DNA from: Escherichia coli
Lineage (GTDB): Bacteria > Pseudomonadota > Gammaproteobacteria > Enterobacterales > Enterobacteriaceae
DNA: 64,000 bases
Assembly (NCBI RefSeq): GCF_050320075.1
Contig: NZ_CP190021.1
Strand: one strand, 5' to 3'
In this document: positions 1 to 64,000 of the stretch, piece after piece
How positions within the stretch are numbered: position 1 is the first letter of the stretch
Layout of the letters: each line of letters starts with the position of its first letter
The notes under the pieces: model-generated
What the model saw: only the letters and a program-made list of their open reading frames with translations
Database searches by the model: none
What the model was told of the DNA's origin: nothing
Position numbers and translations under genes: made by a program

Positions 1-1077
1 GTGTATAAATACACGGCACAATCGCTCCGCCATAAGCGACAGCTTGTGGCAGGTCTGAAGAATACTCCATATAACGCAGTACACTGGAGTCAGTTAGCAC
101 CCGAAGAGCAGATCCGTTTCTGGGAAGACTATGAAGCGGGAAGGGCGACCACTTTCCTGGTTGAACCGGAAAGGAAGCGCACGAAGCGTCGTCGTGGTGA
201 GCACTCCACCAAACCCAAATGCGAAAATCCGTCCTGGTATCGTCCTGAGCGCTATAAGGCGCTGAGCGGGCAGCTCGGGCACGCCTACAACCGTCTGGTG
301 AAAAAGGACCCGGTGACCGGCGAGCAGAGCCTGCGCATGCACATGTCTCTGCATCCTTTTTACGTGCAGAAACGAACGTATGTCGGTCGCAAATATGCTT
401 TCCGTCCGGAAAAACAACGCCTCCTCGATGCCGTCTGGCCGGTTCTGGTCAGCTTCAGTGATGCGGGCACACATACCGTAGGCATGAGTGTTTCCCGTCT
501 GGCCAGAGAAATCAGCCCGAAAGACAGCAAGGGGAAGGTTATTCCGGAACTGGAAGTGACGGTCTCCCGCCTTTCCCGTTTGCTGGCCGAACAGGTACGT
601 TTTGGTGTGCTGGGTGTTTCAGAGGAAACCCTGTGGGACCGTGAAACCCGCCAGCGTCTGCCACGTTACGTCTGGATAACACCGGCAGGCTGGCAGATGC
701 TGGGCGTCGACATGGTAAAACTTCACGAACAGCAGCAGAAACGACTGCGTGAAAGTGAAATCCGCCAGCAGCTCATTCGGGAAGGTGTTCTGCGTGAGGA
801 TGAAGATATCTCCGTACATGCGGCCAGAAAACGCTGGTATCTGCAGCGCAGTCAGGATGCGCTGAAACACCGTCGTGCGAAAGCAGCAGCCAGTAAGCGC
901 GCCAGACGCCTGAAGAAACTGCCTGCCGACCAGCAGATTCATGAGATGGCAGAGTATCTCAGGAAGCGTCTGCCTCCGGATGAAGCCTATTTTTGTTCCG
1001 ATGACCATCTGAAGCGAATGGCCATCAGGGAGTTGCGTCAGCTTGAACTGACGCTGGCTGCCCCGCCACCGCACTAG
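1..1077 (+). CDS. repZ: Replication initiator RepZ/RepA of I-complex plasmids; ORF opens at window position 1, so the true 5' end is probably upstream
   Basis: 358-aa ORF recognised from memory as IncI1-type RepZ (KRTKRRRGEHSTKPKCENP, C-terminal LAAPPPH); consistent with yacABC, nikAB, trbABC and traL-Y backbone in the same window. Confidence 0.8.
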   Translation: MYKYTAQSLRHKRQLVAGLKNTPYNAVHWSQLAPEEQIRFWEDYEAGRATTFLVEPERKRTKRRRGEHSTKPKCENPSWYRPERYKALSGQLGHAYNRLVKKDPVTGEQSLRMHMSLHPFYVQKRTYVGRKYAFRPEKQRLLDAVWPVLVSFSDAGTHTVGMSVSRLAREISPKDSKGKVIPELEVTVSRLSRLLAEQVRFGVLGVSEETLWDRETRQRLPRYVWITPAGWQMLGVDMVKLHEQQQKRLRESEIRQQLIREGVLREDEDISVHAARKRWYLQRSQDALKHRRAKAAASKRARRLKKLPADQQIHEMAEYLRKRLPPDEAYFCSDDHLKRMAIRELRQLELTLAAPPPH

Positions 1078-1650
1078 ACAGCACCATTCCCTCAGCACTG
1101 AATCATCACCAGCCCCTCCGGGGCTTTCGGCGCTGGTTCCGCTCAGCCCAAAATCCGCAGTAATCACCTTAAATCCCCTCAGAGGGGCATATCTGCCCAT
1201 AAAACCACGCATCAGTCATCAGAACATGGCCACGTTGTTTCAGTTATCCACATAAATCCGCAAACAAAGAACTTTAAGAAGCTGCAAACCTGAAACAGCA
1301 AACCTGCAATATAGTCTTAACCCCATTATTTAATCCCCTGCGTTGCTTCGCCGCAGGGAAAATCTTTATCTCTGAGACCACTGTGAACAAATACAAAGAG
1401 GCCTTCGCTTGCAGCGGCCAAGGCCGCGCCGCTCAGAATCTAAAAGCACCTCCCACGCTAACGCGCGGGCCCCGAACCTCACCGTTCTGAAACCACAACA
1501 AAAAGACATCAGGAATAAAAACACCACACAAACGCAGCACCGTGCCCACCCCTCATAACTGAAAAGCGAGGCCGCCCCCGCCCAAAGGGCGGGAACAACA
1601 TCGCTTTTAATTATGAATGTTGTAACTACATTATCATCGCTGTCAGTCTT
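1078..1650. other. Probable CIS/oriV region downstream of repZ (position approximate)
   Basis: Non-coding stretch immediately 3' of repZ; in IncI/IncFII-like replicons the origin lies downstream of the rep gene (established knowledge); no specific motif verified. Confidence 0.3.
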
Positions 1651-1985
1651 CTGGCTGGATGTTCTCAGTACACGCTCGTAAGCGGCCCTGACGGCCCGCT
1701 AACGCGGAGATACGCCCCGACTTCGGGTAAACCCTCGTCGGGACCACTCCGACCGCGCACAGAAACTCTCTCATGGCTGAAAGCGGGTATAGCTTAGCAG
1801 GGCTGGGGATGGGTAAGGTGAAATCTATCAATCAGTACCGGCTGACGCCGGGCTTCGGCGGTTTTACTCCGGTATCACATGTAACCACAGCGTGCCGCCT
1901 TCCATGCCGCTGGCGCGGCATATCCTGGTGACGATATCTGAATCGTTATATACTGTGTATATACGTAGTAATGACGAGGTGATAA

Positions 1986-2255
1986 ATGGCACAGGTTAAT
2001 ATGAGTTTAAGAATCGACGCTGAACTGAAGGATGCTTTTATGGCCGCTGCAAAAAGCATGGACCGTAATGGCTCTCAGTTAATCCGGGATTTTATGCGCC
2101 AGACCGTTGAACGGCAGCATAATACCTGGTTCCGTGACCAGGTTGCGGCAGGACGTCAGCAACTCGAGCACGGCGATGTGCTTCCCCATGACATGGTCGA
2201 ATCCTCTGCTGCAGCATGGCGGGATGAAATGAGCAGGAAGGTTGCCGGTAAATGA
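1986..2255 (+). CDS. yacA: RelB/DinJ-like antitoxin (YacA)
   Basis: 89-aa ORF, stop overlaps start of the next gene (ATGATGG); small acidic C-terminus typical of type II antitoxins. Confidence 0.7.
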   Translation: MAQVNMSLRIDAELKDAFMAAAKSMDRNGSQLIRDFMRQTVERQHNTWFRDQVAAGRQQLEHGDVLPHDMVESSAAAWRDEMSRKVAGK

Positions 2256-2533
2256 TGGAGATATTCTGGACCATGCTGGCCAGCCAGGACAGGAAGCGCA
2301 TTCGTGAGTACATTGCGGAGCAGAACCTGATGGCTGCCATTGAACTGGACGAACGGATTGGTTATTCAGCCAGCAGCCTGGCCGGGCAGCCGTATAAAGG
2401 CCGCAACGGTCGTGTGGAAGGTACCCGGGAACTGGTTATTCACCCGCATTTTGTTCTGGTTTATGAGGTCGACAGCCAGTGGGGAAAAGTGTATATCCTG
2501 CGCGTGTTGCATACTGCACAGAAGTGGCCATAG
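2252..2533 (+). CDS. yacB: RelE/ParE-superfamily toxin (YacB)
   Basis: 93-aa ORF translationally coupled to yacA; size and position typical of RelE/ParE toxin. Confidence 0.7.
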   Translation: MMEIFWTMLASQDRKRIREYIAEQNLMAAIELDERIGYSASSLAGQPYKGRNGRVEGTRELVIHPHFVLVYEVDSQWGKVYILRVLHTAQKWP

Positions 2534-2572
2534 AGGGGCTGTCCGGATATAAGGAAAGGAGATGCAATAACC

Positions 2573-3421
2573 ATGAATAATGATGAGCTGGCCACCAGAC
2601 GTGCGCAGGCGATTGCCGAAGACAGGTGTTTCTCGAAAGGACGTTTGCGCGATGAATTCAGAATGAAACCAGCCCCCGGTGCTGAGCCGGTTAAGTGGTA
2701 TAAAAACACTTATGGTGGCAGGTTCGCTGTATACCGAATTGCAGACTGTGTTCCGATGCGTGAGAAACGCCCTCTGACGAGTAAACAACAGCTGGCTGGC
2801 CAGCGACTTTCCGTTTTATCCAGACTTAACAGCACCAGTGGCCGGATGGCACGGCAGGCATATGACTGGCTGAGTCTGGCACCGCTCTTTCTGGATACTG
2901 AAACGACAGGACTGGATAATACCGCGGAAGCCCTGGAAATCGGCCTGACCGATGCGGCCGGTCAGGTGGTATTTGAAACCAGGCTGAAGCCCACGGTCGC
3001 CATCGGGGCGCAGGCCGCCGCTGTGCATGGTATCAGCGAGCAGGCTCTCTGCGGCGCACCATCATGGACAGATGTGGCGCGGCAACTGCGTCATGCAATC
3101 GGGGACCGACCAGTAATTATCTTTAATGCCCGGTTCGACATCCGCATTCTGAAACAGACTGCTGCCGCACATAGCGATCCGGCTGACTGGCTGGAAGAAC
3201 TGACGGTATATTGTGCGATGGAGCTGGCTGCAGGATATTATGGGGCCACCAACCGCTATGGCACGATTTCACTGGCCTGTGCTGCCAGCCAGGCCGGACT
3301 GACCTGGGAAGGGCAGGCACACTCAGCGATCGCCGACGCACGGATGACGGCAGGGGTGGTAAACGCTATTGCTGCATATCATCTGGAACTGCTGCAGGAA
3401 CAGGCACGGCTGAAAATCTGA
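2573..3421 (+). CDS. yacC: DnaQ-like DEDDh 3'-5' exonuclease domain protein (YacC)
   Basis: 282-aa ORF with Exo I motif (LFLDTETTGLD) and a C-terminal H-x4-D motif (HSAIAD). Confidence 0.7.
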   Translation: MNNDELATRRAQAIAEDRCFSKGRLRDEFRMKPAPGAEPVKWYKNTYGGRFAVYRIADCVPMREKRPLTSKQQLAGQRLSVLSRLNSTSGRMARQAYDWLSLAPLFLDTETTGLDNTAEALEIGLTDAAGQVVFETRLKPTVAIGAQAAAVHGISEQALCGAPSWTDVARQLRHAIGDRPVIIFNARFDIRILKQTAAAHSDPADWLEELTVYCAMELAAGYYGATNRYGTISLACAASQAGLTWEGQAHSAIADARMTAGVVNAIAAYHLELLQEQARLKI

Positions 3422-3492
3422 CCGCCTGGCCTGTATACCGCAATCATTTACGTTATCCAGACGTAAATCCGCCGCTTGTTGCTGTCAGCATG

Positions 3493-3524
3493 TTAATGCT
3501 AATGTATGTGTACATTAGCATTAA
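3493..3524. repeat. Perfect 14-bp inverted repeat with 4-bp spacer (TTAATGCTAATGTA-TGTG-TACATTAGCATTAA)
   Basis: Read directly from sequence between yacC and the Tn21-type IR. Confidence 0.8.
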
Positions 3525-3624
3525 TGAGGGATGATATGTGAGAGACAAAACCAGGGAGGCCATGCGGCTTTTTTTAGGCGGCAGGTGCTACACGGCTGAA
3601 AAACTTGAAAAGGATTATCTGGCT

Positions 3625-3662
3625 GGGGGCACCTCAGAAAACGGAAAATAAAGCACGCTAAG
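3625..3662. mobile_element. Tn21-subfamily 38-bp terminal inverted repeat (IRmer-type)
   Basis: Exact match from memory to GGGGGCACCTCAGAAAACGGAAAATAAAGCACGCTAAG. Confidence 0.85.
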
Positions 3663-3783
3663 GCATAGCTGACCTTGCCAGGCCTGCTTCGCCCTGTAGT
3701 GACGCGATCAACGGGCAGGAAACATTCCCCTTTCGTGCATGGCAGGCGCACACGAGTTCAGACAGCACGGTTTCCATGCGCGC
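3658..3783 (-). pseudogene. merR: merR 3' remnant (last ~41 codons of MerR)
   Basis: Minus-strand translation ends ...[39 protein letters not shown], matching the Tn21/Tn501 MerR C-terminus; upstream residues are unrelated. Confidence 0.75.
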
Positions 3784-4960
3784 CGTCGTGCGGAGATCAT
3801 CAGTCCGTTGGCGCAGTCGGAGACGGTCGGGCACGAAGCGGCCGATATGGCGGCTCAGGCGCTGGGCTTGTCTCGGCGCCAGGTATACGTTCTGATCCGG
3901 CGTGCCCGGCAAGGCAGCGGCCTCGTGACGGATCTGGTGCCCGGCCAGTCCGGTGGAGGTAAAGGTAAGGGGCGCTTGCCGGAACCGGTCGAGCGCGTCA
4001 TCCACGAGCTACTGCAAAAGCGGTTCCTGACCAAGCAGAAGCGCAGCCTAGCGGCCTTTCACCGCGAAGTCACTCAGGTGTGCAAGGCTCAAAAACTGCG
4101 AGTGCCGGCGCGCAATACCGTGGCCTTACGGATCGCTAGCCTTGACCCGCGCAAGGTCATCCGCCGGCGGGAAGGCCAGGATGCCGCTCGTGACCTACAA
4201 GGTGTGGGCGGCGAGCCTCCTGCCGTGACCGCGCCGCTGGAGCAGGTGCAGATAGACCATACGGTCATCGACCTGATCGTGGTCGATGACCGCGACCGGC
4301 AACCTATTGGCCGCCCGTACCTGACCCTCGCCATCGACGTGTTCACCCGCTGCGTGCTCGGCATGGTCGTCACGCTGGAAGCGCCGTCTGCCGTTTCGGT
4401 TGGCCTGTGCCTCGTGCATGTCGCCTGCGACAAGCGCCCTTGGCTGGAAGGACTGAACGTGGAAATGGATTGGCAGATGAGCGGCAAGCCCTTGCTGCTC
4501 TACCTAGACAACGCGGCCGAGTTCAAGAGCGAGGCCCTGCGCCGGGGTTGCGAGCAGCATGGCATCCGGCTGGACTATCGCCCGCTGGGACAGCCGCACT
4601 ATGGCGGCATCGTGGAACGGATCATCGGCACGGCGATGCAGATGATTCACGACGAACTGCCGGGAACGACCTTCTCCAACCCTGACCAGCGCGGCGACTA
4701 CGATTCCGAAAACAAGGCCGCCCTGACGCTGCGCGAGCTAGAGCGCTGGCTCACATTGGCGGTCGGCACCTACCACGGTTCGGTGCACAACGGCCTGCTC
4801 CAACCGCCGGCCGCGCGCTGGGCCGAGGCCGTGGCGCGTGTCGGCGTACCGGCCGTCGTCACACGCGCTACTTCGTTCCTGGTCGATTTTCTGCCGATCC
4901 TCCGGCGCACGCTGACCCGCACCGGCTTTGTCATCGACCACATCCACTACTACGCCGATG
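3781..4960 (+). pseudogene. tniA: tniA (Tn402/Tn5053-type transposase) fragment, 5' end replaced and 3' end cut by IS26
   Basis: ORF 3739-4977 matches TniA from memory from [19 protein letters not shown] onward; the last codons (GHCCK) are read from the IS26 terminal repeat. Confidence 0.7.
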
Positions 4961-5780
4961 GGCACTGTTGCAAATAGTCGGTGGTGATAAACTTATCATC
5001 CCCTTTTGCTGATGGAGCTGCACATGAACCCATTCAAAGGCCGGCATTTTCAGCGTGACATCATTCTGTGGGCCGTACGCTGGTACTGCAAATACGGCAT
5101 CAGTTACCGTGAGCTGCAGGAGATGCTGGCTGAACGCGGAGTGAATGTCGATCACTCCACGATTTACCGCTGGGTTCAGCGTTATGCGCCTGAAATGGAA
5201 AAACGGCTGCGCTGGTACTGGCGTAACCCTTCCGATCTTTGCCCGTGGCACATGGATGAAACCTACGTGAAGGTCAATGGCCGCTGGGCGTATCTGTACC
5301 GGGCCGTCGACAGCCGGGGCCGCACTGTCGATTTTTATCTCTCCTCCCGTCGTAACAGCAAAGCTGCATACCGGTTTCTGGGTAAAATCCTCAACAACGT
5401 GAAGAAGTGGCAGATCCCGCGATTCATCAACACGGATAAAGCGCCCGCCTATGGTCGCGCGCTTGCTCTGCTCAAACGCGAAGGCCGGTGCCCGTCTGAC
5501 GTTGAACACCGACAGATTAAGTACCGGAACAACGTGATTGAATGCGATCATGGCAAACTGAAACGGATAATCGACGCCACGCTGGGATTTAAATCCATGA
5601 AGACGGCTTACGCCACCATCAAAGGTATTGAGGTGATGCGTGCACTACGCAAAGGCCAGGCCTCAGCATTTTATTATGGTGATCCCCTGGGCGAAATGCG
5701 CCTGGTAAGCAGAGTTTTTGAAATGTAAGGCCTTTGAATAAGACAAAAGGCTGCCTCATCGCTAACTTTGCAACAGTGCC
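4961..5780 (+). mobile_element. IS26 copy 1 (820 bp)
   Basis: GGCACTGTTGCAAA terminal repeats at both ends; internal tnpA. Confidence 0.95.
5006..5728 (+). CDS. tnpA: IS26 transposase Tnp26
   Basis: 240-aa ORF MNPFKGRHFQRDIILWAVRWYCKYGISYREL... Confidence 0.95.
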   Translation: MLMELHMNPFKGRHFQRDIILWAVRWYCKYGISYRELQEMLAERGVNVDHSTIYRWVQRYAPEMEKRLRWYWRNPSDLCPWHMDETYVKVNGRWAYLYRAVDSRGRTVDFYLSSRRNSKAAYRFLGKILNNVKKWQIPRFINTDKAPAYGRALALLKREGRCPSDVEHRQIKYRNNVIECDHGKLKRIIDATLGFKSMKTAYATIKGIEVMRALRKGQASAFYYGDPLGEMRLVSRVFEM

Positions 5781-5903
5781 GGATTATGTCCACGATAAGC
5801 ACCTGGGTCGATTCCTGGGAGGCGGCCATGAGGGTAGGGAAGCGCCGTCCCGTCAAGTCAGCGTAATGCTCTGCCAGTGTTACAACCAATTAACCAATTC
5901 TGA

Positions 5904-6719
5904 TTAGAAAAACTCATCGAGCATCAAATGAAACTGCAATTTATTCATATCAGGATTATCAATACCATATTTTTGAAAAAGCCGTTTCTGTAATGAAGGA
6001 GAAAACTCACCGAGGCAGTTCCATAGGATGGCAAGATCCTGGTATCGGTCTGCGATTCCGACTCGTCCAACATCAATACAACCTATTAATTTCCCCTCGT
6101 CAAAAATAAGGTTATCAAGTGAGAAATCACCATGAGTGACGACTGAATCCGGTGAGAATGGCAAAAGCTTATGCATTTCTTTCCAGACTTGTTCAACAGG
6201 CCAGCCATTACGCTCGTCATCAAAATCACTCGCATCAACCAAACCGTTATTCATTCGTGATTGCGCCTGAGCGAGACGAAATACGCGATCGCTGTTAAAA
6301 GGACAATTACAAACAGGAATCGAATGCAACCGGCGCAGGAACACTGCCAGCGCATCAACAATATTTTCACCTGAATCAGGATATTCTTCTAATACCTGGA
6401 ATGCTGTTTTCCCGGGGATCGCAGTGGTGAGTAACCATGCATCATCAGGAGTACGGATAAAATGCTTGATGGTCGGAAGAGGCATAAATTCCGTCAGCCA
6501 GTTTAGTCTGACCATCTCATCTGTAACATCATTGGCAACGCTACCTTTGCCATGTTTCAGAAACAACTCTGGCGCATCGGGCTTCCCATACAATCGATAG
6601 ATTGTCGCACCTGATTGCCCGACATTATCGCGAGCCCATTTATACCCATATAAATCAGCATCCATGTTGGAATTTAATCGCGGCCTCGAGCAAGACGTTT
6701 CCCGTTGAATATGGCTCAT
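5904..6719 (-). CDS. aph(3')-Ia: Aminoglycoside 3'-phosphotransferase APH(3')-Ia (kanamycin/neomycin resistance)
   Basis: 271-aa ORF MSHIQRETSCSRPRLNSNMDADLYGYKWARDNVGQSGATIYRLYGKP...; flanked by direct IS26 copies (Tn4352-like). Confidence 0.95.
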   Translation of the reverse strand: MSHIQRETSCSRPRLNSNMDADLYGYKWARDNVGQSGATIYRLYGKPDAPELFLKHGKGSVANDVTDEMVRLNWLTEFMPLPTIKHFIRTPDDAWLLTTAIPGKTAFQVLEEYPDSGENIVDALAVFLRRLHSIPVCNCPFNSDRVFRLAQAQSRMNNGLVDASDFDDERNGWPVEQVWKEMHKLLPFSPDSVVTHGDFSLDNLIFDEGKLIGCIDVGRVGIADRYQDLAILWNCLGEFSPSLQKRLFQKYGIDNPDMNKLQFHLMLDEFF

Positions 6720-6806
6720 AACACCCCTTGTATTACTGTTTATGTAAGCAGACAGTTTTATTGTTCATGATGATATATTTTTATCTTGTGCAATGTAACA
6801 TCAGAG

Positions 6807-7626
6807 GGCACTGTTGCAAATAGTCGGTGGTGATAAACTTATCATCCCCTTTTGCTGATGGAGCTGCACATGAACCCATTCAAAGGCCGGCATTTTCAGC
6901 GTGACATCATTCTGTGGGCCGTACGCTGGTACTGCAAATACGGCATCAGTTACCGTGAGCTGCAGGAGATGCTGGCTGAACGCGGAGTGAATGTCGATCA
7001 CTCCACGATTTACCGCTGGGTTCAGCGTTATGCGCCTGAAATGGAAAAACGGCTGCGCTGGTACTGGCGTAACCCTTCCGATCTTTGCCCGTGGCACATG
7101 GATGAAACCTACGTGAAGGTCAATGGCCGCTGGGCGTATCTGTACCGGGCCGTCGACAGCCGGGGCCGCACTGTCGATTTTTATCTCTCCTCCCGTCGTA
7201 ACAGCAAAGCTGCATACCGGTTTCTGGGTAAAATCCTCAACAACGTGAAGAAGTGGCAGATCCCGCGATTCATCAACACGGATAAAGCGCCCGCCTATGG
7301 TCGCGCGCTTGCTCTGCTCAAACGCGAAGGCCGGTGCCCGTCTGACGTTGAACACCGACAGATTAAGTACCGGAACAACGTGATTGAATGCGATCATGGC
7401 AAACTGAAACGGATAATCGGCGCCACGCTGGGATTTAAATCCATGAAGACGGCTTACGCCACCATCAAAGGTATTGAGGTGATGCGTGCACTACGCAAAG
7501 GCCAGGCCTCAGCATTTTATTATGGTGATCCCCTGGGCGAAATGCGCCTGGTAAGCAGAGTTTTTGAAATGTAAGGCCTTTGAATAAGACAAAAGGCTGC
7601 CTCATCGCTAACTTTGCAACAGTGCC
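6807..7626 (+). mobile_element. IS26 copy 2
   Basis: Terminal repeats identified; same orientation as copy 1. Confidence 0.95.
6852..7574 (+). CDS. tnpA: IS26 transposase
   Basis: 240-aa ORF nearly identical to copy 1 (one difference, D vs G near the C-terminus). Confidence 0.95.
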   Translation: MLMELHMNPFKGRHFQRDIILWAVRWYCKYGISYRELQEMLAERGVNVDHSTIYRWVQRYAPEMEKRLRWYWRNPSDLCPWHMDETYVKVNGRWAYLYRAVDSRGRTVDFYLSSRRNSKAAYRFLGKILNNVKKWQIPRFINTDKAPAYGRALALLKREGRCPSDVEHRQIKYRNNVIECDHGKLKRIIGATLGFKSMKTAYATIKGIEVMRALRKGQASAFYYGDPLGEMRLVSRVFEM

Positions 7627-7695
7627 GGATTGAATATAACCGACGTGACTGTTACATTTAGGTGGCTAAACCCGTCAAGCCCTCAGGAGTGAATC

Positions 7696-8601
7696 ATGAC
7701 CGTAGTCACGACCGCCGATACCTCCCAACTGTACGCACTTGCAGCCCGACATGGGCTCAAGCTCCATGGCCCGCTGACTGTCAATGAGCTTGGGCTCGAC
7801 TATAGGATCGTGATCGCCACCGTCGACGATGGACGTCGGTGGGTGCTGCGCATCCCGCGCCGAGCCGAGGTAAGCGCGAAGGTCGAACCAGAGGCGCGGG
7901 TGCTGGCAATGCTCAAGAATCGCCTGCCGTTCGCGGTGCCGGACTGGCGCGTGGCCAACGCCGAGCTCGTTGCCTATCCCATGCTCGAAGACTCGACTGC
8001 GATGGTCATCCAGCCTGGTTCGTCCACGCCCGACTGGGTCGTGCCGCAGGACTCGGAGGTCTTCGCGGAGAGCTTCGCGACCGCGCTCGCCGCCCTGCAT
8101 GCCGTCCCCATTTCCGCCGCCGTGGATGCGGGGATGCTCATCCGTACACCGACGCAGGCCCGTCAGAAGGTGGCCGACGACGTTGACCGCGTCCGACGCG
8201 AGTTCGTGGTGAACGACAAGCGCCTCCACCGGTGGCAGCGCTGGCTCGACGACGATTCGTCGTGGCCAGATTTCTCCGTGGTGGTGCATGGCGATCTCTA
8301 CGTGGGCCATGTGCTCATCGACAACACGGAGCGCGTCAGCGGGATGATCGACTGGAGCGAGGCCCGCGTTGATGACCCTGCCATCGACATGGCCGCGCAC
8401 CTTATGGTCTTTGGTGAAGAGGGGCTCGCGAAGCTCCTCCTCACGTATGAAGCGGCCGGTGGCCGGGTGTGGCCGCGGCTCGCCCACCACATCGCGGAGC
8501 GCCTTGCGTTCGGGGCGGTCACCTACGCACTCTTCGCCCTCGACTCGGGTAACGAAGAGTACCTCGCTGCGGCGAAGGCGCAGCTCGCCGCAGCGGAATG
8601 A
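7696..8601 (+). CDS. mph(A): Macrolide 2'-phosphotransferase Mph(A)
   Basis: 301-aa ORF MTVVTTADTSQLYALAARHGLKLHGPLTVNELGLDYRIV...; high-GC codon usage; followed by mrx and mphR. Confidence 0.95.
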   Translation: MTVVTTADTSQLYALAARHGLKLHGPLTVNELGLDYRIVIATVDDGRRWVLRIPRRAEVSAKVEPEARVLAMLKNRLPFAVPDWRVANAELVAYPMLEDSTAMVIQPGSSTPDWVVPQDSEVFAESFATALAALHAVPISAAVDAGMLIRTPTQARQKVADDVDRVRREFVVNDKRLHRWQRWLDDDSSWPDFSVVVHGDLYVGHVLIDNTERVSGMIDWSEARVDDPAIDMAAHLMVFGEEGLAKLLLTYEAAGGRVWPRLAHHIAERLAFGAVTYALFALDSGNEEYLAAAKAQLAAAE

Positions 8602-9836
8602 GCGAACGTCGATATAGCCCGCTCGCGACGCTGTTCGCGGCGACCTTTCTCTTCCGGATCGGCAACGCGGTGGCGGCCCTCGCGCTTCCATGGTTCGTCC
8701 TGTCTCATACAAAGAGCGCGGCCTGGGCGGGCGCCACGGCCGCTAGCAGCGTCATCGCGACCATCATCGGCGCGTGGGTTGGTGGTGGCCTCGTCGATCG
8801 GTTCGGGCGCGCGCCCGTCGCATTGATCTCGGGTGTGGTGGGCGGCGTGGCCATGGCGAGCATCCCACTGCTCGATGCCGTTGGCGCCCTCTCGAACACT
8901 GGGCTGATCGCTTGCGTGGTGCTCGGTGCCGCGTTCGACGCACCCGGTATGGCCGCGCAGGACAGTGAGCTGCCCAAACTCGGCCACGTCGCCGGGCTCT
9001 CCGTTGAGCGCGTCTCGTCACTGAAAGCGGTGATCGGGAACGTCGCGATTCTAGGTGGCCCGGCCCTTGGGGGGGCCGCAATCGGCCTGCTTGGCGCTGC
9101 GCCAACGCTCGGGCTGACGGCGTTCTGCTCCGTCCTTGCAGGTCTGCTCGGCGCGTGGGTGCTTCCCGCGCGTGCCGCTCGGACGATGACCACGACGGCG
9201 ACTCTCTCCATGCGCGCCGGCGTCGCTTTTCTCTGGAGCGAACCCCTGCTGCGCCCTCTCTTTGGTATAGTGATGATCTTCGTGGGCATCGTTGGCGCCA
9301 ACGGCAGCGTCATCATGCCTGCGCTGTTTGTAGATGCAGGACGCCAAGTAGCAGAGCTCGGGCTGTTCTCCTCAATGATGGGGGCTGGTGGTCTCCTTGG
9401 CATTGCCATTCATGCGTCGGTCGGCGCCCGGATATCAGCGCAGAACTGGCTGGCGGTGGCATTTTGTGGCTCTGCGGTGGGCTCGCTTCTGCTTTCACAG
9501 TTGCCAGGCGTGCCGGTGCTGATGTTGTTGGGCGCGCTCGTGGGACTGCTGACCGGCTCAGTCTCTCCCATTCTCAACGCTGCCATCTACAACCGCACGC
9601 CGCCAGAACTTCTCGGCCGGGTACTCGGCACGGTCTCGGCGGTGATGCTGTCAGCCTCGCCCATGGTTATGCTTGCGGCCGGCGCGTTTGTCGACCTTGC
9701 TGGTCCGCTCCCTGGCCTCGTTGTATCGGCCGTGTTTGCGGGGCTCGTGGCTCTACTCTCGCTCCGTCTTCAATTTGCTACAATGGCGGCGGCAGCCACA
9801 GCCTCCGCCCCAACCCATACAGAAGGTGAACACTGA
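8598..9836 (+). CDS. mrx: MFS-type membrane protein Mrx
   Basis: 412-aa hydrophobic ORF overlapping the mph(A) stop; canonical mph(A)-mrx-mphR(A) order. Confidence 0.9.
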   Translation: MSERRYSPLATLFAATFLFRIGNAVAALALPWFVLSHTKSAAWAGATAASSVIATIIGAWVGGGLVDRFGRAPVALISGVVGGVAMASIPLLDAVGALSNTGLIACVVLGAAFDAPGMAAQDSELPKLGHVAGLSVERVSSLKAVIGNVAILGGPALGGAAIGLLGAAPTLGLTAFCSVLAGLLGAWVLPARAARTMTTTATLSMRAGVAFLWSEPLLRPLFGIVMIFVGIVGANGSVIMPALFVDAGRQVAELGLFSSMMGAGGLLGIAIHASVGARISAQNWLAVAFCGSAVGSLLLSQLPGVPVLMLLGALVGLLTGSVSPILNAAIYNRTPPELLGRVLGTVSAVMLSASPMVMLAAGAFVDLAGPLPGLVVSAVFAGLVALLSLRLQFATMAAAATASAPTHTEGEH

Positions 9837-10420
9837 TGCCCCGCCCCAAGCTCAAGTCCGATGACGAGGTACTCGAGGCCGCCACCGTAGTGCTGAAGCG
9901 TTGCGGTCCCATAGAGTTCACGCTCAGCGGAGTAGCAAAGGAGGTGGGGCTCTCCCGCGCAGCGTTAATCCAGCGCTTCACCAACCGCGATACGCTGCTG
10001 GTGAGGATGATGGAGCGCGGCGTCGAGCAGGTGCGGCATTACCTGAATGCGATACCGATAGGCGCAGGGCCGCAAGGGCTCTGGGAATTTTTGCAGGTGC
10101 TCGTTCGGAGCATGAACACTCGCAACGACTTCTCGGTGAACTATCTCATCTCCTGGTACGAGCTCCAGGTGCCGGAGCTACGCACGCTTGCGATCCAGCG
10201 GAACCGCGCGGTGGTGGAGGGGATCCGCAAGCGACTGCCCCCAGGTGCTCCTGCGGCAGCTGAGTTGCTCCTGCACTCGGTCATCGCTGGCGCGACGATG
10301 CAGTGGGCCGTCGATCCGGATGGTGAGCTAGCTGATCATGTGCTGGCTCAGATCGCTGCCATCCTGTGTTTAATGTTTCCCGAACACGACGATTTCCAAC
10401 TCCTCCAGGCACATGCGTAA
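9836..10420 (+). CDS. mphR(A): TetR-family repressor MphR(A)
   Basis: 194-aa ORF immediately after mrx. Confidence 0.9.
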   Translation: MPRPKLKSDDEVLEAATVVLKRCGPIEFTLSGVAKEVGLSRAALIQRFTNRDTLLVRMMERGVEQVRHYLNAIPIGAGPQGLWEFLQVLVRSMNTRNDFSVNYLISWYELQVPELRTLAIQRNRAVVEGIRKRLPPGAPAAAELLLHSVIAGATMQWAVDPDGELADHVLAQIAAILCLMFPEHDDFQLLQAHA

Positions 10421-10858
10421 ACGGAGGTGTGCAGAGTCCCTGCGGCAGGCGACGAACACGACCGTCGTCGATTAGTACCGGTACGGTCGGTGGTATCGAA
10501 GTCTTGATCACCACTCAGGTCTACGGCTTACAAATGGTGACCATCCCGATACTTGCGTCAGAGCACCGGGCCGATTCTTTGACAGTGAATCACTCCCGTA
10601 AGGTTGTGCCGGTGTGGGTGTCCCGGGTCGAGACGATACTCCGCCAATGCGCCCAGCAAACAACCTGGCCATCGCAGGTGGTGGGGAGCGGTGTGGCGGA
10701 TGAGTTGGACAAGTTGGTGTAGCAGCACGAGCACGGCGAGATAACATCGCAGGAGTTCGACATGCTCAAGAGACAGCTGATTGCGAATCGCGATGCAGAT
10801 TCATAACCCGATTGCGGGTTGGCTTCACTCCACCATCACCGAGCAGACTAGCACGGCG

Positions 10859-11297
10859 GGCTCTGTTGCAAAGATTGGCGGCAGTCAGAGGTAGGCTGTC
10901 GCTCTGCGCCGATCAGGCGGCTGCTGCGAAATGGTGGTTGAGCATGCCCATGGCCTCCGTCAGCGCCGAGGGCCCAATGCCAAAAGCTCTCTCCACAAGG
11001 CGCACCTCGCCCCTGATGCCGGGCTGCAGGCACCAGGGGCGAGCCTGTCCTTTGCGCAGGGCTCGCATGACTTCGAATCCCTTGATCGTGGCATAGGCCG
11101 TGGGGATCGATTTGAAACCGCGCACCGGCTTGATCAGTATCTTGAGCTTTCCGTGATCGGCCTCGATCACGTTATTGAGATACTTCACCTGCCGGTGGGC
11201 CGTCTCCCGGTCCAGCTTTCCTTCGCGCTTCAATTCGGTGATCGCTGCACCATAGCTCGGCGCTTTGTCGGTATTGAGCGTGGCAGGCTTTTCCCAG
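10859..11297 (-). mobile_element. IS6100 remnant (IR plus 3' part of tnpA), truncated by IS26 copy 3
   Basis: GGCTCTGTTGCAAAGATTGGCGGCAGTCAGAGG end at 10859; IS6-family tnpA C-terminal translation on the minus strand runs into the IS26 terminal repeat. Confidence 0.8.
10913..11297 (-). pseudogene. tnpA: IS6100 transposase 3' fragment
   Basis: Translation WEKPATLNTDKAPSYGAAITELKREGK... is IS6-family but distinct from IS26; the N-terminal 16 residues of the ORF are read from the IS26 end. Confidence 0.8.
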
Positions 11298-12117
11298 GGC
11301 ACTGTTGCAAAGTTAGCGATGAGGCAGCCTTTTGTCTTATTCAAAGGCCTTACATTTCAAAAACTCTGCTTACCAGGCGCATTTCGCCCAGGGGATCACC
11401 ATAATAAAATGCTGAGGCCTGGCCTTTGCGTAGTGCACGCATCACCTCAATACCTTTGATGGTGGCGTAAGCCGTCTTCATGGATTTAAATCCCAGCGTG
11501 GCGCCGATTATCCGTTTCAGTTTGCCATGATCGCATTCAATCACGTTGTTCCGGTACTTAATCTGTCGGTGTTCAACGTCAGACGGGCACCGGCCTTCGC
11601 GTTTGAGCAGAGCAAGCGCGCGACCATAGGCGGGCGCTTTATCCGTGTTGATGAATCGCGGGATCTGCCACTTCTTCACGTTGTTGAGGATTTTACCCAG
11701 AAACCGGTATGCAGCTTTGCTGTTACGACGGGAGGAGAGATAAAAATCGACAGTGCGGCCCCGGCTGTCGACGGCCCGGTACAGATACGCCCAGCGGCCA
11801 TTGACCTTCACGTAGGTTTCATCCATGTGCCACGGGCAAAGATCGGAAGGGTTACGCCAGTACCAGCGCAGCCGTTTTTCCATTTCAGGCGCATAACGCT
11901 GAACCCAGCGGTAAATCGTGGAGTGATCGACATTCACTCCGCGTTCAGCCAGCATCTCCTGCAGCTCACGGTAACTGATGCCGTATTTGCAGTACCAGCG
12001 TACGGCCCACAGAATGATGTCACGCTGAAAATGCCGGCCTTTGAATGGGTTCATGTGCAGCTCCATCAGCAAAAGGGGATGATAAGTTTATCACCACCGA
12101 CTATTTGCAACAGTGCC
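11298..12117 (-). mobile_element. IS26 copy 3 (inverted relative to copies 1 and 2)
   Basis: Terminal repeats at 11298 and 12117; tnpA on minus strand. Confidence 0.95.
11350..12072 (-). CDS. tnpA: IS26 transposase
   Basis: 240-aa ORF identical to copy 2. Confidence 0.95.
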   Translation of the reverse strand: MLMELHMNPFKGRHFQRDIILWAVRWYCKYGISYRELQEMLAERGVNVDHSTIYRWVQRYAPEMEKRLRWYWRNPSDLCPWHMDETYVKVNGRWAYLYRAVDSRGRTVDFYLSSRRNSKAAYRFLGKILNNVKKWQIPRFINTDKAPAYGRALALLKREGRCPSDVEHRQIKYRNNVIECDHGKLKRIIGATLGFKSMKTAYATIKGIEVMRALRKGQASAFYYGDPLGEMRLVSRVFEM

Positions 12118-12550
12118 CCACAAAATCCCCACGGCAGGCCTGATACGTTATGCCGTTCAGCTCCACCTCCAGATCAGTGGCAGAAGTGCCATCTGCGGGC
12201 AGACCTGCTGCCGGGACCAGCGGCAGTACGACGACTTCTGCCGCACGCTGTTCTGCCCGGAGGCGGTCCTGTTCTGTCAGCAGCAGAGGCTGTGCCACGG
12301 CCCGGCCGGCGTCCGTCAGCTCCACTGCCAGCTGCAGGTTCGGAGCGCGCAGGGTACGCAGCCAGCCGGCATCCTCCAGACGACGGCAGGAGGCGCGCAG
12401 GTTTGGCCCGTAGACCGGGGCTTCCCCGCTTCGCTCCAGCACCCGTTCTATGTCCCGCGTCAGCACGGGTCCTGGCCGTTTTTCATCAAGGGCAGCCAGC
12501 ACAATCAGCACTCTCCGCTGCAGTGGCGACGGTCGGCGGCTCTGAGTCAT
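12118..12550 (-). pseudogene. GC-rich gene of unknown function, 3' end truncated by IS26 copy 3
   Basis: ORF MTQSRRPSPLQRRVLIVLAALDEKRPGPVLTRDIERVLE... ends in GHCCK read from the IS26 terminal repeat; start overlaps the upstream gene stop. Confidence 0.6.
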
Positions 12551-12816
12551 TTCCAGTCATCCTCCGGCCAGATGAGCTTTCTGAGGCGCTGAAAGTCGGC
12601 GTCAATGAGCTCCTGTCTCTTTATGGCATTCATTGAGGCATAGCCATTTATGGCCAGTTCATGCCAGAAGATCAGCACGGCTCCGGCTTTGGCTGACTCG
12701 CAGAGATAAATCGCGCCCTGGCTGTCCAGATTGCATTCCCGGATGCGTCGTTCCGTAAACCGGGTTAGTTGTTCATAGCTGAGTGAAAACACCCTTTCTT
12801 CATCCATCCTGCACAC
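12547..12816 (-). CDS. Hypothetical protein, first gene of a two-gene operon
   Basis: 89-aa ORF translationally coupled to the truncated downstream gene. Confidence 0.5.
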   Translation of the reverse strand: MCRMDEERVFSLSYEQLTRFTERRIRECNLDSQGAIYLCESAKAGAVLIFWHELAINGYASMNAIKRQELIDADFQRLRKLIWPEDDWK

Positions 12817-12837
12817 TCCATCTGATAATGTTCTTAA

Positions 12838-12937
12838 AGGTAAAAATCACATCCTGCATGATTTGTGTGTTATTGATTTATGATAATATCAGGTATGGTT
12901 TTATATTTAATGGTGAAAATCACATCAGATATGATTT
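12838..12937. promoter_or_regulatory. Two ~26-bp direct repeats (GGTRAAAATCACATC-N4-ATGATTT) in an AT-rich intergenic region; candidate operator/res sub-sites
   Basis: Repeats at 12838-12863 and 12911-12937 read from sequence. Confidence 0.5.
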
Positions 12938-13375
12938 TATGTGTGCTGCTTAATTATCATATCTCCTGCCCGTTCTCTGCCGCACAGATCCGGTTTCCGG
13001 CTGTTACGGATCTTCCTCTCCCTCCGCACAGCGCCATCTCCCGTCAGCACAACATGTAGTGCTGAATTCAGCTGCTGATGACACTATATGTTGTGTCATC
13101 TCCCTGACCTGTGATGCGCCGCGCAGGGGCGGAAAACAGCGATATGATGATTTTCTCAGCGTGGTACACTTCCGGAAAGTTGTGATATTCCGGAAAGTCG
13201 GATCTGACGGAAACGGCTCTCCGGTAATTTAACGGCGTGGTTATATGGATGCTTGTTATCATGGTGATGATGATAACGGCATGATGTTATCAGACGGCGT
13301 GACGGTAAGGGCAGTGATGATGGATGACGTTATCGCATGACCGTCCCTGCCCGGAAAAGAAAAAAGGAGTCACCC

Positions 13376-13789
13376 ATGTTTTTTATTGAGAATGAAGGTC
13401 AGGCTGTCGCCGGAACGGATTACTGGCAGTCTGTACAGGCGCAGGCCGGATATGTCTACCTCAGCTGGAATGCCGGCGCAGCCAGGCTGCTTGTCCCGGA
13501 TGCGGCAAAACATTTACTCAGGGAGATGCGGGGGGCTGAGTACGTCATCATCAGTAAGGGAGCACTGCATGGCCGCGATGCGCTGGAACTGGTATTTGAA
13601 GACGGCAGCGATGCGCCGTTTGTGATCCACATGCTGAGTGAGCAGTGCGATCGCCTGCTCCCCGAAAACAACCAGGGAGGGGGTTTTGTTGTCACCGTCT
13701 GGACGCGTGGAGGTAACCAGCTCCGTTATCCGGGAAAGTACCGTGTTGTGGAAAACCTGCCCGACGTTTCCCCGTGGAGTGAACACTGA
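13376..13789 (+). CDS. Hypothetical protein translationally coupled to the downstream recombinase
   Basis: ATG at 13376 with AGGAG RBS (ORF track starts earlier at 13337); stop TGA overlaps TGATATG start of the recombinase. Confidence 0.6.
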   Translation: MFFIENEGQAVAGTDYWQSVQAQAGYVYLSWNAGAARLLVPDAAKHLLREMRGAEYVIISKGALHGRDALELVFEDGSDAPFVIHMLSEQCDRLLPENNQGGGFVVTVWTRGGNQLRYPGKYRVVENLPDVSPWSEH

Positions 13790-13790
13790 T

Positions 13791-14576
13791 ATGCAGCACC
13801 TGCCGGCACCGATCCACCATGCCCGGGATGCTGCTCAGCTTCCTGTTGCCATCGATTATCCGGCAGCGCTGGCACTCCGCCAGATGTCGATGGTTCATGA
13901 TGAACTGCCAAAATACCTGCTGGCCCCTGAAGTGAGCGCCCTGCTCCATTACGTGCCGGATCTGCGCCGCAAAATGCTGCTGGCCACACTGTGGAACACC
14001 GGTGCGCGCATTAATGAAGCACTGGCGCTGACGCGGGGGGATTTTTCGCTTGCGCCTCCGTATCCGTTTGTGCAGTTGGCCACTCTGAAGCAGCGGACCG
14101 AAAAAGCCGCCAGGACGGCAGGAAGAATGCCCGCCGGTCAGCAGACTCACCGGCTGGTTCCGCTCTCTGACGCCTGGTACGTCAGCCAGCTGCAGACGAT
14201 GGTGGCCACACTGAAAATCCCCATGGAACGGCGTAATAAACGAACAGGCAGGACAGAGAAAGCGCGGATCTGGGAAGTGACGGACAGAACGGTCAGGACC
14301 TGGATTGGGGAGGCGGTTGCCGCCGCTGCCGCTGATGGAGTGACGTTCTCTGTCCCGGTCACGCCACATACGTTCCGCCATTCCTATGCGATGCACATGC
14401 TGTATGCCGGTATACCGCTGAAGGTCCTGCAGAGTCTGATGGGGCATAAGTCCATCAGCTCAACGGAGGTCTACACGAAGGTCTTTGCGCTGGATGTCGC
14501 GGCGCGTCATCGTGTGCAGTTCGCCATGCCGGAAGCCGATGCGGTAGCGCTGATAAAACAACTTGAGAGGCGTTAA
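13791..14576 (+). CDS. Tyrosine site-specific recombinase (XerD/ResD-like, probable multimer resolvase)
   Basis: C-terminal HTFRHSYAMHMLYAG...LMGHKSISSTEVYTKV motifs (catalytic R-H-R-Y region); probable start MQHLPAP at 13791 within track ORF 13638-14576. Confidence 0.8.
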   Translation: MQHLPAPIHHARDAAQLPVAIDYPAALALRQMSMVHDELPKYLLAPEVSALLHYVPDLRRKMLLATLWNTGARINEALALTRGDFSLAPPYPFVQLATLKQRTEKAARTAGRMPAGQQTHRLVPLSDAWYVSQLQTMVATLKIPMERRNKRTGRTEKARIWEVTDRTVRTWIGEAVAAAAADGVTFSVPVTPHTFRHSYAMHMLYAGIPLKVLQSLMGHKSISSTEVYTKVFALDVAARHRVQFAMPEADAVALIKQLERR

Positions 14577-14823
14577 AAAGCCGTATTCGCGGTTCAGTCA
14601 AGGGGGAGCTGGTGCATTCATCTATGGAAGATAGAGCACCAAACTCATAGAGGCCACGTTCTCAGGCCAGAACAGTCTTATATCTCTGGCGCTGACAACC
14701 CATAGTACTTGCCTGGATGGGAAACTCTTCTTGTGCCGAGCGTAAGAGCCATCTGCCGGAACGCTTCCTCGCCAGTTCGCTCGCTACGCACAGTTACATG
14801 GCTGCGGCGAGGGCTGCCTGATT

Positions 14824-15150
14824 CTAATAATGATATTTCAGCATGATAGCAGCAATAAAATAGATTGCAGCTATCATGCTGTACACATACGGCCTAGCGC
14901 TCTGTTTATGTTATGCTATCTGCAATCTTGCGGCAATCTTGCTTCATCTGTCGATGCGATTCTGAATGAGGTTTCTTTTATTGTTAACGTGACACAAGTA
15001 TTCGGCTGTCAATTCCAGCACTCTGCTAAGTAGCAAGATTATTTATTGTTGCAATCTTGCTGCAAGCTGTTATCTTGTTCTGGAAGAGTTACTCTACCTA
15101 ATCTCAATCTGGTTTATATTGATGTTTGCTGCAAGATAGCAGCAAGTAAA
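14824..15150. repeat. Partition-site/operator iterons upstream of parA (TGCAATCTTGC and GCATGATAGCAGCAA units)
   Basis: At least six copies of the GCAAGATTGCA-type motif in both orientations, read from sequence. Confidence 0.7.
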
Positions 15151-15159
15151 GGGGGCTAA

Positions 15160-15792
15160 ATGGCCTGGATAGTTGGTTTTATTTCTCAGAAAGGTGGTGT
15201 GGGCAAAAGCACTAAAGCGAGAGCGTTAGCGCGTGAAGCATCCGCCTGTGGTATCAAAACAAAATTAGCTGATCTCGACTTGGAACAGGCAACGAGTGCT
15301 GAGTGGCATCGTAGACGTCTGTCAGCTGGTTTGTCACCGGTTGCTTCCGTTGAAGTGTTTTCAACAGCAAAGCAGGCGATAGAATCTGCCGGCGATTTTG
15401 ACCTTCTGATTCTTGATGGCCCTGCTCGTGCAAGTAAAGGTACTTCAGAAATTGCTAAGGTCGCCGACCTTATCGTCCAGCCAACGGGAGCCTCCCTTGA
15501 CGATCTTGTCCCGGCAATTAAAGTTTTCAACGCGTTGGTAAAAGAAGGTATACCACGTTCAAAACTGGTCTTCGCTTTAAGCCGGGTAGGTACCGAAGCG
15601 GAAGAGCTGGATGCTCGTGCATATATCAGTGAAGCAGGTTATGAAACTTTATCTGGATGCCTTTTTGAGAAGCCAGCATACAGAAAAGCGATGAATTCAG
15701 GACTCGCTGTGACAGAAACACGTTATAAAGGTTTAAACGAGAGAGCTGATGAACTTATCCAGGCACTCATCGATAAGATTGGAGAAGAGTAA
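15160..15792 (+). CDS. parA: ParA-family Walker ATPase (small type Ib partition ATPase)
   Basis: 210-aa ORF with deviant Walker A KGGVGKST. Confidence 0.9.
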   Translation: MAWIVGFISQKGGVGKSTKARALAREASACGIKTKLADLDLEQATSAEWHRRRLSAGLSPVASVEVFSTAKQAIESAGDFDLLILDGPARASKGTSEIAKVADLIVQPTGASLDDLVPAIKVFNALVKEGIPRSKLVFALSRVGTEAEELDARAYISEAGYETLSGCLFEKPAYRKAMNSGLAVTETRYKGLNERADELIQALIDKIGEE

Positions 15793-16166
15793 TGGCTGAT
15801 GCGTCAAAACTTAGAACTAAAAGAACCCGTAGTGGGTTGGGGGTACCCCCGGGCCCCGACGAAGTGGCTACCAGCTTGAATGCGCCTGAGATAGCTCCGG
15901 CTGTCGCTGCCACTGATGTTCAGAGACAACAGGCAGACTCATCGCCAGTGCACCATGAGCCTGTGGTTACGCAAACAGTGACCGAGGTATATACCCGCCG
16001 CGATGGCCGTTCTGCCAGAAAAACAAACAGGACGCTGGCATTTGCAACACGTGTCACACCTGCTTTCGACCAAGAGATCCGGGATATCGCAGAGCGTGAG
16101 GGGTTGAAACTGGTGGAAGTTCTGGAAAAAGCAGTTGAGGCATATAAGGAAAAACAGGGCTATTAA
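15792..16166 (+). CDS. parB: Partition adaptor (ParG/ParB-like, probable RHH C-terminus)
   Basis: 124-aa ORF coupled to parA (stop/start overlap); flanked by iterons. Confidence 0.6.
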   Translation: MADASKLRTKRTRSGLGVPPGPDEVATSLNAPEIAPAVAATDVQRQQADSSPVHHEPVVTQTVTEVYTRRDGRSARKTNRTLAFATRVTPAFDQEIRDIAEREGLKLVEVLEKAVEAYKEKQGY

Positions 16167-16167
16167 T

Positions 16168-16270
16168 CCGGGATGCAGCAATCTTGCTGCATTCTTTTTT
16201 TGTGTGCAATCTTGCAGCAAGATTTATGCTAGATAAATGCTAGATTGCTGCAAGATAAATGATATAATGC
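16168..16270. repeat. Second cluster of TGCAATCTTGC-type iterons downstream of the par operon
   Basis: Read from sequence (GCAATCTTGCTGCA, TGCAATCTTGCAGCAAGATT, AGATTGCTGCAAGAT). Confidence 0.7.
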
Positions 16271-16274
16271 TCAA

Positions 16275-16400
16275 ATTGAGTAGTTAACTGCCCAAGTGAA
16301 GTACGCAGCTTGAGTACTTACCTGTGGTTTATGAGCGTATTTACTTAATGTGAGTAGTTATTGTGTAAAGATGAATACTCAAGTTGAGTATAAATGGAGA
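16275..16400. repeat. parC-like iterons (TGAGTAnTTA units) upstream of the actin-like partition ATPase
   Basis: About six copies of (T/G)TGAGTA(G/C)TTA read from sequence. Confidence 0.6.
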
Positions 16401-16404
16401 TGGT

Positions 16405-17379
16405 ATGAGAATTTTTTGCGATGATGGTTCTACAAATGTGAAACTTGCCTGGTTTGAAGGCAAGACGCTGAAAAGTGCGGTATCAGTGAACTCTTTTCGC
16501 CATAACTGGAAAGTCGAGGGCTTAGGCAGCAGTCGTACTTATAACTATCTGCTTGATGGCCGTAAATATACCTACGACCCGGTCAGCGAAGATGCGATCA
16601 GCACGACTCATATTGAGTATCAGTACTCTGATACAAATGTGTTGGCAGTTCACCACGCATTACTGAACAGTGGCATTGAACCCCAGGAGATCGATCTCAC
16701 CGTTACGTTACCTATCAGCGAGTTTTACACGGCCGACTGCCAGAAAAATACGCTTAACATTGAGAGAAAAATTCGCAACCTGATGCGAGAAGTCACCCTG
16801 AACAAAGGGGGAACTTTTACCATTAAAAGCGTTGAAGTGATGCCTGAATCACTCCCGGCTGTATTTACTCGCCTAGTTACTGACAACGTTGGTCAGTACG
16901 AAAAATCATTGGTTATCGATCTCGGTGGTACAACTCTGGATGTCGGGGTTATTGTTGGCCAGTTTGAGGATGTTTCGGCTGTACATGGTAATCCTGATAT
17001 TGGTGTATCAATGGTCACGAAAGCCACGCTCACTGCACTGAAAATGGCCAGCAGTGATACCAGTCCAATGATTGCTGACGAGTTGATCAAAAACAGGAAT
17101 AACCTGGATTTTGTGGGGCAGGTTGTAAATGAGGTCTCTAAACTAAATCTGGTGCTGGATACCATTGATACAGCGATAAATAAACTGGGCGAGCTAGTTG
17201 TTGATGATTTGCTGCAGTATCGAAACGTAAACCGCGTATATATTGTCGGTGGCGGGGCTGCACTCATTGCTGATGCTGTTCGTAAGGCATGGAACCACCT
17301 TGGCGAAAAGGTGGTTCTTATGGATGAACCTCAGACAGCGCTGGTCCAGGCTATTGCACGCTTCAAAGCGGAGGAGTAA
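16405..17379 (+). CDS. stbA: Actin-like segregation ATPase ParM/StbA
   Basis: MRIFCDDGSTNVKLAW N-terminus (ParM phosphate-1 motif), DLGGTTLD and VYIVGGGA motifs; ATG at 16405 preferred over the TTG at 16384 used by the track. Confidence 0.85.
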   Translation: MRIFCDDGSTNVKLAWFEGKTLKSAVSVNSFRHNWKVEGLGSSRTYNYLLDGRKYTYDPVSEDAISTTHIEYQYSDTNVLAVHHALLNSGIEPQEIDLTVTLPISEFYTADCQKNTLNIERKIRNLMREVTLNKGGTFTIKSVEVMPESLPAVFTRLVTDNVGQYEKSLVIDLGGTTLDVGVIVGQFEDVSAVHGNPDIGVSMVTKATLTALKMASSDTSPMIADELIKNRNNLDFVGQVVNEVSKLNLVLDTIDTAINKLGELVVDDLLQYRNVNRVYIVGGGAALIADAVRKAWNHLGEKVVLMDEPQTALVQAIARFKAEE

Positions 17380-17382
17380 TCG

Positions 17383-17775
17383 ATGTACGAAGGCGAAGAA
17401 AGGAAAAAACTTTCACTCTACCTTCACCCGGAGGACTCTGCCGATTGTCTTGCACTGGCTGAAATCGAAACTGTTCCCCGGAAAAAACGGGGGGAGTTAT
17501 ATCGGCAGGCTTTGATAACCGGCCTGATAATGCATCAGCTTGATGAGCGAATTCCCGCCGTGTTAACCGCGCTATTCACCAGAGAATTGAATGCGGATGA
17601 GGTCATTAGTCAGATTGCCAGGATAACAGGCTGGAAACCCTCCTCCGGTGATTTAAAAGAGGTACTGAAGGCGTTGGGAGGGCTTCAGAGTACAGTTTCA
17701 CCAGAACACTCTCAGGATGACGGTGAACAGGCCCGTCTGAAAGCGGCTAGGGTGAAGATGCAAAACCTGATCTAA
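17383..17775 (+). CDS. stbB: ParR/StbB-like partition adaptor
   Basis: 130-aa ORF 4 bp after stbA. Confidence 0.6.
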   Translation: MYEGEERKKLSLYLHPEDSADCLALAEIETVPRKKRGELYRQALITGLIMHQLDERIPAVLTALFTRELNADEVISQIARITGWKPSSGDLKEVLKALGGLQSTVSPEHSQDDGEQARLKAARVKMQNLI

Positions 17776-17858
17776 AAAAGTCTCGCTCCGTGAAACCTGC
17801 AAAATTTCTCGGGGTGTGCGGCTTAATTTTTAGATTTCCGCGTTTCCCGTCATTTGAG

Positions 17859-18038
17859 TCAATGGAGTGCTGGTTGACAGCTCCTCACTCTGAAGGACGG
17901 GGATTCCCACATATGCAGCCAGATTTCCGGGTAGTGTGGTTTCAGACGTTGTTCGATTTCATTCTGTAGCGCCTGAAGTGTGCCTGATTTGAGTTTTTTT
18001 GTGCTCTGGCGGTCGAAAAGAATTTCAATGCGGATCAT
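17859..18038 (-). pseudogene. impC: impC-like (DinI-family) remnant, 59 codons, diverging after ~40 residues
   Basis: Minus-strand translation MIRIEILFDRQSTKKLKSGTLQALQNEIEQRLKPHYPEIW..., recognised from memory as the ImpC N-terminus; no umuD/umuC-like impA/impB follow; below the track's length cutoff. Confidence 0.55.
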
Positions 18039-18061
18039 GTTCTCATCTTCCTTTTCTTTTG

Positions 18062-18077
18062 CTGTATATATATACAG
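18062..18077. promoter_or_regulatory. Consensus LexA (SOS) box CTGTATATATATACAG
   Basis: Exact CTGT-N8-ACAG palindrome 24 bp upstream of the impC-like start. Confidence 0.85.
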
Positions 18078-18431
18078 TATTCTAATAACTGAATCCGCAC
18101 ACAGTCAAATGTCATTGTTCTGACTAAAAAACGCTCAATTCTCTGAGGGTATGGCTGTATGCCTGCTGTGGAGTGCTGTGTCCAGCTTATCCACAGCATT
18201 TTGTGCACGGTTCTGTGGACAAAATACCTGGTTACCCAGGCCGTGCCGGCACGTTAACCGGGCTGCATCCGATGCAAGTGTGTCGCTGTCGCCGGCCTCC
18301 TCACCCGGTCACGTTTCGTCGTTCCTCCTCCACGCGCTGCGGCTTCGGGGCCGCACCTGCATTCGTATGCGGTCGCCCGGTTACAGGTGCGGCACGGCCT
18401 GATGGAGGCCGCATGTGAGAGGAGAATTCCC

Positions 18432-19358
18432 ATGCCAAACTGGTGCAGTAACCGTATGCATTTTTCTGGTGAACCGGCACAGATTGCTGAGATTAAACGA
18501 CTGGCCAGTGGTGCCGTCACACCGTTTTATCGCCGCGCCACAAATGAAGGTATTCAGCTGTTTCTGGCCGGAAGTGCCGGACTTCTGCAGACCACTGAAG
18601 ATGTGTGGTTTGAACCGTGCCCCGGACTGACGGCTGCCGGACGTGGCGTTGTATCGCCGGAGAATATCGCGTTCACCCGCTGGCTGACACACCTGCAGAA
18701 CGGTGTACTGCTGGATGAGCAAAACTGCCTGATGCTGCATGAACTCTGGCTGCAGAGCGGTACTGGCCAGCGTCGCTGGGAAGGATTACCGGACGATGTC
18801 AGGGATACCATCACCGCGCTTTTCACCGCAAAAAGAGGTGACTGGTGTGGCTTCTGGAGTAACGAGGATGTATCGGTGTGGTGGAACCGTCTGTGTGACA
18901 ACGTACTGCCGGAAAAAACCATGCCGTTTGACCTGCTGACGGTTCTGCCCACCCGCCTTGATGTTGAAGTGAATGGCTTTAACGGTGGTGTTCTGAACGG
19001 TGTTCCTTCTGCATATCACTGGTATACCGAACAGTATGGCGTGAAGTGGCCTTGTGGGTATGACCTGAATATCAGCAGTCAGGGAGACAACTTCATTCAG
19101 GTTGATTTCGACACGCCGTGGTGTCAGCCGGAAAGCGACGTTATTGCAGAATTAAGCCGCCGTTTCAGCTGCACGCTGGAGCACTGGTATGCCGAACAGG
19201 GCTGTGATTTCTGTGGCTGGCAGTTGTATGAGCGCGGAGAGCTCGTTGATGTGCTGTGGGGGGAGCTGGAATGGTCTTCCCCGACAGATGACGATGAGCT
19301 GCCGGAAGTCACCGGACCTGCGTGGATAGTCGACAAGGTGGCGCATTATGGCGGATGA
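18432..19358 (+). CDS. Conserved leading-region protein of unknown function (cysteine/tryptophan-rich)
   Basis: ATG at 18432 with GGAGAA RBS (MPNWCSNRMHFSGEP...); track ORF starts earlier at 18387. Confidence 0.65.
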   Translation: MPNWCSNRMHFSGEPAQIAEIKRLASGAVTPFYRRATNEGIQLFLAGSAGLLQTTEDVWFEPCPGLTAAGRGVVSPENIAFTRWLTHLQNGVLLDEQNCLMLHELWLQSGTGQRRWEGLPDDVRDTITALFTAKRGDWCGFWSNEDVSVWWNRLCDNVLPEKTMPFDLLTVLPTRLDVEVNGFNGGVLNGVPSAYHWYTEQYGVKWPCGYDLNISSQGDNFIQVDFDTPWCQPESDVIAELSRRFSCTLEHWYAEQGCDFCGWQLYERGELVDVLWGELEWSSPTDDDELPEVTGPAWIVDKVAHYGG

Positions 19359-19742
19359 AGTATGACGGAGACGGGCGGGCTACCGCCCGTTTCTTTTCCG
19401 GTAAAGGATGTCGCCGTGCTCCTCTTTTTACTGCGCCGGCTGACGCGGCGCGGCATAAACGCTGCCTGTGGTCAGTGTCCCGCGTCCGGCCGGGCACGGG
19501 ACGGGCGCTTTTACCGCTCCCGGCTGGCGTCGGTGACAGTGTACGCCAGCCTGTCGCCCTTTTCTGATGAACGCCCTTCAAGCCGCTTTCGCGGCATAAC
19601 CTTGCCGTCAGAAAGACGACGGCTGCGGTATTCCACGGTCGGCCTGACCCGTTACCGGACGCGGTGAACAGCCCACAGGCAGCGGGGAACGGGCACCACA
19701 GGGGTGCCCTCCCGGTGCCCTCTGTAAGAGAAGGAGTTTGGT

Positions 19743-20426
19743 ATGTCCCGTTTTGTCCTCGGTAACTGCATCGATGTTATGGCCCGTATCCCTGATAACG
19801 CCATTGATTTCATCCTCACCGACCCGCCATATCTCGTCGGTTTCCGTGACCGTTCCGGGCGCACCATCGCCGGCGATAAAACCGATGAGTGGCTGCAACC
19901 GGCCTGTAATGAAATGTTCCGCGTACTGAAAAAAGACGCGTTAATGGTGAGCTTCTACGGCTGGAACCGCGTCGATCGCTTTATGGCCGCCTGGAAAAAT
20001 GCGGGATTCAGCGTTGTTGGTCACCTGGTCTTCACCAAAAACTACACATCGAAGGCCGCATATGTGGGCTATCGCCACGAATGCGCCTACATCCTGGCAA
20101 AAGGCCGTCCACGTCTGCCACAAAACCCGCTGCCGGACGTGCTGGGCTGGAAATATTCGGGCAATCGCCATCACCCGACGGAAAAGCCCGTTACCAGCCT
20201 GCAACCGCTGATTGAGAACTTCACACACCCGAACGCAATTGTGCTGGACCCGTTTGCAGGCAGCGGCTCAACCTGCGTCGCCGCCCTCCAGTCCGGACGC
20301 CGGTATATCGGTATCGAGCTGCTTGAGCAGTATCACCGTGCCGGGCAGCAACGCCTTGCCGCCGTGCAACGGGCCATGCAGCAGGGGGCCGCGAATGATG
20401 ACTGGTTTATGCCGGAGGCTGCGTAA
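19743..20426 (+). CDS. Orphan beta-class DNA amino-methyltransferase (N6-adenine or N4-cytosine)
   Basis: Motif IV DPPY at residues 27-30 precedes motif I (LDPFAGSGST) near the C-terminus; no restriction endonuclease gene adjacent. Confidence 0.85.
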   Translation: MSRFVLGNCIDVMARIPDNAIDFILTDPPYLVGFRDRSGRTIAGDKTDEWLQPACNEMFRVLKKDALMVSFYGWNRVDRFMAAWKNAGFSVVGHLVFTKNYTSKAAYVGYRHECAYILAKGRPRLPQNPLPDVLGWKYSGNRHHPTEKPVTSLQPLIENFTHPNAIVLDPFAGSGSTCVAALQSGRRYIGIELLEQYHRAGQQRLAAVQRAMQQGAANDDWFMPEAA

Positions 20427-20648
20427 ATGAACTATGCAGGACACGAAAAACTGCGCGCCGAAGTGGCGGAGGTGGCCAATGCCATGTGCGACCTGCGTAC
20501 AACCATGAATGAGATGGAGCAGCGGTACAGCTTTAATGCCGACACCCTGCCGGAACGTCTGGTGCGTCAGACGCTGTTTCGCGCAAACCGCCTCCTGATG
20601 GAGGCATATACCGAAATTCTGGAACTGGAAGCGTGCTTTAAAGATTGA
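20427..20648 (+). CDS. Hypothetical small protein coupled to the methyltransferase
   Basis: 73-aa ORF starting at the MTase stop (TAAATG). Confidence 0.5.
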   Translation: MNYAGHEKLRAEVAEVANAMCDLRTTMNEMEQRYSFNADTLPERLVRQTLFRANRLLMEAYTEILELEACFKD

Positions 20649-20661
20649 GAAGGAGACGAGA

Positions 20662-21096
20662 ATGTACGGAACATGCGAAACGCTATGCCGGGAGCTGGCA
20701 GTAAAGTATCCGGGAGACATGCCGCTGATGCTGGTTATCTGGTCCCCGGAAGAGATTCAGGCCCTCGCTGACGGAATGGATATTTCCCTGTCCGATCATG
20801 AAATCAGAACCGTCCTGGCGCGCCTGGAGGACATCCCGGAAGACCAGCGGACTGAATCCGGTATTTCTTCCGGCGTGGCGATGGAGATCATCAATAACGT
20901 GAGCGAAAACCGCCAGGTGACCGTCCCTGCTGAACTGCTGGCGTCCCTGATTCAGACCGCTGAACAGGCATTGTGGAAACGTGAATGGGCCGCCCGGGAT
21001 CATGGCCTCGCCGTCCCGGAATGCGTCACCCGCCGTCAGGCGGTGATTAATCAGGCCCGCACCCTGCTGAAAAACAACAGACACGAAAACGACTGA
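20662..21096 (+). CDS. Hypothetical protein, paralog of the 22808-23230 gene
   Basis: 144-aa ORF with RBS AAGGAGACGAGAA-ATG identical to that of the paralog; shared RQVTVPA motif. Confidence 0.65.
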   Translation: MYGTCETLCRELAVKYPGDMPLMLVIWSPEEIQALADGMDISLSDHEIRTVLARLEDIPEDQRTESGISSGVAMEIINNVSENRQVTVPAELLASLIQTAEQALWKREWAARDHGLAVPECVTRRQAVINQARTLLKNNRHEND

Positions 21097-21141
21097 TGTT
21101 ATCGCCGCCTCCGGGCGGCGATTCAGGGAGAACGATTAATC

Positions 21142-21918
21142 ATGAACGAAAACACAACACTGAACGCACTGATTTGTCGTCACGCCCGCAACCTGCTGCT
21201 GGCGCAGGGCTGGCCGGAAGAGACGGATGTTGACCAGCGGAACCCGAACCATCCGGGCTGGATCAGCATTTATGTTCTGCTGGATGCGCCCCGGCTGGCG
21301 ACGTTACTTATCAACCGTCACGGCGGCGCACTGCCGCCGCTCCTGGCCTCCGCCATTCACAAACTGACCGGAACCGGGGCGGAACTTGTACTGTCCGGCA
21401 GTCAGTGGCAGTCGCTGCCGGTACTTCCGGCAGACGGAACGCAGGTGTCTTTCCCGTATGCCGGTGAGTGGCTGGCAGAGGACGAAATCAGGGCAGTTCT
21501 TGATGCGGTACGCGATGCAGTACGCTGTGTCAGTTACCAGGTGGCAGAAGATACGCGGCGTATCCGGGCGGCGCTGACCACCACCGGTCAGACGTTACTG
21601 ACCCGCCAGACGCGCCGCTTTCGCCTGGTCGTGAAGGAGAGCGATCACCCCTGCTGGCTCGATGAGGACGACGAAAACCTGCCCGTGGTGCTCGACGCCA
21701 TCCTGAACCGGGGCGCACGTTTTTCGGCGGTGGAAATGTATCTGGTCAGCGATTGTATTGAACATATCCTGTCCAGTTGGCTGGCCTGGGATGTGCTGCG
21801 TATACCGGATGAACCGCCCCGCCGCTGGTTTGACCGTGGTGTTCTGCGGGAGGTGGTCCGGGAAGCCCGGAACGAAATCCGCAGCATGGCGGATGCCCTG
21901 GCAAAAATCCGGAAATGA
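21142..21918 (+). CDS. Hypothetical protein
   Basis: 258-aa ORF with GGGAGA RBS. Confidence 0.6.
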
Positions 21919-21974
21919 TGACACTGGCGGGGTAAATCCCCGCCTTTTTCCTGCCGGTCCCCGGACAGAGCACA

Positions 21975-22315
21975 AAGGACGTCGCCGCCGGCTCCGCTTT
22001 ACCCGGCCATGCAGGGCATGGCCTTGTGGTTTTTCAGTTATGTGGCCGCCGTGTCGTGTGCGGGCTGTGCCGTGCCTCCATCTTAGCCGGGCTGGCAGGG
22101 ATGCAAGGGTACGCTTCGCCGCTGCGGTCACCCGGTCCCTCCTTCCCGTCTGCCGTGATTTTCCGGTCGTTCACCCGCTCAGATTTCGCGGTCTCACCCT
22201 CCAACTCCCGCCAGCCGTGTGCGTCAGGCTGCGGCTTCCCTTGCGCCCTGTGCATCCCCACCTTATCGCCCGGCTTTTATGGAGGCACGGCACCGCCCGG
22301 TGTCGCGGAATATGT
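21975..22315. repeat. Leading-region repeat family A, copy 1 (~340 bp), candidate ssDNA promoter (Frpo/ssi-like)
   Basis: Near-identical to 28922-29265; ends immediately upstream of the KlcA-like gene. Confidence 0.65.
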
Positions 22316-22335
22316 GAACAACGGAGGAAAACATC

Positions 22336-22761
22336 ATGCAATATGCGAAACCTGTCACTCTGAACGTTGAAGAGTGCGACCGTCTGTCTTTTCTGCCTTA
22401 CCTGTTTGGCCAGGATTTTCTGTATGCCGAAGCGTCTGTATACGCGCTGGCGAAACAAATGATGCCGGAATATGAAGGCGGATTCTGGCACTTCATCCGA
22501 CTGCCGGACGGTGGCGGTTACATGATGCCGGATGGCGACCGTTTTCACATGGTGAACGGTGCAAACTGGTTTGACCGTACCGTGAGTGCTGATGCCGCAG
22601 GCATCATCCTTACCTCCCTTGTGATTAACCGCCAGTTGTGGCTGTACCACGACAGCGGGGATGCAGGACTGACCCAGCTTTACCGGATGCGCGATGCGCA
22701 GTTGTGGCGTCACATCGAATTTCACCCTGAATGCAACGCGATTTACGCAGCACTGGACTGA
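22336..22761 (+). CDS. klcA: KlcA/ArdB-family anti-restriction protein
   Basis: 141-aa ORF with pattern LSFLPYLFG...[19 protein letters not shown]...[10 protein letters not shown] resembling RK2 KlcA from memory. Confidence 0.75.
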
Positions 22762-22807
22762 TTAACGGACGGGGCGGCAATGCCGCCCCTGTAAAGGAGA
22801 CGAGAAC

Positions 22808-23230
22808 ATGTACTGTACTGTTAAAGAAATTATCCGCGATGTACTGGATACAGACGTGCCGGACAGTGAATGCGTTTTTGCCGTGGTGCTGACCCGTGGG
22901 GATGTGCGCCACATAGCCCAGGACTGGAGTCTGACAGACGATGAGCTGGAAACCGTCATGCAGCGGCTGGACGATGCCTTTGAATATGGTGCGGATGTCA
23001 GCGTTGTTCACGGCGTTGTTCGTGAACTGATGGAAGAAAAGCGCGCCAGCCGTCAGGTGACAGTCCCGGCGGTGATGCTGGAAAAAGTGTTGGCGCTGGC
23101 AGGCAGTGAAATGAAGCGCCTGTATGCCGTCGGGAGTGAGAACGGGGGCGACGGTGATGCGTTCGTCAGGGAAGAACGCGAAGCAATGGACGTTGTGTTA
23201 CAGGCGCTGGACGGGGAGCACATGTCATGA
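22808..23230 (+). CDS. Hypothetical protein, paralog of the 20662-21096 gene
   Basis: 140-aa ORF; shared RBS and RQVTVPA motif. Confidence 0.65.
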   Translation: MYCTVKEIIRDVLDTDVPDSECVFAVVLTRGDVRHIAQDWSLTDDELETVMQRLDDAFEYGADVSVVHGVVRELMEEKRASRQVTVPAVMLEKVLALAGSEMKRLYAVGSENGGDGDAFVREEREAMDVVLQALDGEHMS

Positions 23231-23418
23231 ATATCAGCACAGAAACCCGCGAAATTCTGCGCAATTACAAAGCCGTGATTAATGCGCGGCGTCGTGAAAT
23301 GGGGCAGAAACCGCTCACCACTGCGCAGATTGTTGATGAAATCTGCGATTTTGTGGCGAATCAGCAGGCGGTTTTCCTCGGTGGTCACTATATCCTTCAG
23401 GGCAGCAGAAACAGGTGA
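23227..23418 (+). CDS. Hypothetical small protein, translationally coupled (TCATGA overlap)
   Basis: 63-aa ORF. Confidence 0.4.
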   Translation: MNISTETREILRNYKAVINARRREMGQKPLTTAQIVDEICDFVANQQAVFLGGHYILQGSRNR

Positions 23419-23620
23419 TACAGGGCAGGCGGTGGAGGCCGCCTGTCAGCCCGCGCGAAAACCCCTGGCAGGCTGACGCCTGCCGGAAATGCGGGGTGCA
23501 GCGCCTGCGGCGCTGCCGGCCCGGCTTTCCGGTCAGAAGGTAGTGTATGGCTGTATGCAGGGAACAGGTGTGATATTCCGTGACACTGTCACCGTTTCTG
23601 GCTGTCTTTTATTGCGCCCA

Positions 23621-24125
23621 CTTCGGCTCCCGGCTGCCTGGCGGCATCCGGTCGTCAGGCCCGACTCCGACAGGCAGCTGCTGGCGCACCCGCCAGTCTC
23701 CGCCGAACCCGCTGGCGCGGTTTCGGGCTGCCGCTACGGTCCGATGCGTGAAAACCCGGCTTGCAGCGACCGTTCCGGTCGCGCCGCCCCTGTCGCGCCG
23801 TGACCTGCGCTCCCTGCACACCTGACGGTGTGTGAGGAAACTGCGCCTGATGGCGCAGCAGTCTTCCCTCCTGCCACCACCCCTGCGGCCTGTTTCCCGC
23901 TGTGGACTTTCCGGGGGGCAGACGTAACCCCCTCCCGTTCCATCTGTCCAGGGTGAGATGCACCGGCCACAAAATTTTTAGCCATGAACCCGGCTAAAAA
24001 TTTTGCGTCCGCCCCCGGACAGCTGTCCCGTGAGGCGGTAAACGGGCCCCCATCGGAAAGGTCCACTGCGGGGAGAAACCCCTGTGAAGTGGACGGCAGG
24101 AGGAGCTTTCGCTCCTCTGAAGGGG
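23621..24125. repeat. Leading-region repeat family B, copy 1 (~505 bp), candidate ssDNA promoter upstream of ssb
   Basis: Highly similar to 29964-30465 and partly to 33013-33345; contains a 14-bp perfect hairpin CAAAATTTTTAGCC-N8-GGCTAAAAATTTTG. Confidence 0.65.
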
Positions 24126-24186
24126 CACATGAACGTCCCGTCGCCGGTATCCGGTTTATCTCACATCTTTCAGTCAGGAGGTTCTT

Positions 24187-24714
24187 ATGAGTGCACGTGG
24201 TATCAACAAGGTCATCCTCGTCGGGCGTCTGGGCAATGATCCGGAAGTCCGTTACATCCCCAACGGGGGCGCAGTGGCAAACCTGCAGGTGGCCACATCA
24301 GAAAGCTGGCGTGACAAACAGACGGGGGAGATGCGGGAGCAGACGGAATGGCACCGCGTGGTGCTGTTCGGCAAGCTCGCGGAAGTGGCAGGTGAATATC
24401 TGCGCAAGGGTGCGCAGGTCTACATCGAAGGTCAGCTTCGCACCCGTAGCTGGGAAGATAACGGTATCACCCGTTACGTCACTGAAATTCTTGTTAAGAC
24501 CACGGGCACCGTGCAGATGCTGGGACGTGCACCACAGCAGAACGCTCAGGCGCAACCGAAGCCTCAGCAGAATGGGCAGCCACAGAGTGCTGACGCGACG
24601 AAAAAAGGTGGCGCGAAAACGAAAGGCCGTGGACGTAAGGCCGCGCAGCCAGAGCCTCAGCCGCAACCGCCGGAGGGGGAGGATTACGGGTTTTCAGACG
24701 ATATCCCGTTCTGA
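24187..24714 (+). CDS. ssb: Single-stranded DNA-binding protein
   Basis: 175-aa [36 protein letters not shown]... with Q/P-rich linker and acidic DDIPF tail. Confidence 0.95.
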
Positions 24715-24765
24715 CTGGCCTGACTGTGATAACCGCCCCGCCCTGCGCGGGGCATCACCGGAGAG

Positions 24766-25005
24766 ATGAGGATGAGCGAATATTTCAGAATACTTCAGGG
24801 ACTGCCGGACGGCTCCTTTACCCGCGAACAGGCGGAAGCCGTTGCCGCACAGTACCGGAACGTCTTTATCGAGGATGATCAGGGAACGCATTTTCGCCTG
24901 GTTGTCCGTCAGGATGGCACGTTGATCTGGCGCTCCTGGAATTTTGAGGACTGTGCCGGGTACTGGATGAACCAGTACATCAGGGATTTCGGGATTCTTA
25001 AGTAA
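24766..25005 (+). CDS. Hypothetical small protein
   Basis: 79-aa ORF between ssb and the ParB-like gene. Confidence 0.5.
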
Positions 25006-25057
25006 GAGAGGTGCCGGACGCGCGAACGTCCGGCAGGACATAAGCAATTATAAGGGG

Positions 25058-27022
25058 ATGATTATGCCTGTAACGAAGTGTGAACCAGAAACCACCCGCA
25101 AAGCAAGCCGTAAATCTGTAAAAACGCAGGAAACTGTCCTGTCTGCCCTGCTGGCGCAGACGGAGGAAGTGAGCGTGCCGCTGGCCTCGCTGATTAAATC
25201 ACCGCTGAATGTGCGCACGGTGCCGTATTCTGCGGAGTCCGTCAGCGAACTGGCGGAGTCCATTAAGGGCGTCGGACTGCTGCAGAATCTGGTCGTGCAT
25301 ACCCTGCCTGGTGACCGTTACGGTGTCGCCGCAGGTGGTCGCCGACTGGCTGCACTCAACATGCTGGCAGAGCGTGGCATCATTCCGGCTGACTGGCCTG
25401 TACGCGTGAAGGTTATTCCGCAGGAGCTGGCGACGGCTGCATCAATGACTGAAAACGGTCATCGTCGGGATATGCACCCTGCCGAACAGATTGCCGGATT
25501 CCGTGCGATGGCGCAGGAAGGCAAAACGCCTGCACAAATCGGTGATTTGCTGGGCTATTCGCCCCGCCACGTTCAGCGAATGCTGAAACTGGCAGACCTT
25601 GCGCCTGTCATCCTCGATGCGCTGGCAGAAGACCGCATCACCACAGAGCACTGTCAGGCGCTGGCGCTGGAGAACGACACCGCGCGTCAGGTGCAGGTGT
25701 TTGAAGCCGCCTGCCAGTCGGGATGGGGCGGTAAACCGGAAGTACAGACCATTCGTCGTCTGGTGACCGAAAGTGAAGTGGCGGTGGCAGGTAACAGTAA
25801 ATTCCGCTTCGTGGGGGCTGATGCTTTCTCACCTGACGAACTGCGTACTGATTTGTTCAGCGATGACGGGGACGGTTATGTCGACCGCGTGGCGCTCGAT
25901 GCTGCCCTGCTGGAAAAACTCCAGGCTGTCGCTGAACACCTTCGGGAAGCCGAAGGCTGGGAATGGTGCGCCGGACGCATGGAGCCTGTCGGTGAGTGCC
26001 GTGAGGATGCCGGAACATACCGCTGTCTGCCGGAGCCGGAAGCGGTGCTGACGGAGGCAGAAGAAGAACGCCTGAACGAACTGATGACGCGTTACGACGC
26101 GCTGGAAAACCAGTGTGAGGAATCCGACCTGCTGGAAGCAGAAATGAAGCTGATGCGCTGCATGGCGAAGGTCAGGGCGTGGACGCCGGAGATGCGTGCC
26201 GGAAGTGGCGTGGTGGTGTCCTGGCGTTATGGAAACGTATGTGTCCAGCGTGGTGTGCAGTTGCGCAGTGAAGATGACGCGACTGATGACGCTGACCGCA
26301 CGGAACAGGTGCAGGAGAAAGCGTCAGTGGAGGAAATCAGTCTGCCGTTGCTGACGAAAATGTCTTCCGAACGCACGCTGGCAGTCCAGGCAGCACTGAT
26401 GCAGCAACCGGACAAATCTCTGGCACTGCTGGCATGGACGCTCTGCCTGAATGTGTTTGACAGCGGAGCGTACAGTAAACCAGCACAAATCAGCCTGGAA
26501 TGTAAACATTATTCGCTGACCAGCGATGCGCCGTCAGGGAAGGAAGGTGCCGCATTCCTGGCGCTGATGGCAGAAAAAGCCCGTCTTGCGGCCCTGTTAC
26601 CGGAGGGATGGTCACGGGACATGACGACGTTCCTGTCACTCAGTCAGGAGGTGCTGTTATCCCTGCTCAGTTTCTGCACCGCATGCAGCCTTAACGGTGT
26701 CCAGACCCGCGAGTGTGGTCGCACGTCACGCAGTCCGCTTGACTCACTGGAGAGCGCCATCGGTTTTCACATGCGCGACTGGTGGCAGCCGACGAAAGCA
26801 AACTTCTTCGGACACCTGAAAAAGCCGCAGATTATCGCAGCCCTGAATGATGCCGGACTGTCCGGTGCCGCACGGGACGCAGAGAAGATGAAGAAAGGCG
26901 ATGCCGCTGAACATGCAGAGTTCCATATGAAAGACAACCGCTGGGTGCCTGGCTGGATGTGTTCACCACGTCCACAGACGGATGCCACTGAACGCGCCGA
27001 TAACCTGGCTGATGCCGCCTGA
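25058..27022 (+). CDS. ParB/Srx-like N-terminal domain protein of the leading region
   Basis: 654-aa ORF; N-terminal region has a ParB-box-like GGRRLAA motif and an HTH-like segment. Confidence 0.75.
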   Translation: MIMPVTKCEPETTRKASRKSVKTQETVLSALLAQTEEVSVPLASLIKSPLNVRTVPYSAESVSELAESIKGVGLLQNLVVHTLPGDRYGVAAGGRRLAALNMLAERGIIPADWPVRVKVIPQELATAASMTENGHRRDMHPAEQIAGFRAMAQEGKTPAQIGDLLGYSPRHVQRMLKLADLAPVILDALAEDRITTEHCQALALENDTARQVQVFEAACQSGWGGKPEVQTIRRLVTESEVAVAGNSKFRFVGADAFSPDELRTDLFSDDGDGYVDRVALDAALLEKLQAVAEHLREAEGWEWCAGRMEPVGECREDAGTYRCLPEPEAVLTEAEEERLNELMTRYDALENQCEESDLLEAEMKLMRCMAKVRAWTPEMRAGSGVVVSWRYGNVCVQRGVQLRSEDDATDDADRTEQVQEKASVEEISLPLLTKMSSERTLAVQAALMQQPDKSLALLAWTLCLNVFDSGAYSKPAQISLECKHYSLTSDAPSGKEGAAFLALMAEKARLAALLPEGWSRDMTTFLSLSQEVLLSLLSFCTACSLNGVQTRECGRTSRSPLDSLESAIGFHMRDWWQPTKANFFGHLKKPQIIAALNDAGLSGAARDAEKMKKGDAAEHAEFHMKDNRWVPGWMCSPRPQTDATERADNLADAA

Positions 27023-27073
27023 TGAACAACCACACCGCCCCGCCGGAGACGGGGCGGCAGAGGGAGAAATACG

Positions 27074-27511
27074 ATGATGAATACCGAACTGACACTGAAT
27101 GCCCTGCAGTCCATGAATGCCCAGGAATATGAAGAAATCCGTGCTGCGGGAAGCGATATGCGCCGTAATCTCACTCACGAGGTGATGCGTAAAGTGGACG
27201 CACCGGCTAACTGGATGATGAACGGAGAGTATGGCAGCGAGTTCGGGGGCTTTTTCCCCGTCCAGGTTCGTTTCACGCCAGCCCACGAACGTTTCCACCT
27301 GGCATTATGTTCGCCGGGAGACGTCTCTCAGCTCTGGATGCTGGTTCTGGTGAATGGTGGTGGACAGCCTTTCGCCGTCGTTCAGGTGCAACATATCTTC
27401 ACGCCTGCCGCGATCAGTCACACGCTGGCGCTTGCCGCGACACTGGATGCGCAGGGATACAGTGTTAACGACATCATCCATATCCTGATGGCAGAAGGAG
27501 GTCAGGCATGA
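27074..27511 (+). CDS. psiB: Plasmid SOS inhibition protein PsiB
   Basis: 145-aa ORF recognised from memory; immediately followed by psiA. Confidence 0.9.
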
Positions 27512-28227
27512 GCGCACGTTCACGGGCACTGATCCCCCTCAGCGCAGAACAACAGGCCGCCATGCAGGCGGTGGCTGTCACAGAACAACGTCGTCGTCAG
27601 GGACGCACACTTTCAGCATGGCCTTATGCCACCGCTTTCTTTCGCTGCCTGAATGGCAGTCGCCGGATTTCGCTGACCGATCTCCGCTTTTTTGCCCCTG
27701 CGCTGACGAAGGAGGAATTTCATGGCAACCGTCTCCTGTGGCTGGCTGCCGTGGATAAACTGATTGAAAGTTTTGGGGAAGTCTGTGTTCTTCCCCTGCC
27801 ATCCGATGCGGGGCACCGTCTGTTCCCGTCCGTGCCTTTTCGTGAAGGTGAGCGTCGTCGTCAGAAAACCACGCTGACAGAGCAGAAATACAGCCGCCAG
27901 CGGGAACGTGAGGCAGAACGACGGGAACTGGAATACCAGACATGTTTTGCTCAGGCGCAGATTGACCTTGCGTTTCATACTCCCGCCACGGTCGGAAGCT
28001 GGTTGTCCCGCTGGTCTGGTGTTGTTGAGGAGCATGATCTGGAAACGATTTTCTGGGGGTGGTGCGGGCGTTTTCCATCACTGTCATCATTTGACCGGTT
28101 TTTCTGGCAGGAGGAACCACTCTGGCGGCTGATTTTTGAAGCCGGTGAGGCCGGTCGTGGTGCACCGGTACAGGTACGTGCACTTGAGCAGTGGATGATC
28201 CCGAACAAGCTGGAGAACGTAATATGA
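27508..28227 (+). CDS. psiA: Plasmid SOS inhibition protein PsiA
   Basis: 239-aa ORF overlapping the psiB stop (ATGA). Confidence 0.9.
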
Positions 28228-28820
28228 TGAAATCAGACGAAAAATACCAGGTTCCCGCGTGGATGCGACCTCTGTTGCCGTTGCTCTGCAACACCGGGGG
28301 GAACGATCCGGAAGAACTGCTGAATGATACAGAAACCACTGCCAGTGCGAATGTTGTCCGTTATGTACTGATAGTTGCTGTGCGGTCGCAGGTTGATCTG
28401 CTGCAGCTTCTGTACAGGAAAGGGCTGTTGCGCACAGAGATACCAGGTGGCTTTTCACCGGAAGAAGCGCAGGCACTCCTGGATAATCTGGTGCGCAGCC
28501 ATATCAGCAAGGCGCTGTCGGGCGAGCGAATGGCAGCCCGTGACAGAAATGCCGATCTGGCCTGGATTGGACAGCAACTGGTCGATGACGCCTGGTTTGT
28601 CCGTGCCACACTGGAAGCGCATGGGATGAGCGTCGGAAATGAGAGTCCCCCTGCTCCGCCGGAGACAATGCCGGACATACAGACACGGGAACTGGTGATG
28701 TTGATCAAGCGACTGGCATCATCGCTGAAAGCGGTGAAACCGGACAGTTGTGTGGTGCGTGAAGCGCAGGACTGGCTGCGCGACAGAAAACTTGTGGATA
28801 TCACAGATATTCTCCGGTGA
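28224..28820 (+). CDS. Hypothetical protein translationally coupled to psiA
   Basis: ATGATGA overlap with psiA stop; 198 aa from ATG 28224 (track ORF starts at 28191). Confidence 0.55.
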   Translation: MMKSDEKYQVPAWMRPLLPLLCNTGGNDPEELLNDTETTASANVVRYVLIVAVRSQVDLLQLLYRKGLLRTEIPGGFSPEEAQALLDNLVRSHISKALSGERMAARDRNADLAWIGQQLVDDAWFVRATLEAHGMSVGNESPPAPPETMPDIQTRELVMLIKRLASSLKAVKPDSCVVREAQDWLRDRKLVDITDILR

Positions 28821-28921
28821 ACCAGGCATGTATATTTTACGCAGGGACACGCCGATCATGATCGTTTCATATCAGGGGTGGTCTGGAGGTCATGCGGCGT
28901 GTCCTCTGCACTCGCCGGAAT

Positions 28922-29265
28922 AAGGAAGTCGCCGGCGGCTCCGCTTTTACCCGGCCATGCGGGGCATGGCCTTGTGGGGTTTCAGCTCTGTGGCCTCAGC
29001 GTCGTGTGCGGGCTGTGCCGTGCCTCCATCTTAGCCGGGCTGGCAGGGATGCAAGGGTACGCTTCGCCGCTGCGGTCACCCGGTCCCTCCTTCCCGTCTG
29101 CCGTGATTTTCCGGTCGTTCGTCCGCTCAGGTTTCGCGGCCTCACCCTGCAACTCCCGTCAGCCGTGTGCGTCAGGCTGCGGCTTCCCTTGCGCCCCTGC
29201 ATCCCCGCCTTATCGCCCGGCTTTTATGGAGGCACGGCACCGCCCGGTGTCGCAGAACATGTGAC
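28922..29265. repeat. Leading-region repeat family A, copy 2, candidate ssDNA promoter upstream of ardA
   Basis: Near-identical to 21975-22315. Confidence 0.65.
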
Positions 29266-29281
29266 TATGGAGGATTCGGGA

Positions 29282-29782
29282 ATGTCTGTTGTTGCACCTG
29301 CTGTATACGTTGGAACCTGGCACAAATACAACTGTGGAAGCATCGCCGGACGCTGGTTTGACCTGACCACGTTTGATGATGAGCGCGACTTTTTCGCCGC
29401 CTGCCGTGCTCTTCACCAGGATGAAGCCGATCCTGAACTGATGTTTCAGGATTATGAGGGATTCCCGGGGAATATGGCCTCTGAATGCCATATCAACTGG
29501 GCCTGGGTTGAAGGCTTCCGCCTGGCACGGGATGAAGGCTGCGAAGAGGCTTATCGTCTCTGGGTGGAGGATACCGGTGAGACGGATTTTGACACCTTCC
29601 GCGATGCCTGGTGGGGCGAGGCTGACAGTGAGGAGGCTTTTGCGGTTGAGTTCGCCAGTGATACCGGCCTGCTGGCTGACGTGCCGGAGACGGTGGCGCT
29701 CTATTTTGACTATGAGGCGTATGCGCGGGATTTATTCCTGGACTCCTTCACCTTTATTGACGGTCATGTGTTCCGTCGGTGA
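29282..29782 (+). CDS. ardA: Anti-restriction protein ArdA (type I R-M inhibitor)
   Basis: 166-aa acidic protein [38 protein letters not shown]...; the track ORF 28892-29782 extends upstream through the repeat. Confidence 0.95.
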
Positions 29783-29963
29783 TTTACTCCCCCGCTCCGG
29801 CGGGGGTATGGCCTGCCAGGCCGCCGGAAAACCCTGGCAGGCTTACGCCTGCCTGAAATGCAGGAGGGCCGCGCCTGCGGCGCTGCCCTTCCTGCCCGTC
29901 ATGGTGTGAGGCATTTTTCTGTTATGTCGTTTCTGTTGTTCTGATTTCCGGAGGCGGGGACAC

Positions 29964-30465
29964 CTTCGGCTCCCGGCTGCCTGGCGGCATCCGGTCGTCA
30001 GGCCCGACTCCGACAGGCAGCTGCTGGCGCACCCGCCAGTCTCCGCCGAACCCGCTGGCGCGGTTTCGGGCTGCCGCTACGGTCCGATGTCTGAAAAACC
30101 AGGCTTGCAGCGACCGTTCCGGTCGCGCCGCCCCTGTCGCGCCGGAAACGGCGCTCCCTGCACACCTGACGGTGTGTAAGGCCACTGCGCCTGATGGCGC
30201 AGTCAACCCTTCCGCCGCCACCCCTGCGGCCTGTTTCCCGCTGTGGACTTTCCGGGGGCTGGAGTAACCACATCCCGTTTCAGCAGTCCAGGGGAAGATA
30301 TACCGTCCACAAAATTTTTAGCCATAAACCCGGCAAAAAATTTTGCGTCCGCCCCCGGACAGCTGCCCCGTGACGTGGTGACGGACGCCCCATCGGAAAG
30401 GTCCACTGCGGGGAGAAACCCCGAAGAAGTGGACGGCAGAAGGGGCTTTCGCCCCTCCGGGGAGC
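29964..30465. repeat. Leading-region repeat family B, copy 2
   Basis: Aligned by eye to copy 1 over ~500 bp. Confidence 0.65.
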
Positions 30466-30510
30466 AACCGGTCGGCCCGGCGACCTGATTCAGCAGAAGG
30501 AGACGTTTTC

Positions 30511-30945
30511 ATGACAGTCAGCAGCACGATTTCCGTTTTTTGCCGCGACGGGGTGTTCCGTACCGTTTACTGCCACCTGCACGGGGAGCCGACCTGGAAC
30601 GGTCGCATCCTGCATACCCACTATGCCACCGGTCAGCAGGCCGAAGCCCTGGTTGAACACGGTGATATCCGTTGCCTCGGTCCCCGTTGCGACAAACCCG
30701 CCGGGCATACGCTTCAGAACCCGGTGGACGGTGTGACGGCTTATTACGGACGTGACAGTGGTTTCCGGATGGACAGTGAGGCGCGTGAGTACCGTTCTTT
30801 CAGGGAGGCTATTGCCACTGAAAGCACTGAAGAGGTGCGCTTCCATTATGTGTTCATCGACGGCTACTGGAAGGTGATGTACCGCACGCCGGAAGGCTGG
30901 AAGATGAAAGCGCTCGCGCTGGCACTGCGTCGCTGTCCGAAATGA
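30511..30945 (+). CDS. Hypothetical protein
   Basis: 144-aa ORF with GAAGGAG RBS directly after repeat B2. Confidence 0.6.
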   Translation: MTVSSTISVFCRDGVFRTVYCHLHGEPTWNGRILHTHYATGQQAEALVEHGDIRCLGPRCDKPAGHTLQNPVDGVTAYYGRDSGFRMDSEAREYRSFREAIATESTEEVRFHYVFIDGYWKVMYRTPEGWKMKALALALRRCPK

Positions 30946-31038
30946 AAAAAAGGCAGGGCGATAAACCCTGCCTCTCTCCGCCGGCGCTTCCCCGCCAGGA
31001 AGTCCGGCATCTCAATCACTATCTATGGAGATTATGCC

Positions 31039-31305
31039 ATGAGACCATCAATTATCTTCGCAACCGCCGAGTATGTAAAGCGTCTGCGTGAAGAGTGCCT
31101 GCGGGAGAATAAACCCCTGCACCGCCATACCCGCTTCAGACGTCAGGAGCTGGCACAGGATGAGATTAACCCGGACGTCCTGGCGATGAGCGGCCATATC
31201 GCCAGACGCTGCAGTGAGCAGAAGCGGGTGCGTATCCCCGCTATGAAAGTCAGCGAATGGGGCCACCTGCTCCGCGCGCTTGAAATTGAGCGGGTCTGCC
31301 ACTGA
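31039..31305 (+). CDS. Hypothetical small basic protein
   Basis: 88-aa ORF upstream of the Rpn-like gene. Confidence 0.45.
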   Translation: MRPSIIFATAEYVKRLREECLRENKPLHRHTRFRRQELAQDEINPDVLAMSGHIARRCSEQKRVRIPAMKVSEWGHLLRALEIERVCH

Positions 31306-31369
31306 TTAACCCTTGCCGTCTGCCTGTGCAGGCGGCAGGATACGTTCAGACATCTCACCAGGAGGAACC

Positions 31370-32308
31370 GTGAGTCAGAAGAAAACCACCACGACGCCCA
31401 CGCCGCATGATGCCGCGTTCCGGTCGTTCCTGGCGAATCCCGACGTCGCCAGAGATTTTCTGGAACTGCATCTTCCGGCGGAGTACCGGCAGTTGTGCGA
31501 CCTGTCCACGCTGAAGCTGGAACCCGCCACCTTTGTTGAGCCGGACCTGCATCAGTACGCCAGCGATATCCTCTGGAGTGTGAAAACCACCGGGGGTGAA
31601 GATGGCTATGTTTATACGCTCATCGAGCACCAGAGCACCGAAAATCTGTACATGCCTTTCCGCATGTTACGTTACAGTGTGGCGGCGATGCAGAGACATC
31701 TGGAGCAGCACAAAACGTTGCCACTGGTGATTCCTGTACTGTTCTATCATGGTGAGCGCAGCCCGTACCCGTACAGCATGAACTGGCTGGACTGTTTTGA
31801 GAATCCGGCACTTGCGGCTAAAATATACACAAAGCCGTTTCCGCTGGTTGATATCACTGTCGTTGATGACAATGAAATCATGAACCATCGCCGGATGGCC
31901 GCACTGACGCTGCTGATGAAGCATATCCGCCATCGTGACATGATGGAGCTGCTGGACAAACTCCCGCAGGTCATGGTGGAAATTTCAGACGAGCAGGTGC
32001 GTGTTCTGATTCATTACATCGTTAACGCAGGGGACTCTGTATCACCGGAATTTATGCGGGCGCTGGCTGAGCGTCTGCCGCAGCATGAGGATAAACTGAT
32101 GACTATCGCAGAACGTCTTGAGCAAAAAGGTCGCCAGGAGGGCAGGATGGAAGGACGCATGGAAGGACGCATGGAAGGACGCATGGAAGGAGCGCTTGAA
32201 AAAGCCCTGGCTATTGCGTGCCAGCTTCAGAAAATGGGGATGACGCCGGAGCAGATTAAGCAGGCTACCGGACTTTCCGATGACGAACTGAAGAAAATCA
32301 CTCACTGA
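31370..32308 (+). CDS. Rpn (YhgA-like) family PD-(D/E)xK nuclease/recombination-promoting protein
   Basis: GTG at 31370 with GGAGG RBS; N-terminal TPHDAAFRSFL, core YVYTLIEHQSTEN...FRMLRYSVAAMQRHL, recognised from memory as the YhgA/Rpn family. Confidence 0.75.
   Translation: MSQKKTTTTPTPHDAAFRSFLANPDVARDFLELHLPAEYRQLCDLSTLKLEPATFVEPDLHQYASDILWSVKTTGGEDGYVYTLIEHQSTENLYMPFRMLRYSVAAMQRHLEQHKTLPLVIPVLFYHGERSPYPYSMNWLDCFENPALAAKIYTKPFPLVDITVVDDNEIMNHRRMAALTLLMKHIRHRDMMELLDKLPQVMVEISDEQVRVLIHYIVNAGDSVSPEFMRALAERLPQHEDKLMTIAERLEQKGRQEGRMEGRMEGRMEGRMEGALEKALAIACQLQKMGMTPEQIKQATGLSDDELKKITH
32141..32188. repeat. In-frame 12-bp tandem repeat (GGACGCATGGAA x ~4) encoding (EGRM)n inside the Rpn-like gene
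   Basis: Read directly from sequence. Confidence 0.9.
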
Positions 32309-32314
32309 GTAAAC

Positions 32315-32345
32315 ATCACAGCCCGGCAAAATGCCGGGCTTTTTT
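32315..32345 (+). terminator. Rho-independent terminator after the Rpn-like gene
   Basis: AGCCCGGCA-AAA-TGCCGGGCT stem followed by TTTTTT. Confidence 0.7.
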
Positions 32346-32369
32346 GTCAGCAGGAGCAGAGCAAATAGC

Positions 32370-32528
32370 ATGACGATTGCAGAACGTCTTATTCAAAAAG
32401 GCGCACTTGAAGTGGCGCGGGAAATAGCCTGCCGGCTGCGGGATATGGGCTGGACGCCGGAACGGATTCAGGAGGCAACCGGACTTTCCGGTGAAGAACT
32501 GAAAAAGCTGTTTCCTGATGAGCAGTAG
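32370..32528 (+). CDS. Small protein duplicating the C-terminal module of the Rpn-like protein (RpnS-like candidate)
   Basis: 52-aa ORF MTIAERLIQKGALEVAREIACRLRDMGWTPERIQEATGLSGEELKKLF..., parallel to the Rpn tail MTIAERLEQKG...ALAIACQLQKMGMTPEQIKQATGLSDDELKK. Confidence 0.55.
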   Translation: MTIAERLIQKGALEVAREIACRLRDMGWTPERIQEATGLSGEELKKLFPDEQ

Positions 32529-32558
32529 CCTGGCATTCAGCCAGGCTGTGAATCACGC

Positions 32559-32810
32559 TCACACATCCTCTGCCGTTTCCCCCAGTTCATTTTCCAGTCG
32601 CCTGATGATATCTGCCTTACGCATCCCCTGCATGTGAGGCAGCAGGTCACGGACTGAAAGTGCCTGGGTGGTCCTCCAGACGGTGACGTCCACCTGTTCC
32701 GCATTTTCCCAGGCGTGCCATGTTCTCTGCGTCACGCCAAATTCTCTGGCCGCTTTTTCGCGTGACCAGAGCATGCTTTTTCGCCAGATTCGCAGTTCCC
32801 AGCCGGTCAT
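32559..32810 (-). CDS. Small HTH DNA-binding protein (Cro/Xre-like)
   Basis: 83-aa ORF with EFGVTQRTWHAWENA HTH-like segment; twin palindromes in its 5' region. Confidence 0.6.
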   Translation of the reverse strand: MTGWELRIWRKSMLWSREKAAREFGVTQRTWHAWENAEQVDVTVWRTTQALSVRDLLPHMQGMRKADIIRRLENELGETAEDV

Positions 32811-32824
32811 AAAACACCTTTGAA

Positions 32825-32912
32825 AAAGTGAAAAAACTTCACTTTATTTTATCATCACAATTGCCAAATCAGCGCGATAAATAAGTGTAAAAAAGTGAAG
32901 AAATTTCACTTT
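32825..32912. promoter_or_regulatory. Two palindromic operator candidates AAAGTGAA-N5-TTCACTTT (32825-32845 and 32892-32912)
   Basis: Identical 8-bp arms in both copies, 67 bp apart, read from sequence. Confidence 0.6.
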
Positions 32913-33012
32913 TTTTGCTTGTAAATGTCGTGCGGTTTTCTCTGTTTTCACCTGTGCGGGAGTGGTGTGCCAGTGACCACCACATGCCATTGTTGTGCCG
33001 TCGTTTTTCTTC

Positions 33013-33345
33013 AGTCGCGCCGTATGCGGCGCTCCCTGCACACCTTACGGTGTGTAAGGCCACTGCGCCTGATGGCGCAGCTGTCTCTGCCTGTCTGCCG
33101 CCGCACTGCGGCCTGTTCTCCGCAGACGGACTTTCCGGGGGTACATACATGACCACATCCCGTTTCAGTCGTCCAGGGGGGAGATGTACCAGCCACAAAA
33201 CTTTTTGCCGCAGGCGTCAAAAACTTTTGCGTCTGCCCCCGGACAACTGCCCCGTGACGTGGTGAGCGTCCCCCGTCGGAAAGGTCCACTGCGGGGAAAT
33301 CCCCGAAGACCCGGACGGCAGAAGGAGCTTCGCTCCTCCGGGAAA
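33013..33345. repeat. Leading-region repeat family B, copy 3 (partial, 3' two-thirds)
   Basis: Aligns to 23792-24125 of copy 1, including a degenerate version of the hairpin. Confidence 0.6.
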
Positions 33346-33389
33346 TGACCTGGCTGTCCCGGCAGTCGTGACGATGAGGAGACAATGTG

Positions 33390-34238
33390 ATGAATCAGAC
33401 TTTACCCACTGCTGACCTGAATACTGCCGGCACGACAGATGTTATTCCGTCTGTGGCTATCGACCGCATCATCGCGCAGCGTAACGAAGGTATTGCACTG
33501 TTCATGCAGGCGATGGAATGCCTGGCGACAGCGCGCAAGATTCTGCTCGATGCGTCAGGTGATATTTTTCTTTACGGGTTTGAAGACTGCGTGACTGATT
33601 CCGTTCGTCGCATAGATAAACCGGAAGAAGCGAAAAGGAATATCACCCGTCTTGCCGACCGGAAAATCTGGGACCGCCTGATGACAGATACGGGCATGTA
33701 CACCTTCATGAGTTCATGCCAGCGTGATGAGTGGAACAGCCAGCTGATGAGCGACACCTGTCCTGAAATCACCCTGGACAATGTACTGGCAACATTCCGC
33801 CATCTGAATGCCTGCAAGATGCAGACATTTGAACAGGGACTGATTGATGTCTACCGGAAATTGTCATGGGATTACAGAACCAATAATCCCTGCCGTCTGG
33901 GTAAGAAAATCATTATTGAAAACCTGCTGTACCGCTGGAGTAACGGGCGTGTGACGCTGGACTGCAGCGGACGGGAGGCACTGGATGACCTGGTACGTCC
34001 GTTTTATCTGCTGGAGGGGCGCAACGTTCCTGACTTCAGGAACAGTATCGGGGCGCAGTATGGTGAATTTCTCGGGAACGGCGACAATGTCGGTAAGCTG
34101 TTAGAAGGGGAATATTTTACGGTGCGTGGCTACCAGAAAGGGACCGTACACATTGTCTTTAAGCGTTCTGACCTTGTTGAAAAACTGAATGATATTATTG
34201 CACGGCATTATCCAGGTGCATTGCCGCCACGAGTCTGA
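33390..34238 (+). CDS. Hypothetical protein, last leading-region gene before oriT
   Basis: ATG at 33390 with GAGGAG RBS (track ORF 33387-34238 starts at a GTG one codon earlier). Confidence 0.6.
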   Translation: MNQTLPTADLNTAGTTDVIPSVAIDRIIAQRNEGIALFMQAMECLATARKILLDASGDIFLYGFEDCVTDSVRRIDKPEEAKRNITRLADRKIWDRLMTDTGMYTFMSSCQRDEWNSQLMSDTCPEITLDNVLATFRHLNACKMQTFEQGLIDVYRKLSWDYRTNNPCRLGKKIIIENLLYRWSNGRVTLDCSGREALDDLVRPFYLLEGRNVPDFRNSIGAQYGEFLGNGDNVGKLLEGEYFTVRGYQKGTVHIVFKRSDLVEKLNDIIARHYPGALPPRV

Positions 34239-34243
34239 TTAAA

Positions 34244-34282
34244 CAGAAAAGCCCTGGTATTTATGCCGGGGCTTTTTTTTCT
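34244..34282 (+). terminator. Rho-independent terminator
   Basis: AAGCCCTGG-loop-CCGGGGCTT stem followed by a T8 run. Confidence 0.7.
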
Positions 34283-34323
34283 GTAATCATCATAATCTCA
34301 GAACACGATGTGACATTGTCACA

Positions 34324-34665
34324 TCAATTGTTGTTCATATCGATGCCATCTTTCCTGCCTGAATCTGTCTTTTTAGGTGCTGTTTTAGAGGAAGAACGGC
34401 GGGATGGTTTTTTCGATTCTGCTTCCCGAATAATGTCACGAAGTGCCTTCTCTCCTACTTCATACCCTGCATTTTTGAGCGTGTCACGAACATCTGCCAG
34501 TGTATAACCCTTTGTCCTTACCAGGACAATAATGTCATCACGAATGGCATCAAGAAAATCACGCAATGTTTTCCGTTGAGCGGTGAGATCTGGCAATTCC
34601 GATAAAGCAGCTTTTGCCAGCTGGATGTCATCATCTGAGTAAAATTTTTTAGAAGCCATTGGCAC
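34324..34665 (-). CDS. Hypothetical protein with basic C-terminal tail, divergent from nikA next to oriT
   Basis: 113-aa ORF ending ...KKPSRRSSSKTAPKKTDSGRK... Confidence 0.5.
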   Translation of the reverse strand: MPMASKKFYSDDDIQLAKAALSELPDLTAQRKTLRDFLDAIRDDIIVLVRTKGYTLADVRDTLKNAGYEVGEKALRDIIREAESKKPSRRSSSKTAPKKTDSGRKDGIDMNNN

Positions 34666-34718
34666 TTTCTCTCCGTTTCATGTTGAAGTCTGATTTTATC
34701 ATCAAAAACTGACTCCTG

Positions 34719-34846
34719 GCAGGGCTGCGCCCTGCCTCTGCCGTCTGCATAAGACTATGATGCACAAAAATAACAGGCTATAATGGCCTGAAAAACGGGA
34801 CAGGATGTGCAATTGTATAACCGCGCACGCGCGATTATACAATTGC
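34719..34846. other. oriT: oriT region: 8-bp perfect inverted repeat (GGCAGGGC-TGC-GCCCTGCC, 34719-34737) and 18-bp imperfect inverted repeat (34809-34846) upstream of nikA
   Basis: Inverted repeats read from sequence; position upstream of nikAB matches IncI1 oriT organisation. Confidence 0.65.
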
Positions 34847-34891
34847 CTCCTGGTCAGGGCTTCGCCCCGACACCCCAGTAAGGAGCTGACC

Positions 34892-35224
34892 GTGAGTGAT
34901 AAACGTCAAAGAAGTGGTAGTGAAAGACGGCAAAAGACGATCCTGAGAGCGGTCCGGTTCTCACCGGATGAGGATGAAACTATCTGTAAGAATGCTGAAG
35001 ATTCCGGACTTACTGTATCTGCTTACATCCGAAATGCAGCACTGAATAAGCGAATTAACTCCCGTACAGATGATGCTTTTCTGAAGGAGTTAATGAGACT
35101 GGGAAGGATGCAGAAGCATCTGTTTGTTCAGGGAAAAAGAACCGGTGACAAGGAATACGCAGAAGTGCTTGTTGCCATAACCGAACTTACAAATACATTG
35201 CGTAAACAGTTAATGGAAGGTTGA
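34892..35224 (+). CDS. nikA: oriT-binding relaxosome protein NikA
   Basis: 110-aa product from GTG 34892 with AGGAG RBS; the track ORF 34805-35224 is an upstream extension. Confidence 0.85.
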   Translation: MSDKRQRSGSERRQKTILRAVRFSPDEDETICKNAEDSGLTVSAYIRNAALNKRINSRTDDAFLKELMRLGRMQKHLFVQGKRTGDKEYAEVLVAITELTNTLRKQLMEG

Positions 35225-35234
35225 GGATTCTCCG

Positions 35235-37934
35235 GTGAATGCAGTCATTCCGAAAAAGAGAAGGGACGGCAAGTCTTCGTTCGAAGACCTGGTATCCTAC
35301 GTCTCTGTCCGGGATGACATGACCGATGAGGAACTGGATTTATCTTCTTCTTCGCAGGCTGAACAACCGCACCGAAGCCGTTTCAGTCGCCTTGTTGATT
35401 ATGCGACACGTCTTCGAAATGAGTCATTCGTGGCGCTGGTTGATGTCATGAAGGACGGCTGCGAATGGGTCAACTTTTATGGTGTCACCTGCTTTCATAA
35501 CTGTACTTCTCTTGAAACTGCCGCTGCAGATATGGAGTACATTGCCCGGCAGGCACACTATGCAAAAGATGACACTGACCCTGTTTTTCACTACATCCTT
35601 TCCTGGCAGTCACATGAAAGCCCGCGTCCGGAACAGATTTATGACAGTGTACGTCATACGCTGAAATCACTCGGCCTTGCCGACCATCAGTATGTCTCTG
35701 CCGTGCATACTGATACAGATAATCTGCACGTCCATGTGGCTGTTAACCGGGTACACCCTGAAACGGGTTATCTGAACCGGTTATCATGGAGTCAGGAAAA
35801 ACTCAGTCGTGCCTGCCGTGAGCTTGAACTGAAGCATGGTTTTGCTCCGGATAACGGTTGCTGGGTCCATGCGCCGGGAAATCGTATCGTTCGCAAAACT
35901 GCCGTTGAACGTGATCGCCAGAACGCCTGGACACGCGGAAAAAAACAAACTTTTCGTGAGTATGTTGCGCAGACAGCGGTCGCTGGTTTACGCAGTGAAC
36001 CTGTACATGACTGGTTATCCCTGCATCGTCGTCTTGCGGAAGATGGTCTGTACCTGTCTCAGATGGACGGAAAATTTCTGGTGATGGATGGCTGGGATCG
36101 CAACAGGGAAGGTGTACAGCTTGACTCGTTTGGTCCCTCCTGGTGTGCAGAAAAACTCATGAAAAAAATGGGTGACTACACGCCAGTGCCAAAAGACATT
36201 TTCAGCCAGGTGGAAGCACCAGGACGCTATAATCCGGACTTCATTGCAGCTGATGTTCGCCCGGAAAAAATCGCTGAAACAGAAAGTCTGCAGCAGTATG
36301 CCTGTCGTCATCTTGGAGAACGTCTGCCGGAAATGGCACGGGAAGGACGGCTGGAAAACTGCCTGGCTATTCACCGCACACTGGCTGAAGCGGGATTATG
36401 GATGCGTGTTCAGCATGGTCACCTGGTTATCTGTGACGGTTATGATCATAACCAGACTCCCGTTCGTGCTGACAGCGTATGGTCACTGCTGACGCTCGAC
36501 AATGTGAATCAACTCGATGGTGGCTGGCAGCCTGTACCAACAGATATTTTCCGCCAGGTTACGCCAACAGAACGCTTCCGTGGTCGTCGTATGGAGAGCT
36601 GTCCTGCGACCGATAAAGAATGGCACCGTATGCGTACAGGTACGGGGCCGCAGGGGGCTATCAAACGCGAACTGTTTTCTGACAAAGAAAGTCTGTGGGG
36701 ATACAGCATCAGCCATTGTAGCCCTCAGATTGAAGAAATGATCACACAGGGTGAGTTTACCTGGCAGCGTTGTCATGAGTTGTTTGCACAACAGGGACTG
36801 ATGCTACAGAAACAACATCACGGGCTTGTTGTCGTTGATGCTTTTAATCATGAGCAAACGCCGGTGAAAGCCAGCAGCATTCATCCTGATCTGACACTGG
36901 GGCGTGCGGAGCCACAGGCCGGACCTTTTGTGAGTGCTCCAGCAGATTTGTTTGACAGGGTGCAACCTGAAAATCGCTATAACCCGGAGCTGGCTGTCAG
37001 TGACAGGTACGGGGTCAGCAGTAAACGTGACCCAATGCTGCGCCGGCAGCGACGTGAAGCCAGGGCTGAGGCCCGTGCTGACCTGCGTGCCCGCTATCTG
37101 GCATGGCGTGAACAATGGCGTAAACCGGATCTGCGTTATGGGGAACGTTGTCGGGAAATTCATCAGGCATGCCGTCTGCGGAAGTCACACATTCGTGCGC
37201 AGTACGATGATCCGGCATTACGTAAGCTGCATTATCACATTGCAGAAGTTCAGCGAATGCAGGCATTGATCAGGCTGAAAGAAGACATCAGGGATGAGCG
37301 ACAGAAACTTATTGCTGACGGGAAATGGTATCCACCCTCTTACCGTCAGTGGGTCGAAATTCAGGCTGCTCAGGGAGACAGGGCTGCTGTATCGCAGTTG
37401 AGAGGCTGGGATTATCGCGATCGCCGTAAAGACAAGTCACGCACAACGACGACAGACCGCTGTGTCGTGCTTTGTGAACCGGGCGGAACGCCGGTATACG
37501 GTAATACCGGTGATCTCGAGGCCCGTCTGCAGAAGAACGGGAGTGTTCGTTTCCGTGACCGTCGGACGGGAGAGTTTGTCTGTACGGATTATGGTGACAG
37601 AGTTGTTTTCCGTAATCACCATGACCGCAATGCGCTGGCAGATAAACTGGATTTGATTGCACCGGTATTATTCGGGCGTGATCCACGCATGGGGTTTGAA
37701 CCAGAAGGAAACGACAAACAATTTAACCAGGTCTTTGCTGAAATGGTTGCCTGGCATAATGTGACAGGCCGTACCGGTCACGAAGACTACAGGATTACGC
37801 GACCGGACGTGGATCATCACCGTGAAGGAAGTGAACGCTACTACCGCGATTATATCGCGGCGAACAGCAACGATGACGCATCACTGCCTCCGCCGGAGCA
37901 GGATAAACGCTGGGAACCGCCTTCTCCAGGTTAA
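35235..37934 (+). CDS. nikB: Relaxase NikB (MOBP family)
   Basis: 899-aa ORF immediately after nikA; histidine triad region HTDTDNLHVHVAVNRVH. Confidence 0.9.
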   Translation: MNAVIPKKRRDGKSSFEDLVSYVSVRDDMTDEELDLSSSSQAEQPHRSRFSRLVDYATRLRNESFVALVDVMKDGCEWVNFYGVTCFHNCTSLETAAADMEYIARQAHYAKDDTDPVFHYILSWQSHESPRPEQIYDSVRHTLKSLGLADHQYVSAVHTDTDNLHVHVAVNRVHPETGYLNRLSWSQEKLSRACRELELKHGFAPDNGCWVHAPGNRIVRKTAVERDRQNAWTRGKKQTFREYVAQTAVAGLRSEPVHDWLSLHRRLAEDGLYLSQMDGKFLVMDGWDRNREGVQLDSFGPSWCAEKLMKKMGDYTPVPKDIFSQVEAPGRYNPDFIAADVRPEKIAETESLQQYACRHLGERLPEMAREGRLENCLAIHRTLAEAGLWMRVQHGHLVICDGYDHNQTPVRADSVWSLLTLDNVNQLDGGWQPVPTDIFRQVTPTERFRGRRMESCPATDKEWHRMRTGTGPQGAIKRELFSDKESLWGYSISHCSPQIEEMITQGEFTWQRCHELFAQQGLMLQKQHHGLVVVDAFNHEQTPVKASSIHPDLTLGRAEPQAGPFVSAPADLFDRVQPENRYNPELAVSDRYGVSSKRDPMLRRQRREARAEARADLRARYLAWREQWRKPDLRYGERCREIHQACRLRKSHIRAQYDDPALRKLHYHIAEVQRMQALIRLKEDIRDERQKLIADGKWYPPSYRQWVEIQAAQGDRAAVSQLRGWDYRDRRKDKSRTTTTDRCVVLCEPGGTPVYGNTGDLEARLQKNGSVRFRDRRTGEFVCTDYGDRVVFRNHHDRNALADKLDLIAPVLFGRDPRMGFEPEGNDKQFNQVFAEMVAWHNVTGRTGHEDYRITRPDVDHHREGSERYYRDYIAANSNDDASLPPPEQDKRWEPPSPG

Positions 37935-37937
37935 AAA

Positions 37938-37968
37938 AAAGGCCGCGCCAGAATCCGGCGCGGCCACT
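37938..37968 (-). terminator. Stem-loop terminator for the minus-strand trbC operon, at the convergent nikB/trbC junction
   Basis: GGCCGCGCC-AGAATCC-GGCGCGGCC stem; T-run follows on the minus strand. Confidence 0.7.
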
Positions 37969-37970
37969 GT

Positions 37971-40262
37971 TCAGTACATTCCGTCCCAGTCCGGACGGTT
38001 GGTTTTTTTATGATGAAACCCGTTTACAGGACGCCCTGTCGGGTGGTTATTGTCCTGTGGAAGCGTTAACAGGTTTATACCTGCTCTTTCTGCTCTCACT
38101 GATATCTGATTTTCCTCTTTTGTTTCAGGTAGTTCTGGTCTGTTCAGCGTGATATAGCGAATTCGTCGCTCTTCCCGTGTGGTCGTTTTAAGCGTATTCA
38201 CCGCTGTTTCCCACAAGGCACTTTCACGTGCGTTGATATCTGTGTCGTACTCTTCCAGCATTGCCATAGCCGCCTGACGTCCTGCAATGCGTTGCTGAAA
38301 TGTATCCACGATCGTGTGCGGCTCTGTGCGAATTTTTCGTCTTTTTCTGGAGGGTTTTGCAGTCAGGACGCCAATGATGGCACTGACATTTTCCGGTGAC
38401 GGTATTCGACGTTGAGTAGTACGGGGAACAAGACGGCGGAGACGGTCCAGGCGTGGCGCATCCACGCTGATATACCTGTTTATAACAACGGGATCGCTGC
38501 TGCAGCTTTTCTCATCGTCAGGGATGAAGAATGATGCTGATGGTACGGTTTCTCCCCGGAAAATAGAAAAGAACTCGCCAGGATGAAGTTCAATCAACTC
38601 CTGAACATTTATCTTGCTTTCCATCAGGATGCTGATTTGTGGGCTGTCAATCCATGATTCACCAAATATGCCGTCCTGACGCTGCAGGTTGTTCATTCTC
38701 GCCCTGGCTTCTTCACCGGCGGCGCTTTTCAGCGTTCTGGCCGTACTACCCTCGCTGACAATCCTGCCGGCAAATTTTGTCCCCGTGTTCTGCATCAGTG
38801 TTGCAGTATTCGTGGCTGTTGTCTGTCCTTCTATACGTTCCTGGTCCTGTGCCATCAAAATCAGAGCAAAATCCAGTGAACGCACCTGAGTGGCTTCCAC
38901 AGCAATACGGTCCGTATAGTATGCCCCTACTTCATCAAGGAAACACAGATAAGGGAAACGCCCCTTATATTTTTTGACTTCCAGTGCATCGGAATCAGTT
39001 CCTTCGAGGCGGTAGCCCAAATCACGGGCGAGAATCATACTTTTCTGGGTGATAAACATTCGTCCAAGAGCAGACGTTGTATGCGCTGATGTATCCAGAG
39101 CGGGGATCATTACCATCAGAATCCTGTCGCTGTGAATGCTGTCACGGATATCGATATCACCGGAATCTTCAGCAAAAATATCCCCGAATGCTTCCGTGAA
39201 TGTGCTGAAAGTTTCAGAAAACTGCCCGGAGAGATAAGCATGTTGTTTTCTGGGTTCTTCCGTCCAGGCTGATGGTGTCCTGACCAGCGACAGGTCGAAA
39301 CCGGGAACGTCCTGAAGGTAGTTACGTAACGGTGCGATAGCTTCTTCCGGCCACTGATCATCGAGGCCACGACAGTAAAGTTTGGCCATCCCTTCGAGAG
39401 TCATATGTTCACGGAGCATCTGCAGCGACATTGTTTTGCCTTCGCGCACACACCAGAATTTAGTACCAAATACCAGTGCCTTATTCATGGCAATGGCCCG
39501 GGACTGCCACTCGCCCCCCTGGACGTTCTGGGGCAGCATTGACTGCATTGTCTCCGCTGTGAATGCCTCGGTGCTGTAACAGAAGGGATTCCAGGTATTT
39601 GACTGAGGACGCGTTTTTTCACCACTCAGAATGATTTCACTGCGGGATTTTCCTCCGTTCATGAAGTTAATGACTTCCACATCGTCTTCACGTCCAAAGC
39701 GTCTGGCCAGATACCAGATCGTTCTTGCCGTATCATTCTGTGCCTTGCCATCGACAAGGGTGAATCCTCTTGCCCAGCAAAGTGGGTTAATCGCCCAGGC
39801 AAAGATGGTTTCCGTTTTACCGCCACCGGTGGTGGCGAAAAACATTATATGGCGGGTCAGATCGTCCATACTCAGCCATAACTCCCTGCCAATATCCCTG
39901 ACGCGTTGATAACCAACATAGAATATGCCGCTGGCCGGTGATTCCAGAATGACCTCATACTGGAACAGGGTTGGCCAGAAGCTGAAAAGACTTCTTTTAA
40001 TCATTCTGTCCTGTGACGGGTCAGCACATTCCAGCGTCATGGGCATACGAAGAGGGCAGCGCCATCGCTGCAGACTAAATACCAGCATTGTTATCAGTGT
40101 GAACAACAGACATGCCGGTAATGCAAGTGGCCAGATAAAACTGGCCACAAGACTTGCCACCAGGCAAAAGCCATAGATATTGAGACTCTGGAGTGCATTC
40201 CAGACAGGATTTCCCCAGGCTGTACGATGTAAAAGCTCGGGGTTAACGCGATGTTCACTCAT
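37971..40262 (-). CDS. trbC: TrbC, DotL-like type IV coupling protein ATPase
   Basis: 763-aa ORF with N-terminal TM segments and Walker A GGGKTET. Confidence 0.85.
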   Translation of the reverse strand: MSEHRVNPELLHRTAWGNPVWNALQSLNIYGFCLVASLVASFIWPLALPACLLFTLITMLVFSLQRWRCPLRMPMTLECADPSQDRMIKRSLFSFWPTLFQYEVILESPASGIFYVGYQRVRDIGRELWLSMDDLTRHIMFFATTGGGKTETIFAWAINPLCWARGFTLVDGKAQNDTARTIWYLARRFGREDDVEVINFMNGGKSRSEIILSGEKTRPQSNTWNPFCYSTEAFTAETMQSMLPQNVQGGEWQSRAIAMNKALVFGTKFWCVREGKTMSLQMLREHMTLEGMAKLYCRGLDDQWPEEAIAPLRNYLQDVPGFDLSLVRTPSAWTEEPRKQHAYLSGQFSETFSTFTEAFGDIFAEDSGDIDIRDSIHSDRILMVMIPALDTSAHTTSALGRMFITQKSMILARDLGYRLEGTDSDALEVKKYKGRFPYLCFLDEVGAYYTDRIAVEATQVRSLDFALILMAQDQERIEGQTTATNTATLMQNTGTKFAGRIVSEGSTARTLKSAAGEEARARMNNLQRQDGIFGESWIDSPQISILMESKINVQELIELHPGEFFSIFRGETVPSASFFIPDDEKSCSSDPVVINRYISVDAPRLDRLRRLVPRTTQRRIPSPENVSAIIGVLTAKPSRKRRKIRTEPHTIVDTFQQRIAGRQAAMAMLEEYDTDINARESALWETAVNTLKTTTREERRIRYITLNRPELPETKEENQISVRAERAGINLLTLPQDNNHPTGRPVNGFHHKKTNRPDWDGMY

Positions 40263-41325
40263 GGCCAGACTCGCTGTCGGTGGTTTTCAGGAATAAATTA
40301 AGCGTGCCAGTTTCCTGCAGAATTCCTGTAGGCAGATGCCAGCCGGTGTCGGACAGCACCCATGGGGTACCGGCAAATCCGAACTTACGGAAGGCGACAT
40401 TGTTAACATCAATCGCAGCTCTGGCTGCTTTCAGGCATGTTTCATCTGCAGGCGTTGTTTCTTCTGATGGCGTCATCATTCCGTTATCTGCGGAATACAG
40501 TCGGTGCCAGCCGGCAGCACGTTTCTGAGCATCTTTTTCACACAGCAGTGGTGCCACACGGTCGGTGGATTCCTCTCCACCAATAACTGAAACCGGGTAG
40601 ATAACGACATTGAAGTCGCTGGCCAGGCGTTTTAAGGCCGGCTCCAGAAGTCTGCAGTTAGGACAGGCAGGATCGAGAAATGCGAACAGGGTTCGTTCAT
40701 GACCGGATGACAGGTTGATGGTAAACATGCCCCGATCGGCGTTCCGCTTCAGAACAGTAGCCAGATTATGTCGCGCAGCTGCGGCTTCCGGATTTTTGCT
40801 TGTGATTGTTTTCTCCGGTACCTGGACGTCTTTTTTCGGGGGAACCGGGAGTTGAATGCCTTCATTTAATGGCACAGTGTGATTCAGGTGAGGGGGAAGC
40901 AGTCGTGGCTCACCTGCTGTCTGTACTGCTTCAGGCGTTGTATCATCCCAGAATACACGATCAACATAGCGGAACAGAGAGAAGCCAATCGTTGCCATTA
41001 CGAACAGCACAACGCTGGCGATTATGCCACGGAACAAAGGTGTTCTGCTGAAGCGGCGTTCCATCAGATATTCAAGGCGCAGGCAGGAATCAATAGCTGT
41101 AAGTATCTGGTCAGCGTTATGCTCCTGTTTATCAATCAGGACGGTTTCTCTGTTACGGGTGCCCATGGCGTCAAAGGCTATATGAATCAGTTGATTATTT
41201 CGTGTTACCAGCCCTGACAGGGCATCCCGTGGAAGGACGGCAATAATTTCTGTCCTGCCATCCGGCCAGATTGCCTGCACGGAAATATGTTTTGCAATAC
41301 GTGTTGCAAAGTACTCGATTGTCAT
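40255..41325 (-). CDS. trbB: TrbB, thioredoxin-fold disulfide isomerase-like transfer protein
   Basis: 356-aa ORF with CPNC motif. Confidence 0.85.
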   Translation of the reverse strand: MTIEYFATRIAKHISVQAIWPDGRTEIIAVLPRDALSGLVTRNNQLIHIAFDAMGTRNRETVLIDKQEHNADQILTAIDSCLRLEYLMERRFSRTPLFRGIIASVVLFVMATIGFSLFRYVDRVFWDDTTPEAVQTAGEPRLLPPHLNHTVPLNEGIQLPVPPKKDVQVPEKTITSKNPEAAAARHNLATVLKRNADRGMFTINLSSGHERTLFAFLDPACPNCRLLEPALKRLASDFNVVIYPVSVIGGEESTDRVAPLLCEKDAQKRAAGWHRLYSADNGMMTPSEETTPADETCLKAARAAIDVNNVAFRKFGFAGTPWVLSDTGWHLPTGILQETGTLNLFLKTTDSESGHE

Positions 41326-41343
41326 TTTCAGTTCTCCGGATAA

Positions 41344-42552
41344 TCAGAATTCGTTGTCTGTAGCAGGTGTGCGGGGCAGGATGTCGTCGGTGAGGGACCA
41401 GTTGGTCAGGATGCGGCGTTTCCGGTCGCGATCTGGTTGTGGTTCATCCCAGATAAGACCGAGACTGAGCATATCCCGCCGTAAGCCTTCCACCGCTTCA
41501 TCAACACAGGGTTCAGGGCAGGGAAGGCCAAAACGCATGGCTTCGGCCTCTGCACGTGCAACGGCCACCACGCCAGCGCCTTCAATAAATCCTTTCGTGG
41601 TATTGGCGCGGTGTAATGCATAAAACAGCGTCCTGTCCACGCCTTTCAGCCAAATCCAGTTGGGTGGCGTAAGCCGCAGGTCATGTGCATACAGCCAGAC
41701 CAGCCCACTGCGGACGTAGCGATGTTGTTTCAGCCATTGCTGTGCTCCGTTGCTTTTAATCACTCTCTGGAAAGCTGATTTGGCCAGTGAATAAACAGGG
41801 GTACAGAATTTCCCACTGTCCCGTTTGCTTTTAATTCTGCATGAGAGGTTCAGTGTATCCATGAGCTTTAATGCTGCCTTACGATCATCCAGGAAATACT
41901 GAAGACCAAATATGGCAAAGAGCGCTTTTTCATGTGGTGCCATGTCTTTCCAGGACGTTAAAGGTTTACCCAACTGGGCCATGAAACATCGTCTTGCAGC
42001 TGCAACATCGAGCTGCATATTGGTGATGAGAGTATGCTGCTCGACAAATGCTTCCGGGGTGAGAGCAACCCGCCGTTCAGGTCGTTTGCCACCATGAAAG
42101 AGTTTTTCCGGATCACCATCTGCCAGTACAGGGGCGATAGCAGGGGACAACGAAGCAAAGATGTATGGCAGGCGGGTAATATCTACTGGTCTGCGGGTGA
42201 AACGACTTTGTCCCGGATGTTGATACCACTCCCACAAACACCAGAGTGTCACAGGTAAGAGGTACATCCACAGAATACCTATGGTCTGCTCCATGACGTT
42301 AACCCACTGGCTATAGCTTATGTTGGCGGCGTTGTTACCGGTCATGGCAAGCAGGTTGTATCGTGGTGCTGCATAGTTATGAAATGGTCCCCAGTCAACC
42401 AGTCCCCATAAGGTATGAAGAATCAGGCAGCTGGCGTAAACCACTTCCGGCAAGAATAACCATATAACGAATAGCAGCAGGATAAGAAGGACACCAACAG
42501 CGCCCCATATCTGCATAGGATCTTCTGCGACAGGCTGTCGATTGTAAGACAT
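41344..42552 (-). CDS. trbA: TrbA, inner-membrane transfer protein (DotM-like)
   Basis: 402-aa ORF with hydrophobic N-terminus; position in trbABC. Confidence 0.85.
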   Translation of the reverse strand: MSYNRQPVAEDPMQIWGAVGVLLILLLFVIWLFLPEVVYASCLILHTLWGLVDWGPFHNYAAPRYNLLAMTGNNAANISYSQWVNVMEQTIGILWMYLLPVTLWCLWEWYQHPGQSRFTRRPVDITRLPYIFASLSPAIAPVLADGDPEKLFHGGKRPERRVALTPEAFVEQHTLITNMQLDVAAARRCFMAQLGKPLTSWKDMAPHEKALFAIFGLQYFLDDRKAALKLMDTLNLSCRIKSKRDSGKFCTPVYSLAKSAFQRVIKSNGAQQWLKQHRYVRSGLVWLYAHDLRLTPPNWIWLKGVDRTLFYALHRANTTKGFIEGAGVVAVARAEAEAMRFGLPCPEPCVDEAVEGLRRDMLSLGLIWDEPQPDRDRKRRILTNWSLTDDILPRTPATDNEF

Positions 42553-42785
42553 GACAAAGTCTCCATTTCTGGAATTTAAATCAAACGGAAAGGTTAAAAA
42601 TTTATTTGCAGGCGATAAGAGCTAACCAGAGGAATTAGCCGTGTGATAAAAGGATTGTTGCAGATACGAAAGTCGTTAGAATAGCTGCGGGCGCTTGAGG
42701 CTGTATGCCGAAAGCGTTTTGTGGACGGTATACAGCAGAAAGCCCCTGGAGATTTTTTTATCAATCAACCAAGGGCTCTACTGTA

Positions 42786-42989
42786 ATGCCTAGACAACAT
42801 TATAGTAGCCCGATAACCGCCGTAAGGCAATGGAGGGGCTATGATGCCACAGCGAACGTTTTTAATGATGTTAATCGTCATCTGTGTGACGATTCTGTGT
42901 TTTGTCTGGATGGTGAGGGATTCGCTTTGCGGACTCCGGCTCCAGCAGGGAAACACAGTGCTTGTGGCAACGTTAGCCTACGAAGTTAA
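42786..42989 (+). CDS. pndC: Possible PndC (mok-like overlapping reading frame); start uncertain
   Basis: Frame overlapping pndA in the track ORF 42705-42989, as in hok/mok systems. Confidence 0.35.
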   Translation: MPRQHYSSPITAVRQWRGYDATANVFNDVNRHLCDDSVFCLDGEGFALRTPAPAGKHSACGNVSLRS

Positions 42990-42996
42990 ACGTTAA
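42841..42996 (+). CDS. pndA: PndA, Hok-family membrane toxin (type I toxin-antitoxin)
   Basis: 51-aa ORF MMPQRTFLMMLIVICVTILCFVWMVRDSLCGLRLQQGNTVLVATLAYEVKR, read by hand (below track cutoff). Confidence 0.85.
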   Translation: MMPQRTFLMMLIVICVTILCFVWMVRDSLCGLRLQQGNTVLVATLAYEVKR

Positions 42997-43472
42997 CGGG
43001 CAACACGGCGGCAGGTTTTCTGCCGCCGCTTTGTTGCGAAGGCTGACCTCATTGCGCCCTTTCTTCTTCAATGAAGCGTATCCGGTATTGTTTCATTTCC
43101 CCTGAAGCCGATTAGCTCCAGCCGAATGCCTTTGCCATCCGGGGCCACGTTCTGCATTTCGCAGATACCACGTCGGGTCATGAGTGTGAAGGCTGTCATT
43201 GCCAGCATGGCTAACGCATTTTCCTCGCTTCCGCTGCGTTTCTCGAGAGCATCGGCAATTTATTCTATGCTCCCCACCTGAAAGCAAGAGTCGAATTCTT
43301 TACTCCACTTTTCTGACATCGGATTTTCTCTCTGTATTTATGGGTAGTTATCGAACTGAATGTGCCAGTTTTTTCAGGAGACGGCAAAGTTGAGATGGTT
43401 GGTTCTGATTCAAAGCATGAGTTTCCCCGGTGTGACGGGCATGTCGGGCGGATTTTGAGAAACAACAGATGT

Positions 43473-43503
43473 AAAAAAACCGACTGGTGAGGTCGGTTTT
43501 TTT
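43473..43503. terminator. Bidirectional rho-independent terminator candidate (A7-ACCGAC-loop-GTCGGT-T7)
   Basis: Read from sequence. Confidence 0.55.
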
Positions 43504-43526
43504 ACTGTTCCGTTACAGAGTGGGTG

Positions 43527-43747
43527 GCTCTGGTCGGAAAAGAACTGTCTATAACTGACCTGTAGATAGTACGTCTGGAATTATATTTCTGCAAGTACTG
43601 GATAAGTGTATACTCGGCATGTCAGCTCTGAGGCATGTTCTGTCCGGCATATTGTTCAGCGGGAAGAACAGGTTACAAGTCCTGGCCAAAACATCAGGTG
43701 GTGCTGGTTTTGGTGCTCTGGTCGGAGAAGAACTGTCTATAACTGAC
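43527..43747. repeat. Pair of 33-bp direct repeats (43527-43559 and 43715-43747, 32/33 identical)
   Basis: GCTCTGGTCGGARAAGAACTGTCTATAACTGAC read from sequence. Confidence 0.85.
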
Positions 43748-43979
43748 ACTATAGAAACCGTTGTGACAGGCAGTGTAAGAGCGAACAACGGGGTTCTTTC
43801 TCCAGTGATGGAGAAGCGGATGATTAATCTGTTAATCATCGTTCTCAGGGCAGTAGTTGCCGTTGCAAACGCGCTGATTGCTGTTCTGGAACTGATCCGG
43901 GAACTTATCGACTGATAAGCCTGGAAACGTAACTAAGGGCAGGGAGTTACCGCTTCCTGCCCTTTAACAAAAAGAGATC

Positions 43980-44156
43980 TCACGTTAAAAATTTGTACCC
44001 TTCTTTAACTTCCAGTGCCTGCTCCTTTGACTCAAACATCAGTCTTGTTTTCCCGGGAACGCCCCATGAAATGTATTCAACATCTATCCACCATTTTCCA
44101 TATTCTTTATATGGCCCGGATATTACTTTTTTGACAAAGGCATCTACCAGATTCAT
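43980..44156 (-). CDS. Hypothetical small protein in the AT-rich block upstream of excA
   Basis: 58-aa product from an internal ATG with AAAGGA RBS inside track ORF 43980-44264. Confidence 0.3.
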   Translation of the reverse strand: MNLVDAFVKKVISGPYKEYGKWWIDVEYISWGVPGKTRLMFESKEQALEVKEGYKFLT

Positions 44157-44541
44157 TGTTTTTTCCTTTTTGTGTTGAAAATAATTAATGCCAGAGCACA
44201 GCGAAAATAATGAATGCGCTGGCTGTGATAATTGCGATTTTCTCCCATATGATATTTTTCTCATGGGGGTTTCTACGGAGATTATTTCTTCGCATTGAGA
44301 TACCGGTATTCATGTTTTATCTTGGACTTTTGTTTTGTTGTCTGTCTGGCAGGCTGTTCTGCGCCCGTTTGTGACAAGGTTAGCTTATGGGGTTAAATGG
44401 TCACGGACATCATGCGGACGGTTCCCTGTCACATGCCATCTGGTTTTTTCATTCAAATTGAGAGATATTGCTAAGTTGAGTCGCTTGCGATAGTGGACTC
44501 CTGTTTGTAAGTGAGTGCCATTGTTTATTTCATGAAGAGGA

Positions 44542-44757
44542 TTGATTATGAGCATGCCTCCTGCGATAGCTAATACTTTCTTGTTTGAAATGATGAAGAG
44601 TAAATCAAAAGACGTTACACTTGCTGCGATCTATGCATTAGGTGAAGGCCGGTGTCAGGCGGAGAACATTACTCGTGAATTACATAGATTGAGTCAAAGT
44701 GATGATATGGAAATAAAAATTGCTGCGATTAAAGCACTTGGTCGAATTTATCGGTAA
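44542..44757 (+). CDS. Hypothetical small protein
   Basis: 71-aa ORF in AT-rich region; weak RBS. Confidence 0.3.
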   Translation: MIMSMPPAIANTFLFEMMKSKSKDVTLAAIYALGEGRCQAENITRELHRLSQSDDMEIKIAAIKALGRIYR

Positions 44758-44828
44758 CGGCATAAGTTATCTGTTGTAATGAACAAAAGCCGGCTCATTT
44801 GAACCGGCTGTTATGGAGGGAGCTTATC

Positions 44829-45491
44829 TTAAAATACTTCGGCTACAGGCATGCCTGCAATCTGCTCCCACTCCTTACGCTTCTCCTGAATCAGGCGAGG
44901 AAAGTCGACAGGGTAATCATATCCTCGACTTGCCATAGCGTGCATGGTGTTTGATGCGGTTTCTGGATGAGTACACCATGATGGAATAGGAACCATTGGC
45001 AGGTTGATGTATTTCGTATGAATTTCCAGTGTTTTGTCGTCTGTTACAGTACGAGTGAAATTATGAATGTCAAAACCGATAACATCCATAATGTTGCCTG
45101 GATAGATACGGACATACAACATTGTGCCATTTTTAAGGTCAATACCGAAATAAGCTCCCTGAGTTAAAGATAATCCTTCATACCCCTTCTCTGGAGAGTA
45201 GAAGCCTGACTCTTTTATTGTTTGTACAACTTTTCTTATCTTTTCTCTCCTTGTTTTTGCACGTGAATACATCCATATACCTGGCGCAAGTAATAAGAAC
45301 CAACTACCAAAAGTGACAACATAATCTTCAATGTTGTCACCATAATAACGAGAACTAAATAACATCAGTGTAGATGTCAGTGCGCAAAATAAAAAGAAAG
45401 GTATTCCTAAAAAGAAGTAAGCCTTCCTTAATACATAATATAACAACCACCAAGTTGGAAATCTGTCAGGTGTCTCTTTTTTATCTTTCAT
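44829..45491 (-). CDS. excA: Entry-exclusion protein ExcA
   Basis: 220-aa ORF with N-terminal TM helices, directly downstream of traY. Confidence 0.85.
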
Positions 45492-45555
45492 ACAATGCCT
45501 CCCCTCGTACTATCTATTATTTTAATGCCGATGGGGAGGTTGTGCAATATTTATA

Positions 45556-47787
45556 TTATCCTTTTATTCCGTCCTTGTCGTCACTTCCTTTATCTTTAAG
45601 ACGATCTGTTTTCATTCCAGGAGTATGTCGGATATTGCGACTTCCTCCAATAAATATTTCTTTAACAGAATTTGCCATGCTGCCAAGAGTGTTGGCTCCC
45701 TCACGCCCACCAAGGAAATTAATAACATGATCAGGTAGGTAGGCCTGAAGGGCAAATATGGCAGCTACAGAGGTTGTACAAATTCTGGCGTATATCAGCA
45801 AGAAACCAGCAAGACTGAAAATACCGGTCAGCGAATTGAACTGTACGTTAACCAGGGCAGCGCCAAATAATGCATTCAGTATTGTGCCTACGGCGATGAT
45901 GGCAACAGAAGCAAAGAAAAAACCAAAGACCATGATGGGCGGCCTTATCATACTATCAATTAAGTATATATAACCGTAGGCTGCCCGACTTCCTCTATCT
46001 TCTGATGTTCCGAGATGTGTTGCAGCCCACAGAGGTCCGGCGGTACATCCTATTAATACACTGACTATCCAGTTCCCAATGCCTGTCATCCAGAAAATGA
46101 ATGGTATAAATGGTAGGTAAATTGATAAGGAAAAACCCGCACAAAACAACAGGAACAACAAGAAATATATTGGGGGAGCTGCAGCATCCAGCAGAGCAAC
46201 TAATCCTTTAGGTAATCCAGAGAATAAATTGGCAACCTTTCCGAAAATAGAGTTATCACCTACTGTCGCGAGAACTCTAACTGTTGTATATCCACTCCAG
46301 AGAATCTCTGTTGTTCCTAATGTATAATCACCAATATTTTTCATCTTTATCAATGGATTGACCTGATCGCTTGTTGTTCCTGTGCCACTTATCTCTGTTG
46401 CTATCCAGTTGGTTCGATAGACAAAGAAGCTCATCATTTCAGATAAGGCAGACTTAGGATCTTGCGCATTGGCCATTCGTTGCTCATTGGCTGATGTAAC
46501 AGTGCCCAGAGGTGGTGTATAGGTGGTGTTCTGTAATTGAGTCTTGTAGGCACTCATGACTGCACTGAATAAGTCAGTATCACCAACTTCTCCCAGTGAT
46601 GACATTGAAGTTACAGCTGGAGCTCTGTCAGCCAGCTCGGCCAGACGCTGGTTAGCAGTGGCAAAGGTCTGATACCATGCGCCAAGCGTTACCCACCCGT
46701 AGGTTGTGAGATAAGATTTAAGAGCCTCTTTTCTGGATTGCTCTCCGTTATCAGTGGGTAGCGATTTTTGTACAGCACGTTCATACTCGTCGGCTGCTCT
46801 CTGAATCCGTGTCTCGATATCCGGCAATGTTCCGTTGCCAGAATTTCTTTTTTCCAGAAATGTTGTCACAAACTCACTGGCAGCGTTGTCCATGTCGCTA
46901 ATCATATTATCCATGGCTGCACGTTGTGCTGAGATAACACCGCTGTATTCGTTTTTACTGAAGGGATTAAAGAATTTTCCAATCGTCGATTGATCTGTTG
47001 TTCCGTTTCCTTCTACTGACAGGCTGGCTGAACCACAGATACCGCTGCCATTGGATACCGTGACAGTGTAATTACCACTGGCGGTTTTAGCTGATTCTGT
47101 CATCAGTGAAGTCGAGGATTTGGCCGTCTGATTAAAATCATTTAGTCCTGCGTTAACCGCATACTTACACAGTTCCATTTCAAAAATGCCACGCGCTGCT
47201 GTTTGTGTGGATGCCTGAACTGGCTGTACAGTCATTGAATAACCATTTGCGATATTATCAGCGGCAAGTTGCACCATCACATTGGCGGACCCAACCCCCA
47301 TTATCGATGCGCCCCATAACATAATGAGCTGAGCGATACTCCAGCCATTTCCGGTTGGAACGATCATCAGAAAACCTGCAACGACACTCAGTGTGCCGAC
47401 GATATCGCGTCCGGTGCTGAATACCTGTCCCTGATGCCCCGAACGCACAACATGACGGATACCAATGAACATAAACCAGACAACGGCAAGTACGGCGATG
47501 ATACTGTTGAACGCCCCGAACATGCTTCCGATCAGAGTGGGGGCGCTGGTTGACAGTGGATTGGTGACTACATCACCGAATATCGTGACCAGCGCCTGGC
47601 GAGACAGATCGTCAGGATTGGTTGCGGCAGACACAATATCCTGATAGGTCACTGAAGCCATTGCCGGCAGTGAGGATATAGCAAGGCCTGCACAGAGTGC
47701 GCGAAGTAAAATTTTCACAGTAACTCCGGAATAGAATTGCGTATGGGCAAAGGCCACACAGGATTTAATTAAGGGGGATGGCGACAT
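45556..47787 (-). CDS. traY: TraY, polytopic inner-membrane transfer protein
   Basis: 743-aa multi-TM ORF; gene order. Confidence 0.85.
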   Translation of the reverse strand: MSPSPLIKSCVAFAHTQFYSGVTVKILLRALCAGLAISSLPAMASVTYQDIVSAATNPDDLSRQALVTIFGDVVTNPLSTSAPTLIGSMFGAFNSIIAVLAVVWFMFIGIRHVVRSGHQGQVFSTGRDIVGTLSVVAGFLMIVPTGNGWSIAQLIMLWGASIMGVGSANVMVQLAADNIANGYSMTVQPVQASTQTAARGIFEMELCKYAVNAGLNDFNQTAKSSTSLMTESAKTASGNYTVTVSNGSGICGSASLSVEGNGTTDQSTIGKFFNPFSKNEYSGVISAQRAAMDNMISDMDNAASEFVTTFLEKRNSGNGTLPDIETRIQRAADEYERAVQKSLPTDNGEQSRKEALKSYLTTYGWVTLGAWYQTFATANQRLAELADRAPAVTSMSSLGEVGDTDLFSAVMSAYKTQLQNTTYTPPLGTVTSANEQRMANAQDPKSALSEMMSFFVYRTNWIATEISGTGTTSDQVNPLIKMKNIGDYTLGTTEILWSGYTTVRVLATVGDNSIFGKVANLFSGLPKGLVALLDAAAPPIYFLLFLLFCAGFSLSIYLPFIPFIFWMTGIGNWIVSVLIGCTAGPLWAATHLGTSEDRGSRAAYGYIYLIDSMIRPPIMVFGFFFASVAIIAVGTILNALFGAALVNVQFNSLTGIFSLAGFLLIYARICTTSVAAIFALQAYLPDHVINFLGGREGANTLGSMANSVKEIFIGGSRNIRHTPGMKTDRLKDKGSDDKDGIKG

Positions 47788-47814
47788 GCCAGTGGTACTG
47801 GCATCTGGACGTGA

Positions 47815-48399
47815 TCAGTATTGTTTACTGGTTACGGCAATTAACGTGGCATTGCGCCAGCCATTGCGGTCGTTCAGAAAATCACGGAAAGTCCCCTGCT
47901 CGGGTTCGCTGACTTTTCGTTCATGCAACTGCCAGAGGCGGTATGTAACAATCAGTGCTCTGGAAGCACAAAGAGCGACGCCTGACAGTATCAGCACAAG
48001 AGTGCTGATGGCGCGTACCAGAGTCGTAAGAGGTAATGAAGAGGCGGCAAAGAGCATACCACTGAGAAACAAAGCGATGGCCAGCAGACTCCAGCAACAG
48101 AATCGCCATACTGTTCTGCGCCGGCGGAAACGACGATCCAGATCGTCTACTGACATATGGCTGGCCTGCAGAGCTTCTTCCCACGTGAGGTGGAGTTGCG
48201 CCTTTTTATTATTTACCTGACGAAATCTGTCCAGTCTGCGTTTTTGTTGTTCCAGCATATGCTGTACAGAATTCGTTATCAGGCGAGTCTCCATCAGAGG
48301 AACAAAAATGTTAATAATCCCCCGGGTGGCTATGCGGGTTATGGATGGTGATTTTTTGACGTTTTTCGTCTGGTCTGAATTTTCCGGTAACTTATTCAT
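47815..48399 (-). CDS. traX: TraX transfer protein
   Basis: 194-aa ORF; gene order. Confidence 0.75.
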   Translation of the reverse strand: MNKLPENSDQTKNVKKSPSITRIATRGIINIFVPLMETRLITNSVQHMLEQQKRRLDRFRQVNNKKAQLHLTWEEALQASHMSVDDLDRRFRRRRTVWRFCCWSLLAIALFLSGMLFAASSLPLTTLVRAISTLVLILSGVALCASRALIVTYRLWQLHERKVSEPEQGTFRDFLNDRNGWRNATLIAVTSKQY

Positions 48400-48427
48400 T
48401 TTTTCAGTCCTGTTCTGACGTCAGCTT

Positions 48428-49630
48428 TCAACGTGCGTTTGCCTGATTGATTGTTTTCTCAAGGCTACCGAGTTGTTTTTCATAATACTGGCGGGCGGTC
48501 AGAGCCAGTTGCTGTCCAGAGATGACATTACCCTGGCGGATCTGTTCTTTCAGGTCGTTCAGTTGCCAGTTCATTTGCGCAGTGATTCTTACCAGTTCAC
48601 GGAGCAGGTTATCTCCCTGCATTTCCTGTAAATCCACCAGGTATGCTGTGTTGGCGTAGCGCCGGCCAGCCTCAAAAGCTTCAAACTCACGGGTACTCAT
48701 ATATCCCCGTGCTTTTGCTTCTGGTGAAGCCACCTGGTCGAAGTAAGCGGCCGCTGAGTCTGACTGCAGTGTTTCAGCCAGTGCTTTACGTGTGCTTTCA
48801 TTAGGCGTGCTGTCAGCAATCAGCGTCAGTTGGGGATTCGACGCAGAATCAATGATGCCGTTGTATTCGTTCTGGAGTCCGACGTAGGTTCGCCCACTCT
48901 GGGTATTCACTTCTCCTTTACCCAGAGCACGACCGGCAGAGGGGCGGGAAGTGTTTTTCATGTAAGCCGTCGCTGCATCTATTTGCTTCTGATCCCATGT
49001 CAGTGCTGCAGGTGTGTCCGCTGTACCTGCGCCGTGGTAAATCGAGCGTACCTGACTGTCTCCACCTGGTATTTCGCCCACAGAAGGACAAACGGCGGTT
49101 CCTCCAAAACGTGCATATTCTGCTTCTGTACAGTAACTGGCGTGTATGGCCGCGCCATCATAAGCTTCCCGCACGGGAGAGTTTGCTGCGCTGGCCAGAC
49201 GGTCGCGGATGCTACGGTTGCTCACACCGCCACCTTTACTGAGTTTTGAGGCTGCGGATGCTGAGGCACTTTTGCTTTCTGTTGCAATCCCTGATGCGGA
49301 TTCACTGCAGATGGAGTCTGGCACGGTGAAGCTTTTCCGTGCCTCCTCGAGGCGCTGAGTTTCATTACTGAAAATCATCTGCTGACGTGTCGCCTGTCCG
49401 TTCTGGGCAATGACACTTGCCAGCTTTTCAGAGTTCTGATTGATAGCGGTACCCGTGGCTGTCTGGGTACTCAGTATGTTGCCAAGGACATCTTTGATGG
49501 CTTCCATTCTGGGGATGACCTGCTCTTCAACAGGCCGGCTGGCGACGACGGTGACTGAATAAGCATGAGCCTGGCATGCCGTTCCACTCAGGGTGGCTAT
49601 AAGGGCTGCGAGTAATGTTTTTCTTTGCAT
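48428..49630 (-). CDS. traW: TraW lipoprotein
   Basis: 400-aa ORF with signal peptide and lipobox-like LSGTAC. Confidence 0.8.
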   Translation of the reverse strand: MQRKTLLAALIATLSGTACQAHAYSVTVVASRPVEEQVIPRMEAIKDVLGNILSTQTATGTAINQNSEKLASVIAQNGQATRQQMIFSNETQRLEEARKSFTVPDSICSESASGIATESKSASASAASKLSKGGGVSNRSIRDRLASAANSPVREAYDGAAIHASYCTEAEYARFGGTAVCPSVGEIPGGDSQVRSIYHGAGTADTPAALTWDQKQIDAATAYMKNTSRPSAGRALGKGEVNTQSGRTYVGLQNEYNGIIDSASNPQLTLIADSTPNESTRKALAETLQSDSAAAYFDQVASPEAKARGYMSTREFEAFEAGRRYANTAYLVDLQEMQGDNLLRELVRITAQMNWQLNDLKEQIRQGNVISGQQLALTARQYYEKQLGSLEKTINQANAR

Positions 49631-50211
49631 TTTATTGTCTCCTGCTCGGGATGGAGCACAAGGTCAGGAAGGCTGTCGTATTTTCTGTTTTCAGGTAGTG
49701 GGGCCAGTGGGAAACACTGAAATCGCCTGGTGATATAACCTTTCCTGTTCCGGTTATCGATGATGCTGAAAGAACGACGTCTGACGCGCCGTAAGGTGGA
49801 AGGGTCAGTATCCATAACAGGCCAGTCACCGGCACTCAGTGCCGGCGTTCCGGGAACGGATGGCCATAACCAGGTATCATCGGACATCAGCGAAGCCAGC
49901 GGTGAAGGGAGTATCCACTGGATGACATGCTGAACGTCGAATGGTGCTTCATCCGGGACAGAAACCTGCCATATTGCCGTTGTTATCAGCTCATCTGTGC
50001 TGGACGGCAACAACAACCGCATGCCTGTAACCTTTCCCTGTGTTCTGGCATCCGAGGCGTATATCACTCTGGGATTGGGGGCCGGATGTAACCTGAAGAC
50101 ACGTGACGGCAGAGTGAATGAGAAACTGTCACCTTTTACCTCAAGTTTTTTAAGAAATACCTGCCCTCTGGCAGGTCTCCGGCAGCGTGGGGTGATATGA
50201 ATTGTACACAT
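49597..50211 (-). CDS. traV: TraV transfer protein
   Basis: 204-aa ORF; gene order. Confidence 0.75.
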   Translation of the reverse strand: MCTIHITPRCRRPARGQVFLKKLEVKGDSFSFTLPSRVFRLHPAPNPRVIYASDARTQGKVTGMRLLLPSSTDELITTAIWQVSVPDEAPFDVQHVIQWILPSPLASLMSDDTWLWPSVPGTPALSAGDWPVMDTDPSTLRRVRRRSFSIIDNRNRKGYITRRFQCFPLAPLPENRKYDSLPDLVLHPEQETIKCKEKHYSQPL

Positions 50212-53200
50212 CAGAGATTGTATCCCTGTTTTCGGATGAGCTCCGAGGCCAGTTCTTCAATAACATTGTCACTGTTATGTTGGCCCGCCCGGTGCTCAAT
50301 TAATGACGTTGCAGAACCTCTGGGGAAGTTTTCGGCCAGAATCTTACGTGCCCGAACTGAACCTAACTTATTTGTCAGTGTTTTACGCAGGGCACTGTCT
50401 TTTGGCGATGAGTTCAGCGCCCATAGCTCCAGTGGACCGACGGTAAATTTGAGTATTCTCGCAAGCGTGCCACTTTTTACCCTGAATACTCCCAGAACAG
50501 GAACACCACTACCATCTGGTGCCGGGCCTTCCGGCATTTTCAGGAAGCGTTTCAGCATAAATTCAGGAACGTTGAAGTTATCCCTCAGTACGGGGATATC
50601 TTCGGGTTTGTAGCGCAGTAACCAGAGAGTATTTGCTGACTTAAGAACGCTTTCCGGGTAGTCCCTCAGATACTGCGTACTCAGAACCGTGCGGATAGCA
50701 AACTTGCGTTGCTCACGCTCCTGGGTATCCAGATTTTCCCAGATGAAGTCAATGCCCCGGGCGTTATGCAGTTCATCATAAACTTTTGTCTTAACCTCCT
50801 GATCAAGTTGGTTAATACGTTTAAGAGCGATTTCATGGTATTCCCGTGGAAGCTGCTTTAACACTTCATCCCTGTATTGTGGCAGGGTGAAGTCACCACC
50901 GGCGATCTGACCTGCAAGCAGGTACATGATGCCGGTTTTAAGCCTGCCTGCAGGCGTTTTGTCACCGGCAACATTATTCAGATCGACAGCGATGACCCGG
51001 GTTTCCGGGTTGATCATAAACCGGGTATACCCGGATATCATGGGGTAGTCGTTATGTCCCTGCTCCAGGGCGCGGCGGATGTAGTCCAGCAGAAGCTCGT
51101 TTGAACCATCACGCTGAACAGTACCGAAAACATCCCTGAGACTGGTATGGCCCAGCATCGAGGACACTTCGGGAAGCTGGGGCATTGCCTGATAATGTGC
51201 CCGCTGAGCCGCCATGATATACCCGGCATTGTGGAGCATATCCCGGACTTCGAACCAGGTTGATCTGGCCCACCAGGTTGCATCATGTTTTTCATACAGT
51301 CCCGAGTCCTGCAGTGCTGAATCCACCAGTTCTTCCGTTGAGGCGCGATAAAGTCGCGGATTATTTTCACCGTACTCTTTAAAAGCCAGCTCGATAAGCT
51401 GGTTGATAATTTGTCGGGTGTCTCCGGGGTTACAGGGTTGACCGGTACCGGTATCGACACAGAGAGCACACAGCACCGATGACATGAAATTCTTTTCCGG
51501 CGTAATAGGCTTTTTAGCGCCGTACATCACGTCAAAAAGGTTACGGGTGTATTCCGGATCATTGCTCAGAATAATACCGACAGCTTCGTCTTTTCTTTCC
51601 GGAGGAAGACTGTCGCGAATAAGCTGAACCAGTCCCTGAGCACTGTATCCCTTATCGATATAGGCAATGAAGGGCAGGTTTTTCTGAGCAGATGATATCT
51701 GTATTTCCGACAATGTATTAATCAGAACTGATTTACCCAGTCCCGGATCGCCTGGTGCGAGTTCTGTATGTTTATTTTGTTGGGATGACGCCAGACCAAC
51801 CTCAATTGCGGAACCGTCTTCTGTATGTAACATCAGATTCCCTTTGCCTCGCCAGACAGAGCCTGCCCTGTTAAGCGGGAAAAGCGAGATGGCATGTGAC
51901 AACGGGGGATACAGGGGAACCGGGCCGGAGCCTCCGGATGCCGCGAGAATGGTATTCACCCAGGCGCGTCGGGGATCGCCAAATGTTGTCGTGGTGCCAC
52001 ATACGCCCCAGCCTTCAATGGCTGATTTCAGAATGGCCTGGTTTCGTGTGCATATTTCACGTGTTTTTCCCCACGTGGAGGCCATGATGGTCATTATGCA
52101 GACAGGTTCTTTTTCATCCGTTGCCGCCAGGGCCATAACGGATTCATACATTGGACGAACGGCAGAAATGAAACTGCTGTAAGTCAGAAGCGTTTTCTTC
52201 AGATTAAGAGCCTTCATCCCGCCGGGCATCAGATCCATTCTGATGCGCCAGGGGACTGCGCGTGGGACGGCACGGACCAGTTCGTTAAACGTCTGCAGAT
52301 TTTGCGGAGGTAAAGTAATCGATACCATTCCGTGCCAGAGTCCGCCCGCCTGAACCAGGTTGCCCTGTGTGGTCACCTGAGTGTTGAATAACTGCAAATG
52401 CAATGAAGGAGCATGTAGTACGGATTCATCGTCAGTCCAGCGATATCCCGCTGGCTGGGCATCTTCAGGCAGGTGGGGTTGCCAGTTACGCGGTGTGCTG
52501 TGCCGTTCTGTCTGACGACGTATTTCACGCCCGACCTCGTGTATATCCAGTAGCCGGAGAATCAGGCCATCAGATGAATGTCTCAGTGCCTGTTCCACAT
52601 TATCAAGAAAAGCTTCGTGGCGGATTTTCAGTGCAGATAAGGTCCACTGCCAGGGGGACTGGGCAAAGCGTGCTTTCGGTACCCGTTCAGCCAGTCTTCT
52701 GACAAGCTCATCATGGGCGGTACGATCGCTGTTGCTGATAAGGTCGGGTCCACTCCAGATCGCCAGCCAGCAACGCTCCCGGACCAGCCATGGGGACAGT
52801 GTTGTGACTTTCTCATCGACCACATCCTGTAACTGGATACCTGTATTAGCCAGTGAGCGCTTTTGTGGGGCGACCATGTCTTCGATTTCTTCTTTCCCCA
52901 TGTCAGGATCACGCTCAAAAACGAAGCTGATTTTATGACCGCTGTTTTTATATGCCGTATTCAGGCTGTCACTCATGCTGGTGATCAGCGATTCCAGTGA
53001 ACCTGGGCCAGTCTGGTCGGATGCTTCATCCATTTCCCTGAAAGCACCGCTGACTTCAAAGACAGAGAGATATTCTCCACGCTTTGTGGCTGCAATATAG
53101 GGCGAATTCAGCCATGGGCGACGTTCACGATCCTGTCTGTCCAGACCTATTACAGTACGTAAATCGCAATACTCAACAAAACTGCTTGCGACAGAGAAAC

Positions 53201-53255
53201 GGGATAGCGTGTTCAGACAGTCTTCGATAGTGAAGATTAAACGGTTTATGTTCAT
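50211..53255 (-). CDS. traU: TraU, DotO/IcmB-like transfer ATPase
   Basis: Walker A GDPGLGKS; start at internal ATG (MNINRLIFT) with GGAG RBS gives 1014 aa; the track ORF extends to 53348. Confidence 0.85.
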   Translation of the reverse strand: MNINRLIFTIEDCLNTLSRFSVASSFVEYCDLRTVIGLDRQDRERRPWLNSPYIAATKRGEYLSVFEVSGAFREMDEASDQTGPGSLESLITSMSDSLNTAYKNSGHKISFVFERDPDMGKEEIEDMVAPQKRSLANTGIQLQDVVDEKVTTLSPWLVRERCWLAIWSGPDLISNSDRTAHDELVRRLAERVPKARFAQSPWQWTLSALKIRHEAFLDNVEQALRHSSDGLILRLLDIHEVGREIRRQTERHSTPRNWQPHLPEDAQPAGYRWTDDESVLHAPSLHLQLFNTQVTTQGNLVQAGGLWHGMVSITLPPQNLQTFNELVRAVPRAVPWRIRMDLMPGGMKALNLKKTLLTYSSFISAVRPMYESVMALAATDEKEPVCIMTIMASTWGKTREICTRNQAILKSAIEGWGVCGTTTTFGDPRRAWVNTILAASGGSGPVPLYPPLSHAISLFPLNRAGSVWRGKGNLMLHTEDGSAIEVGLASSQQNKHTELAPGDPGLGKSVLINTLSEIQISSAQKNLPFIAYIDKGYSAQGLVQLIRDSLPPERKDEAVGIILSNDPEYTRNLFDVMYGAKKPITPEKNFMSSVLCALCVDTGTGQPCNPGDTRQIINQLIELAFKEYGENNPRLYRASTEELVDSALQDSGLYEKHDATWWARSTWFEVRDMLHNAGYIMAAQRAHYQAMPQLPEVSSMLGHTSLRDVFGTVQRDGSNELLLDYIRRALEQGHNDYPMISGYTRFMINPETRVIAVDLNNVAGDKTPAGRLKTGIMYLLAGQIAGGDFTLPQYRDEVLKQLPREYHEIALKRINQLDQEVKTKVYDELHNARGIDFIWENLDTQEREQRKFAIRTVLSTQYLRDYPESVLKSANTLWLLRYKPEDIPVLRDNFNVPEFMLKRFLKMPEGPAPDGSGVPVLGVFRVKSGTLARILKFTVGPLELWALNSSPKDSALRKTLTNKLGSVRARKILAENFPRGSATSLIEHRAGQHNSDNVIEELASELIRKQGYNL

Positions 53256-53344
53256 AGGTGAGGGAACTCCGGACTTACAGGAGGGAGGTTTGTGCAGTTT
53301 GATTTTTTTAATGCCACCCCGCGCTGGAGTGGCATGAAGAAAAA

Positions 53345-54145
53345 TCAATCAACGTATTCTTTTTTGATGAATGAATCTGGTGTCAGAATCAGGGCAATCC
53401 CGTTCATTTTTTCACGCAGGGGCGAACGACCGGAAGGTGGATAGCGACGAAAAACGTCAGCGAAATCGGCCGGGCGGAAACTGCGGAATTTATCCTCAAC
53501 CGCCAGTCTGTTTTGCATCAGTGCAGAGAGCGCTTCCCGTCCCCGCCGGACCCGGAACTTATCATTACTGAAAACTTCCTGTAATGAACGACGGTTAAGG
53601 GCCACGACCGTGGATGGATGAAGGTCGGGTAGCCACACCATAACGCCCTGTGCTGCGGCATAACCATTCAGTGAATGCCAGGCGTGGCAGAAAGCACATA
53701 AGCTGTAAGGCGGGCCGTCTTCATGAAACAGTTCCTGCTCTTTCTCTGACAACGACTCTGTACTGGTGATTTCAGCTTTCTGTACATGGCGGAGTGAAAG
53801 ACGTCTGGCAGACAGACGGGCCTGCTCAAGCGCCCGTTCAGCGGCTTTTACTGCCGTGTTGTACTTTTCCTTTTCGCCGGTTGCGACTGGTTCACCACGC
53901 TTTTTTAACTTATCCAGATGTTCTGTGGCCTTATTAAGACGAACTCGTGTGTCACTGATTGTGTCGGTAAGCTGTCTGAGTGGCCATGAGTCATCCAGTC
54001 TGAAACGGTGCCTGACGTTTTGCCGGCAGCAGATACATCGACCGGGCGTTGTTAATTCCGGTTCCGGTAACAGTGGCTCCTGTGTATGAACCACATCAAT
54101 TTCTGGAAAGGGATACAACCACAAGTCTTTAATGCTGTGTTGCAT
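53345..54145 (-). CDS. traT: TraT transfer protein
   Basis: 266-aa ORF; gene order. Confidence 0.75.
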   Translation of the reverse strand: MQHSIKDLWLYPFPEIDVVHTQEPLLPEPELTTPGRCICCRQNVRHRFRLDDSWPLRQLTDTISDTRVRLNKATEHLDKLKKRGEPVATGEKEKYNTAVKAAERALEQARLSARRLSLRHVQKAEITSTESLSEKEQELFHEDGPPYSLCAFCHAWHSLNGYAAAQGVMVWLPDLHPSTVVALNRRSLQEVFSNDKFRVRRGREALSALMQNRLAVEDKFRSFRPADFADVFRRYPPSGRSPLREKMNGIALILTPDSFIKKEYVD

Positions 54146-54317
54146 GAGCAGGCTCCGTACTGGTGTAACGTTTCACGGCTTCCAGAATGATGTTTGCGAT
54201 TTCATCGGAACAGCATTCTGCAAAAATGAATTCCTGATCGTCCCGACTGTCGTGGGCAATCACATTGCCGTTTTCTGTTCGTCGTAACGTTATGTGCTCC
54301 GGGCTCCAGGCAGACAT
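54129..54317 (-). CDS. traS: TraS small transfer protein
   Basis: 62-aa ORF overlapping the traT start. Confidence 0.55.
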   Translation of the reverse strand: MSAWSPEHITLRRTENGNVIAHDSRDDQEFIFAECCSDEIANIILEAVKRYTSTEPAHATQH

Positions 54318-54380
54318 ATGTGCCTCCTTGTATTGCCGAACAGGAAGGGCACCGGATAAATGCCAGTGCCCTGGACAGGA

Positions 54381-54785
54381 TTAGCCAATGGAAATTGAGG
54401 AAATCCCCAACTGTTTCTGGCTGCGACTCATCATTTCAGGTCCGGCGGCAAGTAGCGCCCCAATGACGATAGATAGAATGCAACCAGCCAGTCCCATCCC
54501 CCCTTGTTTCCCAACTTTTTTCAGCCCAATCAGGCCCCCGAGAAACGCAATTACGCCGATGAACTGCGCAATAGTCAGTGATGATGACTGTGCTGTTTTG
54601 GCACCTTGTTCGACATTGCGAACCATATCGGCAAGATCTCCATCGGCAAGAACGGCTTTGGGCAGCAACATCATGGGAATGAGCAGCAGGAACTTAGTCA
54701 GTTTGCTCCGGCATGACATTACAAACAGTTGTGCGTGGATAAATGCGGCGTACAGACGGGCCGCTACGACACGAATACGTGACAT
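54381..54785 (-). CDS. traR: TraR membrane transfer protein
   Basis: 134-aa hydrophobic ORF. Confidence 0.75.
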   Translation of the reverse strand: MSRIRVVAARLYAAFIHAQLFVMSCRSKLTKFLLLIPMMLLPKAVLADGDLADMVRNVEQGAKTAQSSSLTIAQFIGVIAFLGGLIGLKKVGKQGGMGLAGCILSIVIGALLAAGPEMMSRSQKQLGISSISIG

Positions 54786-54835
54786 AGTTTCTCCTTAAAT
54801 GGATATATCAGTGGTTTATATGAAGGTGAAAAAAA

Positions 54836-55363
54836 TCAGAAGACGATTCCAATGCTTGCCAGCAGGGCATTGAGGACACGATCGATAAAGACCAGCAGGA
54901 CGCCGGCAATAAATTTGACGTTTCCCTTACTGACGGATTCACTGGCACTCAGTGCGGTATGTCCATCGAGTCCGGCCTTGCGCCAGATGGATATCCCGTT
55001 CATTACAAATCCAACACCGGCCAGCTTGGCCAGCGACAGAACTGCATTTGCTGCGCCAGCAGCAGCGCCAAACGTCTGAGGTTGTACATATGCAATCGGG
55101 CCAAATGAGTCAGCCCTGAATCCCATTTGTACGCCTCCGGCGTTAATCATTGCCGGGAGTGATACGAGCATGCAGCTGGTTAACATCCCCGCAATAAATT
55201 TTCCGGGAGACATTTTTACCGGACCGGCTGAACGGGCGCGGGCAAACAGGGTAATCATGCTGATCACCCCGATGAATTCTCCCCAGGTAAACAGGAAATC
55301 CATTCCGGCACTGAAAATACTGCTGGCAAAGTTCTCAATGGCGGTCAGGGCATCCATGTTCAT
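54836..55363 (-). CDS. traQ: TraQ membrane transfer protein (DotE-like)
   Basis: 175-aa hydrophobic ORF. Confidence 0.75.
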   Translation of the reverse strand: MNMDALTAIENFASSIFSAGMDFLFTWGEFIGVISMITLFARARSAGPVKMSPGKFIAGMLTSCMLVSLPAMINAGGVQMGFRADSFGPIAYVQPQTFGAAAGAANAVLSLAKLAGVGFVMNGISIWRKAGLDGHTALSASESVSKGNVKFIAGVLLVFIDRVLNALLASIGIVF

Positions 55364-56067
55364 CAGCGTAACGTCCCTGCACTGGTGATGATGGTCCGGG
55401 TAGTCGGATCAATCCGCTGGATCACCACATTGCCCAGCGTCTGACCTTCTCTGACAGCCCAGGTACTACCCTGCCAGCGAATCCAGGCCATACCAGTTTC
55501 CATCGACATGATTTTCATTCCGTTAAGTACAGACGACGTTTTTTTCTTTGCTGGATGCGGTGTGGAAGAGGATTCAGTGACGCTTTTCTGTGTCATTATT
55601 CCGTTCAGGCGGCTCCGGATATCATCCAGCTGACGGCGTGTTTCCTGTGCGTATTCTTCATCCTTTTTTATAGCTTCGCCCAGCTTGTTAATGCTGTCGT
55701 GAAGCATATTCAGTGTTGCCTGAATTTTTTCATCGCGGTTATCCAGCTCTGTTTTTACATCCCGGGCAAGCTGGCTCATATCTTCTCCTGTCCGGACAGT
55801 CATAGTCTCAGTGGACTGAACGGAAGGTGATGATTCTTGTGTGGTTTGCCAGGTCTGTACGCCAGCATCCGCATCATTAAACGGAGGCATGCCTGTTTCC
55901 GATGGCGCTCTCAGGAACAGATACCATATGGCTGCGAGCAACACGACTGCACATAGCCCCCATGTTGCTACAGATATCCCCCAGACGGAACGTTTCCAGA
56001 AGGGGGCGGGTTTCTCTTCGGGTTCACCGAAGCTGCCGGTTTCATCTATTTCTGTTTCAGGTTTCAT
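55363..56067 (-). CDS. traP: TraP transfer protein (DotF-like)
   Basis: 234-aa ORF with one TM segment. Confidence 0.75.
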   Translation of the reverse strand: MKPETEIDETGSFGEPEEKPAPFWKRSVWGISVATWGLCAVVLLAAIWYLFLRAPSETGMPPFNDADAGVQTWQTTQESSPSVQSTETMTVRTGEDMSQLARDVKTELDNRDEKIQATLNMLHDSINKLGEAIKKDEEYAQETRRQLDDIRSRLNGIMTQKSVTESSSTPHPAKKKTSSVLNGMKIMSMETGMAWIRWQGSTWAVREGQTLGNVVIQRIDPTTRTIITSAGTLR

Positions 56068-57356
56068 TATGGTGTCTCCGGTTGTTCATCATACCGACGT
56101 TGCATCACAGCTTTTCTTTGCTCCATGGCTGTCTGCATTCGTGCCTGCGAGCGTTGTTCCGCCTGTGATGTACGATTAACTGAAGGGGAAATGCCACTGG
56201 AAAGGGAAGATGACCTGGCGTCGTTTGTCATTACCGGGTCAACAAACAGAATTGATACGACTTCATGCTGATACACTTCTACCTGTTTATAGGGCTCACT
56301 TTCTGCCTGGCGGGTTAATATCTGACTTCCTCTTTCCGCCATACCACCGGCAATAACGCCCGCAACAGCTTCACCACTGGGCATTCCCACGCGTCCGGTA
56401 ACCGTGCCATAGTTACCCTGAATAACCTGCGTGTTGGCATCTTTATAAAGTGTGCCAATACTGCCCACACCTCCTAACACTGACGGCAGAATGATATGTT
56501 TAAACCAGCGTGTATTCACATTGCTGGCCACGGATGACATCAGGTTGTCTTCCCGTTGAGCATATGCATTGACCTTAAGGTCCATGCCGTTCCAGCTCAT
56601 CCGGTCGAAATGGATCTCCACGCCGTTACCCACCAGTTTGACTCCCGGACTGAACAGCGTTGCCCCTGCCCAGGGGCCAGCGGGAATGGTTGCGATAACC
56701 TTGGATGACGGGTTATCAGAATCCACTGCAGTATCAATATATGCCGGTATACGGGTCAGGGCAGGTATCAGTTGTATCCCTTTTTCTGCTACAGGCGTGG
56801 ACAGGCTGGCATTCTGTAATGCGAATTGCTGCGTACCATTCTGCCCTGTTGTTTCTGCCGGAGATTTATTCCACATAGTCGTTGCTATGGTTGGTGTACT
56901 ACCGGCAGGATGCTGATCTTTTATTCTTACAATCAGCTTTTGCAGCCGTTCCATACGCTTTTCACTGGCTGCTCGATCCTCCTGTGGTGTGCCGGAAGCC
57001 TGGCGATAAGCATAGTTTTCCGGTTTTGCTGCAGGCTGTTGTTGCTTTTCCGGAGTGTCCGGAATATCAAGCCCCTGCGGAAGACTGGCAATGAACGTCT
57101 GATTATTGCGGGCTGCCGCCGCAGCCCCTCGTTCATTATCCGCTCTTAACAGTTCACGATAGTGAGGCGTTTCGGTAACGCTGCGCGTACCGCCACTTGC
57201 AGCACTGTTTATGTTCACGGCTGACTGCATATCGCTGTTACTCCCTGATACTTTGGAAAACGCGATATAGCTGCCGCCAAATAAGATGATGCTGCTCAGC
57301 CCAAGCAGGGCAGCCAGTTTCTTTCCGGATTTACCGGCATCCTGTTCAGCACTCAT
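56067..57356 (-). CDS. traO: TraO transfer protein (DotG-like)
   Basis: 429-aa ORF; gene order. Confidence 0.8.
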   Translation of the reverse strand: MSAEQDAGKSGKKLAALLGLSSIILFGGSYIAFSKVSGSNSDMQSAVNINSAASGGTRSVTETPHYRELLRADNERGAAAAARNNQTFIASLPQGLDIPDTPEKQQQPAAKPENYAYRQASGTPQEDRAASEKRMERLQKLIVRIKDQHPAGSTPTIATTMWNKSPAETTGQNGTQQFALQNASLSTPVAEKGIQLIPALTRIPAYIDTAVDSDNPSSKVIATIPAGPWAGATLFSPGVKLVGNGVEIHFDRMSWNGMDLKVNAYAQREDNLMSSVASNVNTRWFKHIILPSVLGGVGSIGTLYKDANTQVIQGNYGTVTGRVGMPSGEAVAGVIAGGMAERGSQILTRQAESEPYKQVEVYQHEVVSILFVDPVMTNDARSSSLSSGISPSVNRTSQAEQRSQARMQTAMEQRKAVMQRRYDEQPETP

Positions 57357-57358
57357 GA

Positions 57359-58342
57359 TTACTCCAGTTCTGGTGTCACGTGAACGGACTGGCCATTCAC
57401 AGAGAAAGTCAGTAGTGGGGTGACGGGAAGCTTCCAGAGATGAGTTCCGTCGGCAGAGGACAAGGTCTGTTCAAATTCATCGCGCAATATCGCCCGGGAA
57501 CGAACCAGAAGGTCATCGCCGTGTTGCCAGATCGTTGTATCCGGGACATTACCTGTGAATTTCAGCCTCTTAACTGAAGGGTCCCGGGGAGGAATACCAT
57601 CCAGAAATGCCTGTAATGTTGCATCATGCAGGGCGATTTTATCCGTCGGGATGGAGACAACCGGGCTGGTTGGTCCCTGCCGTGGTATTCGCAGATCCAG
57701 ACGACTGTCCATTTCCTGACTGGATGACGGCGTATCTGTTTCGCCACTGGTTACGTTCAGGATGACCGGTACCGACAGACCTTTCAGGTAGACAGAAATG
57801 TTTCCGGATGCCCATGGCCGCAATGGTGTGATTGTCACCATGTTCTCGTTGTACTGCACATCAAAGAGTTTTGGTGCCGCGTTATAAGGAGGATCGGATT
57901 GTGGCCATGGTGAACCGTTGATATCGGTAAATGTCACTACGCTCAGGTTGTTCATGGCTGTGCGAACAAGAGGAAGGCTGGCACCGGGGGACAGATTAAC
58001 TGTCAGAGAGCTGATACGGGGTACAACACTGGTGATGGGCGCATTGATGGCCCGCTCGTTATCCGCCATGAGACTGCGTAGTGAGCGAATCTCATCGGCG
58101 GAGAGCTCAGAATCAAGTCTTGCCGCATCCTGTACCAGCGGGCTGGCCTGCCCGGGGGCAGGCAGCTCACCTTTTACCAGTGTTGCCGGAACACCTCCGG
58201 TGTTTTGGGAGGCGTTCTGAACGTGATCGCTGGCAGAATTTGTCGTTTGTGGTGTGCGTGCGTTCTGCCATCCTGCGTTATCGGCAGACGTGGCGGCGCT
58301 GCACACCAGGAGCAGTGTGCTCAGTAAATAACGTGATTGCAT
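57359..58342 (-). CDS. traN: TraN secretin-like outer-membrane protein (DotH-like)
   Basis: 327-aa ORF with signal peptide. Confidence 0.8.
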   Translation of the reverse strand: MQSRYLLSTLLLVCSAATSADNAGWQNARTPQTTNSASDHVQNASQNTGGVPATLVKGELPAPGQASPLVQDAARLDSELSADEIRSLRSLMADNERAINAPITSVVPRISSLTVNLSPGASLPLVRTAMNNLSVVTFTDINGSPWPQSDPPYNAAPKLFDVQYNENMVTITPLRPWASGNISVYLKGLSVPVILNVTSGETDTPSSSQEMDSRLDLRIPRQGPTSPVVSIPTDKIALHDATLQAFLDGIPPRDPSVKRLKFTGNVPDTTIWQHGDDLLVRSRAILRDEFEQTLSSADGTHLWKLPVTPLLTFSVNGQSVHVTPELE

Positions 58343-58352
58343 ATTACTTATC

Positions 58353-59045
58353 TCAGGAGTTCGGTCCGGCGTTACGGGAGATCATCTGCCGGATTTCCAT
58401 ACCGGATGGTTTCAGTCTGGGGTCAACACGCTGGATGGTGATTTCGAAAACAAAAGACTGTTCTGGCTTGCTGGTTGTCTGGCCGACCAGACGCATACGG
58501 ACAGGATACTGAAATGTCCAGAACCATACGCCGTCGGACATTTGTCCCTGTCGTACCAGAACGCCAGCGCCTGTCGTGGCGGTCAGATTCATCTTCTCTT
58601 TCTTGATCGTCTCCAGAATGTTAGATGCCTGTAATGCATTCACATATCCGGCAAAACCTTCGTCAGAAAAACGCGGAGACAGGGAGGAAATCTGTGAACG
58701 ATAGTGCACAAAATCCAGGTTGAATGCGGTCGCCAGTGCCTGGCTGCCAAAGGCCATTGCGTCATTCTGACTCCATGCTGGCTGATTTGTTGGTGCCAGC
58801 CTGACCAGACGACCATTGTCTGTAGCGAAATATTCGCGCTCCACATTCGTTGAGTGCCAGTACTGAATGGCGTTGCCAGTAATACTGATAAGAAGACATG
58901 TGCCCGTACATAAAAGCGCTTTTATCAGCGCAGGGACATTATTTGCCCGCTGTTCTGACTGCTTCATAGCCCTGATTGTGCTCTTCAGTATTTCCGGGTC
59001 AGGTGCCGGATGTGATGGCGAGGATAGCTCGGTATTTTCGGTCAT
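58353..59045 (-). CDS. traM: TraM transfer protein
   Basis: 230-aa ORF; gene order. Confidence 0.75.
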   Translation of the reverse strand: MTENTELSSPSHPAPDPEILKSTIRAMKQSEQRANNVPALIKALLCTGTCLLISITGNAIQYWHSTNVEREYFATDNGRLVRLAPTNQPAWSQNDAMAFGSQALATAFNLDFVHYRSQISSLSPRFSDEGFAGYVNALQASNILETIKKEKMNLTATTGAGVLVRQGQMSDGVWFWTFQYPVRMRLVGQTTSKPEQSFVFEITIQRVDPRLKPSGMEIRQMISRNAGPNS

Positions 59046-59389
59046 AGGTTGTAGTCCTTCCAGGGATCAATATTCCCCGGCAGCTTTTCATTCACCTTGT
59101 CCACGACCGCGTCGCAGACCTGGTTTTCCAGCTGCGACAGAATGTCGTCAAGGCTGGGGAACTGGGGGAGGTTTATGCTGATTTTTTTGATTCGTGACAG
59201 ACAGGACTGCAGGGATGAGGAAACATCGTTTTCACGTTGTGACCATGCATCCGCAGCTGCACGTGCTCGCTCATATCCTGTATTACTACCGGCCTGTGCC
59301 GCGCTACCCGCACGACAGGTTGCAGCACTTGCCGTGGATGAAATCAGGATAAGGCCGAGCACGGCAACCAGAGACTTATGCATGTTCAT
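59042..59389 (-). CDS. traL: TraL transfer protein
   Basis: 115-aa ORF with signal peptide. Confidence 0.75.
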   Translation of the reverse strand: MNMHKSLVAVLGLILISSTASAATCRAGSAAQAGSNTGYERARAAADAWSQRENDVSSSLQSCLSRIKKISINLPQFPSLDDILSQLENQVCDAVVDKVNEKLPGNIDPWKDYNL

Positions 59390-59406
59390 ATGGCTTCCTT
59401 ACCGGC

Positions 59407-62400
59407 TCATCGGCCGGGGCTGTGGGAGAGATCCTGATGCAGAGTTTTTTCCTGCCTGTCCTCCGGCTTTTGGCTGTTGGACCACTGCTGCCATGACTGC
59501 TCGAAGCCCAGGTTCCGGTACAACGCATCAGGTTGTTTTTCCGGCGTGTAGACAGCAGCAAAAAGCGGTTCTTCCCGGGTTTTCAGATGAAACTGCATAA
59601 GCTCCGGTGCGGGGCGATTCGTGCTGTCAGCATCGTGGTTTACCGCTTCACCATAACCTGCAAAGCGTAAACCTTTGTCGGTCAGCGCATTGATAACCAA
59701 CTGACTGTTGTCGGCCGATGGGGTGGCCAGTGCCGGATACAATGTGCCGTTCAGCCGGACCACACCCTGCAGATGTTCATCGGCACTCTGGACAAGTAGC
59801 AGGTTGAGTTCACGCGTATCCTTATCCACTGATCCCAGAACAGGTGTCAGCTTGTCAGGGGCTGCGCTGGTTATTTCTGTTACCTGATTTGCGTTCTGTG
59901 GCGCGGAGACCGGATGTCGGTCTTCACCGATAAACAGATGTGAGCCGACGTTTTCTGGCATACGTAACGCTTTCATCTCTTCGGGCCACCCCTGGCTGAT
60001 TTGCGCAGCCACTTTCATAAAGGTTTCGACCGGAATCGCCTGAATACGCTGACCTTTATCCGGATTATCATGTGATACCGAGATCCCGTTGGTAACTGAC
60101 TCCATGGACCACTTATTCCGGAAACGTGCTTTTTGCTCACCAGGGAGAATGAATTGTTCGCGGTTCTGAAGTGTCAGTGTCACCACGTCACCTTTCTGAT
60201 GGTTTTTGACCAGACTTTCCAGTTGTTCCCCCCAGTAGAGTTTGCTGCCACTGCGGTTTTTAAGCTCAACAAAGAAACTCTCTCCTTTGCCGGGTGCATA
60301 TTCAGCACGACCAAAATTGTGCAGTACGGCAGTCACGCTCTCTCCCGGGCGAAGTTTTCCTGGTGGTTCTTCACCTTGTGCCGCATCTGCCGTTTTGCCA
60401 GGTTCAGCCGGTGATGATGCAGGGACGGTGCTGACGGTTGATGCTTCAGGGGCAACTGGGGACGCCGGGGATTGTGTGGCTTCTTTTTCCTGAACGGGGT
60501 CAGGGACAACCGGTTGTTCAGGGGTATTCCGGTTAAGTTCCGGCGTTGGCTGATGGGTGACAACAGCATCCTTACCGACAGCCATTTCCTTACGTAATGT
60601 ATCGAGCTCCAGACGCTGATCAGCGTGTTTCATGCGCACATTGATGTTGTGCTCGATAATCAACCGCATCGCTTTTTGCTTAAAGGCATCACTGCCTGTC
60701 AGCTCAATGACGCCACCATAGAAATTAGTGGCCACAGCAAGTGCGGCCAGAACACTGCGATCGTCATTGCTGGCACCGTCGACCATTTCCAGCCGGTTTA
60801 CCCGGTCAATGAAGGCTGGTTTGCCATCCAGCTTGTACAGGACGGTTCTGTCTGCTCGTTTTTCACCCTTCAGTGATTTTATGATTTCGTCCAGATTAAG
60901 CGATATCGGTGCATCAGGACGTTCCGGGGCGTAGACAATACTGTCAGGTGTCGGTGTGGTCGTCGTGGTTTCCGGTGAGGGCGTGGGATCACTGTTCTCA
61001 TGTGCCTGTGAATCCGTTTTTTTACGCGTAAAAAAGCCACGCGCTTTGTCGAGAAACGATGAAGTATTATCAGAAGGTGATGTGCTCTGAACAGGTTGCT
61101 GTGGATTGGGTTCATCCCGGACAGCCGGTTCTGCAGTATCTGTTGTGGCCTGAAGTTCTGACTCATCTGCCTGAACGTGGTCTGTGTCCGGTTGCGACGG
61201 CATATCACTGTTTTCCTGCAGATGCTCAGGATTTTCATTGTTCATCAGCTCCTGATATGCGCTGTAGTTTTCGTATTCTTCGGGGCCATCTGACTCAGGA
61301 AGGAACGGCTCTGGCTGAAGGGGAATGTCTTCAGTTACATGGCTGACCGCCTCTTCCCGGGGAGTATCCGGGGATATTCCGGTGCTTTGTTTGTCATCAG
61401 GCTCCGTCATCACGGTCATTTCCTCTTTGACTGCATCAGGGGAAGGTGATGGCTCGGCTGATTCATTCATGGTTTCAGATGAGGGACTGTCTTCAGGGGA
61501 TGCGGGGGCGGCAGCAGGGGCCGGTATTTCAGGTGAAGTGCCGGATTCCTGTTGTGACTCGTTTTTTTCCGGTTGTGACAGTTCGGCTTCAAATTCACGC
61601 CAGTCTTTATCTGTGGCCACCGAGACAACTTTTTCCGGAGGTTCCGCCGGATGAGCGGGTTCATCAGGGGCAGATGCCGTTGTACTTTCCGGGGACGCCG
61701 GTGATTCTGCAGGGGAGTCCTGAACTACAGAGCTTTCCGTTTGCGCCTGAACGTTATCAGCGTGCCGCTCATCTTTGCCGTTATTTTCAGTGGCGTGACT
61801 GGTAAATGACTGTGTTTCGTCAGCAATGTTACTGCTGGAAGCAGCTGGTTGTTCCTGCTGCGTGGCGGACGGCAGAGAAGGTCCCTGGTCATGGCTGTGC
61901 CCTGTATCGGGTGATGTTTCAGGATATTCTGTCGGAGTCATGGTTTTTTCCTCAGTGTGGACCGGTGTAAAAACGAGGTTGCCGATCACCAGTGCCTCGC
62001 GGATTTCCGGGGTGTTACTGTTGGGGGTGGAAACCCCGATGTGTTCTAACTGGGCGTTGATGACATGCTGAAAAGCGGCCCGTCCCCGGCTTGCGTCCAG
62101 GTCATTGAAATCGGTCAGCCCCTGCGCTTTTTCGGCATCGGTGAACGCAGGAAAGATGACCGTTCCTCCTGTCAGTTCTGCGGCTTTTGTTGCACTGACG
62201 ATACCTTTGTTAACCCGGATTGCATGATCGTTGTCGGCACAGAAGATAAAGGGGCTTTGCGTCCACTTTTGCCGGGCATTTTCGGCAACGGCAATCATGT
62301 TGCCTCCATCCACCGTCATCAGTACCGGAAGGCCCGTGGCTTCGTGCAGGGAGGCCGCAGTGGCATAGCCCTCGGCAAACAGTACCGGCTGACCGTTGCG

Positions 62401-63174
62401 CGGTGTGCCCAGCGCAAACCAGTTACCGGTTTTCTCTGAATCTTTCAGGATGCGGGCATCCTTCCCCCCGGTGACCGGAATACGCTGGTAAGAGCGTATC
62501 GCGCCGTTACGGTTACTGAAGGGAATAACCAGTTCATTTTTGTTGTTTACCCGCACCCCCGGTGCAGCCTGAATGCCTTTCCGGGTCAGGTATTCATGTG
62601 CTGTGGCCTGCGGCCATTTGTTGACATAGCGGCGGGCATACGCGGCCTGTCGGTTGTACTGTGCTTTCAGTTCCCGCTCCGCGTCCTCCCTGCGTTGCAT
62701 TGAATGCGCTTTCAGGTGGAGTCTTGCGCGGGGATCTGTCTGTTCTCCGCCGGAGAAGGTCCAGGTGATCGGCGAATCATCCGCGCTGCGATAATCCCTG
62801 TACCAGCCGGCAGGTCTGCCGTCCAGGAATCCGCGATATGCGCCACTTTTTTGTCCTTTTTTGTCATCGGCAGTCGGGACACGGTGGATTTTCCCGTCCA
62901 TGACCGGCAGTTCTTTCAGAACCAGTCCGGCATTCTCCAGAACCTGGGCAAACTCGGTGACCGGATCACTGCCGTTCATGGAGACGTCCTGTGGCCGGGG
63001 CAGCCAGCGGTCCAGCCTGGACAGGTCCGCCCCCGGGCGGGCGAACCAGAGTTTGTGCTCCTTGTCCCAGATGACGGGCGTGTGCCCGTTCATCGGGGGA
63101 TGTGCTTTTTTGAGATCTTCTATTTCATCTGCAGGCACGGCAAGCCAGGTGCGGTAGCGGGATACAGACGGCAT
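59407..63174 (-). CDS. sogL: SogL DNA primase (SogS expected from an internal in-frame start)
   Basis: Start at MPSVSRYRTW gives 1255 aa (track ORF 59407-63210 is 1267 aa); long P/E/S/T-rich low-complexity linker. Confidence 0.85.
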   Translation of the reverse strand: MPSVSRYRTWLAVPADEIEDLKKAHPPMNGHTPVIWDKEHKLWFARPGADLSRLDRWLPRPQDVSMNGSDPVTEFAQVLENAGLVLKELPVMDGKIHRVPTADDKKGQKSGAYRGFLDGRPAGWYRDYRSADDSPITWTFSGGEQTDPRARLHLKAHSMQRREDAERELKAQYNRQAAYARRYVNKWPQATAHEYLTRKGIQAAPGVRVNNKNELVIPFSNRNGAIRSYQRIPVTGGKDARILKDSEKTGNWFALGTPRNGQPVLFAEGYATAASLHEATGLPVLMTVDGGNMIAVAENARQKWTQSPFIFCADNDHAIRVNKGIVSATKAAELTGGTVIFPAFTDAEKAQGLTDFNDLDASRGRAAFQHVINAQLEHIGVSTPNSNTPEIREALVIGNLVFTPVHTEEKTMTPTEYPETSPDTGHSHDQGPSLPSATQQEQPAASSSNIADETQSFTSHATENNGKDERHADNVQAQTESSVVQDSPAESPASPESTTASAPDEPAHPAEPPEKVVSVATDKDWREFEAELSQPEKNESQQESGTSPEIPAPAAAPASPEDSPSSETMNESAEPSPSPDAVKEEMTVMTEPDDKQSTGISPDTPREEAVSHVTEDIPLQPEPFLPESDGPEEYENYSAYQELMNNENPEHLQENSDMPSQPDTDHVQADESELQATTDTAEPAVRDEPNPQQPVQSTSPSDNTSSFLDKARGFFTRKKTDSQAHENSDPTPSPETTTTTPTPDSIVYAPERPDAPISLNLDEIIKSLKGEKRADRTVLYKLDGKPAFIDRVNRLEMVDGASNDDRSVLAALAVATNFYGGVIELTGSDAFKQKAMRLIIEHNINVRMKHADQRLELDTLRKEMAVGKDAVVTHQPTPELNRNTPEQPVVPDPVQEKEATQSPASPVAPEASTVSTVPASSPAEPGKTADAAQGEEPPGKLRPGESVTAVLHNFGRAEYAPGKGESFFVELKNRSGSKLYWGEQLESLVKNHQKGDVVTLTLQNREQFILPGEQKARFRNKWSMESVTNGISVSHDNPDKGQRIQAIPVETFMKVAAQISQGWPEEMKALRMPENVGSHLFIGEDRHPVSAPQNANQVTEITSAAPDKLTPVLGSVDKDTRELNLLLVQSADEHLQGVVRLNGTLYPALATPSADNSQLVINALTDKGLRFAGYGEAVNHDADSTNRPAPELMQFHLKTREEPLFAAVYTPEKQPDALYRNLGFEQSWQQWSNSQKPEDRQEKTLHQDLSHSPGR

Positions 63175-63263
63175 GAGTGCTTCTCCTGAAAAAAGACGGA
63201 AAAAAACCACCGCCGGAAGCCGGGGGTGGCTGGGGGGATAGAAAATCGGGGGAGAAATGTTTG

Positions 63264-63815
63264 TCAGGGTTTCCAGTCTGTACCCTTATTCCAGCGATCC
63301 TGCCAGTGTTCAAGATATTGTGCGGCTACATCCGGCATATTCTTGAGCACAACGACATTCTCTGAATTCTTGCGTGCAGCAGCACGAGAGAAGTTATAGG
63401 AGCCAGTTTCAACCGTGTTTCCGTCAACAATGATGACTTTGTCGTGATGGATGGGGAAGGCATCTACAGTCCGGAGAGGAATGTCCAGCAGGTTGATATA
63501 TTTCATCGCTTCCTGACTTGCCCGGTTCGTATTCCCCTTGTCATCAACAACAATACGGACGTCCACTCCGCGTTTTTTCGCTTTTGCCAGCGCATGCATT
63601 ACATCCGGGTCGGTGAAGGAATATGCCATCATCCTGATGGAGCTTTCCGCACTGTTGATTGTGTCAAGCACCAGAGCGGATGCGCTTCCTTCAGGAGAAA
63701 AGCCGACCTTCACGGATGGCGTGTCGATCATTGCAAACGATGGTGTCGTGAACAGTAACGGGCATGCCAGTAGCGATACCCGGAGCAGAGTAACGATAGT
63801 TTTTTTACCTGACAT
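63264..63815 (-). CDS. nuc: Nuc endonuclease (phospholipase D superfamily)
   Basis: Start at MSGKKTIVTLL (signal peptide) inside track ORF 63264-63998; HxK motif in PIHHDKVIIVDG. Confidence 0.85.
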   Translation of the reverse strand: MSGKKTIVTLLRVSLLACPLLFTTPSFAMIDTPSVKVGFSPEGSASALVLDTINSAESSIRMMAYSFTDPDVMHALAKAKKRGVDVRIVVDDKGNTNRASQEAMKYINLLDIPLRTVDAFPIHHDKVIIVDGNTVETGSYNFSRAAARKNSENVVVLKNMPDVAAQYLEHWQDRWNKGTDWKP

Positions 63816-64000
63816 AAAGACTCCAGAATTTAATCGAGGCCAGTCCAGTCTCGTGGTGATTCCGTATGGTGGCGATACCACCATGGACGACCGGAGGCGA
63901 TGGCCCCTCTCAGAATGCTGAAAATGCGTGTACAGATAGTCCTGACAGTCCAGCCTGAACGGTCGAGAATAACGAAAAATAAAATGATGCCGGTGCAAAT

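Follow-up and report, generated by a model that had tools for sequence, protein, structure and literature searches.

A truncated impC gene behind a near-consensus LexA box is very probably a scar of the plasmid SOS-mutagenesis operon impCAB

The SOS-mutagenesis operon impCAB is found in more than 80% of I-complex plasmids and is toxic when over-expressed (PMC10286972). In the plasmids pS43-1 (LC567058) and ColIb-P9 (NC_002122), the same promoter as at the locus described here drives impC (249 nt), impA and impB, and the operon is convergent with parB/stbB; in intact plasmids the stop codons of impB and parB/stbB are 1 nt apart. In the impCAB operon of pTF2, the orthologous primary LexA box, TACTGTATATACATACAGCA, has a heterology index of 1.60 and a weak site, AACTGAATCCACACACAGTC, has an index of 13.49, and in a hyper-SOS strain ImpC of pTF2 was up 21-fold and ImpA 9-fold (PMC12211044). 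Here we analysed a stretch of Escherichia coli plasmid DNA (64,000 nt of contig NZ_CP190021.1; hereafter the 64-kb window) in which only the beginning of this operon is present. An initial annotation, made from the sequence letters, had read the locus as the remnant of an SOS-mutagenesis operon, and the comparison with known plasmids bears this out: the open reading frame (ORF) is a truncated impC, and its LexA box and promoter are those of impCAB. We consider it very probable that the locus is a pseudogene scar of impCAB, left by replacement of the neighbouring stb module through joins that involved an insertion sequence (IS), with a peptide that is most likely inert. The remnant is ordinary, widespread and already catalogued, and it reflects module replacement rather than local deletion; the present analysis adds the precise structure of the junction and the evidence for replacement over local deletion. 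Our literature search returned papers on intact impCAB only and no explicit description of the truncated impC allele.

The primary LexA (SOS) box, CTGTATATATATACAG, occupies positions 18062–18077, with no strand assigned, and was recognized by the pattern CTGT-N8-ACAG together with a match to the 20-mer consensus. It is the sole CTGT-N8-ACAG in the 64-kb window, a loose pattern that is not rare by chance (0.87 expected per window; at least one in 55 of 100 shuffles). The longer match is far more selective: the 20-mer TACTGTATATATATACAGCA on the minus strand (18060–18079) agrees with the LexA consensus TACTG(TA)5CAGTA at 19 of 20 positions, and none of 100 shuffles contained a match at three or fewer mismatches. 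The consensus box of the initial annotation is therefore real and near-consensus, and it is nearer to consensus than the boxes of intact impCAB operons; the gap between box and ATG, given there as 24 bp, measures 23 nt (18039–18061).

Upstream of the ORF, the minus strand carries the sigma-70 promoter of the imp operon (18079–18108), consisting of a −35 hexamer TTGACT (18108–18103), an 18-nt spacer and a −10 hexamer TAGAAT (18084–18079) that together match 10 of 12 consensus positions. This is the only promoter-like site across 17600–18500 and is identical to the promoter of the intact-impCAB plasmid pS43-1. The LexA box begins 1 nt past the −10 hexamer and so probably spans the transcription start. 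Over the −35 hexamer and spacer lies another LexA-like site, CTGAATCCGCACACAG (18089–18104, no strand assigned), which is weak and is the homologue of the weak pTF2 site, and a Shine–Dalgarno sequence, AAGGAAG, can be read on the minus strand at 18047–18053, 8 nt ahead of the ATG. Since the orthologous pTF2 promoter is SOS-induced, the promoter at this locus is, by analogy, probably still repressed by LexA. The minimal pattern CTG-N10-CAG occurs 52 times in the window as against 19 ± 4 in shuffles, an excess that probably reflects CTG/CAG codon usage or the counting of palindromes, not extra LexA sites; only the occurrences at 18062 and 18089 are located at a promoter.

The ORF that follows, here called impC′, runs on the minus strand from an ATG at 18038 to 17859, stop codon included, and has the 59 codons reported initially. 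Its genuine impC part, defined by homology to impC of pS43-1 and ColIb-P9, spans 17911–18038 on the minus strand and corresponds to nt 1–128, that is, codons 1–42 plus two bases of codon 43. Residues 1–41 are identical to ImpC of both plasmids at 40 of 41 positions (K15 in place of N15), which substantiates the earlier remark that the first ~40 residues are ImpC-like, and codon 42 carries a point change (CAT versus CGT). At the DNA level there are 2 substitutions relative to pS43-1 over 128 nt and then an abrupt break at nt 128, window position 17911. Codons 43–59 are unrelated to ImpC, codons 43–55 being supplied by an IS remnant and codons 56–59 by a psiA-like scrap. An independent small gene was considered and rejected on the grounds of the 40/41 identity to ImpC followed by the abrupt break.

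Intact ImpC aligns over residues 3–79 with residues 2–78 of E. coli DinI (PDB 1GHH), and its AlphaFold model (pLDDT 84) has strands at 2–9, 39–46 and 50–54 and helices at 18–32 and 59–74. Of these elements, impC′ keeps the first strand, the first helix and three residues of the second strand, and the third strand and the C-terminal helix are missing; the AlphaFold model of the 59-aa product likewise has no C-terminal helix, with a pLDDT of 67 and a pTM of 0.44. The Pfam DinI family (PF06183) gives a partial, sub-threshold match to impC′ (model positions 3–25 of 63, E 0.007). The acidic C-terminal helix of DinI, according to what Voloshin et al. reportedly described in 2001, is the RecA-binding element. 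Because the RecA-contacting helix of the fold is missing, DinI-like activity of the impC′ peptide is unlikely, and the models suggest that the peptide is most likely inert; the possibly functional DinI-like peptide of the initial annotation thus loses its footing, most of strand 2 being absent as well as strand 3 and the C-terminal helix. The 59-aa product occurs on at least 1000 contigs in public protein databases, under the names hypothetical, DinI family or impC protein. In a tblastn search of 72,556 plasmids it was found at 95% identity or more in 131 records, and in about 2,300 further records, at 60–90%, the match fell within a gene annotated at full length as ‘DinI-like family protein’ or impC.

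Neither of the downstream genes of the operon is present. tblastn over the 64-kb window found no impA, which encodes a UmuD-like S24 peptidase (best E 1.1 with ImpA), and no impB, which encodes a Y-family DNA polymerase (best E 4.9 with ImpB), so that the absence of both genes before the end of stbB at 17775, as first reported, extends to the whole window. A tblastn search for relics of ImpA or ImpB in the filler at 17776–17910 also found none. With the UmuD′-like impA and the Y-family polymerase gene impB gone, the plasmid cannot supply its own error-prone polymerase. An intact impC–impA–impB operon occupies exactly this position, flanked by the DUF1281 gene and stbB/parB, in ColIb-P9, pS43-1 and more than 2000 PLSDB records. 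The initial annotation would have been contradicted by a complete small gene whose relatives have no impAB here; the ORF is instead truncated, and IncI1 relatives carry intact impCAB at this place.

The alignment to intact IncI1 operons that had been proposed as a check was informative about how the genes were lost. Homology of the window to ColIb-P9 and pS43-1 is lost within resD, at 14545, and is regained at 17911, corresponding to impC nt 128; relative to pS43-1 the window is collinear over 13003–14545 (yedA to resD) and 17911–34220 (5′ end of impC and leading region), with no collinearity between the two. The intervening block (14546–17910, no strand assigned) stands in for the 3′ part of resD, yefA, yegA, parM, stbB, impB, impA and the 3′ part of impC of canonical IncI1 plasmids and measures 3365 bp as against 4877 bp in pS43-1. 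Its genes are of the same kinds as the canonical ones (ParA, a small protein, ParM and StbB) and belong to a different allele: apart from an 80% match over 67 bp, the DNA of the stbAB/parA block shows no homology to the IncI1 allele, and positions 14715–17841 are 85–93% identical to the Klebsiella IncFIA/FII plasmid pKP91. The last gene of the block is stbB, which encodes a plasmid partitioning/stability family protein; it lies on the plus strand at 17383–17775, convergent with impC′.

Both edges of the block have features of their own. The left crossover, 14545/14546, falls within the 3′ end of a resD-type site-specific integrase gene, so that resD of the window combines part of the IncI1 allele with part of another. 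On the right, the 52–66 nt past stbB (17776–17841, core 17790–17841) recur at 88–90% identity in roughly a thousand Klebsiella plasmids, in other contexts, for instance about 0.9 kb downstream of sopB, and the homology of the Klebsiella copies to the window ends at 17841 in every case. The Klebsiella copies form the beginning of a conserved segment of ~350 bp that leads to a convergent umuDC-type operon, and position 17841 looks like a recurrent module boundary.

Elsewhere in the window, three copies of one 240-codon ORF (5006–5728, 6852–7574 and 11350–12072) lie in a region that matches records annotated mph(A)/mrx(A), the closest being NZ_CP069958.1; the region resembles a resistance island, bounded by IS elements, that was inserted near repA in the IncI1 backbone, and we presume that the bounding elements are probably of the IS26 type. 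The leading region contains dispersed repeats of ~330–680 bp (21975–22328 and 28922–29274; also 23441–24117, 29964–30457 and 33011–33338) that cross-match several places in pS43-1 and are possibly single-strand promoters or ssi-type elements upstream of ssb, psiB and ardA.

Between impC′ and the stb module lie 69 nt of foreign filler, made up of an IS right-end remnant and a psiA-like scrap. The remnant (17874–17910, minus strand) consists of the terminal 37 nt of a TnpB-type IS200/IS605-family right end, with a subterminal hairpin and a terminal GTCAA; in the sense of impC′, from 17910 to 17874, it reads GTGGGAATCCCCGTCCTTCAGAGTGAGGAGCTGTCAA. It was identified by identity to the right end that lies just after a tnpB 3′ fragment in pKpN06-CTX (3501–3537 of the piece compared), at 33 of 37 positions here and 35 of 37 in variant plasmids. 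With the tnpB 3′ end of pKpN06-CTX as query, the alignments of diverged TnpB elements from plasmids of Salmonella, Edwardsiella and Methylophaga all ended at the same base. Because these related elements and the tnpB right end of ColIb-P9 share the terminus or its motif, position 17874 can be taken as the natural IS terminus, and the sequence comparison indicates that impC nt 128 abuts an internal position of the right end. The tnpB 3′ region has no further match in the window, and the tnpB gene and left end are absent, leaving the remnant only. A weak Rfam match of the HgcC/sot type was found on the Klebsiella copy in pKpN06-CTX, such RNAs overlapping IS1341-type elements. An Rfam scan of 17600–18300 at E up to 10 gave chance-level matches only and therefore points to no known RNA family there. 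In ColIb-P9 a full TnpB gene (32482–33697) lies directly downstream of psiA, with a hairpin and GTCA motif right after its stop codon; the psiA region of the window has no TnpB element of this type.

The remaining filler, 17840–17873 on the plus strand, is 30/34 identical to psiA of Klebsiella plasmids (2501–2534 of the piece compared) at a borderline E of 0.01, its edges falling at the IS end and at the limit of the pKP91 homology. A psiA origin of this fragment is plausible but unproven. No microhomology was evident at the impC/IS join, and a search for the source of the filler in the window itself, pS43-1 and ColIb-P9 gave no match except the generic IS right-end motif in ColIb-P9.

The junction is not confined to this plasmid. 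An 80-nt probe across it, counted when covered at 80% or more, was found in 188 PLSDB records of IncI1 and IncF plasmids, among them the 86,908-bp IncI1 (ColIb-like) plasmid of S. Typhimurium ST4/74 and the IncF plasmids NS-NP030_P1, ETEC1739 unnamed3 and pEC507_1, which have MOBF/MPF_F systems. An assembly artefact was rejected, the junction being identical in about 188 independent complete plasmids. Five copies from IncI1 and IncF plasmids, which differ by 3–4% overall, have identical breakpoints. The same junction in ~190 IncI1/IncF plasmids and the same breakpoints in diverged copies argue that the junction is one old event that later spread between backbones. All five diverged copies keep the promoter, the Shine–Dalgarno sequence, the CTG..CAG half-sites and an ORF of exactly 59 codons. 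The box of the IncF copies has the sequence CTGTATATGCATACAG, except for one copy with ..GCATGCAG; a 2-nt deletion has shortened the promoter spacer to 16 nt and destroyed the second LexA-like site in three of the four variant plasmids, NS-NP030_P1 being the exception; and both changes in the tail, V51A and R52G, are non-synonymous. Judged from these sequences, the pattern of changes in box, spacer and tail is compatible with drift, and the ORF length and control sites kept in five copies, together with the wide occurrence, could be a sign of continued use and not just of youth.

We propose a single origin of the junction, in which an IS element took part and illegitimate joining occurred at least two or three times, leaving impC nt 128 fused to the 37-nt IS right end, then to the psiA-like scrap of ~34 nt and then to sequence downstream of a Klebsiella-IncF-type stbAB. 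Later transfer into IncI1 and IncF backbones would have proceeded by homologous recombination in the flanks, that is, in resD and the conserved leading region. In an uninduced cell, LexA on the box would shut the promoter; after DNA damage, a short transcript would be made and translated into the 59-aa chimera of 41 ImpC residues and an 18-residue non-ImpC tail. Lacking a clear terminator, this transcript would run antisense into stbB.

The gene order around the locus is otherwise as in intact plasmids (resD, parA, a gene for a hypothetical protein, parM and stbB convergent with imp, then the DUF1281 gene), and given how closely the impB and parB/stbB stops adjoin there, a one-step deletion in a canonical IncI1 plasmid, from impC codon 43 to the end of impB beside stbB, would have had a superficially similar outcome. 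Such a deletion is nevertheless highly improbable, because the stbAB/parA block that it would have left in place has no DNA homology to the IncI1 allele and is ~93% identical to pKP91, because 69 nt including the IS right end come from neither partner, and because the same junction is also found in IncF plasmids. The deletion of the polymerase genes inferred in the initial annotation accordingly stands in so far as impA and impB are lost; a plain in-place deletion does not fit the pKP91-like allele of the block and the 69 nt of foreign filler.

The other readings concern what the relic does now. It could have been co-opted, either as an SOS-induced 59-aa chimera with a new regulatory activity or through an antisense stbAB transcript that couples partition or stability to DNA damage; this is very unlikely, and if true it would explain why promoter and ORF have persisted unchanged across the IncI1 and IncF lineages. 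A selected, functional small protein that modulates, say, RecA or chromosomal UmuD′2C would agree with the intact promoter, Shine–Dalgarno sequence and start codon, with an ORF of constant length in five diverged copies and on at least 1000 contigs, and with the 1–2 substitutions that separate lineages in the 128 impC-derived nt. We give it very little credence all the same. The product has neither strand 3 nor the C-terminal helix and only a small part of strand 2, its Pfam match is partial and sub-threshold and its fold confidence low, its tail, in which both changes are non-synonymous, derives from an IS end and antisense filler, and most records carry no PGAP annotation for it. Divergence of the 128 nt is likewise low relative to intact impC, which speaks for general conservation or recency, and with ~5 changes expected in 128 nt the deficit is not significant. 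Alternatively, the LexA-controlled promoter may now serve as an SOS-inducible antisense promoter against the convergent stbAB, or its box as a LexA-titrating site. The promoter is only ~260 nt from the 3′ end of stbB, a scan of the minus strand between 17859 and stbB revealed no evident terminator, and the minus-strand intergenic RNA folds no more stably than shuffles (z −0.72), so that antisense read-through into stbB is possible. This is not a new property, because the impB and parB stops already adjoin in intact plasmids and convergent read-through into stbB/parB could occur there with nothing new required; moreover, the IncF variants have an altered box and spacer, as drift predicts. A present role of this kind is hardly to be expected.

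The pseudogene scar that we favour has practical consequences. Plasmids with this allele, which include the ColIb-like plasmid of ST4/74 and hundreds of IncI1/IncF resistance plasmids, should not be credited with plasmid-borne SOS mutagenesis in annotation or typing, even where the gene is labelled ‘impC’ or ‘DinI family’. The junction of impC nt 128 with the 37-nt IS right end is a convenient lineage marker, and the locus illustrates on a small scale how modules are exchanged by Klebsiella-type IncF and IncI1 backbones. Loss of impAB may have come at little cost or been mildly advantageous: over-expressed impCAB is toxic, as noted above (PMC10286972), so that the loss may be of benefit, which would explain the wide spread of the allele.

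Set against described systems, the locus is closest to the impCAB operon of IncI1 and other I-complex plasmids (TP110, ColIb-P9, R64-type plasmids and pTF2; also Shigella pINV), with which it shares the promoter, both LexA sites, the Shine–Dalgarno sequence and impC nt 1–128, as well as the position between the DUF1281 gene of the leading region on one side and a partition module on the other; it differs in having no 3′ part of impC, no impA and no impB, and in being fused to foreign DNA at nt 128. Relative to E. coli DinI (1GHH) and the PF06183 family, impC′ retains the N-terminal strand 1 and helix 1, whereas its native sequence ends at residue 41 of ~82 without the C-terminal acidic helix, and it therefore fails family membership by completeness. 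The ParM/StbB (stbAB-like) module resembles that of pKP91-type plasmids through 66 nt downstream of stbB; in Klebsiella the conserved segment then continues, whereas in the window it breaks off at 17841, where the filler and then impC′ follow. With TnpB-type IS200/IS605 elements such as those of ColIb-P9 and pKpN06-CTX, finally, the remnant shares the terminal hairpin and the GTCA(A) right-end terminus, but it amounts to 37 nt and lacks tnpB, a left end and a complete omega-RNA scaffold.

What the first reader, a model, noticed from the sequence alone, without database searches (positions are those of the whole stretch)
18040..34700. Leading region organised as an anti-defence/establishment island with several unknown ORFs
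All genes between the imp remnant and oriT are on the strand transcribed toward oriT. Known establishment genes (orphan MTase, KlcA-like, ArdA, SSB, PsiB/PsiA) are interleaved with unknowns (18432-19358, 20427-20648, 20662-21096, 21142-21918, 22808-23230, 23227-23418, 24766-25005, 28224-28820, 30511-30945, 31039-31305, 33390-34238). By guilt-by-association these are candidate anti-restriction, anti-CRISPR or other anti-defence functions.
Basis: inference. Interest (0 to 1): 0.7.

Follow-up and report, generated by a model that had tools for sequence, protein, structure and literature searches.

The report
IncI1 plasmid leading-region establishment island
This is the well-studied stretch of an IncI1 resistance plasmid that enters a recipient cell first; its genes are real and conserved, but the idea that the unnamed ones fight host defences is already published and still untested.

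Summary
Window 18040-34700 is the leading region of an IncI1-type conjugative plasmid. It is 100% identical to pSH1148_107 and matches at least 5000 plasmid records. All eleven "unknown" ORFs exist at the stated coordinates and evolve under purifying selection (dN/dS 0.04-0.5, or too few substitutions to tell). Gene order is the same as in pESBL (Hp8-Hp23).

Twenty of 22 credible genes point toward oriT (34795-34877). Two do not: an HTH gene and yggA. The distal border is a truncated impC with its LexA box.

Each operon is preceded by a large hairpin on the transferred strand. These correspond to the three published classes of single-strand promoters.

No ORF resembles a known anti-defence protein, and pESBL TnSeq scored all of them neutral. 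The neighbouring ParB-like gene proved to be a host reprogrammer, and Rpn is a defence toxin, so "establishment" fits better than "anti-defence".

Extras:
- A conserved seventh, class-2-like hairpin lies upstream of the DUF1281 gene.
- The 144-aa "PndC" is mislabelled and belongs to a large family, also found in phages, with a confident model that has no solved relative.
- A free-standing RpnS-like ORF follows rpn.

The parts
17859..18038 (-). Truncated impC (DinI-like) remnant, the distal border of the island. Its LexA box is at 18063-18078.
   Evidence: Homology to an impCAB-bearing IncI1 contig begins at 17911. The SOS box was read. L002 and L007 show intact impC/impA at this position.
18237..18401 (-). 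Candidate seventh single-strand promoter hairpin, class-2-like, on the transferred strand, upstream of the DUF1281 gene.
   Evidence: Inverted repeat I7. The DNA fold has z -2.84. It aligns to the class-2 elements in both arms, with TTGCAT-N15-TAACGT. There are 0-1 mismatches in 195 nt against 5-6% divergence in the flanks in three plasmids. It is present in 4406 plasmid records.
18432..19358 (+). DUF1281 / Hp8 / YubB-like gene, function unknown.
   Evidence: Pfam DUF1281 + DUF1281_C. PDB 2IJR Api92, E 1e-46. dN/dS 0.23-0.34.
19460..19684 (-). Class-3 single-strand promoter hairpin upstream of the MTase. The annotated ORF 19362-19667 overlapping it is probably spurious.
   Evidence: I6. Fold z -7.29. 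The class is defined in PMC12672017. dN/dS of the overlapping ORF is 3.7 and 1.4.
19743..20426 (+). Orphan DNA methyltransferase, M.EcoGIX/YfbB type, which methylates single-stranded DNA.
   Evidence: NF010253, 497 bits. Its role is described in PMC4288162.
20427..20648 (+). YubE-family 73-aa gene (Hp9), function unknown.
   Evidence: Pfam PF27407 YubE. phrog_4830. dN/dS 0.11-0.17.
20662..21096 (+). DUF1380 gene a (Hp10), function unknown.
   Evidence: PF07128. Paralogue of 22808-23230, 31% identity. dN/dS 0.23-0.28.
21142..21918 (+). YchA / Hp11, 258 aa, function unknown. It is the last gene of the MTase operon; a terminator-like hairpin lies at 21926-21944.
   Evidence: No Pfam, NCBIfam or PDB hit. 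phrog_8919. Cluster of 8403 members. Terminator-like site. dN/dS 0.21-0.24.
21975..22317 (-). Class-2 single-strand promoter element upstream of klcA (hairpin arms 22061-22092 and 22268-22299).
   Evidence: Repeats D1/D8/D18 and I2. Fold z -4.54. The class is defined in PMC12672017.
22336..22761 (+). KlcA/ArdB-type anti-restriction gene.
   Evidence: PF03230. phrog_10132 anti-restriction.
22808..23230 (+). DUF1380 gene b (Hp12), function unknown.
   Evidence: phrog_9024, E 7.5e-6. Paralogy. dN/dS 0.20-0.29.
23227..23418 (+). AreA / Hp13, 63 aa, function unknown.
   Evidence: Name from UniRef. No family hit. dN/dS 0.04-0.28.
23621..24117 (-). Class-1 (ssi/Frpo-type) repeat with the hairpin upstream of ssb (ssi3).
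   Evidence: Repeat families D2-D5, D7 and D9-D11. Fold z -7.95. ssi3 is named in PMC10104558.
24187..24714 (+). Plasmid SSB.
   Evidence: PF00436.
24772..25005 (+). DUF905 / Hp14 / YfjA-YkfF family gene, function unknown.
   Evidence: PF06006. PDB 2HJJ YkfF, E 6e-22. dN/dS 0.41-0.50.
25064..27022 (+). ParB-like YfjB/YfhA (HerB) homologue.
   Evidence: ParB_N + HTH_ParB. Function described in PMC13370423. Loss-of-function effects in PMC10104558.
27077..28227 (+). psiB (27077-27511) and psiA (27508-28227), SOS inhibition genes.
   Evidence: PF06290 and PF06952.
28224..28820 (+). YgaA / Hp15, 198 aa, function unknown. Its start overlaps the psiA stop by 4 nt.
   Evidence: No Pfam or PDB hit. Weak C-terminal PHROG hits. 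Restricted to enterobacterial plasmids. dN/dS 0.23.
28922..29264 (-). Class-2 single-strand promoter element upstream of ardA.
   Evidence: 94% identical repeat of 21975-22317, with inverted repeat I4.
29282..29782 (+). ArdA anti-restriction gene.
   Evidence: PF07275.
29964..30457 (-). Class-1 (ssi/Frpo-type) repeat upstream of orf144.
   Evidence: Repeats D2-D11, 85-98% identical to 23621-24117. 100% conserved in L007.
30511..30945 (+). orf144 / Hp16, mislabelled 'PndC'. Member of a large uncharacterised family shared with phages.
   Evidence: 1981 representative clusters. Conserved polar motif. AF2 pLDDT 96.5. No PDB fold match. No Pfam hit. Phage homologues. No hok gene or Sok RNA nearby. 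The true pndA is at 42874-42981.
31039..31305 (+). YdfB / Hp17, 88 aa, function unknown. From its source name it is probably the YdaB/YdfB/YgdA family, the largest uncharacterised leading-region family in Samuel et al.
   Evidence: Name. Family 1 in Supplementary Table 1; assignment by name only. No hits.
31370..32308 (+). Rpn-family (PD-(D/E)XK) nuclease gene, followed by a terminator-like hairpin at 32320-32340.
   Evidence: TIGR01784, 180 bits. Transposase_31 + HTH_Rpn_C. Terminator-like site.
32331..32528 (+). orf65 / Hp20, a free-standing copy of the Rpn C-terminal (RpnS-like) domain.
   Evidence: 49% identity to Rpn residues 244-310. Repeats D6 and D15. Weak TIGR01784 C-terminal hit. dN/dS 0.09.
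32559..32810 (-). HTH (XRE-type) regulator gene Hp21, on the opposite strand.
   Evidence: phrog_6962, E 1.8e-13. dN 0, dS 0.075.
33106..33304 (-). Class-1 (ssi/Frpo-type) hairpin upstream of the DUF4942 gene.
   Evidence: Third copy of repeats D3, D5, D7, D9 and D11. Fold z -8.21.
33390..34238 (+). DUF4942 / Hp22 / YdiA-YgfB gene, the first + strand gene after oriT, function unknown.
   Evidence: PF13708, E 3e-50. Matches the N-terminal half of phrog_6263 'DNA methyltransferase'. AF2 pLDDT 83.9. No PDB fold match. dN/dS 0.14.
34324..34659 (-). yggA / Hp23, 111 aa, on the opposite strand next to oriT. The 'molybdopterin MobC' label is a misnomer.
   Evidence: Names. dN/dS 0.30.
34795..34877 (.). 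oriT (inverted repeat GCAATTGTATAA...TTATACAATTGC, plus CTGGTCAGGGCTTCGCCCCGACACC), followed by nikA at 34892.
   Evidence: Mapped from pESBL oriT 70354-70436 with an offset of 35559. Sequence read. nikA and nikB annotated.

Best explanation
The region is the leading region of an IncI1-type conjugative plasmid. It is the first DNA to enter a recipient after NikB nicks oriT (34795-34877).

The transferred strand is the window's minus strand. It enters 5' end first and serves as the template for all + strand genes.

Before the complementary strand is made, large hairpins on that strand rebuild double-stranded sigma-70 promoters. There are three of class 1 (ssi/Frpo), two of class 2 and one of class 3, plus a probable seventh that is class-2-like. 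Host RNA polymerase then gives a short burst of transcription from six or seven operons. The burst ends when the DNA becomes double-stranded.

Products of known function:
- a methyltransferase that modifies single-stranded DNA;
- KlcA and ArdA, inhibitors of type I restriction;
- SSB;
- PsiB/PsiA, which block SOS;
- the ParB-like host reprogrammer.

The eleven unknown ORFs are real, conserved, co-transcribed members of these operons. They are therefore early 'establishment' proteins. Their biochemical roles are unknown and probably mixed: some counter-defence, some DNA or host manipulation, some toxin-antitoxin related.

What is shown: identity of the region, gene reality, operon layout, hairpins and conservation. 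What is taken from published work on the near-identical pESBL: zygotic induction and transcription start sites. What is inferred: the role of each unknown ORF.
For: Identity and context:
- 100% identity to pSH1148_107 (replicon typed IncI-gamma/K1, MOBP, MPF_I) and at least 5000 matching plasmids.
- Same gene order and gene sizes as pESBL Hp8-Hp23.
- oriT sequence and the nikA/nikB genes.
- Truncated impC with its LexA box at the distal border.

Promoter elements:
- The repeat families and inverted repeats lie exactly in the intergenic gaps upstream of each operon.
- DNA folds of the minus strand give z scores of -7.3, -4.5, -7.95 and -8.2.
- The published RNA-seq and 5' RACE on pESBL show six induced operons with class 1-3 single-strand promoters.
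- The hairpin elements are more conserved than the neighbouring coding sequence.

Genes:
- dN/dS is 0.04-0.5 for nine of the eleven reader-listed ORFs; the other two (orf144, YdfB) have too few substitutions to tell.
- Clusters of 1000-8400 members sit on at least 1000 contigs each.
- Terminator-like hairpins lie just after YchA and after Rpn.

The island concept, including umuCD-type borders, is published.
Against: - No expression data exist for this exact plasmid. Induction is inferred from pESBL, which has the same gene order.
- Two genes (HTH, yggA) are on the other strand and cannot be made from the entering strand.
- pESBL TnSeq found every leading-region gene dispensable for transfer into K-12. 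Loss of the ssb-operon genes can even raise transfer in some hosts. So 'establishment' benefit depends on conditions and is unproven for the unknown ORFs.
- The seventh hairpin folds less strongly (z -2.84) and is not among the six published promoters.
Confidence: 0.9

Rival explanations
1. Most of the unknown ORFs are dedicated inhibitors of host immunity (anti-restriction, anti-CRISPR, anti-BREX and the like). They act as binders or decoys during the first minutes after entry.
For: - They are co-transcribed with proven counter-defence genes from single-strand promoters.
- The families are statistically enriched in leading regions.
- DUF4942 and DUF1380 occur fused to DNA methyltransferases elsewhere, which hints at a link with restriction-modification.
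- orf144 homologues sit in large lytic phages and in an array of tiny ORFs that looks like an early region.
Against: - No sequence or fold similarity to any known anti-defence protein.
- All are TnSeq-neutral in pESBL.
- The sequences are strongly conserved and dN/dS is low, with no sign of an arms race.
- Neighbours in the same operons turned out to be a host transcription reprogrammer and a defence-type toxin.
- orf144 has a conserved polar residue set that looks like an enzyme, not a decoy.
Confidence: 0.3
2. The unknown ORFs mainly serve purposes other than immunity evasion: handling of the incoming single strand and its conversion, reprogramming host physiology, plasmid-plasmid competition, or toxin-antitoxin functions. 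The island is an 'early gene' region in the broad phage sense.
For: - HerB/YfjB acts on host transcription and metabolism.
- Single-strand promoters also time complementary-strand synthesis.
- Rpn plus an RpnS-like ORF form a toxin-antitoxin type module.
- YgaA's start overlaps the psiA stop by 4 nt, as psiA's does psiB's, which suggests coupling to the anti-SOS genes (coordinates).
Against: No direct evidence for any individual unknown ORF. Enrichment next to anti-defence genes is equally compatible with counter-defence.
Confidence: 0.45
3. Some or all of the 'unknown ORFs' are not genes but chance open frames in GC-rich intergenic DNA.
For: 19362-19667 has dN/dS 3.7 and 1.4 and overlaps a hairpin. 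23489-23803 has dN/dS 0.57 and 1.18.
Against: Nine of the eleven listed ORFs show dN/dS of 0.5 or below, and none has an internal stop in diverged plasmids. The other two are too little diverged to score. Most match PHROG or Pfam families or large protein clusters. Two have solved homologues.
Confidence: 0.03

Closest known systems
Leading region of IncI1 plasmids pESBL-EA11, R64 and ColIb-P9
   Same: Same gene order and gene lengths from impC to nikA (Hp8, M.EcoGIX, Hp9-11, KlcA, Hp12-13, Ssb, Hp14, ParB-like, PsiB, PsiA, YgaA, ArdA, Hp16-23). The same three classes of single-strand promoter elements sit in the same gaps.
   Different: In this plasmid impAB and the 3' part of impC have been replaced by a ParM-type partition module. 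Rpn is one intact 312-aa gene, where pESBL lists two ORFs (Hp18 and Hp19).
F-plasmid leading region (Frpo1/Frpo2; ssb-yfjA-yfjB-psiB-psiA)
   Same: An IncF plasmid shares the DUF1281-to-AreA block and the ssb-to-psiA block at 81-97% nucleotide identity. It also shares the hairpin upstream of DUF1281 at 100%. The logic of transcription from single-stranded DNA is the same.
   Different: In the IncF example, YgaA, ardA, orf144, YdfB, Rpn, DUF4942 and yggA gave no nucleotide match. That plasmid carries DUF3560, a class I SAM methyltransferase and hok instead.
Anti-defence islands of plasmid leading regions (Samuel et al., Nature 2024)
   Same: Bounded by oriT and umuCD-type genes, oriented for transcription from the transferred strand, with Frpo-like promoters and a mix of anti-restriction, anti-SOS, MTase, SSB, toxin-antitoxin and uncharacterised families. 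The families found here are in their table.
   Different: Nothing of substance. This locus is a typical example. No anti-CRISPR gene was recognised here.
Early ('host-takeover') regions of large lytic phages
   Same: Arrays of small genes on one strand, expressed first on entry. orf144 homologues occur in jumbo and T4-like phages and in such an array.
   Different: Phage early genes use ordinary double-stranded promoters. Here the promoters exist only while the DNA is single-stranded.

Membership tests
Plasmid leading-region anti-defence island (Samuel et al. 2024) | Lies next to oriT on the side that enters the recipient first | tested here: met
   oriT is at 34795-34877, with nikA/nikB on the far side. 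Gene orientation implies that the minus strand is the transferred strand.
Plasmid leading-region anti-defence island (Samuel et al. 2024) | Distal border formed by umuCD-type (imp) genes on the opposite strand | tested here: met
   Truncated impC on the minus strand with its LexA box. Relatives have intact impCAB at this position.
Plasmid leading-region anti-defence island (Samuel et al. 2024) | Genes oriented so that the transferred strand is the template | tested here: met
   20 of 22 credible genes are on the + strand. The exceptions are Hp21 and Hp23.
Plasmid leading-region anti-defence island (Samuel et al. 2024) | Contains known anti-defence genes | tested here: met
   ArdA, KlcA, PsiB, PsiA and the orphan MTase, by Pfam/NCBIfam.
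Single-strand (Frpo/ssi-type) promoters, classes 1-3 | Long imperfect hairpin on the transferred strand just upstream of an operon, folding better than shuffled sequence | tested here: met
   z -7.3 (MTase), -4.5 (klcA), -7.95 (ssb), -8.2 (DUF4942). The ardA and orf144 copies are 85-98% identical repeats.
Single-strand (Frpo/ssi-type) promoters, classes 1-3 | Transcription start and induction only while the DNA is single-stranded | not testable with these tools
   Shown for pESBL, which has the same gene order, by RNA-seq and 5' RACE. Not measured for this plasmid.
Class-2 single-strand promoter (candidate seventh copy, 18237-18401) | Sequence and architecture shared with the klcA and ardA elements, with -35/-10 boxes on the 3' arm | tested here: met
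   Aligns in both arms. TTGCAT-N15-TAACGT compares with TTGCAT-N15-TAAGAT. Strongly conserved.
Class-2 single-strand promoter (candidate seventh copy, 18237-18401) | Drives early transcription of the downstream gene | not testable with these tools
   It is not among the six promoters reported for pESBL. The figures and supplements were not readable.
Known anti-CRISPR / anti-restriction protein families (for the unknown ORFs) | Sequence or fold similarity to a characterised inhibitor | tested here: not met
Known anti-CRISPR / anti-restriction protein families (for the unknown ORFs) | Raises transfer or transformation into recipients that carry a defined defence system | not testable with these tools
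   The only data are the pESBL TnSeq into K-12, which scored all genes neutral.
PndC (mok-like frame of the pnd/hok-sok killer locus), the public label of orf144 | Overlaps and is translationally coupled to a Hok-family toxin gene, with an antisense RNA | tested here: not met
   No Hok-like ORF at 30450-31400 and no Sok-type RNA. The real pndA is at 42874-42981. pESBL lists PndC/PndA beyond trbA.
Rpn toxin with RpnS antitoxin (for Rpn + orf65) | A small protein corresponding to the Rpn C-terminal domain | tested here: met
   orf65 residues 14-60 are 49% identical to Rpn 244-310. Weak TIGR01784 C-terminal hit.
Rpn toxin with RpnS antitoxin (for Rpn + orf65) | The small protein neutralises the toxicity of the long form | not testable with these tools
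   Known for chromosomal Rpn proteins, where RpnS is made from an internal start. Here it is a separate downstream ORF.

The most novel reading that the evidence does not exclude
orf144/Hp16 (30511-30945), publicly mislabelled 'PndC', would be the founding plasmid member of a very large family of small enzymes with a fold that has no solved relative. The family has about 2000 clusters at 50% identity, and the conserved residues are Thr3, Tyr20, His22, His66, Tyr79 and Arg81-Asp82-Arg83. Plasmids would express it from a single-strand promoter within minutes of entry, and jumbo and T4-like phages would carry it too. On this reading it destroys or modifies a host molecule, for example a defence signalling nucleotide or a nucleic-acid modification, and so would be a new class of enzymatic counter-defence. 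A smaller companion claim is that the IncI/IncF leading region has a seventh, so far unreported, single-strand promoter upstream of the DUF1281 gene.
Probability: 0.15. Interest if true: 0.7.

Novelty: already known. Interest (0 to 1): 0.2.

Why it matters
Leading regions decide whether a resistance plasmid survives its first minutes in a new host. The roles of their many conserved unnamed genes are a real open question. This locus, however, is a textbook copy of a region that has already been sequenced thousands of times, mapped by TnSeq, profiled by RNA-seq and catalogued in a survey of leading-region gene families. The finding adds no new lead beyond that work.

The useful by-products are narrower:
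- a corrected gene list, with two misleading public names and one spurious ORF;
- a strongly conserved seventh hairpin that may be an unreported single-strand promoter;
- a well-modelled, enzyme-like family shared with phages, which would be a sensible first target for experiments.

Tried and rejected
- Family scans. NCBIfam, PHROGs and PADLOC scans of the listed unknown ORFs (DUF905 was not run against PADLOC) gave only unknown-function families or nothing.
- PDB sequence searches. Single proteins and two profiles were searched. Only DUF1281 (Api92, 2IJR) and DUF905 (YkfF, 2HJJ) have solved relatives, and both are of unknown function.
- Pfam on alignments. DUF4942 matched only itself. orf144 matched nothing.
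- The 'PndC' label. I checked whether orf144 belongs to a hok/sok-type locus and rejected it.
- Rfam scan of the region. Nothing above threshold.
- Fused domains. I looked in longer orf144 homologues and found no consistent domain.
- Homologue search for YgaA. Only close enterobacterial plasmid copies.
- Covariation for the seventh hairpin. The alignment to the class-2 elements on the transferred strand was mis-gapped, and the element is too conserved to vary, so this gave no usable test.
- R64 record. Not in the plasmid collection.
- Supplements of the pESBL RNA-seq paper. Not held.

Full report
**What the region is**

Window 18040-34700 matches at least 5000 plasmid records, and 1334 of them cover at least 80% of it. 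It is 100% identical to Salmonella Heidelberg plasmid pSH1148_107, which is typed as conjugative, IncI-gamma/K1, MOBP, MPF_I. Directly downstream are nikA and the IncI1-type relaxase nikB. The published gene table of the IncI1 plasmid pESBL-EA11 has the same order and the same gene lengths from ImpC through Hp8, M.EcoGIX, Hp9-11, KlcA, Hp12-13, Ssb, Hp14, ParB-like, PsiB, PsiA, YgaA, ArdA and Hp16-23 to oriT and NikA (PMC4288162). Mapping that table with an offset of 35559 puts oriT at window 34795-34877. The sequence there shows the inverted repeat GCAATTGTATAA...TTATACAATTGC followed by CTGGTCAGGGCTTCGCCCCGACACC. So this is the leading region of an IncI1-type plasmid.

**Check of the observation**

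The known genes are confirmed:
- N6_N4 MTase (NF010253, 497 bits);
- Antirestrict/KlcA, SSB, PsiB, PsiA and ArdA (Pfam).

The 'imp remnant' is real. Homology with an impCAB-bearing IncI1 contig starts at 17911, inside impC. The LexA box CTGTATATATATACAG is at 18063-18078. Upstream of the break, this plasmid carries a ParM-type partition module instead of impAB.

The statement that all genes point toward oriT is nearly right but not exactly. Twenty of 22 credible genes are on the + strand (binomial P about 6e-5, my arithmetic). An HTH regulator (32559-32810; phrog_6962, E 1.8e-13) and yggA/Hp23 (34324-34659) are on the minus strand, and both look like real genes.

**Are the unknown ORFs genes?**

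I compared each ORF with its counterpart in an IncI1/B/O plasmid from Citrobacter (L007) and an IncF plasmid (L008).
- Nine of the eleven reader-listed ORFs gave dN/dS between 0.04 and 0.5, with no internal stops.
- orf144 and YdfB have too few substitutions to score (dN 0 in both).
- The annotated frame 19362-19667 gave 3.7 and 1.4, so it is probably not a gene. It overlaps the hairpin upstream of the MTase.
- The frame 23489-23803 gave 0.57 and 1.18, so it is doubtful.

The proteins belong to clusters of 1000-8400 members seen on at least 1000 contigs each. Their source names are YchA (258 aa), AreA (63 aa), YgaA (198 aa), YdfB (88 aa) and YdaD (65 aa).

**How the region is organised and expressed**

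Repeat analysis found three families of non-coding elements, each exactly in an intergenic gap upstream of a gene block.
- A roughly 500-nt repeat occurs at 23621-24117 and 29964-30457, with a partial third copy at 32973-33304. These lie upstream of ssb, orf144 and the DUF4942 gene.
- A roughly 340-nt repeat occurs at 21975-22317 and 28922-29264, upstream of klcA and ardA. Its 32-nt arms are about 175 nt apart.
- A unique inverted repeat occurs at 19460-19684, upstream of the MTase.

Folded as single-stranded DNA, the minus strand of these elements forms long hairpins far more stable than shuffled controls: z -7.95, -8.21, -4.54 and -7.29.

This matches the class 1 (ssi1-3/Frpo), class 2 (klcA, ardA) and class 3 (M.EcoGIX) single-strand promoters reported for pESBL. 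There, RNA-seq of fresh transconjugants showed up to about 500-fold induction of six operons, and 5' RACE confirmed the start sites (PMC12672017).

Because the genes are on the + strand, the template, and hence the transferred strand, is the minus strand. Its 5' end is at oriT, so the region enters in the order 34.7 kb to 18 kb. Terminator-like hairpins lie just after YchA (21926-21944) and after Rpn (32320-32340).

The inferred operons are:
- DUF4942;
- orf144-YdfB-Rpn(-orf65);
- ardA;
- ssb-DUF905-ParB-like-psiB-psiA-YgaA;
- klcA-DUF1380b-AreA;
- MTase-YubE-DUF1380a-YchA.

The psiB, psiA and YgaA frames overlap by 4 nt (coordinates), which suggests translational coupling.

**What is known about the interpretation**

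That paper describes leading regions as anti-defence islands bounded by oriT and umuCD-type genes, with genes on the transferred strand and Frpo-type promoters. It notes that a third of the most common families are uncharacterised and 'probably' anti-defence (PMC11541004).

Its Supplementary Table 1 already lists the families found here: DUF905, AreA/YffA/YchA, DUF1380, RpnB, 'PndC', DUF4942, DUF1281 and YdaB/YdfB/YgdA. All are leading-region-enriched, and none has a DIAMOND or Foldseek hit to known anti-CRISPR or anti-restriction proteins.

Three other published results bear on it.
- pESBL TnSeq scored every one of these genes neutral for maintenance and for transfer into E. coli K-12.
- Loss-of-function mutations in the ssb operon raised transfer in a host-specific way (PMC10104558).
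- The ParB-like protein YfjB has since been shown to reprogram host transcription and was renamed HerB (PMC13370423). Rpn proteins are anti-phage toxin-antitoxin nucleases (PMC10327210).

So co-location has already misled for at least two genes. 'Establishment' is a safer umbrella term than 'anti-defence'.

**My own searches on the unknown ORFs**

NCBIfam gave nothing for ten of them. PHROGs gave only unknown-function families. PADLOC gave nothing meaningful.

Only two have solved relatives, and both are of unknown function: DUF1281 matches Api92 (2IJR, E 1e-46), and DUF905 matches YkfF (2HJJ, E 6e-22).

**orf144**

The 144-aa ORF at 30511-30945 is named 'post-segregation killing protein PndC' in public databases. 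That name does not fit. There is no Hok-type ORF or Sok-type RNA next to it. The real pndA is at window 42874-42981, as in pESBL, where PndC/PndA lie beyond trbA.

An exhaustive HMMER search found 1981 representative clusters (at 50% identity) with E of 0.001 or better. The alignment shows a conserved polar set: Thr3, Tyr20, His22, His66, Tyr79, Arg81, Asp82, Arg83 and Tyr113, within the motifs MxTRSxI, YCHWDGY, GHSF and YGRDRG.

The AlphaFold model is very confident (pLDDT 96.5, pTM 0.90). Even so:
- Pfam has no family for it;
- AFDB50 neighbours are all uncharacterised.

Homologues occur in jumbo and T4-like phages of Cronobacter, Serratia, Erwinia, Vibrio and Synechococcus. One metagenomic homologue sits in a run of more than 20 tiny same-strand ORFs without Pfam hits. 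The residue pattern suggests an enzyme rather than a decoy. That is inference only.

**A possible seventh single-strand promoter**

An inverted repeat at 18237-18263/18375-18401 lies just upstream of the ribosome-binding site and the ATG (18432) of the DUF1281 gene. The minus strand folds into a hairpin (z -2.84; 2 of 200 shuffles as good).

It aligns with the class-2 elements in both arms and has the same layout on the 3' arm: TTGCAT-N15-TAACGT against TTGCAT-N15-TAAGAT.

Across an IncI1, an IncI1/B/O and an IncF plasmid, the 195 nt from 18237 to 18431 show 0, 1 and 0 mismatches. The DUF1281 coding sequence next to it differs by 5-6%, and the spacer upstream by 3-7%. At 5.5% divergence about 11 mismatches would be expected, giving Poisson P(1 or fewer) of about 3e-4 (my arithmetic). 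The three comparisons are not independent, and recombination mosaics could contribute.

The element occurs in 4406 plasmid records, 3959 of them at 99% identity or more, and is unannotated. The pESBL study reports six promoters and does not include this one. I could not read its figures or supplements, so I do not know whether Hp8 is induced.

**Other points**

orf65 (32331-32528) is a separate copy of the Rpn C-terminal domain. It is 49% identical to Rpn residues 244-310 and lacks the (GRME)4 repeat. It begins inside the terminator-like hairpin after rpn. Since RpnS domains act as antitoxins, it may be a free-standing antitoxin. The label 'molybdopterin-guanine dinucleotide biosynthesis protein MobC' on yggA/Hp23 is a naming error.

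**Verdict**

The interpretation repeats a published and still untested conjecture. My searches give it no direct support and point to some counter-examples. Novelty: already known. Interest: low (0.2). The side observations on orf144 and the seventh hairpin are the only parts that might repay experiments.

Noticed in passing
window 18237-18401 (leader to 18431): Class-2-like hairpin on the transferred strand upstream of the DUF1281 gene. It shows 0-1 mismatches in 195 nt across IncI1, IncI1/B/O and IncF plasmids, although the flanks differ by 3-7%. It occurs in 4406 plasmid records and is unannotated. It is not among the six single-strand promoters published for pESBL.
   Followed up: partly
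window 30511-30945: The 144-aa ORF is publicly named 'PndC', but no hok/pndA gene or Sok RNA is nearby. It belongs to a family of about 2000 clusters. Its AlphaFold model is very confident and has no solved structural relative. Homologues occur in jumbo and T4-like phages.
   Followed up: yes
window 42874-42981: The real pndA (Hok-family toxin, MPQRTFLMMLIVICVTILCFVWMVRDSLCGLRLQQGNTVLVATLAYEVKR) lies here, well outside the leading region, as in pESBL.
   Followed up: partly
window 32331-32528: This 65-aa ORF is a stand-alone copy of the Rpn C-terminal (RpnS-like) domain, 49% identical to Rpn residues 244-310. It starts inside the terminator-like hairpin 32320-32340 that follows rpn. It may be a free-standing antitoxin.
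   Followed up: partly
window 19362-19667: This annotated 101-aa 'hypothetical protein' has dN/dS of 3.7 and 1.4 and overlaps the class-3 hairpin upstream of the MTase. It is probably an annotation artefact. The frame 23489-23803, called in some records, is similarly doubtful.
   Followed up: yes
window 17383-18078: impAB and the 3' part of impC are missing. Homology to impCAB-bearing plasmids starts at 17911, and a ParM-type partition module lies upstream. The impC promoter's LexA box (18063-18078) is retained next to a gene fragment.
   Followed up: partly
window 34324-34659: yggA/Hp23, a 111-aa gene on the opposite strand next to oriT, carries the misleading name 'molybdopterin-guanine dinucleotide biosynthesis protein MobC'. 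Its role is unknown, and it was TnSeq-neutral in pESBL.
   Followed up: no
window 32099-32200 (within rpn): The Rpn protein contains a four-fold GRME repeat (GRMEGRMEGRMEGRMEG) just before its C-terminal domain. The downstream RpnS-like ORF lacks it.
   Followed up: no
window 23621-23857 and 29964-30198: The class-1 repeats extend about 240 nt upstream of the promoter hairpin itself and are 93-98% identical between copies. This extra part also folds well (z -4.1 for 23430-23880), but I found no described function for it.
   Followed up: no
L008 (IncF plasmid CP088033.1) 9266-11519: The IncF relative has a DUF3560 gene and a class I SAM methyltransferase between the AreA and ssb blocks, and hok after psiA, where the IncI1 plasmid has other genes. 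The leading region is built from exchangeable modules.
   Followed up: no

Follow-up and report, generated by a model that had tools for sequence, protein, structure and literature searches.

DpnA (M.DpnIIB) of Streptococcus pneumoniae is a beta-class adenine methyltransferase that protects incoming single-stranded DNA from restriction. It is encoded by the host, induced during competence and specific for GATC, and its gene lies within a restriction-modification cassette. The methyltransferase described here, located in a 64,000-nucleotide stretch of Escherichia coli contig NZ_CP190021.1 (the window), differs in being encoded by a plasmid and, judging by its sequence, would also differ in being promiscuous and expressed by the single-stranded plasmid itself.

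The locus shares its flanking genes, upstream hairpin (99% identity), and position in the IncI1 leading region with that of M.EcoGIX, encoded by plasmid pESBL-EA11 (pESBL) of E. coli O104:H4. Deletion of M.EcoGIX reduces transfer into restricting recipients up to 1000-fold (PMC4288162). Since the main text of that study mentions neither complementation of the replacement (M.EcoGIX::gent) nor a polar-effect test for the operon, part of the phenotype could be due to the downstream genes. The pESBL copy protects from EcoGIII and EcoRI. M.EcoGIX is promiscuous, producing m6A at SAY, and in vitro acts only on single-stranded DNA; its protection depends on the orientation of oriT, and SAY modification was not detected in the plasmid or chromosome of donors carrying it (PMC7736820). 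The purified methylase was inactivated by the loss of an accessory factor, and a host protein was pursued in this role (PMC7736820). M.BceJIII of Burkholderia cenocepacia pBCA072 belongs to the same family of SAY methyltransferases specific for single-stranded DNA (PMC7736820).

The M.EcoGIX operon of pESBL undergoes zygotic induction, as followed by time-resolved RNA-seq, and the start site of its class 3 promoter was mapped by 5' RACE and is reported to lie inside the hairpin and to match the hairpin prediction, with activity confined to the single-stranded state (PMC12672017). In F, the class 3 element is named ssp3; it functionally took the place of ssp2, with "equivalent strength" as a promoter, and lacks the roadblock activity that ssp2 has; Frpo-type elements also prime DNA synthesis (bioRxiv 10.64898/2026.01.09.698686). 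Class 1 (Frpo/ssi1-3) and class 2 (the klcA/ardA promoters) of the same plasmid are likewise long imperfect hairpins of the transferred strand (T-strand), located upstream of leading-region operons directed toward oriT, and all three classes have mismatches at the presumed -10 element. The role of the methylase and the mechanism of the single-stranded DNA promoter are already published (2015, 2020, 2025, 2026). New here are the covariation of the hairpin, its T-strand bias, a candidate -10 element in which -11A and -7T are unpaired, and the observation that a class-2-type hairpin stands in for class 3 in other plasmids.

The methylase operon and its leading region

The window is an IncI1 plasmid. 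Many IncI1 plasmids match the segment 19359-21918 with 100% identity, and more than 5000 plasmid records, approximately 80% of them from conjugative plasmids, contain it at an identity of at least 90%. Searches of plasmid collections saturate at 5000 near-identical records, and diverged copies were drawn from a scan of genome contigs instead. The leading region is ordered DUF1281, methyltransferase (MTase), 73-aa protein, DUF1380, 258-aa protein, KlcA-like, DUF1380, ssb, psiB, psiA, ardA, and nikA/nikB, as in pESBL and, for the operon segment, also in F. The backbones differ upstream, where pESBL carries impCAB and the window has parM/stbB and a truncated dinI-like open reading frame. The genes from DUF1281 to nikA/nikB are all on the + strand and point at oriT; therefore, the - strand is the T-strand and the template at once, including for the MTase gene, as its arrangement with respect to nikA/nikB shows. 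All open reading frames of the original prediction are present at the same positions in the open reading frame list:

19743-20426, + strand: M.EcoGIX-family beta-class N6-adenine DNA methyltransferase, 227 aa; YfbB of R64, YfeA of F
20427-20648, + strand: YubE-family protein, 73 aa; phrog_4830, E = 1e-33
20662-21096, + strand: DUF1380 protein, 144 aa; Pfam PF07128, E = 2.8e-52; phrog_9024
21142-21918, + strand: YubG/YchA-family protein, 258 aa, preceded by a 45-nt gap
21926-21953, + strand: intrinsic-terminator-like hairpin at the operon end, GGCGGGG-TAAAT-CCCCGCC followed by TTTTTCC; the hairpin itself spans 21926-21944

The MTase was predicted to be an orphan beta-class amino-methyltransferase, and family profiles, motif order, and solved relatives all agree. 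It matches Pfam N6_N4_Mtase PF01555 over residues 21-201 (E = 3.4e-38) and NCBIfam NF010253 with 497.5 bits (cut-off 244). As had been noted, motif IV (DPPY, residue 27) precedes motif I (DPFAGSGST, residue 169). The closest solved relatives in a PDB search are all of the beta class: CcrM, RsrI, MboIIA, PvuII, and DpnA. The DpnA matches were Helicobacter chains bearing that name.

The MTase is identical to M.EcoGIX of pESBL in 215 of 227 residues (95%), and the 12 substitutions leave DPPY and DPFAGSGST untouched. The suggestion that the enzyme protects incoming DNA by methylation is borne out at the level of homology, as the protective role of M.EcoGIX is published (PMC4288162, PMC7736820) and would probably extend to the window protein. 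Our own computation covers the identity of the parts, structure, covariation, and strand bias; function is taken from the pESBL copy and assigned to the window allele, with its 12 differing MTase residues, on the basis of 95-99% identity.

The MTase could also be a conventional sequence-specific orphan enzyme acting on double-stranded DNA during vegetative growth, like Dam or CcrM, where it would serve epigenetic or regulatory purposes and leave a discrete motif in the methylome. CcrM is a member of its beta-class family, and no cognate endonuclease is annotated in the homologous records. We consider this role very unlikely, since the 95% identical M.EcoGIX acts in vitro on single strands only and leaves no detectable SAY modification in the donor (PMC7736820), and the gene lies in the leading region behind a single-stranded DNA hairpin, on a T-strand template, with no site in the region resembling a duplex sigma-70 promoter. 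A methylome comparison for a modified motif in plasmid-bearing cells, as proposed originally, would probably fail because SAY modification was not found in the donor (PMC7736820).

The original prediction also held that no restriction enzyme gene is present. In a non-exhaustive search, no restriction endonuclease is annotated in homologous records covering most of the window, with about 1960-4960 and around 44-46 kb matched by repeated or partial alignments alone. Similarly, a cognate endonuclease of a Type II system was found neither as a nuclease-family match among the partner proteins nor in the annotation of homologous plasmids. The operon could also descend from a Type II restriction-modification system whose endonuclease has been lost, or one of the partners could be a novel nuclease; the best PADLOC model for the MTase, labelled "Type II methyltransferase", and the three partner genes that lack an assigned function would agree with this. 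Nevertheless, both readings are highly improbable. The partners match no nuclease family in PADLOC, NCBIfam, or Pfam, and the predicted YubG fold has no nuclease-like relative. Thousands of plasmids carry the four-gene unit next to further anti-restriction genes, and its partner content varies while the MTase persists. Moreover, with a context as loose as SAY, the enzyme could not shield a host from a specific endonuclease.

The hairpin upstream of the methylase gene

The region between the DUF1281 and MTase genes contains several elements that form or overlap stem-loops:

19371-19399, + strand: terminator-like hairpin, ACGGGCGG-GCTA-CCGCCCGT followed by TTCTTTT, directly 3' of the DUF1281 stop codon
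19362-19667, + strand: 101-aa open reading frame regarded as spurious, "hypothetical protein" in public records; within the hairpin, frame shifted by a 1-bp indel relative to pESBL
19460-19684, - strand: class 3 (ssp3) single-stranded DNA promoter, a long imperfect branched hairpin of the T-strand; inverted repeat I6
19474-19479, - strand: candidate -10 in the non-template arm, T-strand 5'-GACACT-3', with -11 A and -7 T unpaired
19677, + strand: predicted transcription start, approximately 7 nt after the candidate -10, placed from hairpin geometry; 5' UTR of approximately 66 nt
19692-19710, + strand: small conserved stem-loop, GGGCACC-ACAGG-GGTGCCC, following the large hairpin and preceding the Shine-Dalgarno sequence GAAGGAG

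The upstream region 19359-19742 is structured, as predicted. Its T-strand folds with -110.5 kcal/mol, compared to -79.7 ± 4.8 kcal/mol for shuffled sequences (z = -6.4), and none of 100 shuffles folds as well. The core hairpin 19455-19690 reaches -73 kcal/mol as single-stranded DNA (z = -6.8), and the arms of inverted repeat I6 span 19460-19489 and 19655-19684. The structure of the proposed 380-bp region is thus confirmed, but not its extent: the first ~35 nt look like the terminator of the preceding DUF1281 gene, judging by their sequence, and the promoter occupies approximately 19460-19684. The terminator-like stem-loop forms separately in the folds of both strands and is not listed by a consensus terminator scan.

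The upstream region has no second copy in 17700-34000 and, in line with the original prediction, is not a copy of either of the other two repeat families, one at 21975-22317 and 28922-29264, and the other at 23621-24117, 29964-30457, and 32973-33304. Its mean column identity to pESBL is 99% over 462 columns, and its identity to F is 95.6%. The conjecture of a third type of single-stranded DNA promoter matches the literature, as the 99% identical pESBL sequence is published as the sole "class 3" promoter (PMC12672017). The class 3 promoter (ssp3) and the window element agree in sequence, place, and operon, and nothing material differs. In an Rfam search of 17500-34000, the one match, to Erse sRNA, is below threshold (20.9 bits versus a gathering score of 138) and is attributed to chance.

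Alignment of 14 homologues reveals 13 compensatory base pairs in the hairpin, compared to 4.2 ± 1.1 in shuffled alignments and 1-4 in slid controls; none of 500 shuffles reached 13. The hairpin is conserved by selection and evolves under base-pairing constraint. The consensus fold is more stable in the T-strand (-93.5 kcal/mol) than in the + strand (-77.9 kcal/mol), and the T-strand folds better in 14 of 14 sequences. T-strand wobble cells comprise 66 G.T versus 7 C.A, a count with some bias, as the T-strand alignment was the input for the consensus structure; the comparison of energies is free of this bias. The small stem-loop next to the Shine-Dalgarno sequence also carries compensatory changes, to GGGCGCC/GGCGCCC in F and GGGCGTC/GACGCCC in locus L007.

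The 101-codon open reading frame that overlaps the hairpin is annotated in several records, and could be read as a real fifth gene within which the structure is incidental. However, the window differs from pESBL by a 1-bp indel that alters the frame inside it, substitutions follow base-pairing and not codon logic, and the frame lies inside the hairpin with a terminator-like stem-loop just upstream. We regard a fifth gene as scarcely credible.

The candidate -10 hexamer, GACACT, matches the consensus at three of six positions. It is CACACT, CATACT, or CAGACT in homologues, i.e., (G/C)A(C/T/G)ACT; in the alignment, the A and ACTG are invariant and the flanking stems covary. No convincing -35 hexamer was found by the sigma-70 scan or by relaxed hexamer scans, which yielded weak matches alone on both strands of all hairpins; GTCCCG precedes the candidate -10 by 17 nt. 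No -35 was recognisable in class 3, unlike class 2, which carries a clear TTGCAT-N15-TAAGAT. The placement of the -10 and other promoter elements and of the start site is tentative and derives from the sequence and predicted fold. TAAAAG (19513-19508) was rejected as a -10, since its T is lost in homologues (GAAAAG) and its -35 would sit in a side-branch loop. The opposite orientation of the promoter, from base to loop, was also rejected, as arm A has no hexamer pair at a workable spacing.

The structure could instead serve primarily as an RNA 5'-UTR element, as a single-strand initiation site that only primes synthesis of the complementary strand, or as a replication roadblock, and transcription would then start at another site. 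Frpo-type elements prime synthesis and ssp2 is a roadblock, the scans found no canonical -35/-10 hexamers, and RNA containing the hairpin would also form the structure. In contrast, 5' RACE is reported to place a start in the 99% identical pESBL sequence (PMC12672017), ssp3 substitutes for ssp2 as a promoter and is no roadblock (bioRxiv 10.64898/2026.01.09.698686), and the T-strand gives the better fold throughout when compared with the mRNA-sense strand. A function other than that of a promoter is therefore unlikely, and a priming role may exist besides the promoter role.

[quoted passage not shown] During conjugation, the T-strand, which begins 5' at oriT (near 34.7 kb), would enter the recipient as single-stranded DNA, and positions 19684-19460 would fold into the long imperfect hairpin, the stem of which would imitate duplex promoter DNA. 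The host RNA polymerase would start within the lower stem, probably near 19677, transcribe outward through the genes of MTase, YubE, DUF1380, and YubG, and stop at the 21926 terminator. The MTase would then introduce m6A in the loose SAY context on the still single-stranded plasmid. When the complementary strand is made, many restriction sites would be hemimethylated and spared from cleavage. In double-stranded DNA, the hairpin would be lost and the operon silent. A consensus scan found no sigma-70-type duplex promoter in 19300-22400, which fits the silence of the operon when double-stranded.

Partner proteins and possible exchange of promoters

The 73-aa YubE gene was predicted to be translationally coupled to the MTase gene, and it does start directly after the MTase stop codon, at the junction TAAATG. 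Of 24 loci, 22 share this arrangement, with TAAATG, TAATG, or TGATG where the two genes meet. The YubE orthologue in L007 matches Pfam PF27407 "YubE". The DUF1380 gene follows after a 13-nt gap containing GAAGGAG, and a paralogue is located at 22808-23230. The DUF1380 protein is acidic (pI 4.8) and predicted to be all-helical by a low-confidence model (pLDDT 68); the other four models scored below 50, and all were too poor for a structure search. YubG has a confidently predicted alpha/beta fold, for which the search returned no known structural relative and none that is nuclease-like. Its counterpart in F adjoins ssp2 and is apparently yffB. YubE, DUF1380, and YubG are fast-evolving.

In line with the original description, NCBIfam, PADLOC, Pfam, and phrog assigned no function to the partners. 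Sequence searches of NCBIfam, PADLOC, and PDB returned no match for YubE, DUF1380, or YubG, and Pfam returned DUF1380 itself (E = 2.8e-52) and otherwise weak, chance-level matches. Literature searches with DUF1380 and the yub/yfe gene names did not find a functional study. We speculate, with less than even confidence, that the three proteins are establishment or anti-defence factors and that the promoters of such operons are exchangeable cassettes. YubE could be the accessory factor missing from the purified methylase of PMC7736820. All three partner genes are conserved, are present on thousands of clinical plasmids, and are induced as the plasmid reaches the recipient.

In other Enterobacterales, the MTase operon lies behind a class-2-type hairpin instead of class 3. 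This suggests that single-stranded DNA promoters act as exchangeable cassettes, with one operon served by either class. Class 3 has no detectable sequence similarity to class 1, of which the three copies in the window were compared, or to class 2. A shortened class-2-type hairpin at 18237-18401, upstream of the DUF1281 gene, is a seventh hairpin. For mutagenesis, concrete targets are the stems that covary, the two unpaired bases (-11A and -7T), and the swap of class 2 and class 3.

Partner content varies among loci while the MTase stays. The betaproteobacterial MTase homologues at loci L033-L041, drawn from the genome-contig scan, have 60-67% identity, and these loci lack YubE, DUF1380, and YubG as well as the class 3 hairpin.

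The methyltransferase operon and its leading-region setting

The original prediction described 19359-21918 as an operon headed by an orphan β-class DNA methyltransferase. The observation is confirmed and its interpretation supported; earlier experiments have characterised both the gene and its promoter class. What this leaves as new is modest: three co-transcribed proteins that are unexplained (the fold of one is apparently new), evidence for single-stranded DNA (ssDNA) promoters as exchangeable cassettes, and an extra candidate promoter hairpin ahead of the DUF1281 gene.

Features of the operon and of the hairpins around it
18237-18401, minus strand (T-strand, the transferred strand): class-2-family hairpin of 165 nt; z = -5.5; 3' arm TTGCAT-N15-TAACGT
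19743-20426, plus strand: methyltransferase
20427-20648, plus strand: 73-aa protein; phrog_4830; orthologue with Pfam PF27407 'YubE'
13-nt gap before the 144-aa ORF: contains GAAGGAG
20662-21096, plus strand: 144-aa protein; DUF1380; acidic, pI 4.8
21097-21141: 45-nt gap before the 258-aa ORF
21142-21918, plus strand: 258-aa protein; phrog_8919; database names YchA, YubG or NgrC
21926-21944: terminator-like hairpin followed by a T run, closing the operon
21975-22317 and 28922-29264: copies of another hairpin family
23621-24117, 29964-30457 and 32973-33304: copies of a further hairpin family

The open reading frames (ORFs) and motifs are as claimed, with DPPY at residue 27 and DPFAGSGST at residue 169 of the methyltransferase. 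The protein matches Pfam PF01555 (E = 3.4e-38) and NCBIfam NF010253 (497 bits, cut-off 244), its solved relatives include CcrM, RsrI, MboIIA, PvuII and DpnA, and it is a β-class N6/N4 enzyme. The proposed coupling to the 73-aa ORF is evident in the junction TAAATG, where stop codon abuts start; the two genes are joined by TAAATG, TAATG or TGATG in 22 of 24 loci. The gap at 21097-21141 contains a perfect 7-bp G+C stem (CGCCGCC-TCCG-GGCGGCG) without a T run, which could be an mRNA-stabilising or attenuating element within the operon.

The methyltransferase is 95% identical to M.EcoGIX of plasmid pESBL. Replacement of the M.EcoGIX gene reduced pESBL transfer up to ~1000-fold into recipients expressing EcoGIII or EcoRI, and ~9-fold into a Klebsiella isolate (PMC4288162). 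M.EcoGIX is a promiscuous enzyme that incompletely forms m6A at SAY, on single strands only (PMC7736820). It is silent in the donor, and inversion of oriT abolishes its protection, so the strand that enters the recipient must be the one from which it is expressed there (PMC7736820). Given the 95% identity, these data support the suggestion that the operon may protect incoming DNA by methylation.

In a search of plasmid records, many IncI1 plasmids from E. coli and Salmonella match 19359-21918 at 100% identity; more than 5000 records are at least 90% identical, ~80% of them conjugative. The gene order in the identical record pFORC44_1 is parM, stbB, DUF1281, 'hypothetical', DNA methylase, hypothetical, DUF1380, hypothetical, antirestriction (KlcA/ArdB-like), DUF1380, ssb, DUF905, ParB-like, psiB, psiA, ardA, then nikA/nikB. 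The order is the same in pESBL-EA11, and F matches too for the methylase segment. The segment with the methylase operon is a classical leading region, and orphan methyltransferases rank with the gene families most enriched in leading regions (PMC11541004). All leading-region genes of the window are on the plus strand and directed at oriT (~34.7 kb), so the minus strand is at once T-strand and template strand.

A 59-aa ORF (17859-18038, minus strand) may, from its sequence, be a truncated DinI-like protein, and it occupies the position of the dinI-like and umuDC (impCAB) genes of pESBL; it apparently delimits the leading-region island. Near-identical copies of the operon occur in six genome-contig matches (L008, L010, L017, L030, L031 and L043), in assemblies labelled Collinsella, Oscillibacter, Oscillospiraceae and Streptomyces morookaense. 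The most likely reason for these labels is contamination or a binning error, and not that the organisms are true hosts.

The class 3 hairpin upstream of the methyltransferase

Wen et al. report six operons whose induction reaches up to ~500-fold in the first 15 min after entry, hairpins predicted upstream of all six, and all six start sites mapped by 5' RACE (PMC12672017). The promoters form three classes, of which class 1 comprises ssi1-3 and Frpo, and class 2 klcA and ardA (PMC12672017). A 2026 preprint names the same promoters in F ssp1-3 and uses ssp3 as a promoter equivalent in strength to ssp2 and without roadblock activity (bioRxiv 10.64898/2026.01.09.698686). Families A and B and the third ssDNA-promoter type proposed upstream of the methyltransferase match the three published classes; the proposal was right but anticipated in the literature.

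The region is strongly structured, as predicted, with z = -6.4 for 19359-19742 and z = -6.8 for the core 19455-19690 on the T-strand. Within 17700-34000 it occurs once and is not a copy of the other two hairpin families, which are repeated. The first ~35 nt past the end of the DUF1281 gene resemble a terminator for that gene; the terminator scan did not flag it. A 101-codon ORF (19362-19667, plus strand), called 'hypothetical protein' in the RefSeq records of pFORC44_1, pESBL and F, lies wholly within the promoter hairpin. Comparison with pESBL shows its frame broken by a 1-bp indel, and the substitutions within it obey base-pairing; we rejected it as a real gene, and it is almost certainly a spurious call.

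The region is 99% identical to that of pESBL, the sole published class 3 promoter (PMC12672017). A scan of species-representative genomes yielded 37 methyltransferase loci, and class 3 hairpins, down to 75% identity, are present at 15 loci (12 from the scan, pESBL, F and the homologous locus L007). The consensus structure from a T-strand alignment of 14 of the 15 has 67 pairs, with standard pairs in 97.9% of cells. Compensatory double changes affect 13 pairs, against 4.2 +/- 1.1 in shuffles (0/500 reach 13) and 1-4 in slid controls. The consensus energy is -93.5 kcal/mol for the T-strand versus -77.9 kcal/mol for the mRNA-sense strand with RNA parameters, and -44.5 versus -33.8 with DNA parameters. 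The T-strand fold is favoured in 14/14 individual sequences, by a mean of 4.4 kcal/mol. On the T-strand, 66 cells are G.T wobbles and 7 are C.A, a count biased by how the structure was derived. The better folding of the T-strand, together with covariation, supports the view that selection acts on the single strand during transfer and not on an RNA.

In class 2 hairpins, TTGCAT-N15-TAAGAT is clearly recognisable on the T-strand's 3' arm, and a mismatch bubble of 3 nt lies at -10. This fixes the geometry: the promoter is directed from the loop towards the base, with the 5' arm as template. The equivalent class 3 position is GACACT (19479-19474), or CACACT, CATACT or CAGACT in homologues. In this candidate -10, A and ACTG are invariant, and the stems on either side covary. 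Its unpaired bases, in both the window and Citrobacter-type variants, are A at -11 and T at -7, the two bases captured by sigma-70. With this placement, transcription would start near 19677 and the 5' UTR would be ~66 nt long; a small stem-loop within this putative UTR (19692-19710) itself covaries. We found no credible -35 in the class 3 hairpin, where GTCCCG is positioned 17 nt upstream of the candidate -10.

Apparent exchange of promoter classes and a hairpin upstream of DUF1281

At 11 loci (L011-L013, L015-L018, L021, L023, L024 and L032), class 3 is replaced by a full-length class-2-type hairpin with TTGCAT-N15-TACAGT, ~200-265 nt upstream of the methyltransferase start (for example, L012:2725-2985). 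Among their sources are Klebsiella pneumoniae ATCC 13883, Yersinia pestis, Lelliottia, Enterobacter, Salmonella arizonae and Pantoea. Since these hairpins precede the same M.EcoGIX-YubE operon, the ssDNA promoter classes appear to have been swapped between otherwise homologous operons as exchangeable cassettes.

The hairpin at 18237-18401 is homologous to the klcA and ardA class 2 promoters but has a ~75-nt deletion at its apex. It ends ~55 nt before the start annotated for DUF1281 (~18456), is present in pESBL too, and is not one of the six promoters in PMC12672017. Its predicted energy is ~-50 to -70 kcal/mol, varying with the flanks included, and it would therefore miss the -75 kcal/mol screen given there. 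It may be a seventh ssDNA promoter, possibly weak or decayed.

The partner proteins

The partners had been called unknown, and family, PDB sequence and YubG model searches assign no function to them. None of the three matches NCBIfam, PADLOC or PDB sequences; in Pfam, DUF1380 finds its own family only, and YubE and YubG have no significant match. The 258-aa protein (YubG) is apparently yffB in F, the gene adjoining ssp2 (bioRxiv 10.64898/2026.01.09.698686). Its confident AF2 model (pLDDT 89, pTM 0.83) has no match in BFVD and, among the best 50 of 123 matches in AFDB50, none of known function; these 50 are family members, fragments, or entries that appear to be products of fused or wrongly called genes. 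Clustering at 50% leaves a small family of 181 representatives, of which many are fragments. The fold of the model is apparently new. The predicted model of DUF1380 was too poor for use.

Across loci, the partners diverge much faster (YubE 33-77%, DUF1380 28-57% and YubG 43-60% identity) than the methyltransferase (85-89%). The unit is modular: L007 is without DUF1380, L026 lacks YubE and YubG, L005 has YubG between DUF1281 and klcA without any methyltransferase, and Betaproteobacterial methyltransferase homologues are without all partners. The partners are thus, on this comparison, leading-region genes that are usual but not obligatory companions of the methyltransferase. In published constructs the methyltransferase alone was active. 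The main text of the pESBL paper makes no mention of complementing the deletion or of testing for polar effects on the operon (PMC4288162), so the partners may contribute to the M.EcoGIX deletion phenotype.

The DUF1380 paralogues at 20662-21096 and 22808-23230 (plus strand) are 26% identical and both acidic. Each follows an anti-restriction gene, in the methylase operon and behind the KlcA/ArdB-like gene (klcA), respectively, a placement that hints at a shared role in establishment.

Follow-up and report, generated by a model that had tools for sequence, protein, structure and literature searches.

Two ancient DUF1380 paralogues among the leading-region genes of an Escherichia coli IncI1-type conjugative plasmid

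Gene content and promoters of the locus

The DNA analyzed here, a stretch of 64,000 nt from Escherichia coli contig NZ_CP190021.1 (called the window below), was identified as leading-region DNA of a conjugative plasmid of IncI1 type. Between 17 and 27 kb it showed 100% identity to IncI-type MOBP/MPF_I plasmids, many of them from Salmonella and E. coli. A preliminary description of this DNA had reported two related ORFs, and both were present on the plus strand (Table 1). RefSeq labels the two alike as 'DUF1380 family protein', and they are referred to as A and B. The nikA and nikB genes were located at approximately 34.9 kb and beyond; measured from the nikA start, B lies about 11.6 kb and A about 13.7 kb away, in the leading region near oriT, which is transferred first. 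Both genes are on the same strand as ssb, psiB, psiA and ardA and are thus oriented for transcription off the transferred strand. Their operons adjoin ssb, psiB and a ParB-like gene.

Table 1. Genes and non-coding features around the DUF1380 pair (positions in the window)
Feature	Position	Strand	Remarks
Structured non-coding region	19360..19742	-	upstream of methylase; matches 'class 3' ssDNA promoter of pESBL M.EcoGIX (PMC12672017)
Orphan adenine DNA methyltransferase, M.EcoGIX/YfbB/YfeA homologue	19743..20426	+	operon 1, first gene; RefSeq 'DNA methylase'
YubE-family small protein	20427..20648	+	73 aa; Hp9 of pESBL; phrog_4830, E 1e-33
SD word AAGGAGACGAGA, copy 1	20650..20661	+	ATG of DUF1380-A directly after
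DUF1380-A	20662..21096	+	144 aa; YcgB/YfcB/YubF type; Hp10 of pESBL; net charge -9
YchA-like protein	21142..21918	+	operon 1, last gene; 258 aa; Hp11 of pESBL; phrog_8919, E 6e-137
Terminator-like GC hairpin, then T run	21926..21944	+	end of operon 1
Structured non-coding element	21998..22317	-	upstream of klcA; matches 'class 2' ssDNA promoter
KlcA/ArdB anti-restriction protein	22336..22761	+	operon 2, first gene; RefSeq annotation
GC hairpin GGGGCGGC-AAT-GCCGCCCC	22771..22789	+	between klcA and DUF1380-B; read off the sequence
SD word AAGGAGACGAGA, copy 2	22794..22805	+	followed by AC, then ATG of DUF1380-B
DUF1380-B	22808..23230	+	140 aa; YcjA/YcgC/YfeC/YubJ type; Hp12 of pESBL; net charge -16
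Hp13	23227..23418	+	operon 2, last gene; 63 aa; start overlaps B stop (ATGA)
ssi/Frpo-type ('class 1') single-strand promoter element	23621..24117	-	upstream of ssb (24187-24714)

A is the third gene of operon 1 and B the second gene of operon 2. In operon 1 the yubE start abuts the methylase stop codon, and A begins 13 nt past the yubE stop. Homologues of the methylase and of YubE in related loci carry PF01555 and PF27407 (YubE), respectively; no Pfam match was obtained for the YchA-like protein. The M.EcoGIX methylase of pESBL is protective against restriction (PMC4288162). KlcA matched PF03230 (Antirestrict, E 2.9e-26) and the anti-restriction family phrog_10132. The two ORFs had been described as flanking klcA, which was accurate for B, whose start lies 46 nt past the klcA stop. 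A, however, is 1.2 kb upstream of klcA, and the 258-aa gene, the terminator-like hairpin and the structured promoter region lie between them. The hairpin between klcA and B was kept in distant loci, at times with a T run behind it.

This arrangement is known. Plasmid F has the same order (methylase, YubE, DUF1380, a 777-bp gene, an antirestriction gene, a 423-bp DUF1380 gene, a 192-bp gene and ssb), as does the near-identical plasmid pESBL (PMC4288162, Table 2), and the DUF1380 pair of F/pESBL (YubF/YcgB/YfcB/Hp10 and YubJ/YcjA/YcgC/YfeC/Hp12 types) showed no material difference from that in the window. The window is therefore one more copy of the F/pESBL arrangement, and the pair has already been annotated in thousands of plasmids; copy B at an identity of at least 90% was intact in more than 5000 of 72,556 plasmid records. 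In Supplementary Table 1 of Samuel et al. 2024 (Nature 635:186) both clades are among the largest uncharacterised leading-region families, A as family 7 (3957 ORFs; DUF1380/YcgB/YfcB/YubF) and B as a second family of 3145 ORFs (YcjA/YcgC/YfeC/YubJ, 'PF07128 family'). The table keeps the two separate, and some labels within the B family are those of KlcA and of a methylase. The pair is ordinary save for the function of DUF1380.

A search of 19300-24250 for sigma-70 consensus promoters found none, and an Rfam scan of 17-36 kb returned no family. The window did contain hairpin regions and repeats that match the published promoters of class 2, class 3 and ssi type. When the transferred (-) strand was folded as DNA, the region upstream of the methylase gave -110.5 kcal/mol (z = -7.0), and 21925-22335 gave z = -4.6. 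The element upstream of klcA has a second copy upstream of ardA at 28946-29264 (direct repeats D1 and D7, 94-96% identical), in line with the reported likeness of the klcA and ardA hairpins (PMC12672017). Another ssi/Frpo-type copy spans 29964-30457 and a partial one 32973-33274, the repeat families being D2-D5 and D8; ssi1-3 of ColIb-P9/pESBL are class 1 single-strand promoters (PMC12672017).

In pESBL, six operons were induced up to approximately 500-fold in recipients, and ssDNA promoters were mapped by 5'-RACE upstream of M.EcoGIX (class 3), upstream of klcA and ardA (class 2) and at ssi1-3 (class 1) (PMC12672017). The pESBL operons of A and B were both induced in the recipient off ssDNA promoters in the same study. 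Since the operons containing both genes are induced early in pESBL, we infer that A and B are expressed early. In a study of pO157 exposed to ciprofloxacin, the antirestriction gene was up 33-fold and the adjacent DUF1380 gene 23-fold, and the DUF1380 protein was undetected in the pO157 proteome (PMC11125564).

Homology and predicted structure of the DUF1380 pair

A and B are ancient paralogues of the DUF1380 family (PF07128). A matched the complete Pfam model (E 2.8e-52, model positions 1-137 of 137), and B matched it with residues 1-99 only (E 3.2e-5, model positions 1-102). Both also matched phrog_9024, A with E 7e-71. BLASTP aligned the two proteins with 31% identity across 111 aa (E 1e-10). 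When the A-clade and B-clade profiles were compared with hhalign, 137 of approximately 142 columns were aligned at 99.8% probability (E 6e-28), and the homology extended into the C-terminal half of B, which Pfam had missed. The coding DNA was 44% identical overall and 36% identical at third codon positions. It had been proposed in advance that the idea of diverged paralogues should be given up if similarity was confined to the 5' UTR and the first codons. This was clearly not the case, as the alignment spans the whole length, and full-length homology bore out the description of the ORFs as diverged paralogues.

The shared motifs that had been noticed were also found, the MY-T N-terminus being MYGT in A and MYCT in B and the internal motif being RQVTVPAELL in A (residues 84-93) and RQVTVPAVML in B (residues 82-91). 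M-Y-G-T, and R-x-V-x-V-P followed by L, are the most conserved motifs of the family, at least 70% conserved in either clade. The DUF1380 family is confined to Enterobacterales (281 representatives). KlcA and M.EcoGIX-like methylases have a far wider taxonomic spread.

The preliminary description had further assigned the two genes an identical ribosome-binding context. A 13-nt word, AAGGAGACGAGAA, is indeed common to both and was the longest exact DNA word shared by A and B with 60 nt upstream included; its 13th base (A) is, in copy A, the A of the ATG. The spacing from the SD to the start differs by 2 nt, because AC intervenes before the ATG in B and nothing does in A, so this part of the claim did not strictly hold. 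The 12-mer occurred exactly twice in the 64-kb window (20650 and 22794) with no antisense copy within it; with one mismatch allowed, at least two matches were obtained in 3 of 100 shuffles. Distant A-type and B-type genes have other purine-rich SD contexts, and the word was rejected as a family-wide regulatory signal. The shared 13-nt word is specific to this plasmid lineage, and strong Shine-Dalgarno sites are kept by both copies.

AlphaFold2 models of A (pLDDT 85.6) and B (pLDDT 81.9) had the same helix order. Both are predicted to be small, acidic, all-helical proteins in which roughly the first 80 residues form one domain and the invariant R-x-V-x-V-P linker leads to a C-terminal hairpin of antiparallel helices. 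The relative placing of the two structural parts is uncertain because the pTM was 0.55-0.58. In a Foldseek search of AFDB50 the only significant matches were DUF1380 members, and neither sequence nor fold revealed similarity of A or B to known anti-defence proteins, PADLOC models or solved structures. NCBIfam and PADLOC searches gave nothing meaningful, and tblastn of A against a phage collection gave no match despite the PHROG family match.

Several weak hits were discarded. The best match in a PDB sequence and profile search was a de novo designed protein and was judged spurious. A weak match to acyl-carrier-protein-like PF00550 (PP-binding) was obtained for A (E 0.028) and was likewise put down to chance; the serine equivalent to the phosphopantetheine-attachment residue (D-S-L) was not conserved across the family alignment. 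A FabG2 match with E 0.0023, set against a cut-off of 339 bits, was rejected as chance. No functional study of DUF1380 was found in the literature, where gene-name searches gave name collisions only; DUF1380 was unmentioned in the 2026 preprints on the leading region, and the M.EcoGIX paper was silent on downstream genes.

Operon linkage, copy number and selection

Twenty-four related loci were compared, all of them found with A-type queries, so that the sample covers loci with an A-type gene. The DUF1380 copies formed two deep clades, each fixed to its own operon position. The A clade was always behind methylase-YubE (24/24 loci), and the B clade was found only directly after KlcA. Eighteen of the 24 loci had a YchA-like gene after A. 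The number of DUF1380 copies per locus ranged from 1 to 4 (four in one plasmid), and B was variably present. KlcA is not dependent on B, because 5 of the 14 loci that contain KlcA have no B, among them L007 with a 95%-identical KlcA. In L007 Hp13 comes directly after the same hairpin and SD with B absent; overall, Hp13 was present while B was absent in 10 of the 24 loci. Where ArdA occupied the slot of KlcA, B was absent too.

The dN/dS values were 0.44 for A and 0.29 for B, compared to 0.09 for KlcA and 0.11 for the methylase, and were well below 1 for either clade at two divergence depths. A and B are under purifying selection, yet they evolve faster than their neighbours. In a diverged lineage, A and B had kept 54-58% and 47-48% protein identity, respectively, compared to 86-91% kept by the methylase and 73-78% by KlcA. 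Full-length ORFs with the conserved motifs persisted down to approximately 25% identity. Many cluster members were truncated, frameshifted or rearranged. One natural in-frame A-YchA fusion was found (P0241); the long members P0241, P0246, P0255 and P0121 were considered as Rosetta-stone fusions and set aside as sporadic deletions, chimeras and internal duplications, weak evidence at most. The two deep, operon-fixed clades and their dN/dS values support retention of the two diverged copies over the long term. The earlier interpretation, which went on to suggest distinct specificities, for example against different host targets, was thus supported in part, namely for paralogy and retention. A few residues were conserved in one clade only, and the combination of deep clades, selection and clade-specific residues fits subfunctionalisation.

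Possible functions of the DUF1380 proteins

Our preferred explanation, put forward tentatively and at somewhat below even probability, is that the DUF1380 pair are accessory establishment or anti-defence factors that bind proteins, the clades having different partners. The transferred (-) strand is the template for both operons. A large hairpin-forming ssDNA promoter would stand ahead of each, and therefore A and B should be produced within minutes after the DNA enters the recipient; they would be made before complementary strand synthesis. They would most likely act by stoichiometric protein binding, neither by catalysis nor by nucleic-acid binding, in support of establishment or against defences in the new host, and the A and B clades would have different binding partners. 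We infer the protein-binding mode, the host target and the different specificities. By TnSeq of pESBL neither gene was needed for maintenance or for transfer to E. coli K-12 (PMC4288162), a result compatible with a recipient-specific role and no proof of one.

ArdA, KlcA/ArdB, PsiB, plasmid SSB and M.EcoGIX resemble DUF1380 in lying within approximately 14 kb of oriT, in transferred-strand orientation and in belonging to putative ssDNA-promoter operons, and are likewise small and mostly acidic. In contrast, DUF1380 resembles none of them in sequence or fold, and its taxonomic range (Enterobacterales) is much narrower. A bolder form of the proposal, possible and on balance rather doubtful, is that DUF1380 proteins are unrecognised conjugation-specific anti-defence or host-manipulating effectors, diversified by tandem duplication (1-4 copies per leading region), the A clade being one specificity class, with the ssDNA methylase, and the B clade a second, with KlcA. 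KlcA-B may then be an anti-restriction cassette of two genes that is mobile and can trade places with ArdA at the same class-2 single-strand promoter.

The strict linkage of A to the methylase and of B to KlcA would suit a partner role equally well. Each copy might serve a protein of its own operon as accessory subunit, chaperone or moderator (A with the non-specific ssDNA methylase M.EcoGIX, YubE or YchA; B with KlcA or Hp13), duplication having given two adaptors for two plasmid proteins, not for host targets. The tight or overlapping packing of methylase/YubE, YubE/A and B/Hp13 suggests translational coupling, and the A-YchA fusion and the loss of B along with KlcA where ArdA replaces it point the same way. 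However, we consider this explanation unlikely. KlcA lacks B in the 5 loci noted above, L007 included, and cloned KlcA/ArdB is active by itself. The evolution of DUF1380 is far faster than that of the supposed partners, which is unusual in an obligate subunit, and the linkage of A was determined in loci retrieved with A-type queries, beyond which a methylase without A would lie. M.EcoGIX was reported to have been studied with artificial constructs (PMC7736820), and its deletion phenotype was ascribed to the methylase itself (PMC4288162).

A role in the establishment machinery of the plasmid itself, unrelated to host defence, appears quite improbable. DUF1380 might in that case bind SSB, RNA polymerase, primase or the ssDNA promoters, and could thereby set the moment at which early genes are switched off or at which single-stranded DNA becomes double-stranded. 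The position of A and B in putatively early operons beside ssb, psiB and a ParB-like gene would agree with this, and other non-defence roles are known from the leading region, where HerB/YfjB reprogrammes host transcription (PMC13370423) and DNA processing is coupled to early expression (10.64898/2026.01.09.698686). Core parts are, however, expected to evolve slowly and to be fixed in copy, whereas the two genes have the highest dN/dS of the module, B is often missing and there are 1-4 copies. Both were dispensable in the TnSeq experiment (PMC4288162), and direct DNA binding is unlikely for proteins of such acidity (net charge -9 and -16). That the copies have no current function, and merely hitch-hike and slowly decay in strongly selected operons, would explain the TnSeq result (PMC4288162), the constraint relaxed relative to the neighbours, the many damaged cluster members and the clean loss of B in some plasmids, but is very hard to reconcile with dN/dS well below 1 in both clades at two depths, intact motif-bearing ORFs down to approximately 25% identity, the more than 5000 plasmid records with intact B and the strong Shine-Dalgarno sites on both copies.

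Few uncharacterised genes are more abundant than those of DUF1380 in the part of IncF and IncI plasmids that is transferred first. These plasmids are the chief vehicles of ESBL and other resistance genes in Enterobacteriaceae. This analysis describes no new kind of system; it contributes evolutionary structure along with hypotheses that can be tested, and to the table of Samuel et al. 2024 it adds the full-length homology of A and B, the two position-linked clades and the variable copy number. If the DUF1380 proteins are establishment or anti-defence factors, they would help to account for the host range of plasmids and be candidate targets against the spread of resistance.

Homology of the two DUF1380 genes and their start regions

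The two small plasmid ORFs, DUF1380-A and DUF1380-B, encode proteins that were aligned by BLASTP with 31% identity across 111 aa (E 1e-10), while the coding DNAs were 44% identical overall and 36% identical at third codon positions. The Pfam DUF1380 model matched DUF1380-A over its full length (E 2.8e-52) and DUF1380-B over residues 1-99 (E 3.2e-5). When profiles were made separately from the relatives of each ORF, 137 columns were aligned with 99.8% probability (E 6e-28). The AlphaFold2 models (pLDDT 85.6 for A and 81.9 for B) were all-helical, with an antiparallel hairpin at the C-terminal end and the same order of helices, and both proteins were acidic (net charge -9 and -16, respectively). 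Since the similarity was not confined to the 5' end but reached well beyond it, A and B are true paralogues, as proposed in the preliminary description.

That description also gave both ORFs an identical ribosome-binding context. The 12-mer AAGGAGACGAGA indeed precedes both and was found in the 64 kb only at 20650 and 22794; however, the ATG of A directly abuts it and that of B is set off by two bases (AC). The longest exact word common to the two genes, each taken with 60 nt upstream, was the 13-mer AAGGAGACGAGAA. No antisense copy of the Shine-Dalgarno word was found within the window. The word was kept at both copies in close IncI/IncF relatives, but a 56%-identity lineage had TAAGGAGAAAAAC instead and more distant loci did not conserve it either; the match between the two strong initiation regions is thus specific to this lineage and no family signal. 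That the word persists, although synonymous sites between A and B are saturated, could reflect either selection on the efficiency of initiation or gene conversion over a very short tract, both of which are possible.

Features of the DUF1380 region and of a related Citrobacter locus
Feature	Coordinates	Strand	Length	Remarks
DUF1380-A	20662-21096	+	144 aa	
DUF1380-B	22808-23230	+	140 aa	
klcA-upstream element	21998-22317			second copy at 28946-29264, upstream of ardA; 94-96% identity
ssb-upstream element	23621-24117			direct repeats at 29964-30457 and, partly, 32973-33274
GC hairpin	21103-21120			GCCGCC-TCCG-GGCGGC
Terminator-like hairpin	21926-21944			
WP_001348080.1	19362-19667			RefSeq 'hypothetical protein'
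WP_001434357.1	23489-23803			RefSeq 'hypothetical protein'
L024, A-clade tandem pair	10001-10420, 10479-10880			after methylase-YubE
L024, B-clade pair	12630-13052, 13096-13506			after KlcA

Leading region and early operons

Many plasmids of Salmonella and E. coli, typed as IncI-gamma/K1, MOBP, MPF_I, matched window positions 17-27 kb at 100% identity. The RefSeq order, all on the + strand, was DUF1281, DNA methylase, a 73-aa gene (YubE), DUF1380, a 258-aa YchA-like gene, antirestriction protein, DUF1380, a 63-aa gene, ssb, DUF905, ParB-like, psiB, psiA and ardA, followed by nikA/nikB. Of these, the antirestriction gene encodes KlcA/ArdB (PF03230, E 2.9e-26). The stretch is the leading region, which enters the recipient first. 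This gene order was also present in plasmid F, DUF1380 pair included, and in pESBL, where A and B correspond to Hp10 and Hp12 (PMC4288162 Table 2) and the 63-aa gene is Hp13. Copy B was found at ≥90% identity in more than 5000 plasmid records.

For pESBL, recipients examined 15 min after mating showed induction of six leading-region operons, by as much as about 500-fold, and a single-strand DNA promoter was mapped by 5'-RACE for each (PMC12672017). Class 1 comprises ssi1-3/Frpo, class 2 the promoters preceding klcA and ardA, and class 3 the one preceding the methylase gene M.EcoGIX (PMC12672017). The long direct repeats of structured non-coding DNA in the window correspond to the class-2 and ssi/Frpo promoters; Rfam has no model for them. 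Repeats of the ssb element lie upstream of ssb and of two further gene blocks. Folding of the - strand gave z = -4.6 for 21925-22335 and z = -7.0 for 19360-19742. The matching promoter elements, the terminator-like hairpin ending the first operon and the absence of a sigma-70 consensus promoter in 19300-24250 place A in the operon M.EcoGIX-YubE-A-YchA and B in klcA-B-Hp13. The identification of the pair as two DUF1380 paralogues in two early operons of an IncI1 leading region is near certain. Neighbouring genes are tightly joined: YubE begins immediately after the methylase stop, 13 nt lie between the YubE stop and the start of A, and the start of Hp13 overlaps with the stop of B. The GC hairpin between A and the YchA-like gene resembles that between klcA and B. 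Two 'hypothetical protein' genes fall within hairpin-forming promoter regions and are probably spurious calls in structured non-coding DNA.

Transcripts of pO157 of EHEC EDL933 provide independent evidence: ciprofloxacin raised the antirestriction gene 33-fold and the adjoining DUF1380 gene 23-fold; the DUF1380 protein was not detected (PMC11125564). A hypothetical gene rose 125-fold, ssb 7-fold and the methylase 5-fold (PMC11125564, Table 2). These leading-region genes were induced while the plasmid was resident and not transferring (PMC11125564), which would fit single-strand promoters firing on ssDNA exposed by DNA damage.

Clades, copy number and evolutionary rate

When 1.84 billion cluster representatives were searched exhaustively with a profile, only 281 matched at E ≤0.001, many of them fragments, and all significant Foldseek matches in AFDB50 were DUF1380, nearly all from Enterobacterales. 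The neighbour-joining tree showed two deep clades matching operon position. Both conserve M1-Y2-G3-T4, L12, E20, W27, V51, G67, R84-x-V86-x-V88-P89, L93, A100 and L136; conservation in a single clade is limited to a few positions. Among the cluster representatives, we observed as natural variants an in-frame DUF1380-A-YchA fusion (P0241), a B protein with a duplicated C-terminal half (P0121) and one whose helix preceding the RQVTVP motif carries a VVHG tandem expansion (P0142).

Across 24 loci (the IncI reference and 23 related ones), the A-type gene always followed methylase-YubE, and the B-type gene was variably present, only directly behind KlcA. In 5 loci Hp13 followed KlcA directly, without B. 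One of these (L007, 7590-7700) has a 95% identical KlcA, and there the same GC hairpin and AAAGGAG Shine-Dalgarno sequence immediately precede Hp13, indicating precise gain or loss of B. Five further loci (L012, L013, L015, L017 and L019) carry an ArdA-like gene in the klcA-B slot (e.g. L012 5602-6201), and the same Hp13 gene comes next. Together with the two copies of the class-2 promoter in the window, one before klcA and one before ardA, this makes the slot look like an exchangeable anti-restriction cassette. Four DUF1380 genes lie in one leading region of Citrobacter werkmanii NBRC 105721 (L024, contig CIWKM20, 10001-13506). Enterobacterial leading-region contigs in assemblies named Oscillibacter, Oscillospiraceae, Collinsella and Streptomyces morookaense (L007, L008, L009, L011 and L013) most likely reflect contamination or mis-binning.

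Purifying selection acts on both genes, with weaker constraint than on their neighbours: dN/dS was 0.44 for A and 0.29 for B, compared with 0.09 (KlcA), 0.11 (methylase) and 0.18 (YubE). In a diverged lineage, A and B retained 54-58% and 47-48% identity to the window proteins, respectively, whereas the methylase retained 86-91% and KlcA 73-78%.

Possible function of DUF1380

Sequence and profile searches of PDB, NCBIfam and PADLOC gave no meaningful relative, and no functional study of DUF1380 was found in the literature searched. Samuel et al. 2024 listed both clades among the largest uncharacterised leading-region families. By TnSeq in pESBL, neither gene was essential for maintenance or for transfer into K-12 (PMC4288162). 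We tentatively favour the reading that A and B are small protein-binding factors made in the recipient, which would aid establishment or counter defence through clade-specific partners. It is supported by their place in early operons, their relatively fast evolution, their varying copy number, the fact that a laboratory recipient can do without them and the occurrence of KlcA without B. The main rival, which we consider less likely, is that each copy serves a protein of its own operon; strict linkage to position and close packing of the genes speak for it, KlcA without B and the faster evolution of DUF1380 against it. A housekeeping or timing role seems less likely still, and absence of function very improbable.

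The sequence, the gene pair and the family assignment were already public in annotation, and plasmid F has the same pair. The present analysis adds that the B clade, despite its poor match, is homologous over its full length and that the two clades are linked to position; it also adds the variation in copy number and the relative rates of evolution. The pair is real but ordinary, and its remaining interest lies in what this very abundant plasmid family does.
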